From: Schmidtea nova
Lineage: Eukaryota
NCBI GenBank assembly: GCA_044892505.1
Contig: CM097882.1
Location: 393,452,001 to 393,516,000 of the forward strand
Length of the DNA: 64,000 bases
Direction of reading: 5' to 3'
Shown: in pieces, positions 1 through 64,000 of the stretch
How positions within the stretch are numbered: the first letter of the stretch is position 1
Layout of the letters: each line of letters begins with the position of its first letter
Position numbers and translations under genes: made by a program
Notes under the pieces: generated by a model
Seen by the model: the letters and a program-made list of their open reading frames with translations, nothing else
Told to the model about the DNA's origin: nothing
Database searches by the model: none

Positions 1-388
1 TAGAAATAAAAAAATCTCAATAAAAGAAGATGCCCAATGGTATCTTGCTATACGAATTCAAGGATTCAAAATATTACCCATTTGAACCATATTTTCCTTT
101 AAGGAAAATTATCAAAGGAAAACTAGTAATTAATTTTTGATGCTGTTTCATAGTTGTATATTTATTAATCTGATTAAGTATATTAATTCTTGTTTTCTTT
201 AAAAATGAACTTTAATAAACAAAAAGATTATTACAATTAGTAATTTTTAAGATAAACTAAAAATATTTTGCAAACATTTTAACTTTGTTATAATGCATCA
301 TTTCAAATTTAATTCATAAAACAGTGCTTCATTAATGTTGATAAGTATTAATTATTATGGAAGAGTTCAATTGAAAATAATAAAAAAC

Positions 389-817
389 ATGAAGTTTCCT
401 TGTAAAAATGCTCAACAGATTATTGATAGAAGTTGAAAATATCCCATTCTATTTTTCAAAAATGGGAAATGTCGTAAAATGGGTTGTAAAAAAAAGCTTA
501 TCGAAATTTTATATTATGATATAAAATATCTCCAAATTTAATCATGTTCACTGATTGCTGATATTGGGGAACAAATTAATTTACACCATTAATAATTGAA
601 AACAAATTGCTTATATGAACCGGAAATAATTCCTGGTTTAAGACTTGTAAAGTATAACCTATTGTATGTAAATTTATTTGCCAGTGGGAAAATAATTATA
701 CTTGTTCTAAAAACTCTGAATTATGATTCATTCGTAAATCAAATTATAAAAAATTTTGATTGGTTCAAGAAAACTATAAATATTGTAAACATTCTCATTC
801 TCTTCATAGAACAATGA
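389..817 (+). pseudogene. Degenerate intronless TBP (TATA-binding protein)-fold gene with 4 in-frame stops
   Basis: One frame from ATG 389 reads MKFPCKNAQQIIDRS*KYPILFFKNGKCRKMGCKKKAYRNLYYDIKYLQI*SCSLIADIGEQINLHH**LKTNCLYEPEIIPGLRLVKYNLLYVNLFASGKIIILVLKTL, with stops at 434, 539, 590 and 593. YEPEIIPGL...LFASGKIII resembles TBP YEPELFPGL...IFVSGKVVL. FFKNGK..MG resembles the first TBP repeat IFSSGKMVCTG. Confidence 0.6.
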
Positions 818-3019
818 TTCAATTTTCAAAAATTAGTAATATTTGATTTCGTATTTATCTTATTTTCTTTAGAATACAAGGTCAAATTACTCATTTTGAA
901 AATCACAGAAATTTTTCCAGAAATAAAGAATATTATTTCTAATTGTTCAACGGAAAATGCACCTCAAAATATTTTATGCTACTGGAATTAACATTGAGGA
1001 TCTTATATTCCGTCAAAATTTATGCAACATGGATTTGAAAAGCAAACGAATTTACTCAAAACCATTAATTGCCTTTAATAGTGTTCATATTCTAATGATT
1101 ACAAAAGAAAACAGGCAGTAACATATTATTTATCAATGAACTAAATATTCAATATAAAAGGAAATGCATTACAAATAAATTCGTTAAATTTTTGTTAATA
1201 AATTTATATATTATAGAGAATTGTAAGCTAAATCTTGCGACATAAAAAATATTTTTATAACTTTTTTATCTTAACGTAAAAGTGAAATATTTGAAATTCA
1301 ATATTTTGTAAAGATTATTTACGTTTTCTTGTTAAGCGTTTGATTCTGAGTTGAATGATTATAAAATATGTTGAAAAATATTTTGTCTACATGTTGAAAA
1401 TTTGAAGTGAAAAAGTGCAAAAATGTAAAATCAATAAGTTTTAATAAAACTTGTATATCATATTGTAGAGAATTGCATGGTGAGTCTAAATATCTAAAGC
1501 ATGATTTTAGAAATAGTCTTGGTTGTTGAGAAATTTGTATATAAAGAAAATCGTTAAGTCATGTAAATCCTTTTGCTTCATGTTGTGTGGTAAACGTTTT
1601 TGAGTCAAACGAGGTATTGTTGGTTAAAATCTGTTGAGTATATTTTTGTAAATTACAAAAAGTTTGATATCAATAATCAAGTACTCGTGATGAAACAACA
1701 AAGATTTGATCATATTTAAATTAAAAAATATTTTTGCACATTTTAAAACTTTTTGCACTTGATTGCACTTAGGTGCACTCAAAAATCGATAATCTACCTA
1801 AAACTCAATACTGTAATGTGTAGAACCTTTTGTTTCATAAAAATTTGAACATTCTATATGTAAACGCGATTAGCACTTTCTTCACTATTGAGCACTCAAA
1901 AACAAATATTGCACTAAAGAATAGATACTAAGGTAGGTGCTCCAAATCATGAGATAAATGTTTCAACAATACTGAAAGTAAACCATGTTTGCACTCATTT
2001 AACATTTTACACTAAAATTCTATTTTTATACTCATTTTAAAAAGCATATTTTTTAGACTTGAAATATAAAGTTTAATACTTATAAATATAAAGAAGTATA
2101 TAGTCTAACTCATAAAATCTCGTTTTTCCTGGATTAGACCAACTTCCGATAAAGATGCGAAAGAGTTACTCGTCTTTACAAACAGAATGTTTTTGCAAAA
2201 ATAATTTTTCAAAATCTCAATGGCTTAGCCTGTGCTCAAGTATTTTTTTCGTACTCATTTTGAAACGTTATTTTGACCGTCTTCTCGTTTAAATACGAAA
2301 GGGTTTTATTCACATAAAATAAAGTACTAACACTACTCTAACGTATTCCAAAGAAAGATTTTCAAATTTCTCAGAGACTTCAACACTATAGTGCAACGAA
2401 AGATAACTCAAAAAATAATGTCTTTCATAATTTTGACACTGTTATACTGAACATTCAAAATGTCTTGGTCCCAAAGTTGTAGGTCTTAAAATTCTGTATA
2501 TATATATACAAAAATAATTATTTTTCAAAAATACTCAAAATATCTTCTAGAAAAACAATTTGTCTCTGAAAATTTTTCTTCGATACAATTTTCGAAGAGA
2601 TACGAAAACATTATTGTCAGAAAAATGTTGAGCTTAAAAATCTCTATATTTTTTGCAATAACAACTTTTCAAAAATATCAAACCTCACACTATAGAGTTA
2701 TAAAAAACCACTAAAATTGCACTTTTTTGGCATGATTTAGCACCATTTAGAATCTTAAAATCGAAATTAGCACATCTTAAGGTGCTAAAAACACTGTTGA
2801 AAAACAAACACTATAATGAAAAACAAAAAGTGCACCTTAACATAGTGAAAAAGTGCACCCTGCACTCAAAAATCAAAATTCAAATTAGAAGAATTTTTGC
2901 GCAAATTTTGAAAATTGTTATATATTATTGCTAGGGAAGGGTGGGGAGCGATAAATGGTGGTTAGTTCGAAGGCTCACATCTACCTACTGACAAGAACAC
3001 AAAATTGAAGCCATAATAA

Positions 3020-3025
3020 TTTATT
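3020..3025 (-). promoter_or_regulatory. Candidate polyadenylation signal (AATAAA) of the mucin-like gene
   Basis: tttatt at 3020-3025 lies 17 nt past the TGA at 3043-3045. The context is AT-rich, so a chance match is possible. Confidence 0.35.
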
Positions 3026-3042
3026 TATCAATCAAAATGTTT

Positions 3043-3279
3043 TCAGGGGTGTGAACAAGTGTTAATGCATGCACATTGAGTTATACGTACATCCACCATG
3101 AATCCCTTGACCAGCGTATTGGTTGATTGTTTGATGCATGTGTATTCATAAGGTAAATTAACAGTGTATTGACTTGGCGAGCAGCATTTACAGGCCGAAT
3201 TTTGCACGAATCCCGGTGGCAATGTTGTAGGGTCATTTAGGAGCATTGCTGAATATTTGTTGAATTTCATTATCGGATT
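3043..3279 (-). CDS. Terminal exon, second half of C-terminal cystine knot (CTCK)
   Basis: Acceptor ttatttag at 3280-3281, phase 0. Reads NPIMKF...SACKCCSP...ITQCACINTCSHP-TGA, with the CxCC and CxC knot motifs. Confidence 0.88.
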   Translation of the reverse strand, partial: NPIMKFNKYSAMLLNDPTTLPPGFVQNSACKCCSPSQYTVNLPYEYTCIKQSTNTLVKGFMVDVRITQCACINTCSHP

Positions 3280-6200
3280 CTAAATAATCAAATAAGTTTA
3301 AAATTCCAATTTAAAAATTCTCCATACGTCAATTTCATCCAAACCGCGAAGAGAAGTCGACGTGCTGCATCCTCCACCACAAATGGTTTTTTCTATCATT
3401 TTTCCACCAGTAAGTTTACATATGTCTCCATTTTTCAACGTTAACTGATTCACTTTAATTGTGTTTACTTTGCATCTAGTAATAGCGGCGACGTAACAGC
3501 AATGGGTATCATCTACTATCAGTTTCGCACCACTCGAAACCAAGGCTTCATCTTCTAATGAGCAAGCAGGTAATCCATTTTTCACGTCTAGTGGTGATAC
3601 GGTCAATTTACCACGAGCACATAAATACAATTGACAAGAATTGGTATCCTTTTTAGTTTGTCCATTCTGAAAAAAAGAAAGCAAATAATGTTAATAAGAG
3701 CTAAATGAGACCAATATTCAACTGCGACAGCAAATAAAGAACCACCAAAGCATACTAATGAACATGACCAGTGTAAAAATGCAAATATTTTTACAAATAT
3801 ATAAGCTAAACGATCGTGTTAAATATAAAATAAAATGTTCGAATATAAATAAAAATATATACAAACATAAAATAAATAGTCCGAAAAGAAATGAAGGATT
3901 AAAAAAATTTACTAAACTATATTTCAGAACACTCAACACCAAGTACCCTCAATTTTTTTGAAAAATGATTTTAGATATTCGGAAGTTCTTATATCTTAAA
4001 TTCTAAACATTCAACATTATTATAGAATCGCAACTATTCTAGAACTCGGAATTATAAATGAAGAAATTGGAAAAAATGAAAATTAAAAAGATTTTAATCA
4101 TGACTTTTAAAATTCAACACTCAAGACGACTTAGAATAAAAATAGTTATCATTTCTTATCTTCATCTTGGATACTTCTTATTTTATTATCTAGACTAAAT
4201 CAATTTTTTTAAATGTACACAAATTTTCAGCGCAGCTTTTTTCAAGTGTGCATAACAAACTGATCTATAACAGACTAACAAATGAAAATTTTTAAAAGTA
4301 GTTAATAAATTGTTGTATCAAATTAACCACTAACCTGCCATATTGTTCCATTCACGTCACAGCGATAACATTCTGACGATGGCACGCATGTATTATTAAT
4401 ATTTCTGACGAACCCAGGTTGACATCTACAGCCCTCCTCACAAACATGAGTAGGATGCAATCTATTTATAACATCATCGCACGTCTGTTCACAGTAGCTA
4501 TTTTTCAACGAAAACGTGACATCTTTTTCACAGCATTTGGTGGCAGCATAGCAAATTTCTTCAGTACTATTCGGTCNNNNNNNNNNNNNNNNNNNNNNNN
4601 NNNNNNNNNNNNNNNNNNNNNNNNNNNNNNNNNNNNNNNNNNNNNNNNNNNNNNNNNNNNNNNNNNNNNNNNNNNNNNNNNNNNNNNNNNNNNNNNNNNN
4701 NNNNNNNNNNNNNNNNNNNNNNNNNNNNNNNNNNNNNNNNNNNNNNNNNNNNNNNNNNNNNNNNNNNNNNNNNNNNNNNNNNNNNNNNNNNNNNNNNNNN
4801 NNNNNNNNNNNNNNNNNNNNNNNNNNNNNNNNNNNNNNNNNNNNNNNNNNNTACGTTACCTTGACAGCCATTGCCACCATAAACGGCAGCTTGGGCAATT
4901 GTTCTTTCCAGTATTTGAACTCCTTTACCACAGGTAACATTACAAGGAGAAACAATCTTCCAATCACTCCATTGACAATCTTGCTGGCAAATATTATTTG
5001 TACAAATCCATTTTCCTTGTCGGCATGTGCTAAAGAAATATAAATCAAATTAACAATAGTGTTTGTTTTATTATTAAGTTTTACCAATTATTGCAATCTT
5101 TAGATAAAATTGTGTCAGGAAGTGATTCCTCCAAGTATCCAGAAGGTCTTGTTCCAAGTAAAAGTTCATTCCAAGTGCAACGACATTCCGATTTCGAAAC
5201 ACATTGACCGTCTTGTTCTAACATGTTGTCTGGACATGCGCAAGATTCAATACAGTCGATATTTGTACATCTTTTAGATAAATCACCACACCGTTGTTCA
5301 CAGGGGTTAACGCAGGAGAGTAGTTGTTTTGGTGCAACACACAGTTGGCCTATGCAATGAAAATGACACAATCATATAAATACAGTTGTGAAATTATTAT
5401 ATAAATAATTTTACTGCAATTTCCTAAATAGCAAGGTTCATAAACGACTTCGCAATTCTTTCCACCATTAACTGCTCTGACGACTTCTTGGGGAGTTTTT
5501 GTTACCATTCCATGTCCACAACTAGTATCACATTGGCTGCTATTTGCGGAACACAATTTAATGCATTCAGATGTTTCATAAGTCAAAACTTTACAATCAA
5601 CTGATTAAAAAAATTATTAATGGAGAATTGTTGGATTTAATGAAGGCTCTACCTGGACATTCCATTTGACAAGGTATGGTTCGATTTGTTTCACATTCTT
5701 CATTGGTATTTATAGATGGAATAAGTAAGTCTCTAACTTGTGTTATCACACCGTATGCTGTAGAGCTTCCAGTACAACACTGTGCATTGCAAGTAGTTTC
5801 ATTTATCCACTGTCCCATTACACAATTGACCTTGTAAAAGTCAATGAAGAATCACTGAAAATGAATCACAGGAATTATACTTGACATTTCATTGTGCAAG
5901 GTTCTGTTTCGATTCGTGGCCCGACGCATCTAGTTGAAAGGTCTTCACAAGGATCAATACAAATACGGTCTCTTGATCTGGTGCCATTAGGACAGTTACC
6001 AGAACAAATTGACCACGCTGACCATTCATTCCATGTAGCACCTTATTGTACAAAATAAATGAGTAAAATAATTGTCAAAGAAATATATTACTCGGTTTAT
6101 TATCCTCATTCGATGGTTGACATTCTCTTTGACCCGTAAAATTACAGAAACTAGATTGAATGAAATTATTAATATATAATGCTTAAGATATAGATTGTAA

Positions 6201-9200
6201 CGTAAAGGAAAGAGAAATTTTCATTTTAAACTGTCTTCTTGGTTAATTTTAAAAAATTTTAAAAATTTCTAACTCACCATTCCTGACAAGCTACATTAGA
6301 AGGCATTGGAGAACCACTGGGATATATTTGACTTGTTTCGCTGTCTGTACATGTAACACATGGTACTACATCGCACGGCTTAACATCTGAATCCGTGCCA
6401 ATGCATGACTGACCATTTCCTCTTTGCTCGCTACTTGTAGTTCGTATTCTCGTTTGATTACTAGCTCCACAAACTTTATTGCAAGGAGACCAATCTTGCC
6501 ACTGATTCCATGAACAATCACAATTATCATTCGGTATACAAACTGCTTGTCCATTTTCACAAACTCCAGTTTCACTAAAAACATATTTATTATCTTATAA
6601 TGTTCTAATCAAAATTAAATATTAAAAATTAGAAAAATACTAATAATTTTTAATAAATAATTTCCTTTTACAACGGGTAAGGCATAAATCATCGTATTTC
6701 CAGAATTATATCAGCTAGGAAATCATAGAATTTTTAAATAAGCACCAATGAGTAAAAACTACTTTCGAGATTTTCAGAGCTTTTTTCGTACAAACTCATT
6801 TGAAATTTGCAAAAATAAAGAAAATTTGTTCAAAAGAAAATGAAATAAATAACTTTTTATACATGTATTTCTTATTATGTTATGCTAACATATTTGAAAT
6901 TCTATCGAATGATGCATAATTTATTCAATTTTCTACTTGTGTAATATTTCAAAAAATTTATTAAAATATTAATTTTAATTTTTCCAGTTAATAATCATCA
7001 TATATAATTACGCTCATCACTGATTTTTTAACGCTCGCGGATTGCTTGATTCTAACAATATCATCATTTTTTTGAACTACTAATACTAACATAGATTTTT
7101 TACACGATTAACAAGTTTTAAACAGCGCTTTCTAAGTTTATTTTGCAAAATAAAAATTAAAAATTAATCAAGAGTTGCAAGTCAAGTGAAGGTACTTATT
7201 GAATCGAATCCACAGCAAGGAAATTTATTGAATGATCAAAGACAATTCACACGGAATGTAGTTTTTCAAGACGTTCTTCAATAAAAACAATTTTTTTGCC
7301 ATTCCATATATATAACAGAAATAATTTTCAATTGCTTAAGAATAAAAGAAATTGAATTTTTAATAAAAATTTCGTATATCAAATTGTTCATTTATTTTAT
7401 GATTTGTCAACGGGCGCCTAGTTTGTTATATAAAAGCCTTGAATATTAAATTCGTATTTTTATATCCATAAAAATAAAACTAGACACATGCTTGGAACTG
7501 CATTCACCAATTTATGAATTGTAGTTTATTTTTACAGATCTTTAATGAAAAACGATAATATTATTCAAAAAGTTTGAATATCGTATCGGAATTATGCATT
7601 AATTCATACATGTAACTTTCAATAAATTATTCAAATGAAAATTTGATTTAACTCCATTTCCAGACTAACTATAAATAAAAATAATGTGTAAAAAATGAAG
7701 ATAAAACAAATAAAATAAATCAATAGTGACAAAGATAAAAGATTTTACAGAAAACAAGAAGGTCTGGCAATGTTAAAATAATATTTGAAATTTAATAATC
7801 AATAAATTAAAAATTTAAAAATTGATTAATCTTTAAATACAATTTGTCAAAAATCAGTACAACTATTTTAAAAGTTTCTTTTCTCAAATAACAATTGAAA
7901 GTAACTAACCATGGTTTGCAATTAACTTGAGAAATGTCACAACATGTGTCGGATAATACACAATTTCCTAGCATATCCTCTACATATCCTGGTTTACAGA
8001 AACAACCGGTTATACAGTTCGATGATTCTTCACAACTTATTCCTCTATCTAATACATCATCGCAAGTTCTTGGACATGTAACATTATGGCATGCTATCTG
8101 AATTTTGTTTCCACTGCATAAAGGTGCTTAAGTTAAGAAAATATTGATTATAATTTGTTATTAGTAAACAACGTACTCGACGTTTCAGTTGTGCATGGGA
8201 ATTCATTGCAAGCAATAGTTACAATTGATGTATCAGAAGAAAGATCACACCCACTATTTAAAGGAGTTCTTGTTTTGTTTGTGGTTCCACCCCCGCAATT
8301 TTGAGAACATTCTGTCCAATGTGACCAAGGACTCCATTCACAAATGCAAGTATTTGGACAGTTATCAATTTCTTCATTGCCGTTTTGCTCACAGAATTTT
8401 CCTCCATAATTAGGTTGTTTAATTATTACACGACTTCGTATCTTAGATGCATTATCACAACCACCACTGCATTCGGACCATTCACTCCATCGTGACCACT
8501 GGCAATCTTTTTCTAAGAAAATGAGTACCATATCATTGTTAATTAATTACATTCAAAAATAAAATCTGAAAAACACTTTTGATGTTAGTTACAAAACGTT
8601 AAAATTTCTGCAGTTAGTGTTGATTAAATCTTATTAGGTAAATTTAAATTCTTGGTGCTTACCACCAGAACCATGGGCCATGAAAACCTGGAAACGCCGG
8701 ATAACAAGTAACCTTAAATCGATTTTTTATATCAAATTTACTATGTTTATTTAAAAAGTAGCAGATATTAATGTTGTCATAAAGATATTCAATTTAAAAA
8801 AAACATTAGTATAAAATCTAATTTTGCAATTAGGAATTTATCAATAATATCTTACTACTGACAAAGCTAACATCAGATCAACAAACAATTATCAGTAATA
8901 AAAAAGCATGATGTTTTAAAGACTTGCAAGATGGCAACTGAATTTTATTTTTTTAATGTCAGTATAATAAATAAAATATAGTTTGTTAATAAAATATTTC
9001 TATAACTTACTGGCTGAGACACAAGGTGAATCTTTTAATTAACACTTATAGAGCAACCAGTATACTTAAAATAAAATGATTAAGTTAATCAAATGGATTA
9101 AATTACATGACAATTATATTAACTTGACGTAAAAAATAAAAAAAAATTTCTTTCAAATCTAAAACCGTATGAGAGCGAGAACTGGAAAAAATCAAAAATA

Positions 9201-12200
9201 AAGGAAAAAATATTATTTGTGTAGTTAAGATATTTTAAAAATAAAAAATAAATATTAAGGTTGTTTTAATATTTCAGGAAATAATTTTTATTTGAGAGAA
9301 ATTTAACAAATAGGAGAATAACAAAGCTTGCTAATAAAATATAGTAAAAGGAAATATTTTCTAAAAATCAGATTCAACAAAATAGATCAATTTTAGAGGT
9401 AATAAAATCTTAATTTTATGAAAATTATTTAATTCAAATCTTATTAAAATAAATCATTAAAATTATTAAATAAACTTACTACAATTTTGGTCTTCCAAAC
9501 ATTCCAAATTGCCAATCTTACATAAACATTTTGCACAATTAAAGTAAACAGTTATGTTGGAGGCTACTGTTTGTCCATCTTCAATGATTTCCATGGGATT
9601 ACTTAGGCCGATTATATCATCCAATTCTACCCAAGCATCGATAATATCTCGATTGATTTTAAATTTAACATCAGAAAATAAAACATCACATTGACAATCA
9701 GAACTGTAGCACGAGTCGTATTGCCTTTCCGTCGTTGAACAATTTCTAGATCGAACTGTAAAGCCATTTCCACAAGAAACATTACACAGGGACCAATCAG
9801 ACCATTCAGAACATATAGGTAATGAGGTTGACAATATAGTAGTAGATATTATCGGGGAACTTGATAATGTGGATAATGTATAAGTTGGAGTAGTTCCAGA
9901 TGTTGACGACACCAATGATGATGTTGATGGTGTTGTTCCAGTTGTGAAGGTAACGGTAGGACTTGTTGTGGTATATCCTGAACTAGCTGTTGATTGAGTT
10001 GATGTGAATGGAGTAGATATTATCGGGGAACTTGATAATGTGGATAATGTATAAGTTGGAGTAGTTCCAGATGTTGACGACACCAATGATGATGTTGATG
10101 GTGTTGTTCCAGTTGTGAAGGTAACGGTAGGACTTGTTGTGGTATATCCTGAACTAGCTGTTGATTGAGTTGATGTGAATGGAGTGGATATTATCGGGGA
10201 ACTTGATAATGTGGATAATGTGAAAGTTGGAGTAGTTCCAGATGTTGAAGATACTTTTGGTGTAAAGCAACCGATAACTTCTAATCCGAATGATATCGTT
10301 GGTTTTGTGAGATCCCTAAATATGTGAATTATCAATTTTTGAAGTATTATTTTCTATTTTTTATAAATTTTTACTGATTAGTTTCGAATATAAATGTATT
10401 ATAAAATAAATTTAATTTGTCTTTTAGTTGTATCTTATGCTTTAGGCATTTGATTTACTGGTTAAAAATAAATTAATTTCGAAATCATAAATATAATAGT
10501 TCTACTTATTTTTATTCTCCAATTTCCTTTTACTAATAAATGGTTTTACTTTAATTATTCATTAAGTTTGGCATAAATTTTCTTTTCATTATAGATGCAT
10601 TTACCAGATCTTAAAGAAAAATATGATGGTTACATATATTAGTTAATTTATATATTCTGTTCAAATTTATGTTCTATTTTTATTTCATTTTGTACTCGAA
10701 TTTCTTTTGTTTAATAATAGAATTTTATTTATTCTTAAATACAAAACATTTTTTTACAAATTATTTTTCCAATCATTCATTTTTTATATTACATAAGTAT
10801 ATATAAAATGTAAAAAACAAATTAATCTTAAATGTAGAAAAACTTATGATATGGAAGATATATAATTAAAGTTTATATCGTACTTATTTTTTTTGTTTCT
10901 TTTCAAAGTTATTCACCTGAAAATTTTACTTGATAACGGCATATGATTTGAAAAGATGTTGAAAATTAGACTAAAATATAATGATTAGCAACTTACAAGC
11001 TTAGTATAGTTGTAATTGTGATTTGTATTCTTTGGACTTCGGAACCTGGATTTACTATTGGGGAAGACAATTTGTCCATCAATTTATTTGAATCTAGTAA
11101 ATCTCTTCCTGTCATTGTTACAGATGATTGGTCACCATTTACAAGAGTGACTGTTAATTTGACAGTTTTGACTAGAAGAGGGGTAGTAGCAACAAGATTG
11201 ATTTCATTGACTGCTGGAGATTGTGTTCCTTAAGACAATTAGTTGTAAATAAAATTTCTGCTTTGATGATAAAATAATTATCATTACCTTTTTGTGTTGG
11301 ATTGACATCGATAATAATCAGTGAACCAGTAATAGATAATCCTGAAGGAGTTCCGAGTTTTTGACTGGAATCAGTTTGTAGTTGATTCGAATCCACAGTA
11401 ACAGTAATATCAGAAGGTGGTATTTTCTATTTTATAATTAGTCATTAATTTTATAAAAAAATTATCTAGTTACATTTGTATCAGACATTCCGTTTTCAAT
11501 TTTACAAAGTGTGGGACTAGTAACAATTTTAGTAGATAATGTATAAGTAGGAGTAGTTCCAGATGATGACGACACCAATGATGATGTTGATGGTGTTGTT
11601 CCAGTTGTGAAGGTAACGGTAGGACTTGTTGTGGTATATCCTGAACTAGCTGTTGATTGAGTTGATGTGAATGGAGTAGATATTATCGGGGAACTTGATA
11701 ATGTGGATAATGTATAAGTTGGAGTAGTTCCAGATGATGACGACACCAATGATGATGTTGATGGTGTTGTTCCAGTTGTGAAGGTAACGGTAGGACTTGT
11801 TGTGGTATATCCTGAACTAGCTGTTGATTGAGTTGATGTGAATGGAGTAGATATTATCGGGGAACTTGATAATGTGGATAATGTATAAGTTGGAGTAGTT
11901 CCAGATGTTGACGACACCAATGATGATGTTGATGGTGTTGTTCCAGTTGTGAAGGTAACGGTAGGACTTGTTGTGGTATATCCTGAACTAGCTGTTGATT
12001 GAGTTGATGTGAATGGAGTAGATATTATCGGGGAACTTGATAATGTGGATAATGTATAAGTTGGAGTAGTTCCAGATGTTGACGACACCAATGATGATGT
12101 TGATGGTTTTGTTCCAGTTGTAAAGGTAACGGCAGGACTTGTTGTGGTATATCCTGAACTAGCTGTTGATTGAGTTGATGTGAATGGAGTGGATATTATC

Positions 12201-15200
12201 GGGGAACTTGATAATGTGGATAATGTGAAAGTTGGAGTAGTTCCAGATGTTGAAGATACTTTTGGTGTAAAGCAACCGATAACTTCTAATCCGAATGATA
12301 TCGTTGGTTTTGTGAGATCCCTAAATATGTGAATTATCAATTTTTGAAGTATTATTTTCTATTTTTTATAAATTTTTACTGATTAGTTTGGAATATAAAT
12401 GTATTATAAAATAAATTTAATTTGTCTTTTAGTTGTATCTTATGCTTTAGGCATTTGATTTACTGGTTAAAAATAAATTAATTTCGAAATCATAAATATT
12501 ATAGTTCTACTTATTTTTATTCTCCAATTTCCTTTTACTAATAAATGGTTTTACTTTAATTATTCATTAAGTTTGGCATAAATTTTCTTTTCATTATAGA
12601 TGCATTTACCAGATCTTAAAGAAAAATATGATGGTTACATATATTAGTTAATTTATATATTCTGTTCAAATTTATGTTCTATTTTTATTTCATTTTGTAC
12701 TCGAATTTCTTTTGTTTAATAATAGAATTTTATTTATTCTTAAATACAAAACATTTTTTTACAAATTATTTTTCCAATCATTCATTTTTTATATTACATA
12801 AGTATATATAAAATGTAAAAAACAAATTAATCTTAAATGTAGAAAAACTTATGATATGGAAGATATATAATTAAAGTTTATATCGTACTTATTTTTTTTG
12901 TTTCTTTTCAAAGTTATTCACCTGAAAATTTTACTTGATAACGGCATATGATTTGAAAAGATGTTGAAAATTAGACTAAAATATAATGATTAGCAACTTA
13001 CAAGCTTAGTATAGTTGTAATTGTGATTTGTATTCTTTGGACTTCGGAACCTGGATTTACTATTGGGGAAGACAATTTGTCCATCAATTTATTTGAATCT
13101 AGTAAATCTCTTCCTGTCATTGTTACAGATGATTGGTCACCATTTACAAGAGTGACTGTTAATTTGACAGTTTTGACTAGAAGAGGGGTAGTAGCAACAA
13201 GATTGATTTCATTGACTGCTGGAGATTGTGTTCCTTAAGACAATTAGTTGTAAATAAAATTTCTGCTTTGATGATAAAATAATTATCATTACCTTTTTGT
13301 GTTGGATTGACATCGATAATAATCAGTGAACCAGTAATAGATAATCCTGAAGGAGTTCCGAGTTTTTGACTGGAATCAGTTTGTAGTTGATTCGAATCCA
13401 CAGTAACAGTAATATCAGAAGGTGGTATTTTCTATTTTATAATTAGTCATTAATTTTATAAAAAAATTATCTAGTTACATTTGTATCAGACATTCCGTTT
13501 TCAATTTTACAAAGTGTGGGACTAGTAACAATTTTAGTAGATAATGTATAAGTAGGAGTAGTTCCAGATGATGACGACACCAATGATGATGTTGATGGTG
13601 TTGTTCCAGTTGTGAAGGTAACGGTAGGACTTGTTGTGGTATATCCTGAACTAGCTGTTGATTGAGTTGATGTGAATGGAGTAGATATTATCGGGGAACT
13701 TGATAATGTGGATAATGTATAAGTTGGAGTAGTTCCAGATGTTGACGACACCAATGATGATGTTGATGGTGTTGTTCCAGTTGTGAAGGTAACGGTAGGA
13801 CTTGTTGTGGTATATCCTGAACTAGCTGTTGATTGAGTTGATGTGAATGGAGTAGATATTATCGGGGAACTTGATAATGTGGATAATGTATAAGTTGGAG
13901 TAGTTCCAGATGTTGACGACACCAATGATGATGTTGATGGTTTTGTTCCAGTTGTAAAGGTAACGGTAGGACTTGTTGTGGTATATCCTGAACTAGCTGT
14001 TGATTGAGTTGATGTGAATGGAGTAGATATTATCGGGGAACTTGATAATGTGGATAATGTATAAGTTGGAGTAGTTCCAGATGTTGACGACACCAATGAT
14101 GATGTTGATGGTGTTGTTCCAGTTGTGAAGGTAACGGTAGGACTTGTTGTGGTATATCCTGAACTAGCTGTTGATTGAGTTGATGTGAATGGAGTAGATA
14201 TTATCGGGGAACTTGATAATGTGGATAATGTATAAGTTGGAGTAGTTCCAGATGTTGACGACACCAATGATGATGTTGATGGTTTTGTTCCAGTTGTAAA
14301 GGTAACGGCAGGACTTGTTGTGGTATATCCTGAACTAGCTGTTGATTGAGTTGATGTGAATGGAGTGGATATTATCGGGGAACTTGATAATGTGGATAAT
14401 GTGAAAGTTGGAGTAGTTCCAGATGTTGAAGATACTTTTGGTGTAAAGCAACCGATAACTTCTAATCCGAATGATATCGTTGGTTTTGTGAGATCCCTAA
14501 ATATGTGAATTATCAATTTTTGAAGTATTATTTTCTATTTTTTATAAATTTTTACTGATTAGTTTGGAATATAAATGTATTATAAAATAAATTTAATTTG
14601 TCTTTTAGTTGTATCTTATGCTTTAGGCATTTGATTTACTGGTTAAAAATAAATTAATTTCGAAATCATAAATATTATAGTTCTACTTATTTTTATTCTC
14701 CAATTTCCTTTTACTAATAAATGGTTTTACTTTAATTATTCATTAAGTTTGGCATAAATTTTCTTTTCATTATAGATGCATTTACCAGATCTTAAAGAAA
14801 AATATGATGGTTACATATATTAGTTAATTTATATATTCTGTTCAAATTTATGTTCTATTTTTATTTCATTTTGTACTCGAATTTCTTTTGTTTAATAATA
14901 GAATTTTATTTATTCTTAAATACAAAACATTTTTTTACAAATTATTTTTCCAATCATTCATTTTTTATATTACATAAGTATATATAAAATGTAAAAAACA
15001 AATTAATCTTAAATGTAGAAAAACTTATGATATGGAAGATATATAATTAAAGTTTATATCGTACTTATTTTTTTTGTTTCTTTTCAAAGTTATTCACCTG
15101 AAAATTTTACTTGATAACGGCATATGATTTGAAAAGATGTTAAAAATTAGACTAAAATATAATGATTAGCAACTTACAAGCTTAGTATAGTTGTAATTGT

Positions 15201-18200
15201 GATTTGTATTCTTTGGACTTCGGAACCTGGATTTACTATTGGGGAAGACAATTTGTCCATCAATTTATTTGAATCTAGTAAATCTCTTCCTGTCATTGTT
15301 ACAGATGATTGGTCACCATTTACAAGAGTGACTGTTAATTTGACAGTTTTGACTAGAAGAGGGGTAGTAGCAACAAGATTGATTTCATTGACTGCTGGAG
15401 ATTGTGTTCCTTAAGACAATTAGTTGTAAATAAAATTTCTGCTTTGATGATAAAATAATTATCATTACCTTTTTGTGTTGGATTGACATCGATAATAATC
15501 AGTGAACCAGTAATAGATAATCCTGAAGGAGTTCCGAGTTTTTGACTGGAATCAGTTTGTAGTTGATTCGAATCCACAGTAACAGTAATATCAGAAGGTG
15601 GTATTTTCTATTTTATAATTAGTCATTAATTTTATAAAAAAATTATCTAGTTACATTTGTATCAGACATTCCGTTTTCAATTTTACAAAGTGTGGGACTA
15701 GTAACAATTTTAGTAGATAATGTATAAGTAGGAGTAGTTCCAGATGATGACGACACCAATGATGATGTTGATGGTGTTGTTCCAGTTGTGAAGGTAACGG
15801 TAGGACTTGTTGTGGTATATCCTGAACTAGCTGTTGATTGAGTTGATGTGAATGGAGTAGATATTATCGGGGAACTTGATAATGTGGATAATGTATAAGT
15901 TGGAGTAGTTCCAGATGTTGACGACACCAATGATGATGTTGATGGTTTTGTTCCAGTTGTAAAGGTAACGGTAGGACTTGTTGTGGTATATCCTGAACTA
16001 GCTGTTGATTGAGTTGATGTGAATGGAGTAGATATTATCGGGGAACTTGATAATGTGGATAATGTATAAGTTGGAGTAGTTCCAGATGTTGACGACACCA
16101 ATGATGATGTTGATGGTGTTGTTCCAGTTGTAAAGGTAACGGTAGGACTTGTTGTGGTATATCCTGAACTAGCTGTTGATTGAGTTGATGTGAATGGAGT
16201 AGATATTATCGGGGAACTTGATAATGTGGATAATGTATAAGTTGGAGTAGTTCCAGATGTTGACGACACCAATGATGATGTTGATGGTGTTGTTCCAGTT
16301 GTGAAGGTAACGGTAGGACTTGTTGTGGTATATCCTGAACTAGCTGTTGATTGAGTTGATGTGAATGGAGTAGATATTATCGGGGAACTTGATAATGTGG
16401 ATAATGTATAAGTTGGAGTAGTTCCAGATGTTGACGACACCAATGATGATGTTGATGGTTTTGTTCCAGTTGTAAAGGTAACGGCAGGACTTGTTGTGGT
16501 ATATCCTGAACTAGCTGTTGATTGAGTTGATGTGAATGGAGTAGATATTATCGGGGAACTTGATAATGTGGATAATGTATAAGTTGGAGTAGTTCCAGAT
16601 GTTGACGACACCAATGATGATGTTGATGGTGTTGTTCCAGTTGTGAAGGTAACGGTAGGACTTGTTGTGGTATATCCTGAACTAGCTGTTGATTGAGTTG
16701 ATGTGAATGGAGTAGATATTATCGGGGAACTTGATAATGTGGATAATGTATAAGTTGGAGTAGTTCCAGATGTTGACGACACCAATGATGATGTTGATGG
16801 TTTTGTTCCAGTTGTAAAGGTAACGGTAGGACTTGTTGTGGTATATCCTGAACTAGCTGTTGATTGAGTTGATGTGAATGGAGTAGATATTATCGGGGAA
16901 CTTGATAATGTGGATAATGTATAAGTTGGAGTAGTTCCAGATGTTGACGACACCAATGATGATGTTGATGGTGTTGTTCCAGTTGTAAAGGTAACGGTAG
17001 GACTTGTTGTGGTATATCCTGAACTAGCTGTTGATTGAGTTGATGTGAATGGAGTAGATATTATCGGGGAACTTGATAATGTGGATAATGTATAAGTTGG
17101 AGTAGTTCCAGATGTTGACGACACCAATGATGATGTTGATGGTGTTGTTCCAGTTGTGAAGGTAACGGTAGGACTTGTTGTGGTATATCCTGAACTAGCT
17201 GTTGATTGAGTTGATGTGAATGGAGTAGATATTATCGGGGAACTTGATAATGTGGATAATGTATAAGTTGGAGTAGTTCCAGATGTTGACGACACCAATG
17301 ATGATGTTGATGGTTTTGTTCCAGTTGTAAAGGTAACGGCAGGACTTGTTGTGGTATATCCTGAACTAGCTGTTGATTGAGTTGATGTGAATGGAGTGGA
17401 TATTATCGGGGAACTTGATAATGTGGATAATGTGAAAGTTGGAGTAGTTCCAGATGTTGAAGATACTTTTGGTGTAAAGCAACCGATAACTTCTAATCCG
17501 AATGATATCGTTGGTTTTGTGAGATCCCTAAATATGTGAATTATCAATTTTTGAAGTATTATTTTCTATTTTTTATAAATTTTTACTGATTAGTTTCGAA
17601 TATAAATGTATTATAAAATAAATTTAATTTGTCTTTTAGTTGTATCTTATGCTTTAGGCATTTGATTTACTGGTTAAAAATAAATTAATTTCGAAATCAT
17701 AAATATAATAGTTCTACTTATTTTTATTCTCCAATTTCCTTTTACTAATAAATGGTTTTACTTTAATTATTCATTAAGTTTGGCATAAATTTTCTTTTCA
17801 TTATAGATGCATTTACCAGATCTTAAAGAAAAATATGATGGTTACATATATTAGTTAATTTATATATTCTGTTCAAATTTATGTTCTATTTTTATTTCAT
17901 TTTGTACTCGAATTTCTTTTGTTTAATAATAGAATTTTATTTATTCTTAAATACAAAACATTTTTTTACAAATTATTTTTCCAATCATTCATTTTTTATA
18001 TTACATAAGTATATATAAAATGTAAAAAACAAATTAATCTTAAATGTAGAAAAACTTATGATATGGAAGATATATAATTAAAGTTTATATCGTACTTATT
18101 TTTTTTGTTTCTTTTCAAAGTTATTCACCTGAAAATTTTACTTGATAACGGCATATGATTTGAAAAGATGTTGAAAATTAGACTAAAATATAATGATTAG

Positions 18201-21200
18201 CAACTTACAAGCTTAGTATAGTTGTAATTGTGATTTGTATTCTTTGGACTTCGGAACCTGGATTTACTACTGGGGAAGACAATTTGTCCATCAATTTATT
18301 TGAATCTAGTAAATCTCTTCCTGTCATTGTTACAGATGATTGGTCACCATTTACAAGAGTGACTGTTAATTTGACAGTTTTGACTAGAAGAGGGGTAGTA
18401 GCAACAAGATTGATTTCATTGACTGCTGGAGATTGTGTTCCTTAAGACAATTAGTTGTAAATAAAATTTCTGCTTTGATGATAAAATAATTATCATTACC
18501 TTTTTGTGTTGGATTGACATCGATAATAATCAGTGAACCAGTAATAGATAATCCTGAAGGAGTTCCGAGTTTTTGACTGGAATCAGTTTGTAGTTGATTC
18601 GAATCCACAGTAACAGTAATATCAGAAGGTGGTATTTTCTATTTTATAATTAGTCATTAATTTTATAAAAAAATTATCTAGTTACATTTGTATCAGACAT
18701 TCCGTTTTCAATTTTACAAAGTGTGGGACTAGTAACAATTTTAGTAGATAATGTATAAGTAGGAGTAGTTCCAGATGATGACGACACCAATGATGATGTT
18801 GATGGTGTTGTTCCAGTTGTGAAGGTAACGGTAGGACTTGTTGTGGTATATCCTGAACTAGCTGTTGATTGAGTTGATGTGAATGGAGTAGATATTATCG
18901 GGGAACTTGATAATGTGGATAATGTATAAGTTGGAGTAGTTCCAGATGTTGACGACACCAATGATGATGTTGATGGTGTTGTTCCAGTTGTGAAGGTAAC
19001 GGTAGGACTTGTTGTGGTATATCCTGAACTAGCTGTTGATTGAGTTGATGTGAATGGAGTAGATATTATCGGGGAACTTGATAATGTGGATAATGTATAA
19101 GTTGGAGTAGTTCCAGATGTTGACGACACCAATGATGATGTTGATGGTTTTGTTCCAGTTGTAAAGGTAACGGTAGGACTTGTTGTGGTATATCCTGAAC
19201 TAGCTGTTGATTGAGTTGATGTGAATGGAGTAGATATTATCGGGGAACTTGATAATGTGGATAATGTATAAGTTGGAGTAGTTCCAGATGTTGACGACAC
19301 CAATGATGATGTTGATGGTGTTGTTCCAGTTGTAAAGGTAACGGTAGGACTTGTTGTGGTATATCCTGAACTAGCTGTTGATTGAGTTGATGTGAATGGA
19401 GTAGATATTATCGGGGAACTTGATAATGTGGATAATGTATAAGTTGGAGTAGTTCCAGATGTTGACGACACCAATGATGATGTTGATGGTGTTGTTCCAG
19501 TTGTGAAGGTAACGGTAGGACTTGTTGTGGTATATCCTGAACTAGCTGTTGATTGAGTTGATGTGAATGGAGTAGATATTATCGGGGAACTTGATAATGT
19601 GGATAATGTATAAGTTGGAGTAGTTCCAGATGTTGACGACACCAATGATGATGTTGATGGTTTTGTTCCAGTTGTAAAGGTAACGGCAGGACTTGTTGTG
19701 GTATATCCTGAACTAGCTGTTGATTGAGTTGATGTGAATGGAGTGGATATTATCGGGGAACTTGATAATGTGGATAATGTGAAAGTTGGAGTAGTTCCAG
19801 ATGTTGAAGATACTTTTGGTGTAAAGCAACCGATAACTTCTAATCCGAATGATATCGTTGGTTTTGTGAGATCCCTAAATATGTGAATTATCAATTTTTG
19901 AAGTATTATTTTCTATTTTTTATAAATTTTTACTGATTAGTTTCGAATATAAATGTATTATAAAATAAATTTAATTTGTCTTTTAGTTGTATCTTATGCT
20001 TTAGGCATTTGATTTACTGGTTAAAAATAAATTAATTTCGAAATCATAAATATAATAGTTCTACTTATTTTTATTCTCCAATTTCCTTTTACTAATAAAT
20101 GGTTTTACTTTAATTATTCATTAAGTTTGGCATAAATTTTCTTTTCATTATAGATGCATTTACCAGATCTTAAAGAAAAATATGATGGTTACATATATTA
20201 GTTAATTTATATATTCTGTTCAAATTTATGTTCTATTTTTATTTCATTTTGTACTCGAATTTCTTTTGTTTAATAATAGAATTTTATTTATTCTTAAATA
20301 CAAAACATTTTTTTACAAATTATTTTTCCAATCATTCATTTTTTATATTACATAAGTATATATAAAATGTAAAAAACAAATTAATCTTAAATGTAGAAAA
20401 ACTTATGATATGGAAGATATATAATTAAAGTTTATATCGTACTTATTTTTTTTGTTTCTTTTCAAAGTTATTCACCTGAAAATTTTACTTGATAACGGCA
20501 TATGATTTGAAAAGATGTTGAAAATTAGACTAAAATATAATGATTAGCAACTTACAAGCTTAGTATAGTTGTAATTGTGATTTGTATTCTTTGGACTTCG
20601 GAACCTGGATTTACTATTGGGGAAGACAATTTGTCCATCAATTTATTTGAATCTAGTAAATCTCTTCCTGTCATTGTTACAGATGATTGGTCACCATTTA
20701 CAAGAGTGACTGTTAATTTGACAGTTTTGACTAGAAGAGGGGTAGTAGCAACAAGATTGATTTCATTGACTGCTGGAGATTGTGTTCCTTAAGACAATTA
20801 GTTGTAAATAAAATTTCTGCTTTGATGATAAAATAATTATCATTACCTTTTTGTGTTGGATTGACATCGATAATAATCAGTGAACCAGTAATAGATAATC
20901 CTGAAGGAGTTCCGAGTTTTTGACTGGAATCAGTTTGTAGTTGATTCGAATCCACAGTAACAGTAATATCAGAAGGTGGTATTTTCTATTTTATAATTAG
21001 TCATTAATTTTATAAAAAAATTATCTAGTTACATTTGTATCAGACATTCCGTTTTCAATTTTACAAAGTGTGGGACTAGTAACAATTTTAGTAGATAATG
21101 TATAAGTAGGAGTAGTTCCAGATGATGACGACACCAATGATGATGTTGATGGTGTTGTTCCAGTTGTGAAGGTAACGGTAGGACTTGTTGTGGTATATCC

Positions 21201-24200
21201 TGAACTAGCTGTTGATTGAGTTGATGTGAATGGAGTAGATATTATCGGGGAACTTGATAATGTGGATAATGTATAAGTTGGAGTAGTTCCAGATGTTGAC
21301 GACACCAATGATGATGTTGATGGTGTTGTTCCAGTTGTGAAGGTAACGGTAGGACTTGTTGTGGTATATCCTGAACTAGCTGTTGATTGAGTTGATGTGA
21401 ATGGAGTAGATATTATCGGGGAACTTGATAATGTGGATAATGTATAAGTTGGAGTAGTTCCAGATGTTGACGACACCAATGATGATGTTGATGGTTTTGT
21501 TCCAGTTGTAAAGGTAACGGTAGGACTTGTTGTGGTATATCCTGAACTAGCTGTTGATTGAGTTGATGTGAATGGAGTAGATATTATCGGGGAACTTGAT
21601 AATGTGGATAATGTATAAGTTGGAGTAGTTCCAGATGTTGACGACACCAATGATGATGTTGATGGTGTTGTTCCAGTTGTAAAGGTAACGGTAGGACTTG
21701 TTGTGGTATATCCTGAACTAGCTGTTGATTGAGTTGATGTGAATGGAGTAGATATTATCGGGGAACTTGATAATGTGGATAATGTATAAGTTGGAGTAGT
21801 TCCAGATGTTGACGACACCAATGATGATGTTGATGGTGTTGTTCCAGTTGTGAAGGTAACGGTAGGACTTGTTGTGGTATATCCTGAACTAGCTGTTGAT
21901 TGAGTTGATGTGAATGGAGTAGATATTATCGGGGAACTTGATAATGTGGATAATGTATAAGTTGGAGTAGTTCCAGATGTTGACGACACCAATGATGATG
22001 TTGATGGTTTTGTTCCAGTTGTAAAGGTAACGGCAGGACTTGTTGTGGTATATCCTGAACTAGCTGTTGATTGAGTTGATGTGAATGGAGTGGATATTAT
22101 CGGGGAACTTGATAATGTGGATAATGTGAAAGTTGGAGTAGTTCCAGATGTTGAAGATACTTTTGGTGTAAAGCAACCGATAACTTCTAATCCGAATGAT
22201 ATCGTTGGTTTTGTGAGATCCCTAAATATGTGAATTATCAATTTTTGAAGTATTATTTTCTATTTTTTATAAATTTTTACTGATTAGTTTCGAATATAAA
22301 TGTATTATAAAATAAATTTAATTTGTCTTTTAGTTGTATCTTATGCTTTAGGCATTTGATTTACTGGTTAAAAATAAATTAATTTCGAAATCATAAATAT
22401 AATAGTTCTACTTATTTTTATTCTCCAATTTCCTTTTACTAATAAATGGTTTTACTTTAATTATTCATTAAGTTTGGCATAAATTTTCTTTTCATTATAG
22501 ATGCATTTACCAGATCTTAAAGAAAAATATGATGGTTACATATATTAGTTAATTTATATATTCTGTTCAAATTTATGTTCTATTTTTATTTCATTTTGTA
22601 CTCGAATTTCTTTTGTTTAATAATAGAATTTTATTTATTCTTAAATACAAAACATTTTTTTACAAATTATTTTTCCAATCATTCATTTTTTATATTACAT
22701 AAGTATATATAAAATGTAAAAAACAAATTAATCTTAAATGTAGAAAAACTTATGATATGGAAGATATATAATTAAAGTTTATATCGTACTTATTTTTTTT
22801 GTTTCTTTTCAAAGTTATTCACCTGAAAATTTTACTTGATAACGGCATATGATTTGAAAAGATGTTGAAAATTAGACTAAAATATAATGATTAGCAACTT
22901 ACAAGCTTAGTATAGTTGTAATTGTGATTTGTATTCTTTGGACTTCGGAACCTGGATTTACTACTGGGGAAGACAATTTGTCCATCAATTTATTTGAATC
23001 TAGTAAATCTCTTCCTGTCATTGTTACAGATGATTGGTCACCATTTACAAGAGTGACTGTTAATTTGACAGTTTTGACTAGAAGAGGGGTAGTAGCAACA
23101 AGATTGATTTCATTTACTGCTGGAGATTGTGTTCCTTAAGACAATTAGTTGTAAATAAAATTTCTGCTTTGATGATAAAATAATTATCATTACCTTTTTG
23201 TGTTGGATTGACATCGATAATAATCAGTGAACCAGTAATAGATAATCCTGAAGGAGTTCCGAGTTTTTGACTGGAATCAGTTTGTAGTTGATTCGAATCC
23301 ACAGTAACAGTAATATCAGAAGGTGGTATTTTCTATTTTATAATTAGTCATTAATTTTATAAAAAAATTATCTAGTTACATTTGTATCAGACATTCCGTT
23401 TTCAATTTTACAAAGTGTGGGACTAGTAACAATTTTAGTAGATAATGTATAAGTAGGAGTAGTTCCAGATGATGACGACACCAATGATGATGTTGATGGT
23501 GTTGTTCCAGTTGTGAAGGTAACGGTAGGACTTGTTGTGGTATATCCTGAACTAGCTGTTGATTGAGTTGATGTGAATGGAGTAGATATTATCGGGGAAC
23601 TTGATAATGTGGATAATGTATAAGTTGGAGTAGTTCCAGATGTTGACGACACCAATGATGATGTTGATGGTGTTGTTCCAGTTGTGAAGGTAACGGTAGG
23701 ACTTGTTGTGGTATATCCTGAACTAGCTGTTGATTGAGTTGATGTAAATGGAGTAGATATTATCGGGGAACTTGATAATGTGGATAATGTATAAGTTGGA
23801 GTAGTTCCAGATGTTGACGACACCAATGATGATGTTGATGGTGTTGTTCCAGTTGTGAAGGTAACGGTAGGACTTGTTGTGGTATATCCTGAACTAGCTG
23901 TTGATTGAGTTGATGTGAATGGAGTAGATATTATCGGGGAACTTGATAATGTGGATAATGTATAAGTTGGAGTAGTTCCAGATGTTGACGACACCAATGA
24001 TGATGTTGATGGTGTTGTTCCAGTTGTAAAGGTAACGGTAGGACTTGTTGTGGTATATCCTGAACTAGCTGTTGATTGAGTTGATGTGAATGGAGTAGAT
24101 ATTATCGGGGAACTTGATAATGTGGATAATGTATAAGTTGGAGTAGTTCCAGATGTTGACGACACCAATGATGATGTTGATGGTGTTGTTCCAGTTGTAA

Positions 24201-27200
24201 AGGTAACGGTAGGACTTGTTGTGGTATATCCTGAACTAGCTGTTGATTGAGTTGATGTGAATGGAGTAGATATTATCGGGGAACTTGATAATGTGGATAA
24301 TGTATAAGTTGGAGTAGTTCCAGATGTTGACGACACCAATGATGATGTTGATGGTGTTGTTCCAGTTGTAAAGGTAGTGGTAGGACTTGTTGTGGTATAT
24401 CCTGAACTAGCTGTTGATTGAGTTGATGTGAATGGAGTAGATATTATCGGGGAACTTGATAATGTGGATAATGTATAAGTTGGAGTAGTTCCAGATGTTG
24501 ACGACACCAATGATGATGTTGATGGTGTTGTTCCAGTTGTGAAGGTAACGGTAGGACTTGTTGTGGTATATCCTGAACTAGCTGTTGATTGAGTTGATGT
24601 AAATGGAGTAGATATTATCGGGGAACTTGATAATGTGGATAATGTATAAGTTGGAGTAGTTCCAGATGTTGACGACACCAATGATGATGTTGATGGTTTT
24701 GTTCCAGTTGTAAAGGTAACAGCAGGACTTGTTGTGGTATATCCTGAACTAGCTGTTGATTGAGTTGATGTGAATGGAGTGGATATTATCGGGGAACTTG
24801 ATAATGTGGATAATGTGAAAGTTGGAGTAGTTCCAGATGTTGAAGATACTTTTGGTGTAAAGCAACCGATAACTTCTAATCCGAATGATATCGTTGGTTT
24901 TGTGAGATCCCTAAATATGTGAATTATCAATTTTTGAAGTATTATTTTCTATTTTTTATAAATTTTTACTGATTAGTTTCGAATATAAATGTATTATAAA
25001 ATAAATTTAATTTGTCTTTTAGTTGTATCTTATGCTTTAGGCATTTGATTTACTGGTTAAAAATAAATTAATTTCGAAATCATAAATATAATAGTTCTAC
25101 TTATTTTTATTCTCCAATTTCCTTTTACTAATAAATGGTTTTACTTTAATTATTCATTAAGTTTGGCATAAATTTTCTTTTCATTATAGATGCATTTACC
25201 AGATCTTAAAGAAAAATATGATGGTTACATATATTAGTTAATTTATATATTCTGTTCAAATTTATGTTCTATTTTTATTTCATTTTGTACTCGAATTTCT
25301 TTTGTTTAATAATAGAATTTTATTTATTCTTAAATACAAAACATTTTTTTACAAATTATTTTTCCAATCATTCATTTTTTCTATTACATAAGTATATATA
25401 AAATGTAAAAAACAAATTAATCTTAAATGTAGAAAAACTTATGATATGGAAGATATATAATTAAAGTTTATATCGTACTTATTTTTTTTGTTTCTTTTCA
25501 AAGTTATTCACCTGAAAATTTTACTTGATAACGGCATATGATTTGAAAAGATGTTGAAAATTAGACTAAAATATAATGATTAGCAACTTACAAGCTTAGT
25601 ATAGTTGTAATTGTGATTTGTATTCTTTGGACTTCGGAACCTGGATTTACTATTGGGGAAGACAATTTGTCCATCAATTTATTTGAATCTAGTAAATCTC
25701 TTCCTGTCATTGTTACAGATGATTGGTCACCATTTACAAGAGTGACTGTTAATTTGACAGTTTTGACTAGAAGAGGGGTAGTAGCAACAAGATTGATTTC
25801 ATTGACTGCTGGAGATTGTGTTCCTTAAGACAATTAGTTGTAAATAAAATTTCTGCTTTGATGATAAAATAATTATCATTACCTTTTTGTGTTGGATTGA
25901 CATCGATAATAATCAGTGAACCAGTAATAGATAATCCTGAAGGAGTTCCGAGTTTTTGACTGGAATCAGTTTGTAGTTGATTCGAATCCACAGTAACAGT
26001 AATATCAGAAGGTGGTATTTTCTATTTTATAATTAGTCATTAATTTTATAAAAAAATTATCTAGTTACATTTGTATCAGACATTCCGTTTTCAATTTTAC
26101 AAAGTGTGGGACTAGTAACAATTTTAGTAGATAATGTATAAGTAGGAGTAGTTCCAGATGATGACGACACCAATGATGATGTTGATGGTGTTGTTCCAGT
26201 TGTGAAGGTAACGGTAGGACTTGTTGTGGTATATCCTGAACTAGCTGTTGATTGAGTTGATGTGAATGGAGTAGATATTATCGGGGAACTTGATAATGTG
26301 GATAATGTATAAGTTGGAGTAGTTCCAGATGTTGACGACACCAATGATGATGTTGATGGTGTTGTTCCAGTTGTGAAGGTAACGGTAGGACTTGTTGTGG
26401 TATATCCTGAACTAGCTGTTGATTGAGTTGATGTGAATGGAGTAGATATTATCGGGGAACTTGATAATGTGGATAATGTATAAGTTGGAGTAGTTCCAGA
26501 TGTTGACGACACCAATGATGATGTTGATGGTGTTGTTCCAGTTGTGAAGGTAACGGTAGGACTTGTTGTGGTATATCCTGAACTAGCTGTTGATTGAGTT
26601 GATGTAAATGGAGTAGATATTATCGGGGAACTTGATAATGTGGATAATGTATAAGTTGGAGTAGTTCCAGATGTTGACGACACCAATGATGATGTTGATG
26701 GTGTTGTTCCAGTTGTAAAGGTAACGGTAGGACTTGTTGTGGTATATCCTGAACTAGCTGTTGATTGAGTTGATGTGAATGGAGTAGATATTATCGGGGA
26801 ACTTGATAATGTGGATAATGTATAAGTTGGAGTAGTTCCAGATGTTGACGACACCAATGATGATGTTGATGGTGTTGTTCCAGTTGTGAAGGTAACGGTA
26901 GGACTTGTTGTGGTATATCCTGAACTAGCTGTTGATTGAGTTGATGTGAATGGAGTAGATATTATCGGGGAACTTGATAATGTGGATAATGTATAAGTTG
27001 GAGTAGTTCCAGATGTTGACGACACCAATGATGATGTTGATGGTGTTGTTCCAGTTGTGAAGGTAACGGTAGGACTTGTTGTGGTATATCCTGAACTAGC
27101 TGTTGATTGAGTTGATGTGAATGGAGTAGATATTATCGGGGAACTTGATAATGTGGATAATGTATAAGTTGGAGTAGTTCCAGATGTTGACGACACCAAT

Positions 27201-30200
27201 GATGATGTTGATGGTGTTGTTCCAGTTGTGAAGGTAACGGTAGGACTTGTTGTGGTATATCCTGAACTAGCTGTTGATTGAGTTGATGTAAATGGAGTAG
27301 ATATTATCGGGGAACTTGATAATGTGGATAATGTATAAGTTGGAGTAGTTCCAGATGTTGACGACACCAATGATGATGTTGATGGTGTTGTTCCAGTTGT
27401 AAAGGTAACGGTAGGACTTGTTGTGGTATATCCTGAACTAGCTGTTGATTGAGTTGATGTGAATGGAGTAGATATTATCGGGGAACTTGATAATGTGGAT
27501 AATGTATAAGTTGGAGTAGTTCCAGATGTTGACGACACCAATGATGATGTTGATGGTTTTGTTCCAGTTGTAAAGGTAACGGTAGGACTTGTTGTGGTAT
27601 ATCCTGAACTAGCTGTTGATTGAGTTGATGTGAATGGAGTAGATATTATCAAGGAACTTGATAATGTGGATAATGTATAAGTTGGAGTAGTTCCAGATGT
27701 TGACGACACCAATGATGATGTTGATGGTGTTGTTCCAGTTGTAAAGGTAACGGTAGGACTTGTTGTGGTATATCCTGAACTAGCTGTTGATTGAGTTGAT
27801 GTGAATGGAGTAGATATTATCGGGGAACTTGATAATGTGGATAATGTATAAGTTGGAGTAGTTCCAGATGTTGACGACACCAATGATGATGTTGATGGTG
27901 TTGTTCCAGTTGTAAAGGTAACGGTAGGACTTGTTGTGGTATATCCTGAACTAGCTGTTGATTGAGTTGATGTGAATGGAGTAGATATTATCGGGGAACT
28001 TGATAATGTGGATAATGTATAAGTTGGAGTAGTTCCAGATGTTGACGACACCAATGATGATGTTGATGGTGTTGTTCCAGTTGTAAAGGTAGTGGTAGGA
28101 CTTGTTGTGGTATATCCTGAACTAGCTGTTGATTGAGTTGATGTGAATGGAGTGGATATTATCGGGGAACTTGATAATGTGGATAATGTGAAAGTTGGAG
28201 TAGTTCCAGATGTTGAAGATACTTTTGGTGTAAAGCAACCGATAACTTCTAATCCGAATGATATCGTTGGTTTTGTGAGATCCCTAAATATGTAAATTAT
28301 CAATTTTTGAAGTATTATTTTCTATTTTTTATAAATTTTTACTGATTAGTTTCGAATATAAATGTATTATAAAATAAATTTAATTTGTCTTTTAGTTGTA
28401 TCTTATTCTTTAGGCATTTGATTTACTGGTTAAAAATAAATTAATTTCGAAATCATAAATATAATAGTTCTACTTATTTTTATTCTCCAATTTCCTTTTA
28501 CTAATAAATGGTTTTACTTTAATTATTCATTAAGTTTGGCATAAATTTTCTTTTCATTATAGATGCATTTACCAGATCTTAAAGAAAAATATGATGGTTA
28601 CATATATTAGTTAATTTATATATTCTGTTCAAATTTATGTTCTATTTTTATTTCATTTTGTACTCGAATTTCTTTTGTTTAATAATAGAATTTTATTTAT
28701 TCTTAAATACAAAACATTTTTTTACAAATTATTTTTCCAATCATTCATTTTTTATATTACATAAGTATATATAAAATGTAAAAAACAAATTAATCTTAAA
28801 TGTAGAAAAACTTATGATATGGAAGATATATAATTAAAGTTTATATCGTACTTGTTTTTTTTGTTTCTTTTCAAAGTTATTCACCTGAAAATTTTACTTG
28901 ATAACGGCATATGATTTGAAAAGATGTTGAAAATTAGACTAAAATATAATGATTAGCAACTTACAAGCTTAGTATAGTTGTAATTGTGATTTGTATTCTT
29001 TGGACTTCGGAACCTGGATTTACTATTGGGGAAGACAATTTGTCCATCAATTTATTTGAATCTAGTAAATCTCTTCCTGTCATTGTTACAGATGATTGGT
29101 CACCATTTACAAGAGTGACTGTTAATTTGACAGTTTTGACTAGAAGAGGGGTAGTAGCAACAAGATTGATTTCATTGACTGCTGGAGATTGTGTTCCTTA
29201 AGACAATTAGTTGTAAATAAAATTTCTGCTTTGATGATAAAATAATTATCATTACCTTTTTGTGTTGGATTGACATCGATAATAATCAGTGAACCAGTAA
29301 TAGATAATCCTGAAGGAGTTCCGAGTTTTTGACTGGAATCAGTTTGTAGTTGATTCGAATCCACAGTAACAGTAATATCAGAAGGTGGTATTTTCTATTT
29401 TATAATTAGTCATTAATTTTATAAAAAAATTATCTAGTTACATTTGTATCAGACATTCCGTTTTCAATTTTACAAAGTGTGGGACTAGTAACAATTTTAG
29501 TAGATAATGTATAAGTAGGAGTAGTTCCAGATGATGACGACACCAATGATGATGTTGATGGTGTTGTTCCAGTTGTGAAGGTAACGGTAGGACTTGTTGT
29601 GGTATATCCTGAACTAGCTGTTGATTGAGTTGATGTGAATGGAGTAGATATTATCGGGGAACTTGATAATGTGGATAATGTATAAGTTGGAGTAGTTCCA
29701 GATGTTGACGACACCAATGATGATGTTGATGGTGTTGTTCCAGTTGTGAAGGTAACGGTAGGACTTGTTGTGGTATATCCTGAACTAGCTGTTGATTGAG
29801 TTGATGTAAATGGAGTAGATATTATCGGGGAACTTGATAATGTGGATAATGTATAAGTTGGAGTAGTTCCAGATGTTGACGACACCAATGATGATGTTGA
29901 TGGTGTTGTTCCAGTTGTGAAGGTAACGGTAGGACTTGTTGTGGTATATCCTGAACTAGCTGTTGATTGAGTTGATGTGAATGGAGTAGATATTATCGGG
30001 GAACTTGATAATGTGGATAATGTATAAGTTGGAGTAGTTCCAGATGTTGACGACACCAATGATGATGTTGATGGTGTTGTTCCAGTTGTAAAGGTAACGG
30101 TAGGACTTGTTGTGGTATATCCTGAACTAGCTGTTGATTGAGTTGATGTGAATGGAGTAGATATTATCGGGGAACTTGATAATGTGGATAGTGTATAAGT

Positions 30201-33200
30201 TTGAGTAGTTCCAGATGTTGACGACACCAATGATGATGTTGATGGTGTTGTTCCAGTTGTAAAGGTAACGGTAGGACTTGTTGTGGTATATCCTGAACTA
30301 GCTGTTGATTGAGTTGATGTGAATGGAGTAGATATTATCGGGGAACTTGATAATGTGGATAATGTATAAGTTGGAGTAGTTCCAGATGTTGACGACACCA
30401 ATGATGATGTTGATGGTGTTGTTCCAGTTGTAAAGGTAGTGGTAGGACTTGTTGTGGTATATCCTGAACTAGCTGTTGATTGAGTTGATGTGAATGGAGT
30501 AGATATTATCGGGGAACTTGATAATGTGGATAATGTATAAGTTGGAGTAGTTCCAGATGTTGACGACACCAATGATGATGTTGATGGTGTTGTTCCAGTT
30601 GTGAAGGTAACGGTAGGACTTGTTGTGGTATATCCTGAACTAGCTGTTGATTGAGTTGATGTGAATGGAGTAGATATTATCGGGGAACTTGATAATGTGG
30701 ATAATGTATAAGTTGGAGTAGTTCCAGATGTTGACGACACCAATGATGATGTTGATGGTTTTGTTCCAGTTGTAAAGGTAACAGCAGGACTTGTTGTGGT
30801 ATATCCTGAACTAGCTGTTGATTGAGTTGATGTGAATGGAGTGGATATTATCGGGGAACTTGATAATGTGGATAATGTGAAAGTTGGAGTAGTTCCAGAT
30901 GTTGAAGATACTTTTGGTGTAAAGCAACCGATAACTTCTAATCCGAATGATATCGTTGGTTTTGTGAGATCCCTAAATATGTAAATTATCAATTTTTGAA
31001 GTATTATTTTCTATTTTTTATAAATTTTTACTGATTAGTTTCGAATATAAATGTATTATAAAATAAATTTAATTTGTCTTTTAGTTGTATCTTATGCTTT
31101 AGGCATTTGATTTACTGGTTAAAAATAAATTAATTTCGAAATCATAAATATAATAGTTCTACTTATTTTTATTCTCCAATTTCCTTTTACTAATAAATGG
31201 TTTTACTTTAATTATTCATTAAGTTTGGCATAAATTTTCTTTTCATTATAGATGCATTTACCAGATCTTAAAGAAAAATATGATGGTTACATATATTAGT
31301 TAATTTATATATTCTGTTCAAATTTATGTTCTATTTTTATTTCATTTTGTACTCGAATTTCTTTTGTTTAATAATAGAATTTTATTTATTCTTAAATACA
31401 AAACATTTTTTTACAAATTATTTTTCCAATCATTCATTTTTTATATTACATAAGTATATATAAAATGTAAAAAACAAATTAATCTTAAATGTAGAAAAAC
31501 TTATGATATGGAAGATATATAATTAAAGTTTATATCGTACTTGTTTTTTTTGTTTCTTTTCAAAGTTATTCACCTGAAAATTTTACTTGATAACGGCATA
31601 TGATTTGAAAAGATGTTGAAAATTAGACTAAAATATAATGATTAGCAACTTACAAGCTTAGTATAGTTGTAATTGTGATTTGTATTCTTTGGACTTCGGA
31701 ACCTGGATTTACTATTGGGGAAGACAATTTGTCCATCAATTTATTTGAATCTAGTAAATCTCTTCCTGTCATTGTTACAGATGATTGGTCACCATTTACA
31801 AGAGTGACTGTTAATTTGACAGTTTTGACTAGAAGAGGGGTAGTAGCAACAAGATTGATTTCATTGACTGCTGGAGATTGTGTTCCTTAAGACAATTAGT
31901 TGTAAATAAAATTTCTGCTTTGATGATAAAATAATTATCATTACCTTTTTGTGTTGGATTGACATCGATAATAATCAGTGAACCAGTAATAGATAATCCT
32001 GAAGGAGTTCCGAGTTTTTGACTGGAATCAGTTTGTAGTTGATTCGAATCCACAGTAACAGTAATATCAGAAGGTGGTATTTTCTATTTTATAATTAGTC
32101 ATTAATTTTATAAAAAAATTATCTAGTTACATTTGTATCAGACATTCCGTTTTCAATTTTACAAAGTGTGGGACTAGTAACAATTTTAGTAGATAATGTA
32201 TAAGTAGGAGTAGTTCCAGATGATGACGACACCAATGATGATGTTGATGGTGTTGTTCCAGTTGTGAAGGTAACGGTAGGACTTGTTGTGGTATATCCTG
32301 AACTAGCTGTTGATTGAGTTGATGTGAATGGAGTAGATATTATCGGGGAACTTGATAATGTGGATAATGTATAAGTTGGAGTAGTTCCAGATGTTGACGA
32401 CACCAATGATGATGTTGATGGTGTTGTTCCAGTTGTGAAGGTAACGGTAGGACTTGTTGTGGTATATCCTGAACTAGCTGTTGATTGAGTTGATGTAAAT
32501 GGAGTAGATATTATCGGGGAACTTGATAATGTGGATAATGTATAAGTTGGAGTAGTTCCAGATGTTGACGACACCAATGATGATGTTGATGGTGTTGTTC
32601 CAGTTGTGAAGGTAACGGTAGGACTTGTTGTGGTATATCCTGAACTAGCTGTTGATTGAGTTGATGTGAATGGAGTAGATATTATCGGGGAACTTGATAA
32701 TGTGGATAATGTATAAGTTGGAGTAGTTCCAGATGTTGACGACACCAATGATGATGTTGATGGTGTTGTTCCAGTTGTAAAGGTAACGGTAGGACTTGTT
32801 GTGGTATATCCTGAACTAGCTGTTGATTGAGTTGATGTGAATGGAGTAGATATTATCGGGGAACTTGATAATGTGGATAGTGTATAAGTTTGAGTAGTTC
32901 CAGATGTTGACGACACCAATGATGATGTTGATGGTGTTGTTCCAGTTGTAAAGGTAACGGTAGGACTTGTTGTGGTATATCCTGAACTAGCTGTTGATTG
33001 AGTTGATGTGAATGGAGTAGATATTATCGGGGAACTTGATAATGTGGATAATGTATAAGTTGGAGTAGTTCCAGATGTTGACGACACCAATGATGATGTT
33101 GATGGTGTTGTTCCAGTTGTAAAGGTAGTGGTAGGACTTGTTGTGGTATATCCTGAACTAGCTGTTGATTGAGTTGATGTGAATGGAGTAGATATTATCG

Positions 33201-36200
33201 GGGAACTTGATAATGTGGATAATGTATAAGTTGGAGTAGTTCCAGATGTTGACGACACCAATGATGATGTTGATGGTGTTGTTCCAGTTGTGAAGGTAAC
33301 GGTAGGACTTGTTGTGGTATATCCTGAACTAGCTGTTGATTGAGTTGATGTGAATGGAGTAGATATTATCGGGGAACTTGATAATGTGGATAATGTATAA
33401 GTTGGAGTAGTTCCAGATGTTGACGACACCAATGATGATGTTGATGGTTTTGTTCCAGTTGTAAAGGTAACAGCAGGGCTTGTTGTGGTATATCCTGAAC
33501 TAGCTGTTGATTGAGTTGATGTGAATGGAGTGGATATTATCGGGGAACTTGATAATGTGGATAATGTGAAAGTTGGAGTAGTTCCAGATGTTGAAGATAC
33601 TTTTGGTGTAAAGCAACCGATAACTTCTAATCCGAATGATATCGTTGGTTTTGTGAGATCCCTAAATATGTAAATTATCAATTTTTGAAGTATTATTTTC
33701 TATTTTTTATAAATTTTTACTGATTAGTTTCGAATATAAATGTATTATAAAATAAATTTAATTTGTCTTTTAGTTGTATCTTATGCTTTAGGCATTTGAT
33801 TTACTGGTTAAAAATAAATTAATTTCGAAATCATAAATATAATAGTTCTACTTATTTTTATTCTCCAATTTCCTTTTACTAATAAATGGTTTTACTTTAA
33901 TTATTCATTAAGTTTGGCATAAATTTTCTTTTCATTATAGATGCATTTACCAGATCTTAAAGAAAAATATGATGGTTACATATATTAGTTAATTTATATA
34001 TTCTGTTCAAATTTATGTTCTATTTTTATTTCATTTTGTACTCGAATTTCTTTTGTTTAATAATAGAATTTTATTTATTCTTAAATACAAAACATTTTTT
34101 TACAAATTATTTTTCCAATCATTCATTTTTTATATTACATAAGTATATATAAAATGTAAAAAACAAATTAATCTTAAATGTAGAAAAACTTATGATATGG
34201 AAGATATATAATTAAAGTTTATATCGTACTTGTTTTTTTTGTTTCTTTTCAAAGTTATTCACCTGAAAATTTTACTTGATAACGGCATATGATTTGAAAA
34301 GATGTTGAAAATTAGACTAAAATATAATGATTAGCAACTTACAAGCTTAGTATAGTTGTAATTGTGATTTGTATTCTTTGGACTTCGGAACCTGGATTTA
34401 CTATTGGGGAAGACAATTTGTCCATCAATTTATTTGAATCTAGTAAATCTCTTCCTGTCATTGTTACAGATGATTGGTCACCATTTACAAGAGTGACTGT
34501 TAATTTGACAGTTTTGACTAGAAGAGGGGTAGTAGCAACAAGATTGATTTCATTGACTGCTGGAGATTGTGTTCCTTAAGACAATTAGTTGTAAATAAAA
34601 TTTCTGCTTTGATGATAAAATAATTATCATTACCTTTTTGTGTTGGATTGACATCGATAATAATCAGTGAACCAGTAATAGATAATCCTGAAGGAGTTCC
34701 GAGTTTTTGACTGGAATCAGTTTGTAGTTGATTCGAATCCACAGTAACAGTAATATCAGAAGGTGGTATTTTCTATTTTATAATTAGTCATTAATTTTAT
34801 AAAAAAATTATCTAGTTACATTTGTATCAGACATTCCGTTTTCAATTTTACAAAGTGTGGGACTAGTAACAATTTTAGTAGATAATGTATAAGTAGGAGT
34901 AGTTCCAGATGATGACGACACCAATGATGATGTTGATGGTGTTGTTCCAGTTGTGAAGGTAACGGTAGGACTTGTTGTGGTATATCCTGAACTAGCTGTT
35001 GATTGAGTTGATGTGAATGGAGTAGATATTATCGGGGAACTTGATAATGTGGATAATGTATAAGTTGGAGTAGTTCCAGATGTTGACGACACCAATGATG
35101 ATGTTGATGGTGTTGTTCCAGTTGTGAAGGTAACGGTAGGACTTGTTGTGGTATATCCTGAACTAGCTGTTGATTGAGTTGATGTGAATGGAGTAGATAT
35201 TATCGGGGAACTTGATAATGTGGATAATGTATAAGTTGGAGTAGTTCCAGATGTTGACGACACCAATGATGATGTTGATGGTTTTGTTCCAGTTGTAAAG
35301 GTAACAGCAGGACTTGTTGTGGTATATCCTGAACTAGCTGTTGATTGAGTTGATGTGAATGGAGTGGATATTATCGGGGAACTTGATAATGTGGATAATG
35401 TGAAAGTTGGAGTAGTTCCAGATGTTGAAGATACTTTTGGTGTAAAGCAACCGATAACTTCTAATCCGAATGATATCGTTGGTTTTGTGAGATCCCTAAA
35501 TATGTAAATTATCAATTTTTGAAGTATTATTTTCTATTTTTTATAAATTTTTACTGATTAGTTTCGAATATAAATGTATTATAAAATAAATTTAATTTGT
35601 CTTTTAGTTGTATCTTATGCTTTAGGCATTTGATTTACTGGTTAAAAATAAATTAATTTCGAAATCATAAATATAATAGTTCTACTTATTTTTATTCTCC
35701 AATTTCCTTTTACTAATAAATGGTTTTACTTTAATTATTCATTAAGTTTGGCATAAATTTTCTTTTCATTATAGATGCATTTACCAGATCTTAAAGAAAA
35801 ATATGATGGTTACATATATTAGTTAATTTATATATTCTGTTCAAATTTATGTTCTATTTTTATTTCATTTTGTACTCGAATTTCTTTTGTTTAATAATAG
35901 AATTTTATTTATTCTTAAATACAAAACATTTTTTTACAAATTATTTTTCCAATCATTCATTTTTTATATTACATAAGTATATATAAAATGTAAAAAACAA
36001 ATTAATCTTAAATGTAGAAAAACTTATGATATGGAAGATATATAATTAAAGTTTATATCGTACTTGTTTTTTTTGTTTCTTTTCAAAGTTATTCACCTGA
36101 AAATTTTACTTGATAACGGCATATGATTTGAAAAGATGTTGAAAATTAGACTAAAATATAATGATTAGCAACTTACAAGCTTAGTATAGTTGTAATTGTG

Positions 36201-39200
36201 ATTTGTATTCTTTGGACTTCGGAACCTGGATTTACTATTGGGGAAGACAATTTGTCCATCAATTTATTTGAATCTAGTAAATCTCTTCCTGTCATTGTTA
36301 CAGATGATTGGTCACCATTTACAAGAGTGACTGTTAATTTGACAGTTTTGACTAGAAGAGGGGTAGTAGCAACAAGATTGATTTCATTGACTGCTGGAGA
36401 TTGTGTTCCTTAAGACAATTAGTTGTAAATAAAATTTCTGCTTTGATGATAAAATAATTATCATTACCTTTTTGTGTTGGATTGACATCGATAATAATCA
36501 GTGAACCAGTAATAGATAATCCTGAAGGAGTTCCGAGTTTTTGACTGGAATCAGTTTGTAGTTGATTCGAATCCACAGTAACAGTAATATCAGAAGGTGG
36601 TATTTTCTATTTTATAATTAGTCATTAATTTTATAAAAAAATTATCTAGTTACATTTGTATCAGACATTCCGTTTTCAATTTTACAAAGTGTGGGACTAG
36701 TAACAATTTTAGTAGATAATGTATAAGTAGGAGTAGTTCCAGATGATGACGACACCAATGATGATGTTGATGGTGTTGTTCCAGTTGTGAAGGTAACGGT
36801 AGGACTTGTTGTGGTATATCCTGAACTAGCTGTTGATTGAGTTGATGTGAATGGAGTAGATATTATCGGGGAACTTGATAATGTGGATAATGTATAAGTT
36901 GGAGTAGTTCCAGATGTTGACGACACCAATGATGATGTTGATGGTGTTGTTCCAGTTGTGAAGGTAACGGTAGGACTTGTTGTGGTATATCCTGAACTAG
37001 CTGTTGATTGAGTTGATGTAAATGGAGTAGATATTATCGGGGAACTTGATAATGTGGATAATGTATAAGTTGGAGTAGTTCCAGATGTTGACGACACCAA
37101 TGATGATGTTGATGGTGTTGTTCCAGTTGTGAAGGTAACGGTAGGACTTGTTGTGGTATATCCTGAACTAGCTGTTGATTGAGTTGATGTAAATGGAGTA
37201 GATATTATCGGGGAACTTGATAATGTGGATAATGTATAAGTTGGAGTAGTTCCAGATGTTGACGACACCAATGATGATGTTGATGGTGTTGTTCCAGTTG
37301 TAAAGGTAACGGTAGGACTTGTTGTGGTATATCCTGAACTAGCTGTTGATTGAGTTGATGTGAATGGAGTAGATATTATCGGGGAACTTGATAATGTGGA
37401 TAATGTATAAGTTGGAGTAGTTCCAGATGTTGACGACACCAATGATGATGTTGATGGTGTTGTTCCAGTTGTAAAGGTAACGGTAGGACTTGTTGTGGTA
37501 TATCCTGAACTAGCTGTTGATTGAGTTGATGTGAATGGAGTAGATATTATCGGGGAACTTGATAATGTGGATAATGTATAAGTTGGAGTAGTTCCAGATG
37601 TTGACGACACCAATGATGATGTTGATGGTGTTGTTCCAGTTGTGAAGGTAACGGTAGGACTTGTTGTGGTATATCCTGAACTAGCTGTTGATTGAGTTGA
37701 TGTAAATGGAGTAGATATTATCGGGGAACTTGATAATGTGGATATTGTATAAGTTGGAGTAGTTCCAGATGTTGACGACACCAATGATGATGTTGATGGT
37801 TTTGTTCCAGTTGTAAAGGTAACGGCAGGACTTGTTGTGGTATATCCTGAACTAGCTGTTGATTGAGTTGATGTGAATGGAGTGGATATTATCGGGGAAC
37901 TTGATAATGTGGATAATGTGAAAGTTGGAGTAGTTCCAGATGTTGAAGATACTTTTGGTGTAAAGCAACCGATAACTTCTAATCCGAATGATATCGTTGG
38001 TTTTGTGAGATCCCTAAATATGTGAATTATCAATTTTTGAAGTATTATTTTCTATTTTTTATAAATTTTTACTGATTAGTTTGGAATATAAATGTATTAA
38101 TAAATAAATTTAATTTGTCTTTTAGTTGTATCTTATGCTTTAGGCATTTGATTTACTGGTTAAAAATAAATTAATTTCGAAATCATAAATATAATAGTTC
38201 TACTTATTTTTATTCTCCAATTTCCTTTTACTAATAAATGGTTTTACTTTAATTATTCATTAAGTTAGGCATAAATTTTCTTTTCATTATAGATGCATTT
38301 ACCAGATCTTAAAGAAAAATATGATGGTTACATATATTAGTTAATTTATATATTCTGTTCAAATTTATGTTCTATTTTTATTTCATTTTGTACTCGAATT
38401 TCTTTTGTTTAATAATAGAATTTTATTTATTCTTAAATACAAAACATTTTTTTACAAATTATTTTTCCAATCATTCATTTTTTATATTACATAAGTATAT
38501 ATAAAATGTAAAAAACAAATTAATCTTAAATGTAGAAAAACTTATGATATGGAAGATATATAATTAAAGTTTATATCGTACTTGTTTTTTTTGTTTCTTT
38601 TCAAAGTTATTCACCTGAAAATTTTACTTGATAACGGCATATGATTTGAAAAGATGTTGAAAATTAGACTAAAATATAATGATTAGCAACTTACAAGCTT
38701 AGTAAAGTTGTAATTGTGATTTGTATTCTTTGGACTTCGGAACCTGGATTTACTATTGGGGAAGACAATTTGTCCATCAATTTATTTGAATCTAGTAAAT
38801 CTCTTCCTGTCATTGTTACAGATGATTGGTCACCATTTACAAGAGTGACTGTTAATTTGACAGTTTTGACTAGAAGAGGGGTAGTAGCAACAAGATTGAT
38901 TTCATTGACTGCTGGAGATTGTGTTCCTTAAGACAATTAGTTGTAAATAAAATTTCTGCTTTGATGATAAAATAATTATCATTACCTTTTTGTGTTGGAT
39001 TGACATCGATAATAATCAGTGAACCAGTAATAGATAATCCTGAAGGAGTTCCGAGTTTTTGACTGGAATCAGTTTGTAGTTGATTCGAATCCACAGTAAC
39101 AGTAATATCAGAAGGTGGTATTTTCTATTTTATAATTAGTCATTAATTTTATAAAAAAATTATCTAGTTACATTTGTATCAGACATTCCGTTTTCAATTT

Positions 39201-42200
39201 TACAAAGTGTGGGACTAGTAACAATTTTAGTAGATAATGTATAAGTAGGAGTAGTTCCAGATGATGACGACACCAATGATGATGTTGATGGTGTTGTTCC
39301 AGTTGTGAAGGTAACGGTAGGACTTGTTGTGGTATATCCTGAACTAGCTGTTGATTGAGTTGATGTGAATGGAGTAGATATTATCGGAGAACTTGATAAT
39401 GTGGATAATGTATAAGTTGGAGTAGTTCCAGATGTTGACGACACCAATGATGATGTTGATGGTGTTGTTCCAGTTGTGAAGGTAACGGTAGGACTTGTTG
39501 TGGTATATCCTGAACTAGCTGTTGATTGAGTTGATGTAAATGGAGTAGATATTATCGGGGAACTTGATAATGTGGATAATGTATAAGTTGGAGTAGTTCC
39601 AGATGTTGACGACACCAATGATGATGTAGATGGTGTTGTTCCAGTTGTGAAGGTAACGGTAGGACTTGTTGTGGTATATCCTGAACTAGCTGTTGATTGA
39701 GTTGATGTGAATGGAGTAGTTATTATCGGAGAACTTGATAATGTGGATAATGTATAAGTTGGAGTAGTTCCAGATGTTGACGACACCAATGATGATGTTG
39801 ATGGTGTTGTTCCAGTTGTGAAGGTAACGGTAGGACTTGTTGTGGTATATCCTGAACTAGCTGTTGATTGAGTTGATGTAAATGGAGTAGATATTATCGG
39901 GGAACTTGATAATGTGGATAATGTATAAGTTGGAGTAGTTCCAGATGTTGACGACACCAATGATGATGTAGATGGTGTTGTTCCAGTTGTGAAGGTAACG
40001 GCAGGACTTGTTGTGGTATATCCTGAACTAGCTGTTGATTGAGTTGATGTGAATGGAGTAGATATTATCGGGGAACTTGATAATGTGGATAATGTATAAG
40101 TTGGAGTAGTTCCAGATGTTGACGACACCAATGATGATGTTGATGGTGTTGTTCCAGTTGTAAAGGTAACGGTAGGACTTGTTGTGGTATATCCTGAACT
40201 AGCTGTTGATTGAGTTGATGTGAATGGAGTAGATATTATCGGGGAACTTGATAATGTGGATAATGTATAAGTTGGAGTAGTTCCAGATGTTGACGACACC
40301 AATGATGATGTTGATGGTGTTGTTCCAGTTGTGAAGGTAACGGTAGGACTTGTTGTGGTATATCCTGAACTAGCTGTTGATTGAGTTGATGTGAATGGAG
40401 TAGATATTATCGGGGAACTTGATAATGTGGATAATGTATAAGTTGGAGTAGTTCCAGATGTTGACGACACCAATGATGATGTTGATGGTGTTGTTCCAGT
40501 TGTGAAGGTAACGGTAGGACTTGTTGTGGTATATCCTGAACTAGCTGTTGATTGAGTTGATGTGAATGGAGTGGATATTATCGGGGAACTTGATAATGTG
40601 GATAATGTGAAAGTTGGAGTAGTTCCAGATGTTGAAGATACTTTTGGTGTAAAGCAACCGATAACTTCTAATCCGAATGATATCGTTGGTTTTGTGAGAT
40701 CCCTAAATATGTGAATTATCAATTTTTGAAGTATTATTTTCTATTTTTTATAAATTTTTACTGATTAGTTTGGAATATAAATGTATTAATAAATAAATTT
40801 AATTTGTCTTTTAGTTGTATCTTATGCTTTAGGCATTTGATTTACTGGTTAAAAATAAATTAATTTCGATATCATAAATTTAATAGTTCTACTTATTTTT
40901 ATTCTCCAATTTCCTTTTACTAATAAATGGTTTTACTTTAATTATTCATTAAGTTTGGCATAAATTTTCTTTTCATTATAGATGCATTTACCAGATCTTA
41001 AAGAAAAATATGATGGTTACATATATTAGTTAATTTATATATTCTGTTCAAATTTATGTTCTATTTTTATTTCATTTTGTACTCGAATTTCTTTTGTTTA
41101 ATAATAGAATTTTATTTATTCTTAAATACAAAACATTTTTTTACAAATTATTTTTCCAATCATTCATTTTTTATATTACATAAGTATATATAAAATGTAA
41201 AAAACAAATTAATCTTAAATGTAGAAAAACTTATGATATGGAAGATATATAATTAAAGTTTATATCGTACTTGTTTTTTTTGTTTCTTTTCAAAGTTATT
41301 CACCTGAAAATTTTACTTGATAACGGCATATGATTTGAAAAGATGTTGAAAATTAGACTAAAATATAATGATTAGCAACTTACAAGCTTAGTATAGTTGT
41401 AATTGTGATTTGTATTCTTTGGACTTCGGAACCTGGATTTACTATTGGGGAAGACAATTTGTCCATCAATTTATTTGAATCTAGTAAATCTCTTCCTGTC
41501 ATTGTTACAGATGATTGGTCACCATTTACAAGAGTGACTGTTAATTTGACAGTTTTGACTAGAAGAGGGGTAGTAGCAACAAGATTGATTTCATTGACTG
41601 CTGGAGATTGTGTTCCTTAAGACAATTAGTTGTAAATAAAATTTCTGCTTTGATGATAAAATAATTATCATTACCTTTTTGTGTTGGATTGACATCGATA
41701 ATAATCAGTGAACCAGTAATAGATAATCCTGAAGGAGTTCCGAGTTTTTGACTGGAATCAGTTTGTAGTTGATTCGAATCCACAGTAACAGTAATATCAG
41801 AAGGTGGTATTTTCTATTTTATAATTAGTCATTAATTTTATAAAAAAATTATCTAGTTACATTTGTATCAGACATTCCGTTTTCAATTTTACAAAGTGTG
41901 GGACTAGTAACAATTTTAGTAGATAATGTATAAGTAGGAGTAGTTCCAGATGATGACGACACCAATGATGATGTTGATGGTGTTGTTCCAGTTGTGAAGG
42001 TAACGGTAGGACTTGTTGTGGTATATCCTGAACTAGCTGTTGATTGAGTTGATGTGAATGGAGTAGATATTATCGGGGAACTTGATAATGTGGATAATGT
42101 ATAAGTTGGAGTAGTTCCAGATGTTGACGACACCAATGATGATGTTGATGGTGTTGTTCCAGTTGTGAAGGTAACGGTAGGACTTGTTGTGGTATATCCT

Positions 42201-45200
42201 GAACTAGCTGTTGATTGAGTTGATGTGAATGGAGTAGATATTATCGGGGAACTTGATAATGTGGATAATGTATAAGTTGGAGTAGTTCCAGATGTTGACG
42301 ACACCAATGATGATGTTGATGGTGTTGTTCCAGTTGTGAAGGTAACGGTAGGACTTGTTGTGGTATATCCTGAACTAGCTGTTGATTGAGTTGATGTGAA
42401 TGGAGTAGATATTATCGGGGAACTTGATAATGTGGATAATGTATAAGTTGGAGTAGTTCCAGATGTTGACGACACCAATGATGATGTTGATGGTGTTGTT
42501 CCAGTTGTGAAGGTAACGGTAGGACTTGTTGTGGTATATCCTGAACTAGCTGTTGATTGAGTTGATGTGAATGGAGTGGATATTTTCGGGGAACTTGATA
42601 ATGTGGATAATGTATAAGTTGGAGTAGTTCCAGATGTTGACGACACTAATGATGATGTTGATGGTGTTGTTCCAGTTGTAAAGGTAACGGTAGGACTTGT
42701 TGTGGTATATCCTGAACTAGCTGTTGATTGAGTTGATGTGATCGGAGTAGATACTATCGAGGTAATTGATGATGTTATAGTGATAGGAGTTGAAGGTTTC
42801 GTCGTTGTTCTTTTTGTTGTTGTTAACTTGGTTGTCGCAATATTTTCAGTTACTTCAGTTATAATGGTCGTAGATTCAGTTGTTTCTGTTCCTATTTATT
42901 TTTTTACTTATATCATATAATTAAAGATATTTACCTTTACAGCTCAATGGCTCATCAAGATTAGGGTTTTTACATTCTGCAATATTATCACAATTTTTCG
43001 CACAAATCATATTTCCCATAATATCTTCACAAAATGTTTCTTCTATCTCACAATACATTGTCGTTGTAAATTGATTTGTAATTTCAGTTGTTTTTGTTGT
43101 GTGTGAAATTGTCTTTTCAAACGTTGTTGTTATCGATGGTGTTGTAGTAACTTCCTTTGGAGTGAAACAACCAATAACTTCTATGCTGATAGCTATTGTT
43201 GGATTTGTTTCATTTCTGAAACCATATTGTGATTATGTGGTTTAATTAATGAAATTTTAAAATTATGGATATAAAAAGAGTTGTTTGACTCATTCCATAT
43301 TAGTTGCAATATAACAAAACTTACAAATTCGGAATTGTTGTAATGACGATTTCAATTTTGTCGATTTCAGTTCCTGGCTTTACTGTTGGTGAAGTCATTT
43401 TGTCCAATAACTTTGGAGACTCTTCTAAATCTCTACCCGTGAAAACTTGAGTCGATTTATCGCCATTATCCAATGTGACTGTCAAAACTACGACTTGAAC
43501 ATTTTCAGGCTTGTCAATGACAACATTGATCTCATTAACTGCAGGTGACTGTGTTTCTACATAAAATTTGGTTATAGAATACATGTTCCTAACAAGATGA
43601 TATTAGAATTTACCTTTTTTTGTTGGATTAATTTCGAATACGACTTGTGAACCCGTAACTGGTAAACCTTGGGTTGTTCCGAGTTTTTCACTTGATTCTG
43701 TAGGTTGTAAAGTGTTGTCAACAGTTACTTTGATATCAGATGGTGGAATTGTCTATAGAAATATAGTGAGGTTATTATTCATATTAATCATTTTAGTTTA
43801 TGTTACATTTTTGTCTGTCATTCCATCTTTAACGAGACAAGGTATTGGACTTGTAGTCGTTGTTGTTGGTGCTGTTGTTAGTGTTGGTGTTGTTGTTGCT
43901 GATGTTGTGGTGGCAGATGTCGTTGTTATCGATGGTGTAGTAGTAACTTCTTTTGGAGTGAAGCAACCAATAACTTCTATGCTGATAGCTATTGTTGGAT
44001 TTGTTTCATTTCTGAAACCATATTGTGATTATGTGGTTTAATTAATGAAATTTTAAAATTATGGATATAAAAAGAGTTGTTTGACTCATTCCATATTAGT
44101 TGCAATATAACAAAACTTACAAATTCGGAATTGTTGTAATGACGATTTCAATTTTGTCGATTTCAGTTCCTGGCTTTACTGTTGGTGAAGTCATTTTGTC
44201 CAATAACTTTGGAGACTCTTCTAAATCTCTACCCGTGAAAACTTGAGTCGATTTATCGCCATTATCCAATGTGACTGTCAAAACTACGACTTGAACATTT
44301 TCAGGCTTGTCAATGACAACATTGATCTCATTAACTGCAGGTGACTGTGTTTCTACATAAAATTTGGTTATAGAATACATGTTCCTAACAAGATGATATT
44401 AGAATTTACCTTTTTTTGTTGGATTAATTTCGAATACGACTTGTGAACCCGTAACTGGTAAACCTTGGGTTGTTCCGAGTTTTTCACTTGATTCTGTAGG
44501 TTGTAAAGTGTTGTCAACAGTTACTTTGATATCAGATGGTGGAATTGTCTATAGAAATATAGTGAGGTTATTATTCATATTAATCATTTTAGTTTATGTT
44601 ACATTTTTGTCTGTCATTCCATCTTTAACGAGACAAGGTATTGGACTTGTAGTCGTTGTTGTTGGTGCTGTTGTTAGTGTTGGTGTTGTTGTTGCTGATG
44701 TTGTGGTGGCAGATGTCGTTGTTATCGATGGTGTAGTAGTAACTTCTTTTGGAGTGAAGCAACCAATAACTTCTATGCTGATAGCTATTGTTGGATTTGT
44801 TTCATTTCTGAAACCATATTGTGATTATGTGGTTTAATTAATGAAATTTTAAAATTATGGATATAAAAAGAGTTGTTTGACTCATTCCATATTAGTTGCA
44901 ATATAACAAAACTTACAAATTCGGAATTGTTGTAATGACGATTTCAATTTTGTCGATTTCAGTTCCTGGCTTTACTGTTGGTGAAGTCATTTTGTCCAAT
45001 AACTTTGGAGACTCTTCTAAATCTCTACCCGTGAAAACTTGAGTCGATTTATCGCCATTATCCAATGTGACTGTCAAAACTACGACTTGAACATTTTCAG
45101 GCTTGTCAATGACAACATTGATCTCATTAACTGCAGGTGACTGTGTTTCTACATAAAATTTGGTTATAGAATACATGTTCCTAACAAGATGATATTAGAA

Positions 45201-48200
45201 TTTACCTTTTTTTGTTGGATTAATTTCGAATACGACTTGTGAACCCGTAACTGGTAAACCTTGGGTTGTTCCGAGTTTTTCACTTGATTCTGTAGGTTGT
45301 AAAGTGTTGTCAACAGTTACTTTGATATCAGATGGTGGAATTGTCTATAGAAATATAGTGAGGTTATTATTCATATTAATCATTTTAGTTTATGTTACAT
45401 TTTTGTCTGTCATTCCATCTTTAACGAGACAAGGTATTGGACTTGTAGTCGTTGTTGTTGGTGCTGTTGTTAGTGTTGGTGTTGTTGTTGCTGATGTTGT
45501 GGTGGCAGATGTCGTTGTTATCGATGGTGTAGTAGTAACTTCTTTTGGAGTGAAGCAACCAATAACTTCTATGCTGATAGCTATTGTTGGATTTGTTTCA
45601 TTTCTGAAACCATATTGTGATTATGTGGTTTAATTAATGAAATTTTAAAATTATGGATATAAAAAGAGTTGTTTGACTCATTCCATATTAGTTGCAATAT
45701 AACAAAACTTACAAATTCGGAATTGTTGTAATGACGATTTCAATTTTGTCGATTTCAGTTCCTGGCTTTACTGTTGGTGAAGTCATTTTGTCCAATAACT
45801 TTGGAGACTCTTCTAAATCTCTACCCGTGAAAACTTGAGTCGATTTATCGCCATTATCCAATGTGACTGTCAAAACTACGACTTGAACATTTTCAGGCTT
45901 GTCAATGACAACATTGATCTCATTAACTGCAGGTGACTGTGTTTCTACATAAAATTTGGTTATAGAATACATGTTCCTAACAAGATGATATTAGAATTTA
46001 CCTTTTTTTGTTGGATTAATTTCGAATACGACTTGTGAACCCGTAACTGGTAAACCTTGGGTTGTTCCGAGTTTTTCACTTGATTCTGTAGGTTGTAAAG
46101 TGTTGTCAACAGTTACTTTGATATCAGATGGTGGAATTGTCTATAGAAATATAGTGAGGTTATTATTCATATTAATCATTTTAGTTTATGTTACATTTTT
46201 GTCTGTCATTCCATCTTTAACGAGACAAGGTATTGGACTTGTAGTCGTTGTTGTTGGTGCTGTTGTTAGTGTTGGTGTTGTTGTTGCTGATGTTGTGGTG
46301 GCAGATGTCGTTGTTATCGATGGTGTAGTAGTAACTTCTTTTGGAGTGAAGCAACCAATAACTTCTATGCTGATAGCTATTGTTGGATTTGTTTCATTTC
46401 TGAAACCATATTGTGATTATGTGGTTTAATTAATGAAATTTTAAAATTATGGATATAAAAAGAGTTGTTTGACTCATTCCATATTAGTTGCAATATAACA
46501 AAACTTACAAATTCGGAATTGTTGTAATGACGATTTCAATTTTGTCGATTTCAGTTCCTGGCTTTACTGTTGGTGAAGTCATTTTGTCCAATAACTTTGG
46601 AGACTCTTCTAAATCTCTACCCGTGAAAACTTGAGTCGATTTATCGCCATTATCCAATGTGACTGTCAAAACTACGACTTGAACATTTTCAGGCTTGTCA
46701 ATGACAACATTGATCTCATTAACTGCAGGTGACTGTGTTTCTACATAAAATTTGGTTATAGAATACATGTTCCTAACAAGATGATATTAGAATTTACCTT
46801 TTTTTGTTGGATTAATTTCGAATACGACTTGTGAACCCGTAACTGGTAAACCTTGGGTTGTTCCGAGTTTTTCACTTGATTCTGTAGGTTGTAAAGTGTT
46901 GTCAACAGTTACTTTGATATCAGATGGTGGAATTGTCTATAGAAATATAGTGAGGTTATTATTCATATTAATCATTTTAGTTTATGTTACATTTTTGTCT
47001 GTCATTCCATCTTTAACGAGACAAGGTATTGGACTTGTAGTCGTTGTTGTTGGTGCTGTTGTTAGTGTTGGTGTTGTTGTTGCTGATGTTGTGGTGGCAG
47101 ATGTCGTTGTTATCGATGGTGTAGTAGTAACTTCTTTTGGAGTGAAGCAACCAATAACTTCTATGCTGATAGCTATTGTTGGATTTGTTTCATTTCTGAA
47201 ACCATATTGTGATTATGTGGTTTAATTAATGAAATTTTAAAATTATGGATATAAAAAGAGTTGTTTGACTCATTCCATATTAGTTGCAATATAACAAAAC
47301 TTACAAATTCGGAATTGTTGTAATGACGATTTCAATTTTGTCGATTTCAGTTCCTGGCTTTACTGTTGGTGAAGTCATTTTGTCCAATAACTTTGGAGAC
47401 TCTTCTAAATCTCTACCCGTGAAAACTTGAGTCGATTTATCGCCATTATCCAATGTGACTGTCAAAACTACGACTTGAACATTTTCAGTCTTGTCAATGA
47501 CAACATTGATCTCATTAACTGCAGGTGACTGTGTTTCTACATAAAATTTGGTTATAGAATACATGTTCCTAACAAGATGATATTAGAATTTACCTTTTTT
47601 TGTTGGATTAATTTCGAATACGACTTGTGAACCCGTAACTGGTAAACCTTGGGTTGTTCCGAGTTTTTCACTTGATTCTGTAGGTTGTAAAGTGTTGTCA
47701 ACAGTTACTTTGATATCAGATGGTGGAATTGTCTATAGAAATATAGTGAGGTTATTATTCATATTAATCATTTTAGTTTATGTTACATTTTTGTCTGTCA
47801 TTCCATCTTTAACGAGACAAGGTATTGGACTTGTAGTCGTTGTTGTTGGTGCTGTTGTTAGTGTTGGTGTTGTTGTTGCTGATGTTGTGGTGGCAGATGT
47901 CGTTGTTATCGATGGTGTAGTAGTAACTTCTTTTGGAGTGAAGCAACCAATAACTTCTATGCTGATAGCTATTGTTGGATTTGTTTCATTTCTGAAACCA
48001 TATTGTGATTATGTGGTTTAATTAATGAAATTTTAAAATTATGGATATAAAAAGAGTTGTTTGACTCATTCCATATTAGTTGCAATATAACAAAACTTAC
48101 AAATTCGGAATTGTTGTAATGACGATTTCAATTTTGTCGATTTCAGTTCCTGGCTTTACTGTTGGTGAAGTCATTTTGTCCAATAACTTTGGAGACTCTT

Positions 48201-51200
48201 CTAAATCTCTACCCGTGAAAACTTGAGTCGATTTATCGCCATTATCCAATGTGACTGTCAAAACTACGACTTGAACATTTTCAGTCTTGTCAATGACAAC
48301 ATTGATCTCATTAACTGCAGGTGACTGTGTTTCTACATAAAATTTGGTTATAGAATACATGTTCCTAACAAGATGATATTAGAATTTACCTTTTTTTGTT
48401 GGATTAATTTCGAATACGACTTGTGAACCCGTAACTGGTAAACCTTGGGTTGTTCCGAGTTTTTCACTTGATTCTGTAGGTTGTAAAGTGTTGTCAACAG
48501 TTACTTTGATATCAGATGGTGGAATTGTCTATAGAAATATAGTGAGGTTATTATTCATATTAATCATTTTAGTTTATGTTACATTTTTGTCTGTCATTCC
48601 ATCTTTAACGAGACAAGGTATTGGACTTGTAGTCGTTGTTGTTGGTGCTGTTGTTAGTGTTGGTGTTGTTGTTGCTGATGTTGTGGTGGCAGATGTCGTT
48701 GTTATCGATGGTGTAGTAGTAACTTCTTTTGGAGTGAAGCAACCAATAACTTCTATGCTGATAGCTATTGTTGGATTTGTTTCATTTCTGAAACCATATT
48801 GTGATTATGTGGTTTAATTAATGAAATTTTAAAATTATGGATATAAAAAGAGTTGTTTGACTCATTCCATATTAGTTGCAATATAACAAAACTTACAAAT
48901 TCGGAATTGTTGTAATGACGATTTCAATTTTGTCGATTTCAGTTCCTGGCTTTACTGTTGGTGAAGTCATTTTGTCCAATAACTTTGGAGACTCTTCTAA
49001 ATCTCTACCCGTGAAAACTTGAGTCGATTTATCGCCATTATCCAATGTGACTGTCAAAACTACGACTTGAACATTTTCAGTCTTGTCAATGACAACATTG
49101 ATCTCATTAACTGCAGGTGACTGTGTTTCTACATAAAACTTGGTTATAGAATACATGTTCCTAACAAGATGATATTAGAATTTACCTTTTTTTGTTGGAT
49201 TAATTTCGAATACGACTTGTGAACCCGTAACTGGTAAACCTTGGGTCGTTCCGAGTTTTTCACTTGATTCTGTAGGTTGTAAAGTGTTGTCAACAGTTAC
49301 TTTGATATCAGATGGTGGAATTGTCTATAGAAATATAGTGAGGTTATTATTCATATTAATCATTTTAGTTTATGTTACATTTTTGTCTGTCATTCCATCT
49401 TTAACGAGACAAGGTATTGGACTTGTAGTCGTTGTTGTTGGTGCTGTTGTTAGTGTTGGTGTTGTTGTTGCTGATGTTGTGGTGGCAGATGTCGTTGTTA
49501 TCGATGGTGTAGTAGTAACTTCTTTTGGAGTGAAGCAACCAATAACTTCTATGCTGATAGCTATTGTTGGATTTGTTTCATTTCTGAAACCATATTGTGA
49601 TTATGTGGTTTAATTAATGAAATTTTAAAATTATGGATATAAAAAGAGTTGTTTGACTCATTCCATATTAGTTGCAATATAACAAAACTTACAAATTCGG
49701 AATTGTTGTAATGACGATTTCAATTTTGTCGATTTCAGTTCCTGGCTTTACTGTTGGTGAAGTCATTTTGTCCAATAACTTTGGAGACTCTTCTAAATCT
49801 CTACCCGTGAAAACTTGAGTCGATTTATCGCCATTATCCAATGTGACTGTCAAAACTACGACTTGAACATTTTCAGTCTTGTCAATGACAACATTGATCT
49901 CATTAACTGCAGGTGACTGTGTTTCTACATAAAACTTGGTTATAGAATACATGTTCCTAACAAGATGATATTAGAATTTACCTTTTTTTGTTGGATTAAT
50001 TTCGAATACGACTTGTGAACCCGTAACTGGTAAACCTTGGGTCGTTCCGAGTTTTTCACTTGATTCTGTAGGTTGTAAAGTGTTGTCAACAGTTACTTTG
50101 ATATCAGATGGTGGAATTGTCTATAGAAATATAGTGAGGTTATTATTCATATTAATCATTTTAGTTTATGTTACATTTTTGTCTGTCATTCCATCTTTAA
50201 CGAGACAAGGTATTGGACTTGTAGTCGTTGTTGTTGGTGCTGTTGTTAGTGTTGGTGTTGTTGTTGCTGATGTTGTGGTGGCAGATGTCGTTGTTATCGA
50301 TGGTGTAGTAGTAACTTCTTTTGGAGTGAAGCAACCAATAACTTCTATGCTGATAGCTATTGTTGGATTTGTTTCATTTCTGAAACCATATTGTGATTAT
50401 GTGGTTTAATTAATGAAATTTTAAAATTATGGATATAAAAAGAGTTGTTTGACTCATTCCATATTAGTTGCAATATAACAAAACTTACAAATTCGGAATT
50501 GTTGTAATGACGATTTCAATTTTGTCGATTTCAGTTCCTGGCTTTACTGTTGGTGAAGTCATTTTGTCCAATAACTTTGGAGACTCTTCTAAATCTCTAC
50601 CCGTGAAAACTTGAGTCGATTTATCGCCATTATCCAATGTGACTGTCAAAACTACGACTTGAACATTTTCAGGCTTGTCAATGACAACATTGATCTCATT
50701 AACTGCAGGTGACTGTGTTTCTACATAAAATTTGGTTATAGAATACATGTTCCTAACAAGATGATATTAGAATTTACCTTTTTTTGTTGGATTAATTTCG
50801 AATACGACTTGTGAACCCGTAAATGGTAAACCTTGGGTTGTTCCGAGTTTTTCACTTGATTCTGTAGGTTGTAAAGTGTTGTCAACAGTTACTTTGATAT
50901 CAGATGGTGGAATTGTCTATAGAAATATAGTGAGGTTATTATTCATATTAATCATTTTAGTTTATGTTACATTTTTGTCTGTCATTCCATCTTTAACGAG
51001 ACAAGGTATTGGACTTGTAGTCGTTGTTGTTGGTGCTGTTGTTAGTGTTGGTGTTGTTGTTGCTGATGTTGTGGTGGCAGATGTCGTTGTTATCGATGGT
51101 GTAGTAGTAACTTCTTTTGGAGTGAAGCAACCAATAACTTCTATGCTGATAGCTATTGTTGGATTTGTTTCATTTCTGAAACCATATTGTGATTATGTGG

Positions 51201-54200
51201 TTTAATTAATGAAATTTTAAAATTATGGATATAAAAAGAGTTGTTTGACTCATTCCATATTAGTTGCAATATAACAAAACTTACAAATTCGGAATTGTTG
51301 TAATGACGATTTCAATTTTGTCGATTTCAGTTCCTGGCTTTACTGTTGGTGAAGTCATTTTGTCCAATAACTTTGGAGACTCTTCTAAATCTCTACCCGT
51401 GAAAACTTGAGTCGATTTATCGCCATTATCCAATGTGACTGTCAAAACTACGACTTGAACATTTTCAGGCTTGTCAATGACAACATTGATCTCATTAACT
51501 GCAGGTGACTGTGTTTCTACATAAAATTTGGTTATAGAATACATGTTCCTAACAAGATGATATTAGAATTTACCTTTTTTTGTTGGATTAATTTCGAATA
51601 CGACTTGTGAACCCGTAACTGGTAAACCTTGGGTTGTTCCGAGTTTTTCACTTGATTCTGTAGGTTGTAAAGTGTTGTCAACAGTTACTTTGATATCAGA
51701 TGGTGGAATTGTCTATAGAAATATAGTGAGGTTATTATTCATATTAATCATTTTAGTTTATGTTACATTTTTGTCTGTCATTCCATCTTTAACGAGACAA
51801 GGTATTGGACTTGTAGTCGTTGTTGTTGGTGCTGTTGTTAGTGTTGGTGTTGTTGTTGCTGATGTTGTGGTGGCAGATGTCGTTGTTATCGATGGTGTAG
51901 TAGTAACTTCTTTTGGAGTGAAGCAACCAATAACTTCTATGCTGATAGCTATTGTTGGATTTGTTTCATTTCTGAAACCATATTGTGATTATGTGGTTTA
52001 ATTAATGAAATTTTAAAATTATGGATATAAAAAGAGTTGTTTGACTCATTCCATATTAGTTGCAATATAACAAAACTTACAAATTCGGAATTGTTGTAAT
52101 GACGATTTCAATTTTGTCGATTTCAGTTCCTGGCTTTACTGTTGGTGAAGTCATTTTGTCCAATAACTTTGGAGACTCTTCTAAATCTCTACCCGTGAAA
52201 ACTTGAGTCGATTTATCGCCATTATCCAATGTGACTGTCAAAACTACGACTTGAACATTTTCAGGCTTGTCAATGACAACATTGATCTCATTAACTGCAG
52301 GTGACTGTGTTTCTACATAAAATTTGGTTATAGAATACATGTTCCTAACAAGATGATATTAGAATTTACCTTTTTTTGTTGGATTAATTTCGAATACGAC
52401 TTGTGAACCCGTAACTGGTAAACCTTGGGTTGTTCCGAGTTTTTCACTTGATTCTGTAGGTTGTAAAGTGTTGTCGACAGTTACTTTGATATCAGATGGT
52501 GGAATTGTCTATAGAAATATAGTGAGGTTATTATTCATATTAATCATTTTAGTTTATGTTACATTTTTGTCTGTCATTCCATCTGTAACGAGACAAGGTA
52601 TTGGACTTGTAGTCGTTGTTGTTGGTGCTGTTGTTAGTGTTGGTGTTGTTGTTGCTGATGTTGTGGTGGCAGATGTCGTTGTTATCGATGGTGTAGTAGT
52701 AACTTCTTTTGGAGTGAAGCAACCAATAACTTCTATGCTGATAGCTATTGTTGGATTTGTTTCATTTCTGAAACCATATTGTGATTATGTGGTTTAATTA
52801 ATGAAATTTTAAAATTATGGATATAAAAAGAGTTGTTTGACTCATTCCATATTAGTTGCAATATAACAAAACTTACAAATTCGGAATTGTTGTAATGACG
52901 ATTTCAATTTTGTCGATTTCAGTTCCTGGCTTTACTGTTGGTGAAGTCATTTTGTCCAATAACTTTGGAGACTCTTCTAAATCTCTACCCGTGAAAACTT
53001 GAGTCGATTTATCGCCATTATCCAATGTGACTGTCAAAACTACGACTTGAACATTTTCAGGCTTGTCAATGACAACATTGATCTCATTAACTGCAGGTGA
53101 CTGTGTTTCTACATAAAATTTGGTTATAGAATACATGTTCCTAACAAGATGATATTAGAATTTACCTTTTTTTGTTGGATTAATTTCGAATACGACTTGT
53201 GAACCCGTAAATGGTAAACCTTGGGTTGTTCCGAGTTTTTCACTTGATTCTGTAGGTTGTAAAGTGTTGTCAACAGTTACTTTGATATCAGATGGTGGAA
53301 TTGTCTATAGAAATATAGTGAGGTTATTATTCATATTAATCATTTTAGTTTATGTTACATTTTTGTCTGTCATTCCATCTTTAACGAGACAAGGTATTGG
53401 ACTTGTAGTCGTTGTTGTTGGTGCTGTTGTTAGTGTTGGTGTTGTTGTTGCTGATGTTGTGGTGGCAGATGTCGTTGTTATCGATGGTGTAGTAGTAACT
53501 TCTTTTGGAGTGAAGCAACCAATAACTTCTATGCTGATAGCTATTGTTGGATTTGTTTCATTTCTGAAACCATATTGTGATTATGTGGTTTAATTAATGA
53601 AATTTTAAAATTATGGATATAAAAAGAGTTGTTTGACTCATTCCATATTAGTTGCAATATAACAAAACTTACAAATTCGGAATTGTTGTAATGACGATTT
53701 CAATTTTGTCGATTTCAGTTCCTGGCTTTACTGTTGGTGAAGTCATTTTGTCCAATAACTTTGGAGACTCTTCTAAATCTCTACCCGTGAAAACTTGAGT
53801 CGATTTATCGCCATTATCCAATGTGACTGTCAAAACTACGACTTGAACATTTTCAGGCTTGTCAATGACAACATTGATCTCATTAACTGCAGGTGACTGT
53901 GTTTCTACATAAAATTTGGTTATAGAATACATGTTCCTAACAAGATGATATTAGAATTTACCTTTTTTTGTTGGATTAATTTCGAATACGACTTGTGAAC
54001 CCGTAACTGGTAAACCTTGGGTTGTTCCGAGTTTTTCACTTGATTCTGTAGGTTGTAAAGTGTTGTCAACAGTTACTTTGATATCAGATGGTGGAATTGT
54101 CTATAGAAATATAGTGAGGTTATTATTCATATTAATCATTTTAGTTTATGTTACATTTTTGTCTGTCATTCCATCTTTAACGAGACAAGGTATTGGACTT

Positions 54201-57200
54201 GTAGTCGTTGTTGTTGGTGCTGTTGTTAGTGTTGGTGTTGTTGTTGCTGATGTTGTGGTGGCAGATGTCGTTGTTATCGATGGTGTAGTAGTAACTTCTT
54301 TTGGAGTGAAGCAACCAATAACTTCTATGCTGATAGCTATTGTTGGATTTGTTTCATTTCTGAAACCATATTGTGATTATGTGGTTTAATTAATGAAATT
54401 TTAAAATTATGGATATAAAAAGAGTTGTTTGACTCATTCCATATTAGTTGCAATATAACAAAACTTACAAATTCGGAATTGTTGTAATGACGATTTCAAT
54501 TTTGTCGATTTCAGTTCCTGGCTTTACTGTTGGTGAAGTCATTTTGTCCAATAACTTTGGAGACTCTTCTAAATCTCTACCCGTGAAAACTTGAGTCGAT
54601 TTATCGCCATTATCCAATGTGACTGTCAAAACTACGACTTGAACATTTTCAGGCTTGTCAATGACAACATTGATCTCATTAACTGCAGGTGACTGTGTTT
54701 CTACATAAAATTTGGTTATAGAATACATGTTCCTAACAAGATGATATTAGAATTTACCTTTTTTTGTTGGATTAATTTCGAATACGACTTGTGAACCCGT
54801 AACTGGTAAACCTTGGGTTGTTCCGAGTTTTTCACTTGATTCTGTAGGTTGTAAAGTGTTGTCGACAGTTACTTTGATATCAGATGGTGGAATTGTCTAT
54901 AGAAATATAGTGAGGTTATTATTCATATTAATCATTTTAGTTTATGTTACATTTTTGTCTGTCATTCCATCTGTAACGAGACAAGGTATTGGACTTGTAG
55001 TCGTTGTTGTTGGTGCTGTTGTTAGTGTTGGTGTTGTTGTTGCTGATGTTGTGGTGGCAGATGTCGTTGTTATCGATGGTGTAGTAGTAACTTCTTTTGG
55101 AGTGAAGCAACCAATAACTTCTATGCTGATAGCTATTGTTGGATTTGTTTCATTTCTGAAACCATATTGTGATTATGTGGTTTAATTAATGAAATTTTAA
55201 AATTATGGATATAAAAAGAGTTGTTTGACTCATTCCATATTAGTTGCAATATAACAAAACTTACAAATTCGGAATTGTTGTAATGACGATTTCAATTTTG
55301 TCGATTTCAGTTCCTGGCTTTACTGTTGGTGAAGTCATTTTGTCCAATAACTTTGGAGACTCTTCTAAATCTCTACCCATGAAAACTTGAGTCGATTTAT
55401 CGCCATTATCCAATGTGACTGTCAAAACTACGACTTGAACATTTTCAGGCTTGTCAATGACAACATTGATCTCATTAACTGCAGGTGACTGTGTTTCTAC
55501 ATAAAATTTGGTTATAGAATACATGTTCCTAACAAGATGATATTAGAATTTACCTTTTTTTGTTGGATTAATTTCGAATACGACTTGTGAACCCGTAACT
55601 GGTAAACCTTGGGTTGTTCCGAGTTTTTCACTTGATTCTGTAGGTTGTAAAGTGTTGTCGACAGTTACTTTGATATCAGATGGTGGAATTGTCTATAGAA
55701 ATATAGTGAGGTTATTATTCATATTAATCATTTTAGTTTATGTTACATTTTTGTCTGTCATTCCATCTTTAACGAGACAAGGTATTGGACTTGTAGTCGT
55801 TGTTGTTGGTGCTGTTGTTAGTGTTGGTGTTGTTGTTGCTGATGTTGTGGTGGCAGATGTCGTTGTTATCGATGGTGTAGTAGTAACTTCTTTTGGAGTG
55901 AAGCAACCAATAACTTCTATGCTGATAGCTATTGTTGGATTTGTTTCATTTCTGAAACCATATTGTGATTATGTGGTTTAATTAATGAAATTTTAAAATT
56001 ATGGATATAAAAAGAGTTGTTTGACTCATTCCATATTAGTTGCAATATAACAAAACTTACAAATTCGGAATTGTTGTAATGACGATTTCAATTTTGTCGA
56101 TTTCAGTTCCTGGCTTTACTGTTGGTGAAGTCATTTTGTCCAATAACTTTGGAGACTCTTCTAAATCTCTACCCGTGAAAACTTGAGTCGATTTATCGCC
56201 ATTATCCAATGTGACTGTCAAAACTACGACTTGAACATTTTCAGGCTTGTCAATGACAACATTGATCTCATTAACTGCAGGTGACTGTGTTTCTACATAA
56301 AATTTGGTTATAGAATACATGTTCCTAACAAGATGATATGAGAATTTACCTTTTTTTGTTGGATTAATTTCGAATACGACTTGTGAACCCGTAACTGGTA
56401 AACCTTGGGTTGTTCCGAGTTTTTCACTTGATTCTGTAGGTTGTAAAGTGTTGTCAACAGTTACTTTGATATCAGATGGTGGAATTGTCTATAGAAATAT
56501 AGTGAGGTTATTATTCATATTAATCATTTTAGTTTATGTTACATTTTTGTCTGTCATTCCATCTTTAACGAGACAAGGTATTGGACTTGTAGTCGTTGTT
56601 GTTGGTGCTGTTGTTAGTGTTGGTGTTGTTGTTGCTGATGTTGTGGTGGCAGATGTCGTTGTTATCGATGGTGTAGTAGTAACTTCTTTTGGAGTGAAGC
56701 AACCAATAACTTCTATGCTGATAGCTATTGTTGGATTTGTTTCATTTCTGAAACCATATTGTGATTATGTGGTTTAATTAATGAAATTTTAAAATTATGG
56801 ATATAAAAAGAGTTGTTTGACTCATTCCATATTAGTTGCAATATAACAAAACTTACAAATTCGGAATTGTTGTAATGACGATTTCAATTTTGTCGATTTC
56901 AGTTCCTGGCTTTACTGTTGGTGAAGTCATTTTGTCCAATAACTTTGGAGACTCTTCTAAATCTCTACCCGTGAAAACTTGAGTCGATTTATCGCCATTA
57001 TCCAATGTGACTGTCAAAACTACGACTTGAACATTTTCAGGCTTGTCAATGACAACATTGATCTCATTAACTGCAGGTGACTGTGTTTCTACATAAAATT
57101 TGGTTATAGAATACATGTTCCTAACAAGATGATATTAGAATTTACCTTTTTTTGTTGGATTAATTTCGAATACGACTTGTGAACCCGTAACTGGTAAACC

Positions 57201-60200
57201 TTGGGTCGTTCCGAGTTTTTCACTTGATTCTGTAGGTTGTAAAGTGTTGTCGACAGTTACTTTGATATCAGATGGTGGAATTGTCTATAGAAATATAGTG
57301 AGGTTATTATTCATATTAATCATTTTAGTTTATGTTACATTTTTGTCTGTCATTCCATCTTTAACGAGACAAGGTATTGGACTTGTAGTCGTTGTTGTTG
57401 GTGCTGTTGTTAGTGTTGGTGTTGTTGTTGCTGATGTTGTGGTGGCAGATGTCGTTGTTATCGATGGTGTAGTAGTAACTTCTTTTGGAGTGAAGCAACC
57501 AATAACTTCTATGCTGATAGCTATTGTTGGATTTGTTTCATTTCTGAAACCATATTGTGATTATGTGGTTTAATTAATGAAATTTTAAAATTATGGATAT
57601 AAAAAGAGTTGTTTGACTCATTCCATATTAGTTGCAATATAACAAAACTTACAAATTCGGAATTGTTGTAATGACGATTTCAATTTTGTCGATTTCAGTT
57701 CCTGGCTTTACTGTTGGTGAAGTCATTTTGTCCAATAACTTTGGAGACTCTTCTAAATCTCTACCCGTGAAAACTTGAGTCGATTTATCGCCATTATCCA
57801 ATGTGACTGTCAAAACTACGACTTGAACATTTTCAGGCTTGTCAATGACAACATTGATCTCATTAACTGCAGGTGACTGTGTTTCTACATAAAATTTGGT
57901 TATAGAATACATGTTCCTAACAAGATGATATTAGAATTTACCTTTTTTTGTTGGATTAATTTCGAATACGACTTGTGAACCCGTAACTGGTAAACCTTGG
58001 GTTGTTCCGAGTTTTTCACTTGATTCTGTAGGTTGTAAAGTGTTGTCAACAGTTACTTTGATATCAGATGGTGGAATTGTCTATAGAAATATAGTGAGGT
58101 TATTATTCATATTAATCATTTTAGTTTATGTTACATTTTTGTCTGTCATTCCATCTTTAACGAGACAAGGTATTGGACTTGTAGTCGTTGTTGTTGGTGC
58201 TGTTGTTAGTGTTGGTGTTGTTGTTGCTGATGTTGTGGTGGCAGATGTCGTTGTTATCGATGGTGTAGTAGTAACTTCTTTTGGAGTGAAGCAACCAATA
58301 ACTTCTATGCTGATAGCTATTGTTGGATTTGTTTCATTTCTGAAACCATATTGTGATTATGTGGTTTAATTAATGAAATTTTAAAATTATGGATATAAAA
58401 AGAGTTGTTTGACTCATTCCATATTAGTTGCAATATAACAAAACTTACAAATTCGGAATTGTTGTAATGACGATTTCAATTTTGTCGATTTCAGTTCCTG
58501 GCTTTACTGTTGGTGAAGTCATTTTGTCCAATAACTTTGGAGACTCTTCTAAATCTCTACCCGTGAAAACTTGAGTCGATTTATCGCCATTATCCAATGT
58601 GACTGTCAAAACTACGACTTGAACATTTTCAGGCTTGTCAATGACAACATTGATCTCATTAACTGCAGGTGACTGTGTTTCTACATAAAATTTGGTTATA
58701 GAATACATGTTCCTAACAAGATGATATTAGAATTTACCTTTTTTTGTTGGATTAATTTCGAATACGACTTGTGAACCCGTAACTGGTAAACCTTGGGTTG
58801 TTCCGAGTTTTTCACTTGATTCTGTAGGTTGTAAAGTGTTGTCAACAGTTACTTTGATATCAGATGGTGGAATTGTCTATAGAAATATAGTGAGGTTATT
58901 ATTCATATTAATCATTTTAGTTTATGTTACATTTTTGTCTGTCATTCCATCTTTAACGAGACAAGGTATTGGACTTGTAGTCGTTGTTGTTGGTGCTGTT
59001 GTTAGTGTTGGTGTTGTTGTTGCTGATGTTGTGGTGGCAGATGTCGTTGTTATCGATGGTGTAGTAGTAACTTCTTTTGGAGTGAAGCAACCAATAACTT
59101 CTATGCTGATAGCTATTGTTGGATTTGTTTCATTTCTGAAACCATATTGTGATTATGTGGTTTAATTAATGAAATTTTAAAATTATGGATATAAAAAGAG
59201 TTGTTTGACTCATTCCATATTAGTTGCAATATAACAAAACTTACAAATTCGGAATTGTTGTAATGACGATTTCAATTTTGTCGATTTCAGTTCCTGGCTT
59301 TACTGTTGGTGAAGTCATTTTGTCCAATAACTTTGGAGACTCTTCTAAATCTCTACCCGTGAAAACTTGAGTCGATTTATCGCCATTATCCAATGTGACT
59401 GTCAAAACTACGACTTGAACATTTTCAGGCTTGTCAATGACAACATTGATCTCATTAACTGCAGGTGACTGTGTTTCTACATAAAATTTGGTTATAGAAT
59501 ACATGTTCCTAACAAGATGATATTAGAATTTACCTTTTTTTGTTGGATTAATTTCGAATACGACTTGTGAACCCGTAACTGGTAAACCTTGGGTCGTTCC
59601 GAGTTTTTCACTTGATTCTGTAGGTTGTAAAGTGTTGTCGACAGTTACTTTGATATCAGATGGTGGAATTGTCTATAGAAATATAGTGAGGTTATTATTC
59701 ATATTAATCATTTTAGTTTATGTTACATTTTTGTCTGTCATTCCATCTTTAACGAGACAAGGTATTGGACTTGTAGTCGTTGTTGTTGGTGCTGTTGTTA
59801 GTGTTGGTGTTGTTGTTGCTGATGTTGTGGTGGCAGATGTCGTTGTTATCGATGGTGTAGTAGTAACTTCTTTTGGAGTGAAGCAACCAATAACTTCTAT
59901 GCTGATAGCTATTGTTGGATTTGTTTCATTTCTGAAACCATATTGTGATTATGTGGTTTAATTAATGAAATTTTAAAATTATGGATATAAAAAGAGTTGT
60001 TTGACTCATTCCATATTAGTTGCAATATAACAAAACTTACAAATTCGGAATTGTTGTAATGACGATTTCAATTTTGTCGATTTCAGTTCCTGGCTTTACT
60101 GTTGGTGAAGTCATTTTGTCCAATAACTTTGGAGACTCTTCTAAATCTCTACCCGTGAAAACTTGAGTCGATTTATCGCCATTATCCAATGTGACTGTCA

Positions 60201-63200
60201 AAACTACGACTTGAACATTTTCAGGCTTGTCAATGACAACATTGATCTCATTAACTGCAGGTGACTGTGTTTCTACATAAAATTTGGTTATAGAATACAT
60301 GTTCCTAACAAGATGATATTAGAATTTACCTTTTTTTGTTGGATTAATTTCGAATACGACTTGTGAACCCGTAACTGGTAAACCTTGGGTTGTTCCGAGT
60401 TTTTCACTTGATTCTGTAGGTTGTAAAGTGTTGTCAACAGTTACTTTGATATCAGATGGTGGAATTGTCTATAGAAATATAGTGAGGTTATTATTCATAT
60501 TAATCATTTTAGTTTATGTTACATTTTTGTCTGTCATTCCATCTTTAACGAGACAAGGTATTGGACTTGTAGTCGTTGTTGTTGGTGCTGTTGTTAGTGT
60601 TGGTGTTGTTGTTGCTGATGTTGTGGTGGCAGATGTCGTTGTTATCGATGGTGTAGTAGTAACTTCTTTTGGAGTGAAGCAACCAATAACTTCTATGCTG
60701 ATAGCTATTGTTGGATTTGTTTCATTTCTGAAACCATATTGTGATTATGTGGTTTAATTAATGAAATTTTAAAATTATGGATATAAAAAGAGTTGTTTGA
60801 CTCATTCCATATTAGTTGCAATATAACAAAACTTACAAATTCGGAATTGTTGTAATGACGATTTCAATTTTGTCGATTTCAGTTCCTGGCTTTACTGTTG
60901 GTGAAGTCATTTTGTCCAATAACTTTGGAGACTCTTCTAAATCTCTACCCGTGAAAACTTGAGTCGATTTATCGCCATTATCCAATGTGACTGTCAAAAC
61001 TACGACTTGAACATTTTCAGGCTTGTCAATGACAACATTGATCTCATTAACTGCAGGTGACTGTGTTTCTACATAAAATTTGGTTATAGAATACATGTTC
61101 CTAACAAGATGATATTAGAATTTACCTTTTTTTGTTGGATTAATTTCGAATACGACTTGTGAACCCGTAACTGGTAAACCTTGGGTTGTTCCGAGTTTTT
61201 CACTTGATTCTGTAGGTTGTAAAGTGTTGTCAACAGTTACTTTGATATCAGATGGTGGAATTGTCTATAGAAATATAGTGAGGTTATTATTCATATTAAT
61301 CATTTTAGTTTATGTTACATTTTTGTCTGTCATTCCATCTTTAACGAGACAAGGTATTGGACTTGTAGTCGTTGTTGTTGGTGCTGTTGTTAGTGTTGGT
61401 GTTGTTGTTGCTGATGTTGTGGTGGCAGATGTCGTTGTTATCGATGGTGTAGTAGTAACTTCTTTTGGAGTGAAGCAACCAATAACTTCTATGCTGATAG
61501 CTATTGTTGGATTTGTTTCATTTCTGAAACCATATTGTGATTATGTGGTTTAATTAATGAAATTTTAAAATTATGGATATAAAAAGAGTTGTTTGACTCA
61601 TTCCATATTAGTTGCAATATAACAAAACTTACAAATTCGGAATTGTTGTAATGACGATTTCAATTTTGTCGATTTCAGTTCCTGGCTTTACTGTTGGTGA
61701 AGTCATTTTGTCCAATAACTTTGGAGACTCTTCTAAATCTCTACCCGTGAAAACTTGAGTCGATTTATCGCCATTATCCAATGTGACTGTCAAAACTACG
61801 ACTTGAACATTTTCAGGCTTGTCAATGACAACATTGATCTCATTAACTGCAGGTGACTGTGTTTCTACATAAAATTTGGTTATAGAATACATGTTCCTAA
61901 CAAGATGATATTAGAATTTACCTTTTTTTGTTGGATTAATTTCGAATACGACTTGTGAACCCGTAACTGGTAAACCTTGGGTCGTTCCGAGTTTTTCACT
62001 TGATTCTGTAGGTTGTAAAGTGTTGTCGACAGTTACTTTGATATCAGATGGTGGAATTGTCTATAGAAATATAGTGAGGTTATTATTCATATTAATCATT
62101 TTAGTTTATGTTACATTTTTGTCTGTCATTCCATCTTTAACGAGACAAGGTATTGGACTTGTAGTCGTTGTTGTTGGTGCTGTTGTTAGTGTTGGTGTTG
62201 TTGTTGCTGATGTTGTGGTGGCAGATGTCGTTGTTATCGATGGTGTAGTAGTAACTTCTTTTGGAGTGAAGCAACCAATAACTTCTATGCTGATAGCTAT
62301 TGTTGGATTTGTTTCATTTCTGAAACCATATTGTGATTATGTGGTTTAATTAATGAAATTTTAAAATTATGGATATAAAAAGAGTTGTTTGACTCATTCC
62401 ATATTAGTTGCAATATAACAAAACTTACAAATTCGGAATTGTTGTAATGACGATTTCAATTTTGTCGATTTCAGTTCCTGGCTTTACTGTTGGTGAAGTC
62501 ATTTTGTCCAATAACTTTGGAGACTCTTCTAAATCTCTACCCGTGAAAACTTGAGTCGATTTATCGCCATTATCCAATGTGACTGTCAAAACTACGACTT
62601 GAACATTTTCAGGCTTGTCAATGACAACATTGATCTCATTAACTGCAGGTGACTGTGTTTCTACATAAAATTTGGTTATAGAATACATGTTCCTAACAAG
62701 ATGATATTAGAATTTACCTTTTTTTGTTGGATTAATTTCGAATACGACTTGTGAACCCGTAACTGGTAAACCTTGGGTTGTTCCGAGTTTTTCACTTGAT
62801 TCTGTAGGTTGTAAAGTGTTGTCAACAGTTACTTTGATATCAGATGGTGGAATTGTCTATAGAAATATAGTGAGGTTATTATTCATATTAATCATTTTAG
62901 TTTATGTTACATTTTTGTCTGTCATTCCATCTTTAACGAGACAAGGTATTGGACTTGTAGTCGTTGTTGTTGGTGCTGTTGTTAGTGTTGGTGTTGTTGT
63001 TGCTGATGTTGTGGTGGCAGATGTCGTTGTTATCGATGGTGTAGTAGTAACTTCTTTTGGAGTGAAGCAACCAATAACTTCTATGCTGATAGCTATTGTT
63101 GGATTTGTTTCATTTCTGAAACCATATTGTGATTATGTGGTTTAATTAATGAAATTTTAAAATTATGGATATAAAAAGAATTGTTTGACTCATTCCATAT

Positions 63201-63911
63201 TAGTTGCAATATAACAAAACTTACAAATTCGGAATTGTTGTAATGACGATTTCAATTTTGTCGATTTCAGTTCCTGGCTTTACTGTTGGTGAAGTCATTT
63301 TGTCCAATAACTTTGGAGACTCTTCTAAATCTCTACCCGTGAAAACTTGAGTCGATTTATCGCCATTATCCAATGTGACTGTCAAAACTACGACTTGAAC
63401 ATTTTCAGGCTTGTCAATGACAACATTGATCTCATTAACTGCAGGTGACTGTGTTTCTACATAAAATTTGGTTATAGAATACATGTTCCTAACAAGATGA
63501 TATTAGAATTTACCTTTTTTTGTTGGATTAATTTCGAATACGACTTGTGAACCCGTAACTGGTAAACCTTGGGTCGTTCCGAGTTTTTCACTTGATTCTG
63601 TAGGTTGTAAAGTGTTGTCAACAGTTACTTTGATATCAGATGGTGGAATTGTCTATAGAAATATAGTGAGGTTATTATTCATATTAATCATTTTAGTTTA
63701 TGTTACATTTTTGTCTGTCATTCCATCTTTAACGAGACAAGGTATTGGACTTGTAGTCGTTGTTGTTGGTGCTGTTGTTAGTGTTGGTGTTGTTGTTGCT
63801 GATGTTGTGGTGGCAGATGTCGTTGTTATCGATGGTGTAGTAGTAACTTCTTTTGGAGTGAAGCAACCAATAACTTCTATGCTGATAGCTATTGTTGGAT
63901 TTGTTTCATTT
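3043..63911 (-). CDS. Giant multi-exon gel-forming-mucin / SCO-spondin-like secreted protein (3' part; 5' end beyond window), about 13,800 aa in window
   Basis: GT-AG exons were traced manually with compatible phases from 63911 to the stop at 3043, except across the N gap. Content: PTS repeats, a 151-aa two-Cys domain x39, LDLa-like, TSP1, TIL, VWC-like modules and a cystine knot. Summed exon length is about 41.4 kb including the 275 N. Confidence 0.85.
3328..3666 (-). CDS. Exon: VWC-like module end and first half of cystine knot
   Basis: Acceptor tttttttcag at 3667-3668; donor GTATGG at 3327; phases 0/0. Reads NGQTKKDTNSCQLYLC...HCCY...CKVNT...TICGGGC (CxGxC knot motif). Confidence 0.85.
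4335..5029 (-). CDS. Exon(s) spanning the N gap: VWC end, TSP1, TIL, VWC start
   Basis: Acceptor tctttag at 5030-5031, phase 2: (C)TCRQGKWIC...DCQWSDWKIVSPCNVTCGKGVQILERT. After the gap: CEQTCDD...CEEGCRCQPGFVRNINNTCVPSSEC. Donor CAG/GTTAGT at 4334. Internal structure is unknown across the Ns. Confidence 0.7.
4577..4851. other. Assembly gap (275 N) inside coding region
   Basis: Run of N from 4577 to 4851. Confidence 1.
5085..5349 (-). CDS. Exon: TIL domain plus VWC-like start
   Basis: Acceptor ttgcatag; donor TG/GTAAAA; phases 1/2. Reads CVAPKQLLSCVNPCEQRCGDLSKRCTNIDCIESCACPDNMLEQDGQCVSKSEC. Confidence 0.88.
5415..5600 (-). CDS. Exon: atypical TSP1-like module
   Basis: Acceptor ttaatcag; donor A/GTAAAA; phases 1/1. 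Reads DCKVLTYETSEC...CDTSCGHGMVTKT...GGKNCEVVYEPCYLGNC. Confidence 0.82.
5653..5830 (-). CDS. Exon: TSP1-like module
   Basis: Acceptor acaag; donor G/GTAGAG; phases 0/1. Reads VNCVMGQWINETTCNAQCC...ITQVRD...CETNRTIPCQMECP. Confidence 0.82.
5881..6041 (-). CDS. Exon: TSP1 repeat
   Basis: Acceptor caataag; donor CAA/GTATAA; phases 1/0. Reads ATWNEWSAWSICSGNCPNGTRSRDRIC...CVGPRIETEPC. Confidence 0.88.
6092..6150 (-). CDS. Small exon (59 nt), end of VWC-like module
   Basis: Acceptor caatctag; donor A/GTAATA; phases 2/1, matching both neighbours. Reads (C)FCNFTGQRECQPSNEDNKP. Confidence 0.78.
6278..6574 (-). CDS. Exon: Cys module end, TSP1 repeat, VWC-like start
   Basis: Acceptor tttttag; donor TG/GTGAGT; phases 2/2. 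Reads ETGVCENGQAVC...CSWNQWQDWSPCNKVCGASNQTRIR...GQSCIGTDSDVKPC. The listed ORF 6366-6584 is the wrong frame. Confidence 0.88.
7168..7421 (+). mobile_element. Probable Helitron 3'-end relic (helicase C-terminus fragment plus CTAG end) within an intron
   Basis: 7168-7284 translates to SRVASQVKVLIESNPQQGNLLNDQRQFTRNVVFQDVLQ*, resembling the Helitron RepHel C-terminus (SRV...VKV...QG.L....FT.NVV..E/D.L*). A GC-rich cgggcgcCTAG followed by T lies at 7411-7422. Confidence 0.55.
7910..8126 (-). CDS. Exon: TIL domain
   Basis: Acceptor cttaag; donor TG/GTTAGT; phases 1/2. Reads CSGNKIQIACHNVTCPRTCDD...CITGCFCKPGYVEDMLGNCVLSDTC. Confidence 0.88.
8177..8512 (-). CDS. Exon: two TSP1 repeats
   Basis: Acceptor tttcttag; donor A/GTACGT; phases 1/1. 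Reads DCQWSRWSEWSECSGGC...KIRSR and CEWSPWSHWTECSQNCGGGTTNKTR. Confidence 0.9.
9480..10315 (-). CDS. Exon: end of last two-Cys domain, 2 PTS repeats, TSP1, VWC-like module
   Basis: Acceptor atatttag at 10316-10317, phase 2; donor A/GTAAGT at 9479. Reads DLTKPTISFGLEVIGC...CSEWSDWSLCNVSCGNGFTVRSRNC...CAKCLCKIGNLEC. Confidence 0.9.
10997..12320 (-). CDS. Array-1 unit: exons 11474-12320 (4 PTS repeats), 11288-11426, 10997-11228
   Basis: GT-AG introns of 47, 59 and 681 bp; phases 0, 1, 2. Encodes ...CKIENGMSDTN/KIPPSDITVT...NPTQK/GTQSPAVNEIN...ITTILSL. Confidence 0.9.
13002..14496 (-). CDS. Array-1 unit: exons 13479-14496 (5 repeats), 13293-13431, 13002-13233
   Basis: Same splice sites and phases as the 10997 unit; 349-aa ORF fragment. 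Confidence 0.88.
15178..17527 (-). CDS. Array-1 unit: exons 15655-17527 (10 repeats), 15469-15607, 15178-15409
   Basis: Same splice sites; 634-aa ORF fragment. Confidence 0.88.
18209..19874 (-). CDS. Array-1 unit: exons 18686-19874 (6 repeats), 18500-18638, 18209-18440
   Basis: Same splice sites; 406-aa ORF fragment. Confidence 0.88.
20556..22221 (-). CDS. Array-1 unit: exons 21033-22221 (6 repeats), 20847-20985, 20556-20787
   Basis: Same splice sites; 406-aa ORF fragment. Confidence 0.88.
22903..24910 (-). CDS. Array-1 unit: exons 23380-24910 (8 repeats), 23194-23332, 22903-23134
   Basis: Same splice sites; 520-aa ORF fragment. Confidence 0.88.
25592..28283 (-). CDS. Array-1 unit: exons 26069-28283 (12 repeats), 25883-26021, 25592-25823
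   Basis: Same splice sites; 748-aa ORF fragment. Confidence 0.88.
28965..30972 (-). CDS. Array-1 unit: exons 29442-30972 (8 repeats), 29256-29394, 28965-29196
   Basis: Same splice sites; 520-aa ORF fragment. Confidence 0.88.
31654..33661 (-). CDS. Array-1 unit: exons 32131-33661 (8 repeats), 31945-32083, 31654-31885
   Basis: Same splice sites; 520-aa ORF fragment. Confidence 0.88.
34343..35495 (-). CDS. Array-1 unit: exons 34820-35495 (3 repeats), 34634-34772, 34343-34574
   Basis: Same splice sites; 235-aa ORF fragment. Confidence 0.88.
36177..38013 (-). CDS. Array-1 unit: exons 36654-38013 (7 repeats), 36468-36606, 36177-36408
   Basis: Same splice sites; 463-aa ORF fragment. Confidence 0.88.
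38695..40702 (-). CDS. Array-1 unit: exons 39172-40702 (8 repeats), 38986-39124, 38695-38926
   Basis: Same splice sites; 520-aa ORF fragment. Confidence 0.88.
41384..42891 (-). CDS. First array-1 unit: exons 41861-42891 (unique Thr-rich lead plus 4 full repeats), 41675-41813, 41384-41615
   Basis: Acceptor aataaatag at 42892-42893, phase 1. Reads TETTESTTIITEVTENIATTKLTTTKRTTTKPSTP..., in frame with ORF 41849-42646. Confidence 0.85.
42935..43215 (-). CDS. Junction exon: end of array-2 domain, Thr-rich stretch, LDLa-like six-Cys module
   Basis: Acceptor ggtttcag, phase 2; donor G/GTAAAT, phase 1; 43-bp intron to the next exon. Reads NETNPTIAISIEVIGC...YCEIEETFCEDIMGNMICAKNCDNIAECKNPNLDEPLSCK. 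This exon is missing from the ORF track. Confidence 0.82.
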
Positions 63912-64000
63912 CTGAAACCATATTGTGATTATGTGGTTTAATTAATGAAATTTTAAAATTATGGATATAAAAAGAGTTGTTTGACTCATTCCATATTAGT
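43126..64000. repeat. Array 2: 26 tandem copies of a 796-bp three-exon/three-intron unit (continues past window end)
   Basis: ORF fragments recur at exactly 43321+796k (k=0..25). Only scattered substitutions and no indels were seen. Confidence 0.98.
43325..63911 (-). CDS. Array-2 exons: A 43807-44011 (205 nt), B 43614-43752 (139 nt), C 43325-43556 (232 nt), each +796k; 192 aa per unit
   Basis: Introns of 54 bp (GTAACA..TAG), 57 bp (GTAAAT..TAG) and 109 bp (GTAAGT..CAG); phases 0, 1, 2; 576 coding + 220 intronic = 796 bp. Unit: NETNPTIAISIEVIGCFTPKEVTTTPSITTTSATTTSATTTPTLTTAPTTTTTSPIPCLVKDGMTDKN/TIPPSDIKVTVDNTLQPTESSEKLGTTQGLPVTGSQVVFEINPTKK/ETQSPAVNEINVVIDKPENVQVVVLTVTLDNGDKSTQVFTGRDLEESPKLLDKMTSPTVKPGTEIDKIEIVITTIPNL. 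Confidence 0.9.

What the first reader, a model, noticed from the sequence alone, without database searches (positions are those of the whole stretch)
3043..63911. Titin-scale secreted mucin-like gene assembled from two homogenised exon-intron arrays
Seen: continuous phase-compatible exons give about 13,800 aa in the window, with the N-terminus still missing. There are 39 copies of one globular domain, 91 copies of a 57-aa PTS repeat, then TSP1/TIL/VWC-like modules and a cystine knot. No stop or frameshift was seen in any repeat copy. Known: MUC2/MUC5AC/MUC5B intersperse PTS with CysD domains, mostly in one large exon, and dimerise via CTCK; SCO-spondin carries TSP1, TIL, LDLa and one F5/8C domain. 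Inference: this is a beads-on-a-glycosylated-string polymer architecture I do not recognise from characterised proteins, plausibly a mucus, adhesive or structural fibre component.
Basis: partly seen in the sequence, partly recalled or inferred. Interest (0 to 1): 0.88.

Follow-up and report, generated by a model that had tools for sequence, protein, structure and literature searches.

The report
Giant flatworm mucin-like glue protein gene
This is a real, intact gene for a giant secreted sugar-coated protein of a planarian flatworm, built from two near-identical tandem arrays of exons; it is large and tidy, but similar giant glue and mucus proteins of flatworms are already described.

Summary
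A spliced model on the minus strand reads 13,438 aa without a stop before the gap at 4577-4851. Another 271 aa follow it, ending in TGA (3045-3043) and AATAAA.

It has 26 units of 796 bp, each with three exons, then a 6-Cys spacer. Thirteen longer units follow, with the same exon geometry plus 57-aa Ser/Thr repeats (92 in register). The tail holds TSP1, TIL, VWC-like and cystine-knot-like modules. That gives 39 copies of a 151-aa two-cysteine domain.

Both arrays are about 99.8% identical, introns included. The two domain types differ (57% identity, dN/dS 0.29, introns unalignable), so the exons are under selection. K-mer depth in one DNA run fits 13 B units; two other samples suggest about 5.

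The "unrecognised architecture" claim does not hold. Flatworm adhesion protein 2 (Mlig-ap2, 14,794 aa) and five planarian SCO-spondin/mucin-like loci share the plan. The repeated domain has no detectable homologue or confident fold.

No RNA evidence was found. The 5' end lies outside the window, and the frame across the gap cannot be tested. Unchecked notes of this scan report two other giant secreted genes in this genome.

The parts
43216..63911 (-). Array A: 26 complete 796-bp units. Each has exon a (205 nt), intron (54), exon b (139), intron (57), exon c (232) and intron (109). Each encodes 192 aa: a 151-aa Cys-to-Cys domain plus a 41-aa Thr/Pro linker. The array runs on beyond the window end.
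   Evidence: Only 9 variable columns in 796; 12 units are identical.
56857..57543 (-). Example A unit: exon a 57543-57339, exon b 57284-57146, exon c 57088-56857. Intron phases are 0, 1 and 2. The domain starts at the end of exon a and closes in the next exon a.
42935..43215 (-). Junction exon: the last strand of the 26th A domain, a Thr-rich stretch and a 6-Cys spacer that looks vaguely LDLa-like but gets no Pfam hit. It ends at a GT donor in phase 1.
42892..42934 (-). 43-bp GT..AG intron that joins the A part to the B part. This is the only inferred link between the two arrays.
10997..42891 (-). Array B: a first PTS exon (42891-41861), then 13 units of exon b (139), intron (59), exon c (232), intron (681) and exon a. 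Each complete exon a is 163 + n x 171 nt, with n = 3 to 12. The paralogous 151-aa domain is 57% identical to type A. There are 92 units of 57 aa (171 bp), counting those in the first tail exon.
9480..10315 (-). First tail exon. One open frame holds the end of the 13th B domain, about 2.4 repeats of 57 aa, the first TSP1 and a Cys-rich VWC-like stretch. This physically ties array B to the tail.
4852..8512 (-). Tail exons 8512-8177 (TSP1 x2), 8126-7910 (TIL), 6574-6278 (VWC-like end, TSP1, VWC-like start), 6150-6092, 6041-5881 (TSP1), 5830-5653 and 5600-5415 (weak TSP1-like), 5349-5085 (TIL, VWC-like) and 5029-4852 (VWC-like end, then a TSP1 cut by the gap).
   Evidence: Contigs of four runs cover these exons without any difference.
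4577..4851 (.). Assembly gap (N), lying inside a TSP1 module or just after it. Its length and frame are unknown.
3043..4574 (-). Exons after the gap: 4574-4335 (end of TSP1, TIL, VWC-like start), 3666-3328 (VWC-like, cystine-knot start) and 3279-3043 (cystine-knot end, with TGA at 3045-3043).
   Evidence: The cystine knot rests on its Cys signature only.
3020..3025 (-). AATAAA polyadenylation signal, 18 nt after the stop codon.

Best explanation
This is one intact gene for a giant secreted glycoprotein of a planarian flatworm, with at least 13,709 aa in the window and its 5' end beyond the window. Small beta-rich domains of 151 aa are each closed by a Cys at either end. They are strung on Thr/Ser/Pro-rich linkers that are probably O-glycosylated: 41 aa in the first array and 198-711 aa in the second. 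An 1,165-aa tail with 10% cysteine follows, made of TSP1, TIL and VWC-like modules and ending in a cystine-knot-like motif. By analogy, that tail would pair molecules tail to tail, and the unseen N-terminus (expected VWD-C8-TIL) would link them into polymers. The plan matches flatworm adhesion protein 2 and the planarian SCO-spondin/mucin-like giant matrix proteins, so the likeliest role is a mucus or adhesive polymer. Shown: exon structure, open frame, domain content of the tail, DNA-level homogeneity of each array, and purifying selection between the two domain types. Inferred: secretion, glycosylation, multimerisation, tissue and function. Each array is kept uniform, introns included, most likely by unequal crossing-over or gene conversion, and unit number probably varies between individuals.
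For: Regular splice sites and phases, 117/117 GT-AG, and no stop in 41 kb of spliced sequence. A and B domains: 57% identical, no indel, dN/dS 0.29 at dS about 1.1, and introns no better aligned than shuffled ones. TSP1 and TIL score above Pfam's cut-offs. S+T+P is 70-76% in the linkers. Single open frames join domain, repeat and TSP1. TGA is followed by AATAAA. Variants inside the arrays are shared by neighbouring units and show a three-unit period. In run X1 the per-contig k-mer depth of a B-unit contig over a unique tail contig is 1020.7/74.3 = 13.7, against 13 units in the assembly. For a PTS contig it is 6024/74.3 = 81, against 92 units that include variants. Literature on the architecture: PMC6410801, PMC8621496, PMC9229212, PMC6453901.
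Against: There is no RNA evidence: the runs that hold the stretch look like DNA. No signal peptide or N-terminal domain is visible. The frame across the gap is unknown. The VWC-like and cystine-knot modules have no profile hit. No sequence comparison with any ap2 or S. mediterranea locus was possible, and three word-index searches and one full phmmer scan found no relative. Tmed-ap2 is 22.5% lysine (PMC9229212), whereas this protein has 4% Lys and is net acidic. The copy number of array A was not checked against reads.
Confidence: 0.75

Rival explanations
1. The unit numbers are an assembly product: the real arrays in the sequenced animal are much shorter or longer, because near-identical 796-bp and 171-bp units cannot be placed reliably.
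For: 12 of 26 A units are identical and the mean difference is 1.7 bases per 796. In runs X2-X4 (two other samples) the B-unit to unique depth ratio is only about 4-5. Array A was not checked.
Against: In X1 the ratio is 13.7, against 13 assembled B units, and about 81 for the 171-bp repeat. Variants are shared by adjacent units and follow a three-unit period, as expected for real arrays and useful as anchors. If the genome is Schmidtea nova, as earlier unchecked notes say, its published assembly was built from PacBio HiFi reads (PMC11410931).
Confidence: 0.15
2. It is the planarian orthologue of SCO-spondin: a thread-forming glycoprotein of the nervous system that has merely gained repeats.
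For: The tail alternates TSP1 with TIL and VWC-like modules and ends in a cystine-knot-like motif. The best TSP1 hits are to the spondin-type model.
Against: About 90% of the visible protein is Ser/Thr-rich repeat plus an orphan domain, which SCO-spondin lacks. No LDLa or F5/8C hit was found. Cote et al. judged the comparable S. mediterranea proteins closer to mucins (PMC6453901).
Confidence: 0.1
3. The locus is not one expressed gene. It could be a silent or decaying tandem amplification, or the arrays and the Cys-rich tail could be separate transcription units.
For: No RNA run holds the stretch. The longest transcript in the published S. nova annotation is 36,224 bp (PMC11410931), shorter than this coding sequence, if the genome is that species. 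Differences within each array are too few to show selection.
Against: There is no stop or frameshift in 120 array exons and 13 tail exons. Purifying selection acts between the A and B domains. Single exons bridge domain to PTS to TSP1. The tail exons are identical in three samples.
Confidence: 0.07

Closest known systems
Flatworm adhesion protein 2 (Mlig-ap2 of Macrostomum lignano; Tmed-ap2 of Theama mediterranea; Mile-ap2 of Minona ileanae)
   Same: Giant size (14,794 aa in Mlig-ap2). Two consecutive central arrays of repeats of roughly 220-330 aa make up most of the protein. The C-terminus carries TIL and TSP1 domains. The protein is O-glycosylated and occurs in flatworms (PMC6410801, PMC8621496, PMC9229212).
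   Different: Sequence relatedness was not tested. This gene has a longer tail with VWC-like and cystine-knot-like modules and a second array with variable 57-aa Ser/Thr repeats. It is low in lysine (Tmed-ap2 has 22.5% Lys). The repeats here are exon-intron units, whereas Mile-ap2 has an exon of at least 15 kb. Adhesive proteins of planarians themselves appear not to have been characterised.
Planarian giant matrix proteins of Cote et al. 2019 (five S. mediterranea loci: VWD-C8-TIL, repetitive region, vWC/TSP/CT)
   Same: Same animal group. Same order of a repetitive core followed by vWC, TSP and C-terminal knot. The authors describe them as intermediate between SCO-spondin and mucins (PMC6453901).
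   Different: The repetitive regions were given as about 500-2,000 aa, against more than 12,000 aa here. The content of their repeats is not described in the text I read. Orthology was not tested.
SCO-spondin
   Same: TSP1 modules interleaved with TIL and VWC-like modules, and a C-terminal cystine knot.
   Different: SCO-spondin has no mucin-type Ser/Thr arrays. Its LDLa cluster and F5/8C domain were not detected here.
Gel-forming mucins (MUC2, MUC5AC, MUC5B)
   Same: Long Ser/Thr/Pro repeats interrupted by small folded domains, and a C-terminal knot for dimerisation.
   Different: The interspersed domain has two Cys and is not a CysD. There is no VWD in the tail, and TSP1 modules are present. 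The repeats are spread over 120 exons and not held in one large exon.
Human LPA kringle IV-2 array (from my own knowledge, not tested here)
   Same: A protein domain encoded by a multi-exon unit that is tandemly repeated, kept almost identical introns included, and variable in copy number between individuals.
   Different: Unrelated protein. Its unit is a two-exon 5.5-kb unit and it has fewer copies.

Membership tests
Flatworm adhesion protein 2 (ap2) | Two consecutive central tandem-repeat arrays that make up most of the protein | tested here: met
   26 or more units of 192 aa, then 13 larger units; together about 12,440 of 13,709 aa.
Flatworm adhesion protein 2 (ap2) | C-terminal region with TIL and TSP1 domains | tested here: met
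   Pfam finds six TSP_1 and three TIL above their cut-offs.
Flatworm adhesion protein 2 (ap2) | N-terminal signal peptide, VWD, C8, TIL and LDLa | not testable with these tools
   The 5' end lies beyond the window end at 64000.
Flatworm adhesion protein 2 (ap2) | Sequence homology to Mlig-ap2, Tmed-ap2 or Mile-ap2 | tested here: inconclusive
   No ap2 sequence could be fetched. phmmer of the domain against 1.84 billion representatives gave only one spurious hit. [quoted passage not shown]
Flatworm adhesion protein 2 (ap2) | Expression in adhesive gland cells and loss of adhesion on RNAi | not testable with these tools
   No RNA run was found.
Planarian VWD / repeat / vWC-TSP-CT giant matrix proteins (PMC6453901) | A repetitive core followed by vWC, TSP and CT domains | tested here: met
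   The repeat core and TSP1 are shown. vWC and CT rest on Cys signatures only.
SCO-spondin | LDLa cluster and one F5/8C domain | tested here: not met
   Pfam gives no hit on the 6-Cys spacer or on the 143-aa domain ORF at E up to 0.1. The N-terminal part is unseen.
SCO-spondin | Many TSP1 interleaved with TIL/VWC, and a C-terminal cystine knot | tested here: met
   The knot rests on its signature only.
Gel-forming mucins | CysD domains between PTS stretches, and VWD-VWC-CTCK at the C-terminus | tested here: not met
   The interspersed domain has only two Cys and no Pfam family. There is no VWD hit in any tail ORF.
F5/8 type C (discoidin) or galactose-binding-like domain | Profile match, or a jelly-roll fold of about 150 aa with a Cys at each end | tested here: inconclusive
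   The length (151 aa) and terminal Cys fit. There is no PF00754 hit, only a weak SAC9 GBDL hit at E 0.094. The AF2 model has pLDDT 55.7. The best structural Z is 6.3, with DOC/APC10, CBM and F5/8C chains at Z 4.8-5.7, which is within background. The intact spliced domain could not be submitted because it has no reference.

The most novel reading that the evidence does not exclude
The 151-aa bead is a lineage-specific binding domain of a fold not yet catalogued. This net-acidic, glycosylated bead string would be the surface-binding half of a two-component planarian glue. Its partner would be the strongly basic, lysine-rich giant repeat protein noted elsewhere in this genome (s1-356147, unchecked). 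Array length would vary between individuals and tune the properties of the mucus or glue.
Probability: 0.2. Interest if true: 0.6.

Novelty: new member of a known kind. Interest (0 to 1): 0.42.

Why it matters
The adhesive and mucus proteins of planarians, the main flatworm models for regeneration, appear not to have been characterised. The published flatworm glue papers stress that such genes cannot be resolved from transcriptomes alone. This locus gives a nearly complete, exon-level model of one such gene. It shows that the repeats are exon-intron units homogenised at the DNA level, and it points to copy-number differences between animals. It also isolates a 151-aa domain, with at least 39 copies, that has no detectable relative and can be expressed and tested for glycan or surface binding. 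It is not a new kind of protein.

Tried and rejected
1. Homologue searches found nothing usable. These were a word-index search with the domain ORF, with the TSP1/VWC-like part of the first tail exon and with the double-TSP1 exon, plus a full phmmer scan of 1.84 billion representatives. The single hit, P0001, is an unrelated repeat protein that matches only on 'VVLEVNPT'.
2. PDB sequence searches with the domain, its small profile and the two cystine-knot ORFs gave nothing meaningful.
3. AF2 on the 143-aa read-through ORF gave pLDDT 53 alone and 55.7 with a six-row alignment. Foldseek and VIA-align matches stay within background.
5. The intact spliced domain and the spliced cystine knot have no reference, so they were not sent to Pfam, AF2 or the search tools. 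The 143-aa ORF that was used lacks the first 11 and last 16 residues and carries 19 intron-encoded residues.
6. The supplement of PMC6410801 holds the Mlig-ap2 repeat alignments only as images, so no comparison was possible.
7. An LDLa reading of the 6-Cys spacer was rejected: no Pfam hit, and the C3-C4 spacing does not fit.
8. The 144-aa ORFs on the + strand in every A unit were rejected as mirror frames of the Thr-rich linker.
9. No inverted-repeat structure explains the high-copy repeat in the long intron.
10. I could not verify the species name given in earlier notes.
Full report
**What is there.** The window is AT-rich (about 30% G+C), with a strong G-over-C skew on the + strand from 10 kb onward. 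The coding strand is the minus strand. Tandem Repeats Finder reports fourteen blocks of a 171-bp unit between 9.8 and 42.8 kb. Stop-to-stop frames show a 796-bp periodicity from 43 to 64 kb and a 2-2.7 kb periodicity from 10 to 43 kb.

**The two arrays.** Reading one unit of each kind in three frames gave the exon plan. I then located all twelve splice-site contexts by pattern.
- Array A has 26 complete units with exons of 205, 139 and 232 nt and introns of 54, 57 and 109 nt.
- Array B has 13 units with the same 139- and 232-nt exons and introns of 47, 59 and 681 nt.
- In array B, each complete exon a is 163 + n x 171 nt long, with n = 3 to 12.
- Intron phases are 0, 1 and 2 in both arrays, and all 117 array exons are flanked by AG and GT.
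- The repeating genomic unit is permuted against the protein domain. Exon a carries the last strand of one domain, the linker, and the first residues of the next domain.

**Joining the parts.** The first translation broke at the A/B border. A further 43-bp GT..AG intron (42934-42892, phase 1) sits there, after a short 6-Cys spacer. I built the tail from open frames and phase-compatible splice sites. The full model reads 13,438 aa with no stop up to the gap and 271 aa after it. It ends in TGA at 3045-3043, with AATAAA 18 nt further on.

- 39 complete domains.

**Continuity.** Single open frames tie the pieces together. The exon 10315-9480 holds the end of a B domain, 57-aa repeats, a TSP1 and a Cys-rich stretch. 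The exon 42891-41861 runs from the spacer side into the repeats and the start of the first B domain. Only the 43-bp intron links A to B by inference.

**The gap (4577-4851).**
- The upstream flank is open to the last base and is a TSP1 cut at profile position 37 of 49.
- The downstream flank is open from its first base. It begins with a C-x5-C that would close a TSP1 and continues with a complete TIL.
- The module order TSP1, TIL, VWC-like occurs twice earlier in the tail, so the two sides most likely belong together.
- With the nominal 275 N the frames differ by one. The length is only an estimate, so the frame cannot be tested.
- No listed contig spans the gap. The contigs that cover its upstream flank run 19-37 letters into it. 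I did not read or use those letters.

**Is it coding?** Within each array there is almost no variation.
- Array A has 9 variable columns in 796, and 12 of its 26 units are identical.
- The 1,308-nt B block has 15 variable columns, 12 of them in the 681-nt intron.
- The homogeneity therefore lies at the DNA level and says nothing about selection.

Between the arrays the picture differs. The two domain types are 57% identical over 151 aa without an indel. dN/dS is 0.29 at dS about 1.1, and the introns align no better than shuffled sequence. It is the main evidence that the exons are real and constrained.

**Are the arrays real?** The few variants are not random. In array A two columns follow a three-unit period over the first nine units, and other variants are shared by adjacent units. 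In array B the variants split the array into contiguous blocks.

Four public runs from one study hold the stretch, introns included, so they are DNA. Their contigs cover the unique tail exons without a single difference. Per-contig k-mer depth in run X1:

| Contig | Depth | Ratio to unique | In the assembly |
|---|---|---|---|
| Unique tail | 74.3 | 1 | 1 |
| B unit | 1020.7 | 13.7 | 13 |
| 171-bp repeat | 6024 | 81 | 92 units, including variants |

In X2-X4, from two other samples, the ratios are about 4-5 for the B unit and 44-55 for the repeat. That points to copy-number differences between animals. The tool warns that summed depth is not a copy number, so this is a lead.

**What the parts are.**
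- Pfam finds TSP_1 above its cut-off six times, two further weak TSP1-like modules, and TIL three times.
- VWC-like stretches and the C-terminal knot rest on cysteine patterns only (CGGGC, CKCCSP, CACINTC). They have no Pfam or PDB sequence hit, partly because introns split them.
- The tail is 1,165 aa with 10.4% Cys.
- The linkers are 70-76% Ser+Thr+Pro.
- The 6-Cys spacer is not recognised as LDLa.

**The bead domain.** It has 151 aa, a Cys at each end, only two aromatic residues and a net charge of about -9. It has no Pfam family and no true relative in 1.84 billion representative proteins. AlphaFold2 on the only referable version gives an all-beta model of low confidence: pLDDT 53, and 55.7 with a small alignment. 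That version is a 143-aa read-through ORF, which exists because one unit lost the stop in its 57-nt intron.

Structure searches stay within background. The best Z is 6.3. Galactose-binding-like sandwiches (DOC/APC10, CBMs, an F5/8C chain, muskelin) and TRAF/MATH domains sit at Z 4.7-6. A discoidin-like jelly roll is therefore a lead from length, terminal cysteines and these weak matches. It is not a result.

**Comparison with what is known.** Earlier notes of this scan identify the genome as a planarian, one naming Schmidtea nova. I could not test this. The G+C content and short introns fit, and the published S. nova assembly is 1.25 Gb at 28% G+C from HiFi reads (PMC11410931).

In flatworms the architecture is already described:
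- Mlig-ap2 has 14,794 aa. It has VWD, TIL and LDLa domains at the N-terminus, 21 x 255-aa followed by 25 x 221-aa repeats, and TSP1/TIL at the C-terminus. It is glycosylated, lies in adhesive vesicles and footprints, and is needed for attachment (PMC6410801, PMC8621496).
- Tmed-ap2 has 7,228 aa, with two repeat arrays followed by TSP1 and TIL (PMC9229212).
- In S. mediterranea, five large loci encode VWD-C8-TIL, a repetitive region, then vWC, TSP and CT. The authors describe them as between SCO-spondin and mucins (PMC6453901).

The present gene fits that kind. Differences are the size of the repeat core, the orphan bead domain, the variable Ser/Thr repeats of the second array, the exon-intron nature of the repeats and the low lysine content. 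Homology to any ap2 could not be tested.

**Mechanism.**
- Shown: an intact open gene with extracellular module types, and DNA-level homogenisation of each array.
- Inferred: secretion, dense O-glycosylation of the linkers, tail-to-tail pairing through the knot, N-terminal multimerisation, and a role in mucus or adhesion.
- The homogeneity and the nested variation in repeat number are best explained by unequal crossing-over or gene conversion.

**Verdict.** This is a new, unusually well-resolved member of a known class of giant flatworm secreted glycoproteins, with an uncharacterised repeated domain.

Noticed in passing
window 6930-7420 (inside the 1,335-bp intron 7909-6575): This is a very high-copy dispersed repeat. 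Summed contig depth is 30,000-57,000 in X1 against about 70 for unique sequence, and contigs break at its edges. It probably accounts for the length of this intron.
   Followed up: partly
window 56293-56349 (intron 2 of the tenth A unit): A single A-to-C change removes the in-frame stop of the 57-nt intron. Exon b, the intron and exon c then form one 143-aa open frame (56488-56060). This copy was used as the referable query.
   Followed up: yes
window 43607-63938, + strand (for example 57139-57570): Every A unit carries a 144-aa open frame on the opposite strand. These are mirror frames of the Thr-rich linker and domain exons, not genes.
   Followed up: partly
window 9827-10800: The depth ratio of B-unit contigs to unique contigs is 13.7 in run X1 but about 4-5 in X2-X4 (two other samples). 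For the 171-bp repeat it is about 81 against 44-55. This suggests copy-number variation between animals.
   Followed up: partly
window 56800-63911 (first nine A units): Two variable columns of array A (unit positions 291 and 336) repeat with a period of three units. This hints at a higher-order repeat of 2,388 bp.
   Followed up: no
window 4852 (upstream edge of the N gap): The contigs that cover the flank run 19-37 letters into the gap, and none of those listed reaches the other side. I did not read the letters.
   Followed up: no

What the first reader, a model, noticed from the sequence alone, without database searches (positions are those of the whole stretch)
10997..63911. Unrecognised 151-aa two-Cys, Trp-free domain repeated 39 times, resembling a degenerate F5/8 type C (discoidin) fold
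Seen: in both arrays the domain runs exactly 151 aa from C-x4-GM (CLVKDGM / CKIENGM) through IPPSDI to EVIGC, with alternating hydrophobic beta-strand patterns, no other Cys and no Trp. Known: F5/8C domains are about 150-160 aa, start C..LGM...I..SQI, end LRxELxGC with these two Cys disulfide-linked, and occur in hemolectin and SCO-spondin. Inference: a divergent discoidin-like beta-sandwich that lost the usual Trp residues and takes the place of CysD, perhaps as a multivalent cross-linker or glycan binder.
Basis: partly seen in the sequence, partly recalled or inferred. Interest (0 to 1): 0.8.

Follow-up and report, generated by a model that had tools for sequence, protein, structure and literature searches.

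The report
Orphan Cys-capped bead domain in giant planarian mucin
A giant flatworm-type slime or glue gene really does string at least 39 copies of a 151-residue, two-cysteine, beta-rich domain between sugar-carrying linkers. The domain has no detectable sequence relatives, and only indirect hints link it to the discoidin (F5/8C) fold.

Summary
On the minus strand there are 39 complete copies, plus the last exon of a 40th, of a 151-aa domain. Each copy is built from four exons with canonical GT..AG sites. It has exactly two Cys (first and last residue) and no Trp, Tyr or His.

The two arrays are 57% identical without gaps, with dN/dS about 0.29. Independent DNA runs hold the 796-bp unit at 13-26 times the depth of the flank. 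The domains alternate with Thr/Ser/Pro linkers in a stop-free stretch of more than 12,000 aa. This ends in TSP1, TIL and cystine-knot modules, the same layout as flatworm adhesion protein 2 (two arrays of "repeats of unknown function" plus C-terminal TSP1/TIL).

A profile of the largest exon found no true relative among 1.84 billion proteins. Pfam, PDB and metagenome searches were also blank.

The discoidin reading is only partly supported:
- Protein-language-model neighbours of the largest exon are F5_F8_type_C, CBM32 and other galactose-binding-like clusters.
- Length, terminal Cys and terminal motifs fit.
- PF00754 does not match the exon pieces, and the family's aromatic core is absent.

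The whole spliced domain has no reference, so it could not be folded or scanned. Glycan binding looks unlikely. First-reader notes on three other windows of this genome describe similar arrays; these are unverified.

The parts
43167..63739 (-). Array 2: 26 complete 796-bp units. Each is a 151-aa domain (4 exons, CLVKDGM...EVIGC) plus a 41-aa Thr-rich linker.
   Evidence: Copies are 99.7% identical including introns. DNA-run unitig at 13-26 times flank depth.
63863..63911 (-). Last exon (exon 4) of a 40th domain copy. Its earlier exons lie beyond the window end.
   Evidence: The 40th EVIGC, in register with the 796-bp period.
63707..63739 (-). Example unit of array 2, exon 1 part of the domain (11 codons, C-x4-GM). 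It is continuous with the preceding linker and exon 4 in one exon.
63514..63652 (-). Example unit of array 2, exon 2 (residues 12-58, IPPSDI).
63225..63456 (-). Example unit of array 2, exon 3 (residues 58-135, the core strands).
   Evidence: AF2 of this piece gave pLDDT 75.8 with three long strands.
63067..63115 (-). Example unit of array 2, exon 4 part of the domain (residues 135-151, ending EVIGC).
10267..41893 (-). Array 1: 13 units. Each is a 151-aa domain (CKIENGM...EVIGC, same exon geometry, intron 3 of 681 nt) plus a linker of 198-711 aa made of 57-aa PTS repeats.
26130..28216 (-). Longest PTS linker: 12.2 copies of the 171-bp (57-aa) Thr/Ser/Pro repeat. Linkers are 61% Ser+Thr.
42939..43052 (-). 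Small six-Cys module at the junction of the two arrays, followed by a short intron.
   Evidence: sequence. The Pfam LNR hit is only E 0.15, so the type is not settled.
9694..9810 (-). First TSP1 repeat after the last domain and linker.
   Evidence: Pfam TSP_1 E 4.6e-07.
8148..8531 (-). Two TSP1 repeats in one exon.
   Evidence: Pfam TSP1_spondin E 2.5e-16 and TSP_1 E 2.1e-12.
5183..5341 (-). TIL domain.
   Evidence: Pfam TIL E 1.6e-07.
4368..4532 (-). Second TIL domain, just below the N run 4577-4851, which was left untouched.
   Evidence: Pfam TIL E 1.4e-08.
3043..3684 (-). Probable C-terminal cystine knot in two exons, with motifs C-G-G-G-C, C-C-S-P and C-A-C, followed by a stop.
   Evidence: Read by eye. 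There is no Pfam hit on the separate exons, so this is inferred.

Best explanation
The 151-aa unit is a real, selectively maintained, compact beta-rich extracellular domain. It sits in a giant secreted glycoprotein of a planarian-type flatworm.

Its first and last residues are its only Cys. They most likely form one disulfide that ties the two ends together. Each domain would then hang as a closed 'bead' between O-glycosylated Thr/Ser/Pro rods.

The fold is most likely a very diverged member of the galactose-binding-domain-like / discoidin (F5/8C, CBM32) superfamily that has lost the usual aromatic core and ligand-loop residues.

The protein has the plan of flatworm adhesion protein 2, and of SCO-spondin-like mucins: two successive arrays of large repeats, then TSP1, TIL and a cystine knot for tail-to-tail dimerisation.

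I infer that the acidic, unglycosylated beads (pI 4.5-4.8) break up the mucin brush and give protein surfaces for non-covalent cohesion. This could be self-association or binding of cationic partners. I do not think they act as lectins.

Shown here: the copies, exon structure, purifying selection, copy number in DNA, flanking domains and lack of sequence relatives. Inferred: the disulfide, the fold, glycosylation, secretion and the role.
For: Structure and selection:
- Regular 4-exon units with canonical splice sites; 39 copies.
- dN/dS 0.29 between arrays.
- 12,083 stop-free codons.
- DNA runs confirm the amplified unit.

Shape of the domain:
- Conserved alternating hydrophobic stretches give about 7-8 strands, and there is no internal duplication.
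- AF2 of exon 3 alone gives three long strands at pLDDT about 80.

Leads to the discoidin / galactose-binding-like superfamily:
- ESM-Atlas feature neighbours are F5_F8_type_C, CBM32, NedA-like GBD and NADase_transloc F5/8C.
- A faint Pfam galactose-binding-like hit.
- F5_F8 domains are typical of lophotrochozoan mucin-like proteins (PMC4948705).

Context:
- The C-terminus carries TSP1 and TIL.
- Published ap2 has the same layout: Mlig-ap2 has 21x255 aa plus 25x221 aa repeats and C-terminal TSP1 (PMC6410801). Tmed-ap2 has 8x330 plus 12x230 aa repeats, 3 TSP1 and a TIL (PMC9229212). Mile-ap2 is similar (PMC6745481).
Against: - There is no significant profile match to PF00754 or any other family for exons 2 and 3.
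- There is no PDB sequence match.
- The Atlas scores (0.77-0.90) are in the range the tool calls 'lead only', and exon 2 gave nothing.
- The domain lacks Trp, Tyr and His, which are prominent in known discoidin domains.
- There is no RNA evidence for this organism.
- The N-terminus of the gene is outside the window.
- Sequence homology to ap2 was not tested.
Confidence: 0.5

Rival explanations
1. The domain is a lineage-specific beta-sandwich with no evolutionary link to discoidin. It would be either a new fold or a convergent Cys-capped module. The terminal-motif resemblance and the language-model neighbours would then reflect only generic features of all-beta, Thr/Val-rich extracellular domains.
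For: - No true relatives among 1.84 billion representatives. The two listed hits are repeat proteins with at most 7 bits per repeat.
- No Pfam, PDB or metagenome match.
- Atlas scores are below or at 0.9. The tool says shuffled proteins reach 0.9 or more 4-10 times in 100, and 0.8 or more a third of the time.
- There are no aromatic core residues.
Against: - Two exon-3 variants only 59% identical both draw the same set of galactose-binding-like families.
- Length, the positions of the two Cys and both terminal motifs are collinear with F5/8C.
- The family is known in mucin-like proteins of this superphylum.
Confidence: 0.3
2. The unit is an Ig-like or FN3-like sandwich with long insertions, as in bacterial and animal adhesins.
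For: - The top hit in the large protein search is an invasin-like protein with Ig-like repeats. It shares a short T-V-T-x-x-x-R-D-L stretch with the domain.
Against: - The invasin match is at most 7 bits per repeat over about 38 residues.
- 151 aa is half as long again as an Ig or FN3 domain, and there is no internal duplication.
- No Pfam Ig or FN3 hit passes threshold; the nearest is an Ig-like row (PA_Ig-like) at E 0.092, well under its cutoff.
Confidence: 0.1
3. The unit is not an independently folded globule. It is a beta-prone segment that forms intermolecular cross-beta or disulfide-linked networks after secretion, as proposed for some marine glues. The two Cys would make inter-chain bonds.
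For: - Long runs of alternating Val/Ile/Thr.
- A review of amyloid-like structures in adhesive proteins exists (PMC12472103, listed but not read).
- Both Cys are at the very edges, next to the linkers.
Against: - The length is strictly conserved at 151 aa with no indel between arrays that are 43% diverged.
- Turn motifs are conserved (N-G-D, G-R-D-L, N-P-T), and purifying selection acts over the whole length.
- The AF2 fragment is confident.
- All three points are typical of a globular domain.
Confidence: 0.07

Closest known systems
F5/8 type C (discoidin) domains, Pfam PF00754 / CBM32, as found in hemolectin, SCO-spondin and lophotrochozoan mucin-like proteins
   Same: - About 150 aa, with Cys at both ends.
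- The start C-x4-GM...I-x4-I and the end E-[VL]-x-G-C match the family motifs as I recall them.
- All-beta, with about 8 strands.
- Sits in a mucin/spondin-type protein, and F5_F8 is characteristic of lophotrochozoan mucin-like proteins (PMC4948705).
- The language-model neighbours are this family.
   Different: - No profile match on the exon pieces.
- No Trp, Tyr or His.
- Repeated at least 39 times and alternating with PTS linkers, instead of 1-3 copies between D assemblies.
- The fold was not verified.
Flatworm adhesion protein 2 (Mlig-ap2, Mile-ap2a/b, Tmed-ap2)
   Same: - A giant secreted Thr-rich glycoprotein.
- Most of its length is two successive arrays of large near-identical repeats 'of unknown function'.
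- These are followed by C-terminal TSP1 repeats and TIL (PMC6410801; PMC6745481; PMC9229212; PMC8621496).
- This gene has at least 26 x 192 aa, then 13 x 349-862 aa, then TSP1/TIL.
   Different: - Sequence homology was not tested, and the published repeats are said not to be conserved between taxa.
- Tmed-ap2 is Lys-rich (22.5%), whereas this domain is acidic.
- The published descriptions read here mention no cystine knot and no Cys-capped domain.
- Tissue of expression is unknown here.
CysD domains (Mucin2_WxxW) of MUC2/MUC5-type gel-forming mucins
   Same: Small folded, poorly glycosylated domains that interrupt long PTS regions and are thought to give non-covalent cross-links.
   Different: CysD is about 100 aa with many Cys and a WxxW motif (PMC4948705). 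This domain has 2 Cys and no Trp, and is unrelated by sequence.
SEA-domain 'beads on a string' mucins noted elsewhere in this genome
   Same: Giant PTS rods punctuated by one kind of small folded domain (scan notes s1-385605 and s1-408919; unverified by me).
   Different: The domain differs: there is no SEA match and no G-S-V-V-V-type cleavage motif here. The linkers are far shorter.

Membership tests
F5/8 type C (discoidin, PF00754/CBM32) | Module of about 150 aa bounded by an N-terminal and a C-terminal Cys that pair with each other | tested here: inconclusive
   Length 151 aa, with Cys only at positions 1 and 151 in all 39 copies. The disulfide itself cannot be tested with these tools.
F5/8 type C (discoidin, PF00754/CBM32) | Significant match to the family profile | tested here: not met
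   hmmscan of exon 2 (46 aa) and exon 3 (76 aa, both types) lists no PF00754 row at E <= 1. The whole spliced domain could not be submitted because it has no reference.
F5/8 type C (discoidin, PF00754/CBM32) | Conserved aromatic residues (the Trp of the first PROSITE signature, as I recall it) | tested here: not met
   No Trp, Tyr or His, and 1-2 Phe.
F5/8 type C (discoidin, PF00754/CBM32) | C-terminal signature ending [GE]-[LIVP]-x-G-C (recalled from PROSITE) | tested here: inconclusive
   E-V-I-G-C is present in all copies. The [LM]-R that I recall upstream of it is replaced by I-S or F-G. The pattern is quoted from memory.
F5/8 type C (discoidin, PF00754/CBM32) | Eight-stranded distorted jelly-roll with adjacent termini | not testable with these tools
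   Only exon 3 could be folded (pLDDT 75.8, three strands). Fold searches of that fragment are noise.
Flatworm adhesion protein 2 (ap2) | Two successive arrays of large repeats that make up most of a giant protein | tested here: met
   At least 26 units of 192 aa, then 13 units of 349-862 aa, for more than 12,000 aa. Compare.
Flatworm adhesion protein 2 (ap2) | C-terminal TSP1 repeats and TIL domain(s) | tested here: met
   Pfam TSP_1/TSP1_spondin and two TIL hits.
Flatworm adhesion protein 2 (ap2) | N-terminal vWD/C8/TIL/LDL region with a signal peptide | not testable with these tools
   The 5' part of the gene lies beyond position 64000.
Flatworm adhesion protein 2 (ap2) | Expression in adhesive gland cells, presence in footprints, and a non-adhesive RNAi phenotype | not testable with these tools
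   No RNA run is served for this organism.
Flatworm adhesion protein 2 (ap2) | Sequence homology to a published ap2 | not tested
   Published ap2 proteins are outside the length range that the word search can reach from any stop-free piece of this gene.
CysD (Mucin2_WxxW) | WxxW motif and multiple conserved Cys | tested here: not met
   No Trp and only two Cys. No Pfam hit.
Gel-forming mucin / SCO-spondin-type protein | PTS regions plus a C-terminal cystine knot | tested here: inconclusive
   PTS linkers are 61% Ser+Thr. The knot motifs C-x-G-x-C, C-C-x-P and C-x-C were read by eye, but no Pfam hit falls on the split exons. D assemblies were not seen in the window.

The most novel reading that the evidence does not exclude
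The large 'repeats of unknown function' that make up about three quarters of flatworm glue protein ap2 are, at least in planarians, Cys-capped discoidin-like beads joined by O-glycosylated linkers. This gene would then be the triclad ap2. Its acidic beads would pair electrostatically with the polycationic bead arrays noted elsewhere in the same genome, giving a two-component, charge-switchable glue or slime.
Probability: 0.12. Interest if true: 0.7.

Novelty: new variant of a known kind. Interest (0 to 1): 0.45.

Why it matters
Flatworm mucus and temporary glue proteins are giant and repeat-rich. The papers read here say their repeat units are of unknown function and cannot be assembled from short reads. 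This window gives a complete, base-level view of two such arrays.

Each unit is a conserved, disulfide-capped folded domain plus a mucin linker, not low-complexity sequence. If the domain is a stripped-down discoidin fold, a well-known binding module has been turned into an aromatic-free structural bead and amplified about 40-fold. If it is not, it is an orphan extracellular domain under selection.

Either way it gives a concrete module to express and test for cohesion and adhesion.

Tried and rejected
1. Getting the whole spliced domain into Pfam, PDB, AlphaFold or the Atlas. There is no reference for a spliced product, and a joined reference is not accepted. The tools refuse read-through of stops, and I did not type the 151 residues. 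These steps were therefore left out.

2. Looking for a stored protein or spliced transcript that holds the domain. All of these were blank:
- Word search with exon 3.
- Full HMMER search of 1.84 billion representatives. Its two hits are repeat proteins with at most 7 bits per repeat.
- Metagenome scans by peptide pattern and by an exon2-exon3 junction.
- tblastn against plasmids and phages. The one broad plasmid hit lies in no matching reading frame.

3. Folding exon 3 alone. The model is moderately confident, but Foldseek/PDB, Atlas and VIA-wide searches gave only noise.

4. RNA support. No RNA run is served for this organism, and the four runs laid are DNA, with introns present, no joints and a Nextera adapter.

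5. Internal duplication of the domain: none.

6. I looked for a local profile library in the script machine to run hhalign against discoidin: none is present.

7. The SI of PMC6410801 holds the ap2 repeat alignments only as images.

The N run 4577-4851 was left untouched.
Full report
**What is there**

The window is AT-rich (about 30% G+C). From about 3,000 to its upper end it carries one very large gene on the minus strand.

A motif scan of the minus strand finds C-x4-GM 39 times, IPPSDI 39 times and EVIGC 40 times, in a perfectly regular register. I read two units base by base and applied the same exon model to all copies. The result:
- Every domain has four coding pieces of 33, 139, 232 and 49 nt, which gives 453 nt or 151 aa.
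- Three introns separate them, in phases 0, 1 and 2.
- All 117 introns start GT and end AG.

The upper array (63739 to 43167) has 26 units with a 796-bp period. Each unit is a domain beginning CLVKDGM plus a 41-aa linker that is 61% Ser+Thr and 15% Pro.

The lower array (41893 to 10267) has 13 units. The domain begins CKIENGM and intron 3 is 681 nt. The linker holds a variable number (2 to 12) of a 57-aa Thr/Ser/Pro repeat.

A 40th EVIGC at 63877-63863 is the last exon of a copy cut by the window end, so the array goes on beyond the window.

All copies have exactly two Cys, as first and last residue. They have no Trp, and also no Tyr or His. Only the stated start is off: 10997 is the end of exon 3 of the last copy, and its exon 4 lies at 10315-10267.

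**Is it real and under selection?**

- Within each array the copies are 99.7% identical, introns included.
- Between arrays the domains are 57% identical in protein with no gap and the same exon geometry. The short introns 1 and 2 align over only about 60% of their columns, and intron 3 is 109 nt in one array against 681 nt in the other.
- Between the two types, dN is 0.315 and dS is 1.10, so dN/dS is 0.29.
- Domains plus linkers give 12,083 codons without a stop.
- Four public runs of the same organism hold the unit with its introns. It appears as an 826-nt circular unitig (796+30) at word depth 128-182, against 7-12 on the unique array junction. This implies roughly 13-26 copies. These runs carry a Nextera adapter and show no splice joints, so they are DNA.
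- No RNA run is served for this organism, so expression and splicing rest on sequence logic alone.

**The rest of the gene**

At the junction of the two arrays sits a small six-Cys module (42939-43052), followed by a short intron. Its best Pfam row is LNR at E 0.15, so its type is open.

Below the last domain come, in order:
- A TSP1 repeat (9694-9810).
- Two more TSP1 repeats in one exon (8148-8531).
- Further TSP1-like exons.
- Two TIL domains (5183-5341 and 4368-4532).
- Two exons (3684-3043) with the C-x-G-x-C, C-C-x-P and C-x-C motifs of a C-terminal cystine knot. These were read by eye and have no Pfam support on the split pieces.

The N run at 4577-4851 was left alone.

Follow-up reports on other windows of this genome call it planarian-type because of Burro elements. 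I did not test this. The base composition and the 47-59-nt introns fit.

**Search for relatives of the domain**

The spliced domain has no reference, so only its exons could be searched.
- Pfam gives nothing for exon 2 or exon 3. The best rows are a faint SAC9 galactose-binding-like row at E 0.11 (type 2) and an anthrax PA Ig-like row at E 0.092 (type 1).
- The word search with exon 3 is blank.
- A two-sequence profile of exon 3, searched by HMMER against 1.84 billion representatives, lists two proteins. Both are repeat proteins: a bacterial invasin-like protein and a short repeat protein. Each repeat gives at most 7 bits over a short T-V-T...R-D-L-like stretch. They are not relatives.
- PDB sequence searches with exon 3 and exon 2 profiles are blank.
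- Two metagenome scans, one of them for a spliced exon2-exon3 junction, are blank.
- tblastn against plasmids and phages is blank. The one broad plasmid hit lies in no matching reading frame.

At the sequence level the domain is an orphan. One caveat applies: planarian gene models and transcripts seem to be absent from these libraries.

**Fold**

The only positive pointers are indirect.

The ESM-Atlas feature search with exon 3 of array 2 returns clusters at 0.88-0.90 that carry PF00754 F5_F8_type_C, F5_F8_type_C_2, a NedA-like galactose-binding domain and CBM32. Nine of the ten best hits with a family share a family or clan.

Exon 3 of array 1, which is 59% identical, returns the same families plus NADase_transloc (an F5/8C domain) and DUF5000/Sad1_UNC. 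The scores are lower, at 0.77-0.82.

Exon 2 returns nothing.

The tool itself rates such scores as leads only.

From my own memory of the family, these features are collinear with F5/8C domains of comparable length:
- The start C-x4-GM-x5-I-x4-I.
- A central L-D-N-G-D turn.
- An F-x-G-R-D stretch, which resembles F-x-G-N-x-D.
- The end E-V-I-G-C.

Conserved alternating hydrophobic stretches suggest seven or eight strands, and the two halves of the domain are not related to each other.

It could not be run here.

**Reading**

The domain is real, folded and selected. Its termini are very probably tied by a Cys1-Cys151 bond, so each domain hangs as a closed bead between mucin-type linkers. Tension along the chain would then pass through the disulfide and not through the fold.

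I put about even odds on a strongly diverged discoidin / galactose-binding-like fold. I give 0.3 to an unrelated or new beta sandwich, and little to Ig/FN3-like or cross-beta readings.

Carbohydrate-binding modules of this superfamily normally use aromatic side chains, and here there is no Trp, Tyr or His. The domain is acidic (pI 4.5 and 4.8, net charge -9 and -3). Cohesion through protein-protein or charge interactions is the more likely role.

**Comparison with what is known**

Lang et al. report F5_F8 domains as characteristic of lophotrochozoan mucin-like proteins, with CysD domains inserted near them (PMC4948705). A discoidin-type module in a flatworm mucin is therefore not new in kind.

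The overall plan matches flatworm adhesion protein 2:
- Mlig-ap2 (14,794 aa) has N-terminal vWD/TIL/LDL, then 21 repeats of 255 aa, then 25 repeats of 221 aa, then several TSP1. It carries Gal-beta1-3-GalNAc (PMC6410801).
- Tmed-ap2 has 8 x 330 aa and 12 x 230 aa repeats, then three TSP1 and one TIL (PMC9229212).
- Mile-ap2a/b has at least 12 Thr-rich repeats plus three TSP1 and a TIL (PMC6745481).

Those papers call the repeats 'of unknown function'. They note that the repeats are not conserved in sequence between taxa and need good genomes to be studied.

This window shows the same plan at base resolution. It suggests that each repeat is a Cys-capped folded domain plus a mucin linker. Whether this gene is an ap2 homologue, or a slime mucin with a convergent plan, was not tested.

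First-reader notes on three other windows of this genome describe similar Cys-capped arrays of about 154 aa and call them 'discoidin-like'. One of those arrays follows three D assemblies, and one is strongly cationic. These notes are unverified, but they suggest a family of such genes.

**Verdict**

- Observation: confirmed.
- Interpretation: partly supported. The discoidin-like fold is plausible but unproven, and the lectin role is unlikely.
- Novelty: a new variant of known kinds (a discoidin-bearing lophotrochozoan mucin, or a flatworm ap2-type repeat protein) with an orphan domain sequence.
- Interest: moderate.

Noticed in passing
window 42939-43052 (-): A single six-Cys module lies exactly at the junction between the two repeat arrays, and a short intron follows it. 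The best Pfam row is only LNR at E 0.15. By eye it also resembles an LDL-receptor class A module.
   Followed up: partly
window 10316-41860 (-), linkers of array 1: The number of 57-aa PTS repeats between otherwise near-identical domains varies widely, giving linkers of 198 to 711 aa. Four linkers have exactly the same length (483 aa), which suggests recent block duplications of several units.
   Followed up: partly
window 43100-44800, runs X1-X4: Depth of the 796-bp unit relative to the unique junction differs between samples, at about 13x, 18x, 18x and 26x. This may reflect copy-number variation of the array between individuals, or only noise in contig depth.
   Followed up: no
window 4577-4851: An N run of 275 bases lies inside the C-terminal TSP1/TIL region of the gene, just above the second TIL domain.
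   Followed up: no
same genome, other windows (notes s1-408920, s1-399582, s1-356176): First-reader notes describe further arrays of Cys-capped ~154-aa 'discoidin-like' domains. One follows three D assemblies. One is extremely cationic and is repeated 112 times. Together with the acidic domain here, this hints at a family of bead-on-string genes with opposite charges.
   Followed up: no

What the first reader, a model, noticed from the sequence alone, without database searches (positions are those of the whole stretch)
43126..64000. A 796-bp satellite that is actually a spliced protein-coding array
Seen: 26 or more copies with no indel, each with three exons and three intact GT-AG introns. The differences I noted are a handful of substitutions (e.g. 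P>T in four consecutive units at 47301-50484, T>M at 55380, intronic changes at 49138, 49934, 56340 and 63180). A repeat masker would treat it as satellite DNA. Inference: very recent amplification or ongoing gene conversion adding about 5,000 aa. Correct splicing must pick among 26 identical sets of sites.
Basis: partly seen in the sequence, partly recalled or inferred. Interest (0 to 1): 0.7.

Follow-up and report, generated by a model that had tools for sequence, protein, structure and literature searches.

The report
Spliced repeat array in giant adhesive-mucin gene
The 796-base "satellite" is 27 near-identical three-exon cassettes inside one giant secreted mucus or adhesive-type gene of a probable flatworm; this way of building a gene is already known, and no RNA data were available to confirm splicing.

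Summary
A 796-bp tandem array runs from window 43126 to about 540 bases past the window end. It holds 27 cassettes with no indels and 0.22% mean pairwise difference.

On the minus strand each cassette has three open exons (205, 139 and 232 nt, 192 codons) and three GT-AG introns (54, 57 and 109 nt).

The coding reading is supported by evolution. An older sister array of 13 units (9841-42889) has exons B and C of the same length and phase. Protein identity is 57-59% and dN/dS is about 0.25, while the introns are no more alike than shuffled sequence.

The arrays form the core of one gene of about 73 kb: three VWD assemblies, LDLa modules, array 1, array 2, then TSP1 and TIL modules and a cystine-knot-like end. 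This is the layout published for flatworm adhesion protein 2 and resembles SCO-spondin.

Contigs of four DNA runs hold the unit as a closed 796-bp circle at about 18-36 times the flank depth.

No RNA run was on offer, so splicing is inferred. The bead domain matches no family; "discoidin-like" is only a lead.

The scan found similar arrays before in another gene of this genome. This is a new member of a known kind.

The parts
43126..64000 (-). Type-1 array: 796-bp cassette, 26 full units plus 179 nt in the window. It continues about 540 nt past the window end, making 27 cassettes in all.
44603..44807 (-). Exon A of a typical cassette (205 nt). It holds the last strand of the previous bead ending in ...EVIGC, a Thr-rich linker of about 40 aa, and the start of the next bead (PCLVKDGM...).
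44549..44602 (-). Intron 1 (54 nt, GT-AG, phase 0)
44410..44548 (-). Exon B (139 nt)
44353..44409 (-). Intron 2 (57 nt, GT-AG, phase 1)
44121..44352 (-). Exon C (232 nt)
44012..44120 (-). Intron 3 (109 nt, GT-AG, phase 2), the cassette-to-cassette intron
42935..43215 (-). Junction exon. It carries the end of the last type-1 bead, a short linker, and a small six-Cys module (weak LNR match, LDLa-like spacing). It keeps the frame into array 2.
   Evidence: frame read from the sequence
9841..42889 (-). Type-2 array: 13 units. Each is a 1286-bp core holding the same bead, with exons B and C of the same length and phase, plus 2.4 to 12.2 copies of a 171-bp (57-aa) Ser/Thr-rich repeat. The cores differ by 7 nt or fewer.
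41384..41813 (-). Example type-2 bead: exon B2 at 41675-41813, intron 2 at 41616-41674, exon C2 at 41384-41615. Its intron 3 (40703-41383) is 681 nt, against 109 nt in type 1.
9469..10335 (-). Last type-2 linker exon, running into the first TSP1 module and a Cys-rich piece
5084..8531 (-). 3' module exons: TSP1 x2 (8151-8531), TIL (7810-8127), TSP1 (6277-6594), TSP1 (5878-6042), weak TSP1 (5600-5851), TIL (5084-5371)
3046..3690 (-). Two last Cys-rich exons with cystine-knot-like spacing. The stop codon is at 3043-3045. Pfam is silent on the separate pieces.
4577..4851 (.). Run of N inside the 3' part of the gene (gap or masked). It was left as it is.

Best explanation
The array is the first of two repeat cores of one giant secreted glycoprotein gene on the minus strand, about 73 kb and roughly 15,000 codons. 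Each 796-bp cassette encodes a bead of about 150 aa plus a Thr-rich linker of about 40 aa that is presumably O-glycosylated. The bead is beta-rich and has two Cys, one at each end. It is split by three short introns in phases 0, 1 and 2.

The cassette was amplified to 27 copies by unequal crossing-over or gene conversion at the DNA level, so the introns are as identical as the exons.

The pre-mRNA would be spliced by ordinary nearest-neighbour pairing across short introns. Any like-to-like skipping between cassettes stays in frame.

The protein is inferred to polymerise through its N-terminal VWD-C8-TIL assemblies and its cystine-knot-like C-terminus. It would then form a beads-on-a-string mucus or adhesive fibre. 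It is most like flatworm adhesion protein 2, the surface-binding glue protein.

Shown: the array, intact exons and splice sites, long-term purifying selection on the bead, the flanking domains, and tens of copies in independent DNA runs. Inferred: transcription and splicing, glycosylation, polymerisation, and an adhesive or mucus role.
For: Array and integrity.

Coding constraint: between type 1 and type 2, exons B and C have identical lengths and phases. Protein identity is 57-59%. dN/dS is 0.24-0.27 and dS is about 1.1-1.3. Third codon positions change about twice as often as the others. Exon alignment scores lie 28-42 sd above shuffles, while all three introns lie within -0.7 to 0.6 sd.

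Frame continuity into the flanking exons was read from the sequence.

Flanking Pfam domains above cut-off are VWD x3, C8, TIL, LDLa x4, TSP1 x5 and TIL x2 more. A signal-peptide-like first exon lies at L002:1888-2031.

DNA-level homogenisation: variant density is similar in exons (6 sites in 576 nt) and introns (3 in 220 nt). Units 10-12 equal units 13-15, and units 18-20 equal units 21-23, with 24-25 continuing the pattern.

Four DNA runs carry a circular 796-bp unitig at 17.5-36 times flank depth, and a contig bridges the unique flank into unit 1.

The published ap2 layout is vWD/C8/TIL/LDL, then two repeat motifs (21 x 255 aa and 25 x 221 aa), then TIL/TSP-1, 14,794 aa in all, and glycosylated (PMC6410801, PMC8621496). 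Tmed-ap2 also has two repeat regions and a TSP/TIL end (PMC9229212).
Against: No RNA evidence. The one run search (kind 'any') listed only DNA holders, and the laid contigs show no spliced joint.

At 0.2% divergence, the intactness of the 27 copies says little about present selection on them.

The bead has no detectable relatives. Pfam is silent on the exon pieces. phmmer of exon C against 1.84 billion representatives gave only two spurious repeat hits. So homology to ap2 repeats is not shown.

The flatworm identity of the genome rests on earlier notes that I did not test.

The genome has other bead-and-linker mucin genes, so this one need not be the ap2 counterpart.
Confidence: 0.82

Rival explanations
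1. The array is real DNA and was once coding, but it is now silent or is skipped. The mature protein would then lack most or all of the 27 cassettes, for example by splicing from the LDLa exons directly into array 2.
For: No RNA data were obtainable. All like-phase skips stay in frame, as read from the phases, so a shorter product is possible. Within the array, nonsynonymous to synonymous variant sites stand at 4:2, which shows no visible constraint.
Against: Every one of the 81 introns keeps GT-AG, and every exon is open. Exons B and C have kept their length and phase, with dN/dS of about 0.25 against the sister array. Published ap2 proteins do contain both repeat cores (PMC6410801).
Confidence: 0.08
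2. The copy number or the uniformity is an assembly artefact, with the array over-expanded or polished to uniformity.
For: Near-identical 796-bp repeats are hard to assemble. The depth ratios differ between runs (17.5 to 36), and the tool warns that contig depth is not a copy number.
Against: Four independent runs close the unit into a 796-bp circle at depth far above the flank. The assembled units carry structured private variants and block patterns, which polishing to uniformity would erase. One run shows a depth-split bubble at the assembled T/C site at unit position 550.
Confidence: 0.06
3. It is a non-coding satellite whose open frames and GT-AG pairs are accidental.
For: It is AT-rich, strictly periodic and has no database relatives.
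Against: Selective conservation of the exon pieces only, excess change at third codon positions, exons B and C of identical length and phase in a sister array diverged to dS above 1, and in-frame junctions to Pfam-supported exons on both sides.
Confidence: 0.01

Closest known systems
Flatworm adhesion protein 2 (Mlig-ap2, Mpoz-ap2, Tmed-ap2, Mile-ap2)
   Same: The order of parts is the same: VWD/C8/TIL, then 1-5 LDLa, then two successive repeat motifs that make up most of the protein, then TIL and TSP1 modules. The size is similar, about 15,000 aa against 14,794. The core is predicted to be O-glycosylated (PMC6410801, PMC8621496, PMC9229212).
   Different: No sequence similarity of the repeat unit was shown. 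[quoted passage not shown] Here each 192-aa repeat is split into three exons with homogenised introns, whereas Minona ap2 has an exon of at least 15 kb. Here there are three D assemblies and a cystine-knot-like end. Expression and function are untested.
SCO-spondin (SSPO)
   Same: Giant secreted protein with three VWD-TIL assemblies, an LDLa cluster, TSP1 and TIL modules and a C-terminal cystine knot. Vertebrate SSPO has one FA5/8C domain (PMC8487547).
   Different: SSPO has about 27 TSRs and no mucin core. Here there are 5-6 TSRs and 40 bead-plus-linker units. An EMI domain was not shown, the CTCK was not confirmed by Pfam, and the bead does not match PF00754.
Human LPA kringle IV type 2 coding VNTR
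   Same: A tandem unit that contains whole exons plus introns is repeated tens of times in frame with near-identical copies. [quoted passage not shown]
   Different: The unit here is 796 bp with three exons, and the bead-plus-linker is unrelated to kringles. Copy-number polymorphism is only hinted at by the depth ratios.
Gel-forming mucins with CysD domains between PTS stretches (MUC2, MUC5AC, MUC5B), from my own knowledge
   Same: N-terminal D assemblies, C-terminal cystine knot, and small globular domains that interrupt O-glycosylated linkers.
   Different: In those mucins the PTS repeats lie in one giant exon, and CysD is a different Cys-rich fold. Here the bead has only two Cys and each unit is spliced.

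Membership tests
Flatworm adhesion protein 2 (ap2) | N-terminal VWD, C8 and TIL domains followed by LDLa domains | tested here: met
   Pfam hits above cut-off on upstream exons: VWD x3, C8, TIL, LDLa x4 and one weaker
Flatworm adhesion protein 2 (ap2) | Core made of two successive, different, highly repetitive motifs | tested here: met
   27 x 192 aa, then 13 x (bead plus n x 57 aa)
Flatworm adhesion protein 2 (ap2) | C-terminal TIL domains interspersed with TSP-1 domains | tested here: met
Flatworm adhesion protein 2 (ap2) | Sequence homology to a published ap2 | tested here: inconclusive
   No ap2 sequence was at hand. phmmer of exon C against 1.84 billion representatives found no true relative.
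Flatworm adhesion protein 2 (ap2) | Expression in adhesive gland cells and loss of adhesion on RNAi | not testable with these tools
   No RNA run was on offer. This needs bench work.
SCO-spondin | EMI domain at the N-terminus | tested here: inconclusive
   Only an EGF-like exon (L002:1322-1447) and a weak TB-like piece lie upstream of the first VWD
SCO-spondin | Three VWD-TIL assemblies, an LDLa cluster, TSRs with TIL, and a C-terminal cystine knot | tested here: inconclusive
   VWD, TIL, LDLa and TSP1 are met. The cystine knot was read from Cys spacing only, and Pfam is silent. There are far fewer TSRs than in SSPO.
F5/8 type C (discoidin) domain, PF00754 | Match to the Pfam model | tested here: not met
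   No hit on the exon pieces at E up to 10. A whole-genome six-frame scan with PF00754 at E up to 1 does not list this locus.
F5/8 type C (discoidin) domain, PF00754 | Profile similarity to bona fide members | tested here: not met
   hhalign of the exon B, exon C and C-terminal strand alignments against nine PF00754 domains of this genome scored no better than reversed controls
F5/8 type C (discoidin) domain, PF00754 | One Cys at each end of a beta-rich module of about 150 aa | tested here: met
   There are exactly two Cys per unit, at PCLVKDGM and EVIGC. This feature is not specific.
F5/8 type C (discoidin) domain, PF00754 | Jelly-roll fold | not testable with these tools
   The bead is split over four exon pieces. 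The joined sequence was not handed to any tool, so no model was made. The language-model feature search of exon C put F5_F8_type_C and CBM32 clusters first at 0.89 with 138 shared features, which is a lead only. Exon B gave nothing.
Multi-exon coding VNTR (LPA KIV-2 kind) | Tandem unit holds whole exons and introns, with coding length a multiple of 3 and all copies open | tested here: met
Multi-exon coding VNTR (LPA KIV-2 kind) | Copy number varies between individuals | tested here: inconclusive
   Unit-to-flank depth ratios of 17.5, 20, 22 and 26-36 in four samples. Contig depth is a poor measure.

The most novel reading that the evidence does not exclude
This gene is the so far undescribed planarian (triclad) counterpart of the flatworm glue protein ap2. 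Its surface-binding core would be built from a new lectin-like bead fold, and its length would be tuned between individuals by gain and loss of whole spliced cassettes.
Probability: 0.3. Interest if true: 0.55.

Novelty: new member of a known kind. Interest (0 to 1): 0.4.

Why it matters
It shows that a stretch a repeat masker would discard is about a third of a giant gene of roughly 15,000 codons. It also gives a fully resolved genomic picture of a two-core adhesive or mucin gene. The flatworm adhesion papers say such genes cannot be assembled from short reads. If the ap2 link holds, it offers a candidate glue gene for planarians, a group not yet covered in that literature. It would also be a clean natural case of concerted evolution acting separately on two sister exon-intron arrays. 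As a mechanism it is not new: multi-exon coding VNTRs such as LPA KIV-2 are well known, and this scan has already met similar arrays in another gene of the same genome.

Tried and rejected
- Pfam on the three exon pieces gave nothing. The only weak hits were low-complexity matches and SAC9_GBDL at E 0.11.
- phmmer of exon C against 1.84 billion representatives gave two spurious repeat proteins.
- The PDB sequence search of exon C found nothing.
- The language-model feature search put F5_F8_type_C-like clusters first for exon C at a sub-threshold score and gave nothing for exon B.
- The PF00754 scan of the whole genome does not hit the locus.
- hhalign against this genome's own PF00754 domains scored no better than reversed controls.
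- tblastn of my exons against the similar bead-mucin gene 3.7 Mb away showed no similarity.
- Global alignment identities of the short introns were rejected as meaningless and replaced by a shuffle test.
- I did not fold a single exon fragment, because a 76-aa piece of a beta-sandwich with a two-sequence alignment would give an unreliable model.
- I did not run the search for homologous proteins, because the exhaustive representative search over the same collection was already blank.
- The joined (spliced) protein was not built for, or sent to, any search or folding tool. All searches were made exon by exon, by reference.
Full report
**1. The observation**

Tandem Repeats Finder cannot report a period of 796, but every internal feature recurs at 796-bp steps. 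A direct lag-796 comparison gives 99.4-100% identity from window 43126 to the window end, against about 30% elsewhere.

Cutting the stretch into 796-bp units gives 26 full units plus 179 nt. There are no indels, and each unit has 0-3 substitutions against the consensus.

I fetched the next 60 kb of the chromosome. The array stops about 540 nt beyond the window. The 27th unit is identical to the consensus up to unit position 705.

A protein search of the whole 1.25-Gb assembly with exon C finds exactly 27 copies of this type and 13 of a second type. All are at this locus and all are open.

**2. Anatomy**

The gene is on the minus strand. A typical cassette is:

| Feature | Coordinates | Length |
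|---|---|---|
| Exon A | 44807..44603 | 205 nt |
| Intron 1 | 44602..44549 | 54 nt |
| Exon B | 44548..44410 | 139 nt |
| Intron 2 | 44409..44353 | 57 nt |
| Exon C | 44352..44121 | 232 nt |
| Intron 3 | 44120..44012 | 109 nt |

The coding sum is 576 nt, or 192 codons. The intron phases are 0, 1 and 2.

All 27 cassettes have open exon pieces and GT..AG at each intron.

The translations show a bead of about 150 aa. It begins at PCLVKDGM at the end of exon A, runs through exons B and C, and ends at ...ISIEVIGC at the start of the next exon A. A Thr-rich linker of about 40 aa follows. There are exactly two Cys per unit, one at each end of the bead.

**3.

The full set is as follows:
- P>T in four units
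- V>F in two units
- K>T in two units
- T>M in one unit
- a synonymous Thr change in six units
- a synonymous Val change in six units
- three intronic sites, one of them in two units

**4. Is it coding?**

The strongest evidence is the sister array at 9841-42889. It has 13 units. Each is a 1286-bp core plus 2.4 to 12.2 copies of a 171-bp (57-aa) Ser/Thr-rich repeat.

Its bead has exons B and C of exactly the same lengths (139 and 232 nt) and the same phases. Between the two arrays:
- Protein identity is 57-59%.
- dS is about 1.1-1.3 and dN/dS is 0.24-0.27.
- Third codon positions change about twice as often as first or second positions.
- Exon alignment scores lie 28-42 sd above shuffles.
- All three introns lie within -0.7 to 0.6 sd of shuffles. 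Intron 3 is 109 nt in one array and 681 nt in the other.

So the exon pieces, and only they, have been kept by selection on a protein.

The frame runs unbroken from an upstream LDLa-type exon into the first cassette. It also runs from the last cassette through a junction exon (42935-43215) into the 57-aa repeats. I read this from the sequence.

**5. The gene around it**

Upstream on the minus strand, in L001 and L002, lie:
- a signal-peptide-like first exon
- an EGF-like exon
- three VWD domains with C8 and TIL
- four LDLa modules above the Pfam cut-off, plus one weaker

Downstream, at window 10335 to 3046, lie:
- at least five TSP1 modules
- two or three TIL domains
- two final Cys-rich exons with cystine-knot-like spacing, which Pfam does not confirm on the separate pieces

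A run of N at 4577-4851 lies in this part and was left alone.

The gene spans about 73 kb. By my rough sum of exon lengths it has about 15,000 codons. Of these, 5,184 come from the type-1 array and about 7,600 from the type-2 region.

**6. How the array arose**

Within the type-1 array the mean pairwise difference is 0.22%. Variant sites are as dense in introns (3 in 220 nt) as in exons (6 in 576 nt). The exonic sites are 4 nonsynonymous to 2 synonymous. The uniformity therefore comes from a DNA-level process, not from selection.

The variants also form higher-order blocks. Units 10-12 carry the same pattern as units 13-15. Units 18-20 equal units 21-23, and 24-25 continue the pattern. Units 6-7 and 8-9 form pairs. 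This is what out-of-register unequal exchange of one to three units would leave.

The type-2 cores are equally uniform, with 7 or fewer differences in 1286 nt and no indels. The two arrays are homogenised separately and do not exchange with each other. That is classic concerted evolution.

**7. Independent DNA support**

All are kept as contigs and none is on record as RNA. Laid on window 42776-43921:
- Each run closes the unit into a circle ('goes back 796').
- A contig bridges the unique flank into unit 1, with its private substitutions.
- Contig depth on the unit is 17.5, 20, 22 and 26-36 times that of the flank.

The tool warns that contig depth is not a copy number. I take this only as 'tens of copies, the same order as the 27 assembled, possibly variable'. 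No spliced joint appears, as expected for DNA.

**8. Splicing**

Splicing was not observed. The introns are 54-109 nt, so pairing across each short intron during transcription is enough.

Because every cassette has the same phases, any donor joined to the same kind of acceptor in a later cassette removes whole 192-codon units and rebuilds a normal bead. Array 2 has the same phases, so even cross-array skips stay in frame. This follows from the coordinates. Whether such skipping occurs is unknown.

**9. What the bead is**

No family could be assigned.
- Pfam is silent on the exon pieces.
- phmmer of exon C against 1.84 billion representatives gave two spurious repeat proteins.
- The PDB sequence search is blank.
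- A language-model feature search of exon C put F5_F8_type_C, galactose-binding and CBM32 clusters first. The score was 0.89 with 138 shared features, which the tool itself rates as a lead only. Exon B gave nothing.
- A whole-genome scan with PF00754 does not list this locus.
- hhalign of my exon alignments against nine true PF00754 domains from this genome is no better than reversed controls.

The terminal Cys pair, the 'C....GM.....IP' start and the 'EVIGC' end recall discoidin domains. That is a resemblance from memory, not a test.

Because the bead is split over four exon pieces, the joined sequence was not given to any search or folding tool. No structure model was made.

**10. Comparison with what is known**

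The closest match in layout is flatworm adhesion protein 2. Mlig-ap2 is 14,794 aa. It has vWD, C8, TIL and LDL domains at the N-terminus, a core of 21 x 255 aa followed by 25 x 221 aa, and TIL and TSP-1 domains at the C-terminus. It is glycosylated and is needed for attachment (PMC6410801, PMC8621496). Tmed-ap2 also has two repeat regions and a TSP/TIL end (PMC9229212).

The order of parts here is the same. Sequence homology and expression are untested, and those authors note that this protein is poorly conserved between flatworm groups.

The domain set also resembles SCO-spondin (PMC8487547).

As a genetic structure, the closest analogue is the human LPA KIV-2 coding VNTR, with 5.6 kb per unit and 1-40 units per allele (PMC11462820).

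**11. Earlier notes of this scan**

Earlier notes call the genome a planarian (Schmidtea nova). I did not test that. They also report another giant mucin gene 3.7 Mb away with two homogenised exon-intron arrays and 'discoidin-like' beads.

I fetched that locus. It does have 1726-bp two-exon cassettes ending in a '...GC' strand plus a Thr/Ser linker. It has no BLAST similarity to my exons. So this kind of array is recurrent in this genome.

**12. Verdict**

The coding reading is strongly supported by evolutionary evidence but not yet by RNA. The structure is a new member of a known kind, and interest is moderate.

Noticed in passing
window 9841-42889: The 171-bp (57-aa) Ser/Thr repeats nested in the 13 type-2 units vary from 2.4 to 12.2 copies. 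Nearly all counts end in .2, so expansion and contraction happen in whole repeats within a fixed frame. This is a second, nested level of length variation.
   Followed up: partly
window 50290-55065 and 56658-63821: Higher-order structure in the type-1 array: three-unit blocks (2,388 bp) recur with the same variant pattern. Units 10-12 equal units 13-15, and units 18-20 equal units 21-23, with 24-25 continuing.
   Followed up: yes
L002:8121-10000 and L003:1-1042 (minus strand), about 18-21 kb beyond the window end: Two long open frames (619 and 354 aa) have family-B DNA polymerase-like motifs, including ...GDTDS... They probably belong to a large DNA transposon of the protein-primed polymerase kind, upstream of the mucin gene.
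   Followed up: no
L007-L013 (G000:C1:397234001-397300000): Another giant bead-and-linker gene has 1726-bp two-exon cassettes in two sub-arrays. It has the same design logic but no detectable sequence similarity to this gene's bead.
   Followed up: partly
window 42936-43058: A single small six-Cys module sits exactly between the two arrays. It has a weak LNR match (E 0.046) and LDLa-like spacing.
   Followed up: partly
G000:C1:457.00-457.21 Mb and C2:402.95-403.15 Mb: Two clusters of single-exon, secreted-looking F5_F8_type_C (fucolectin-like) genes turned up in the PF00754 scan.
   Followed up: no
L001:2290-2400 and L002:2319-2552, 3000-3216: Long (TA)n, (ATT)n-like and (TA)n microsatellites lie in introns or upstream sequence of the gene's 5' part.
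   Followed up: no
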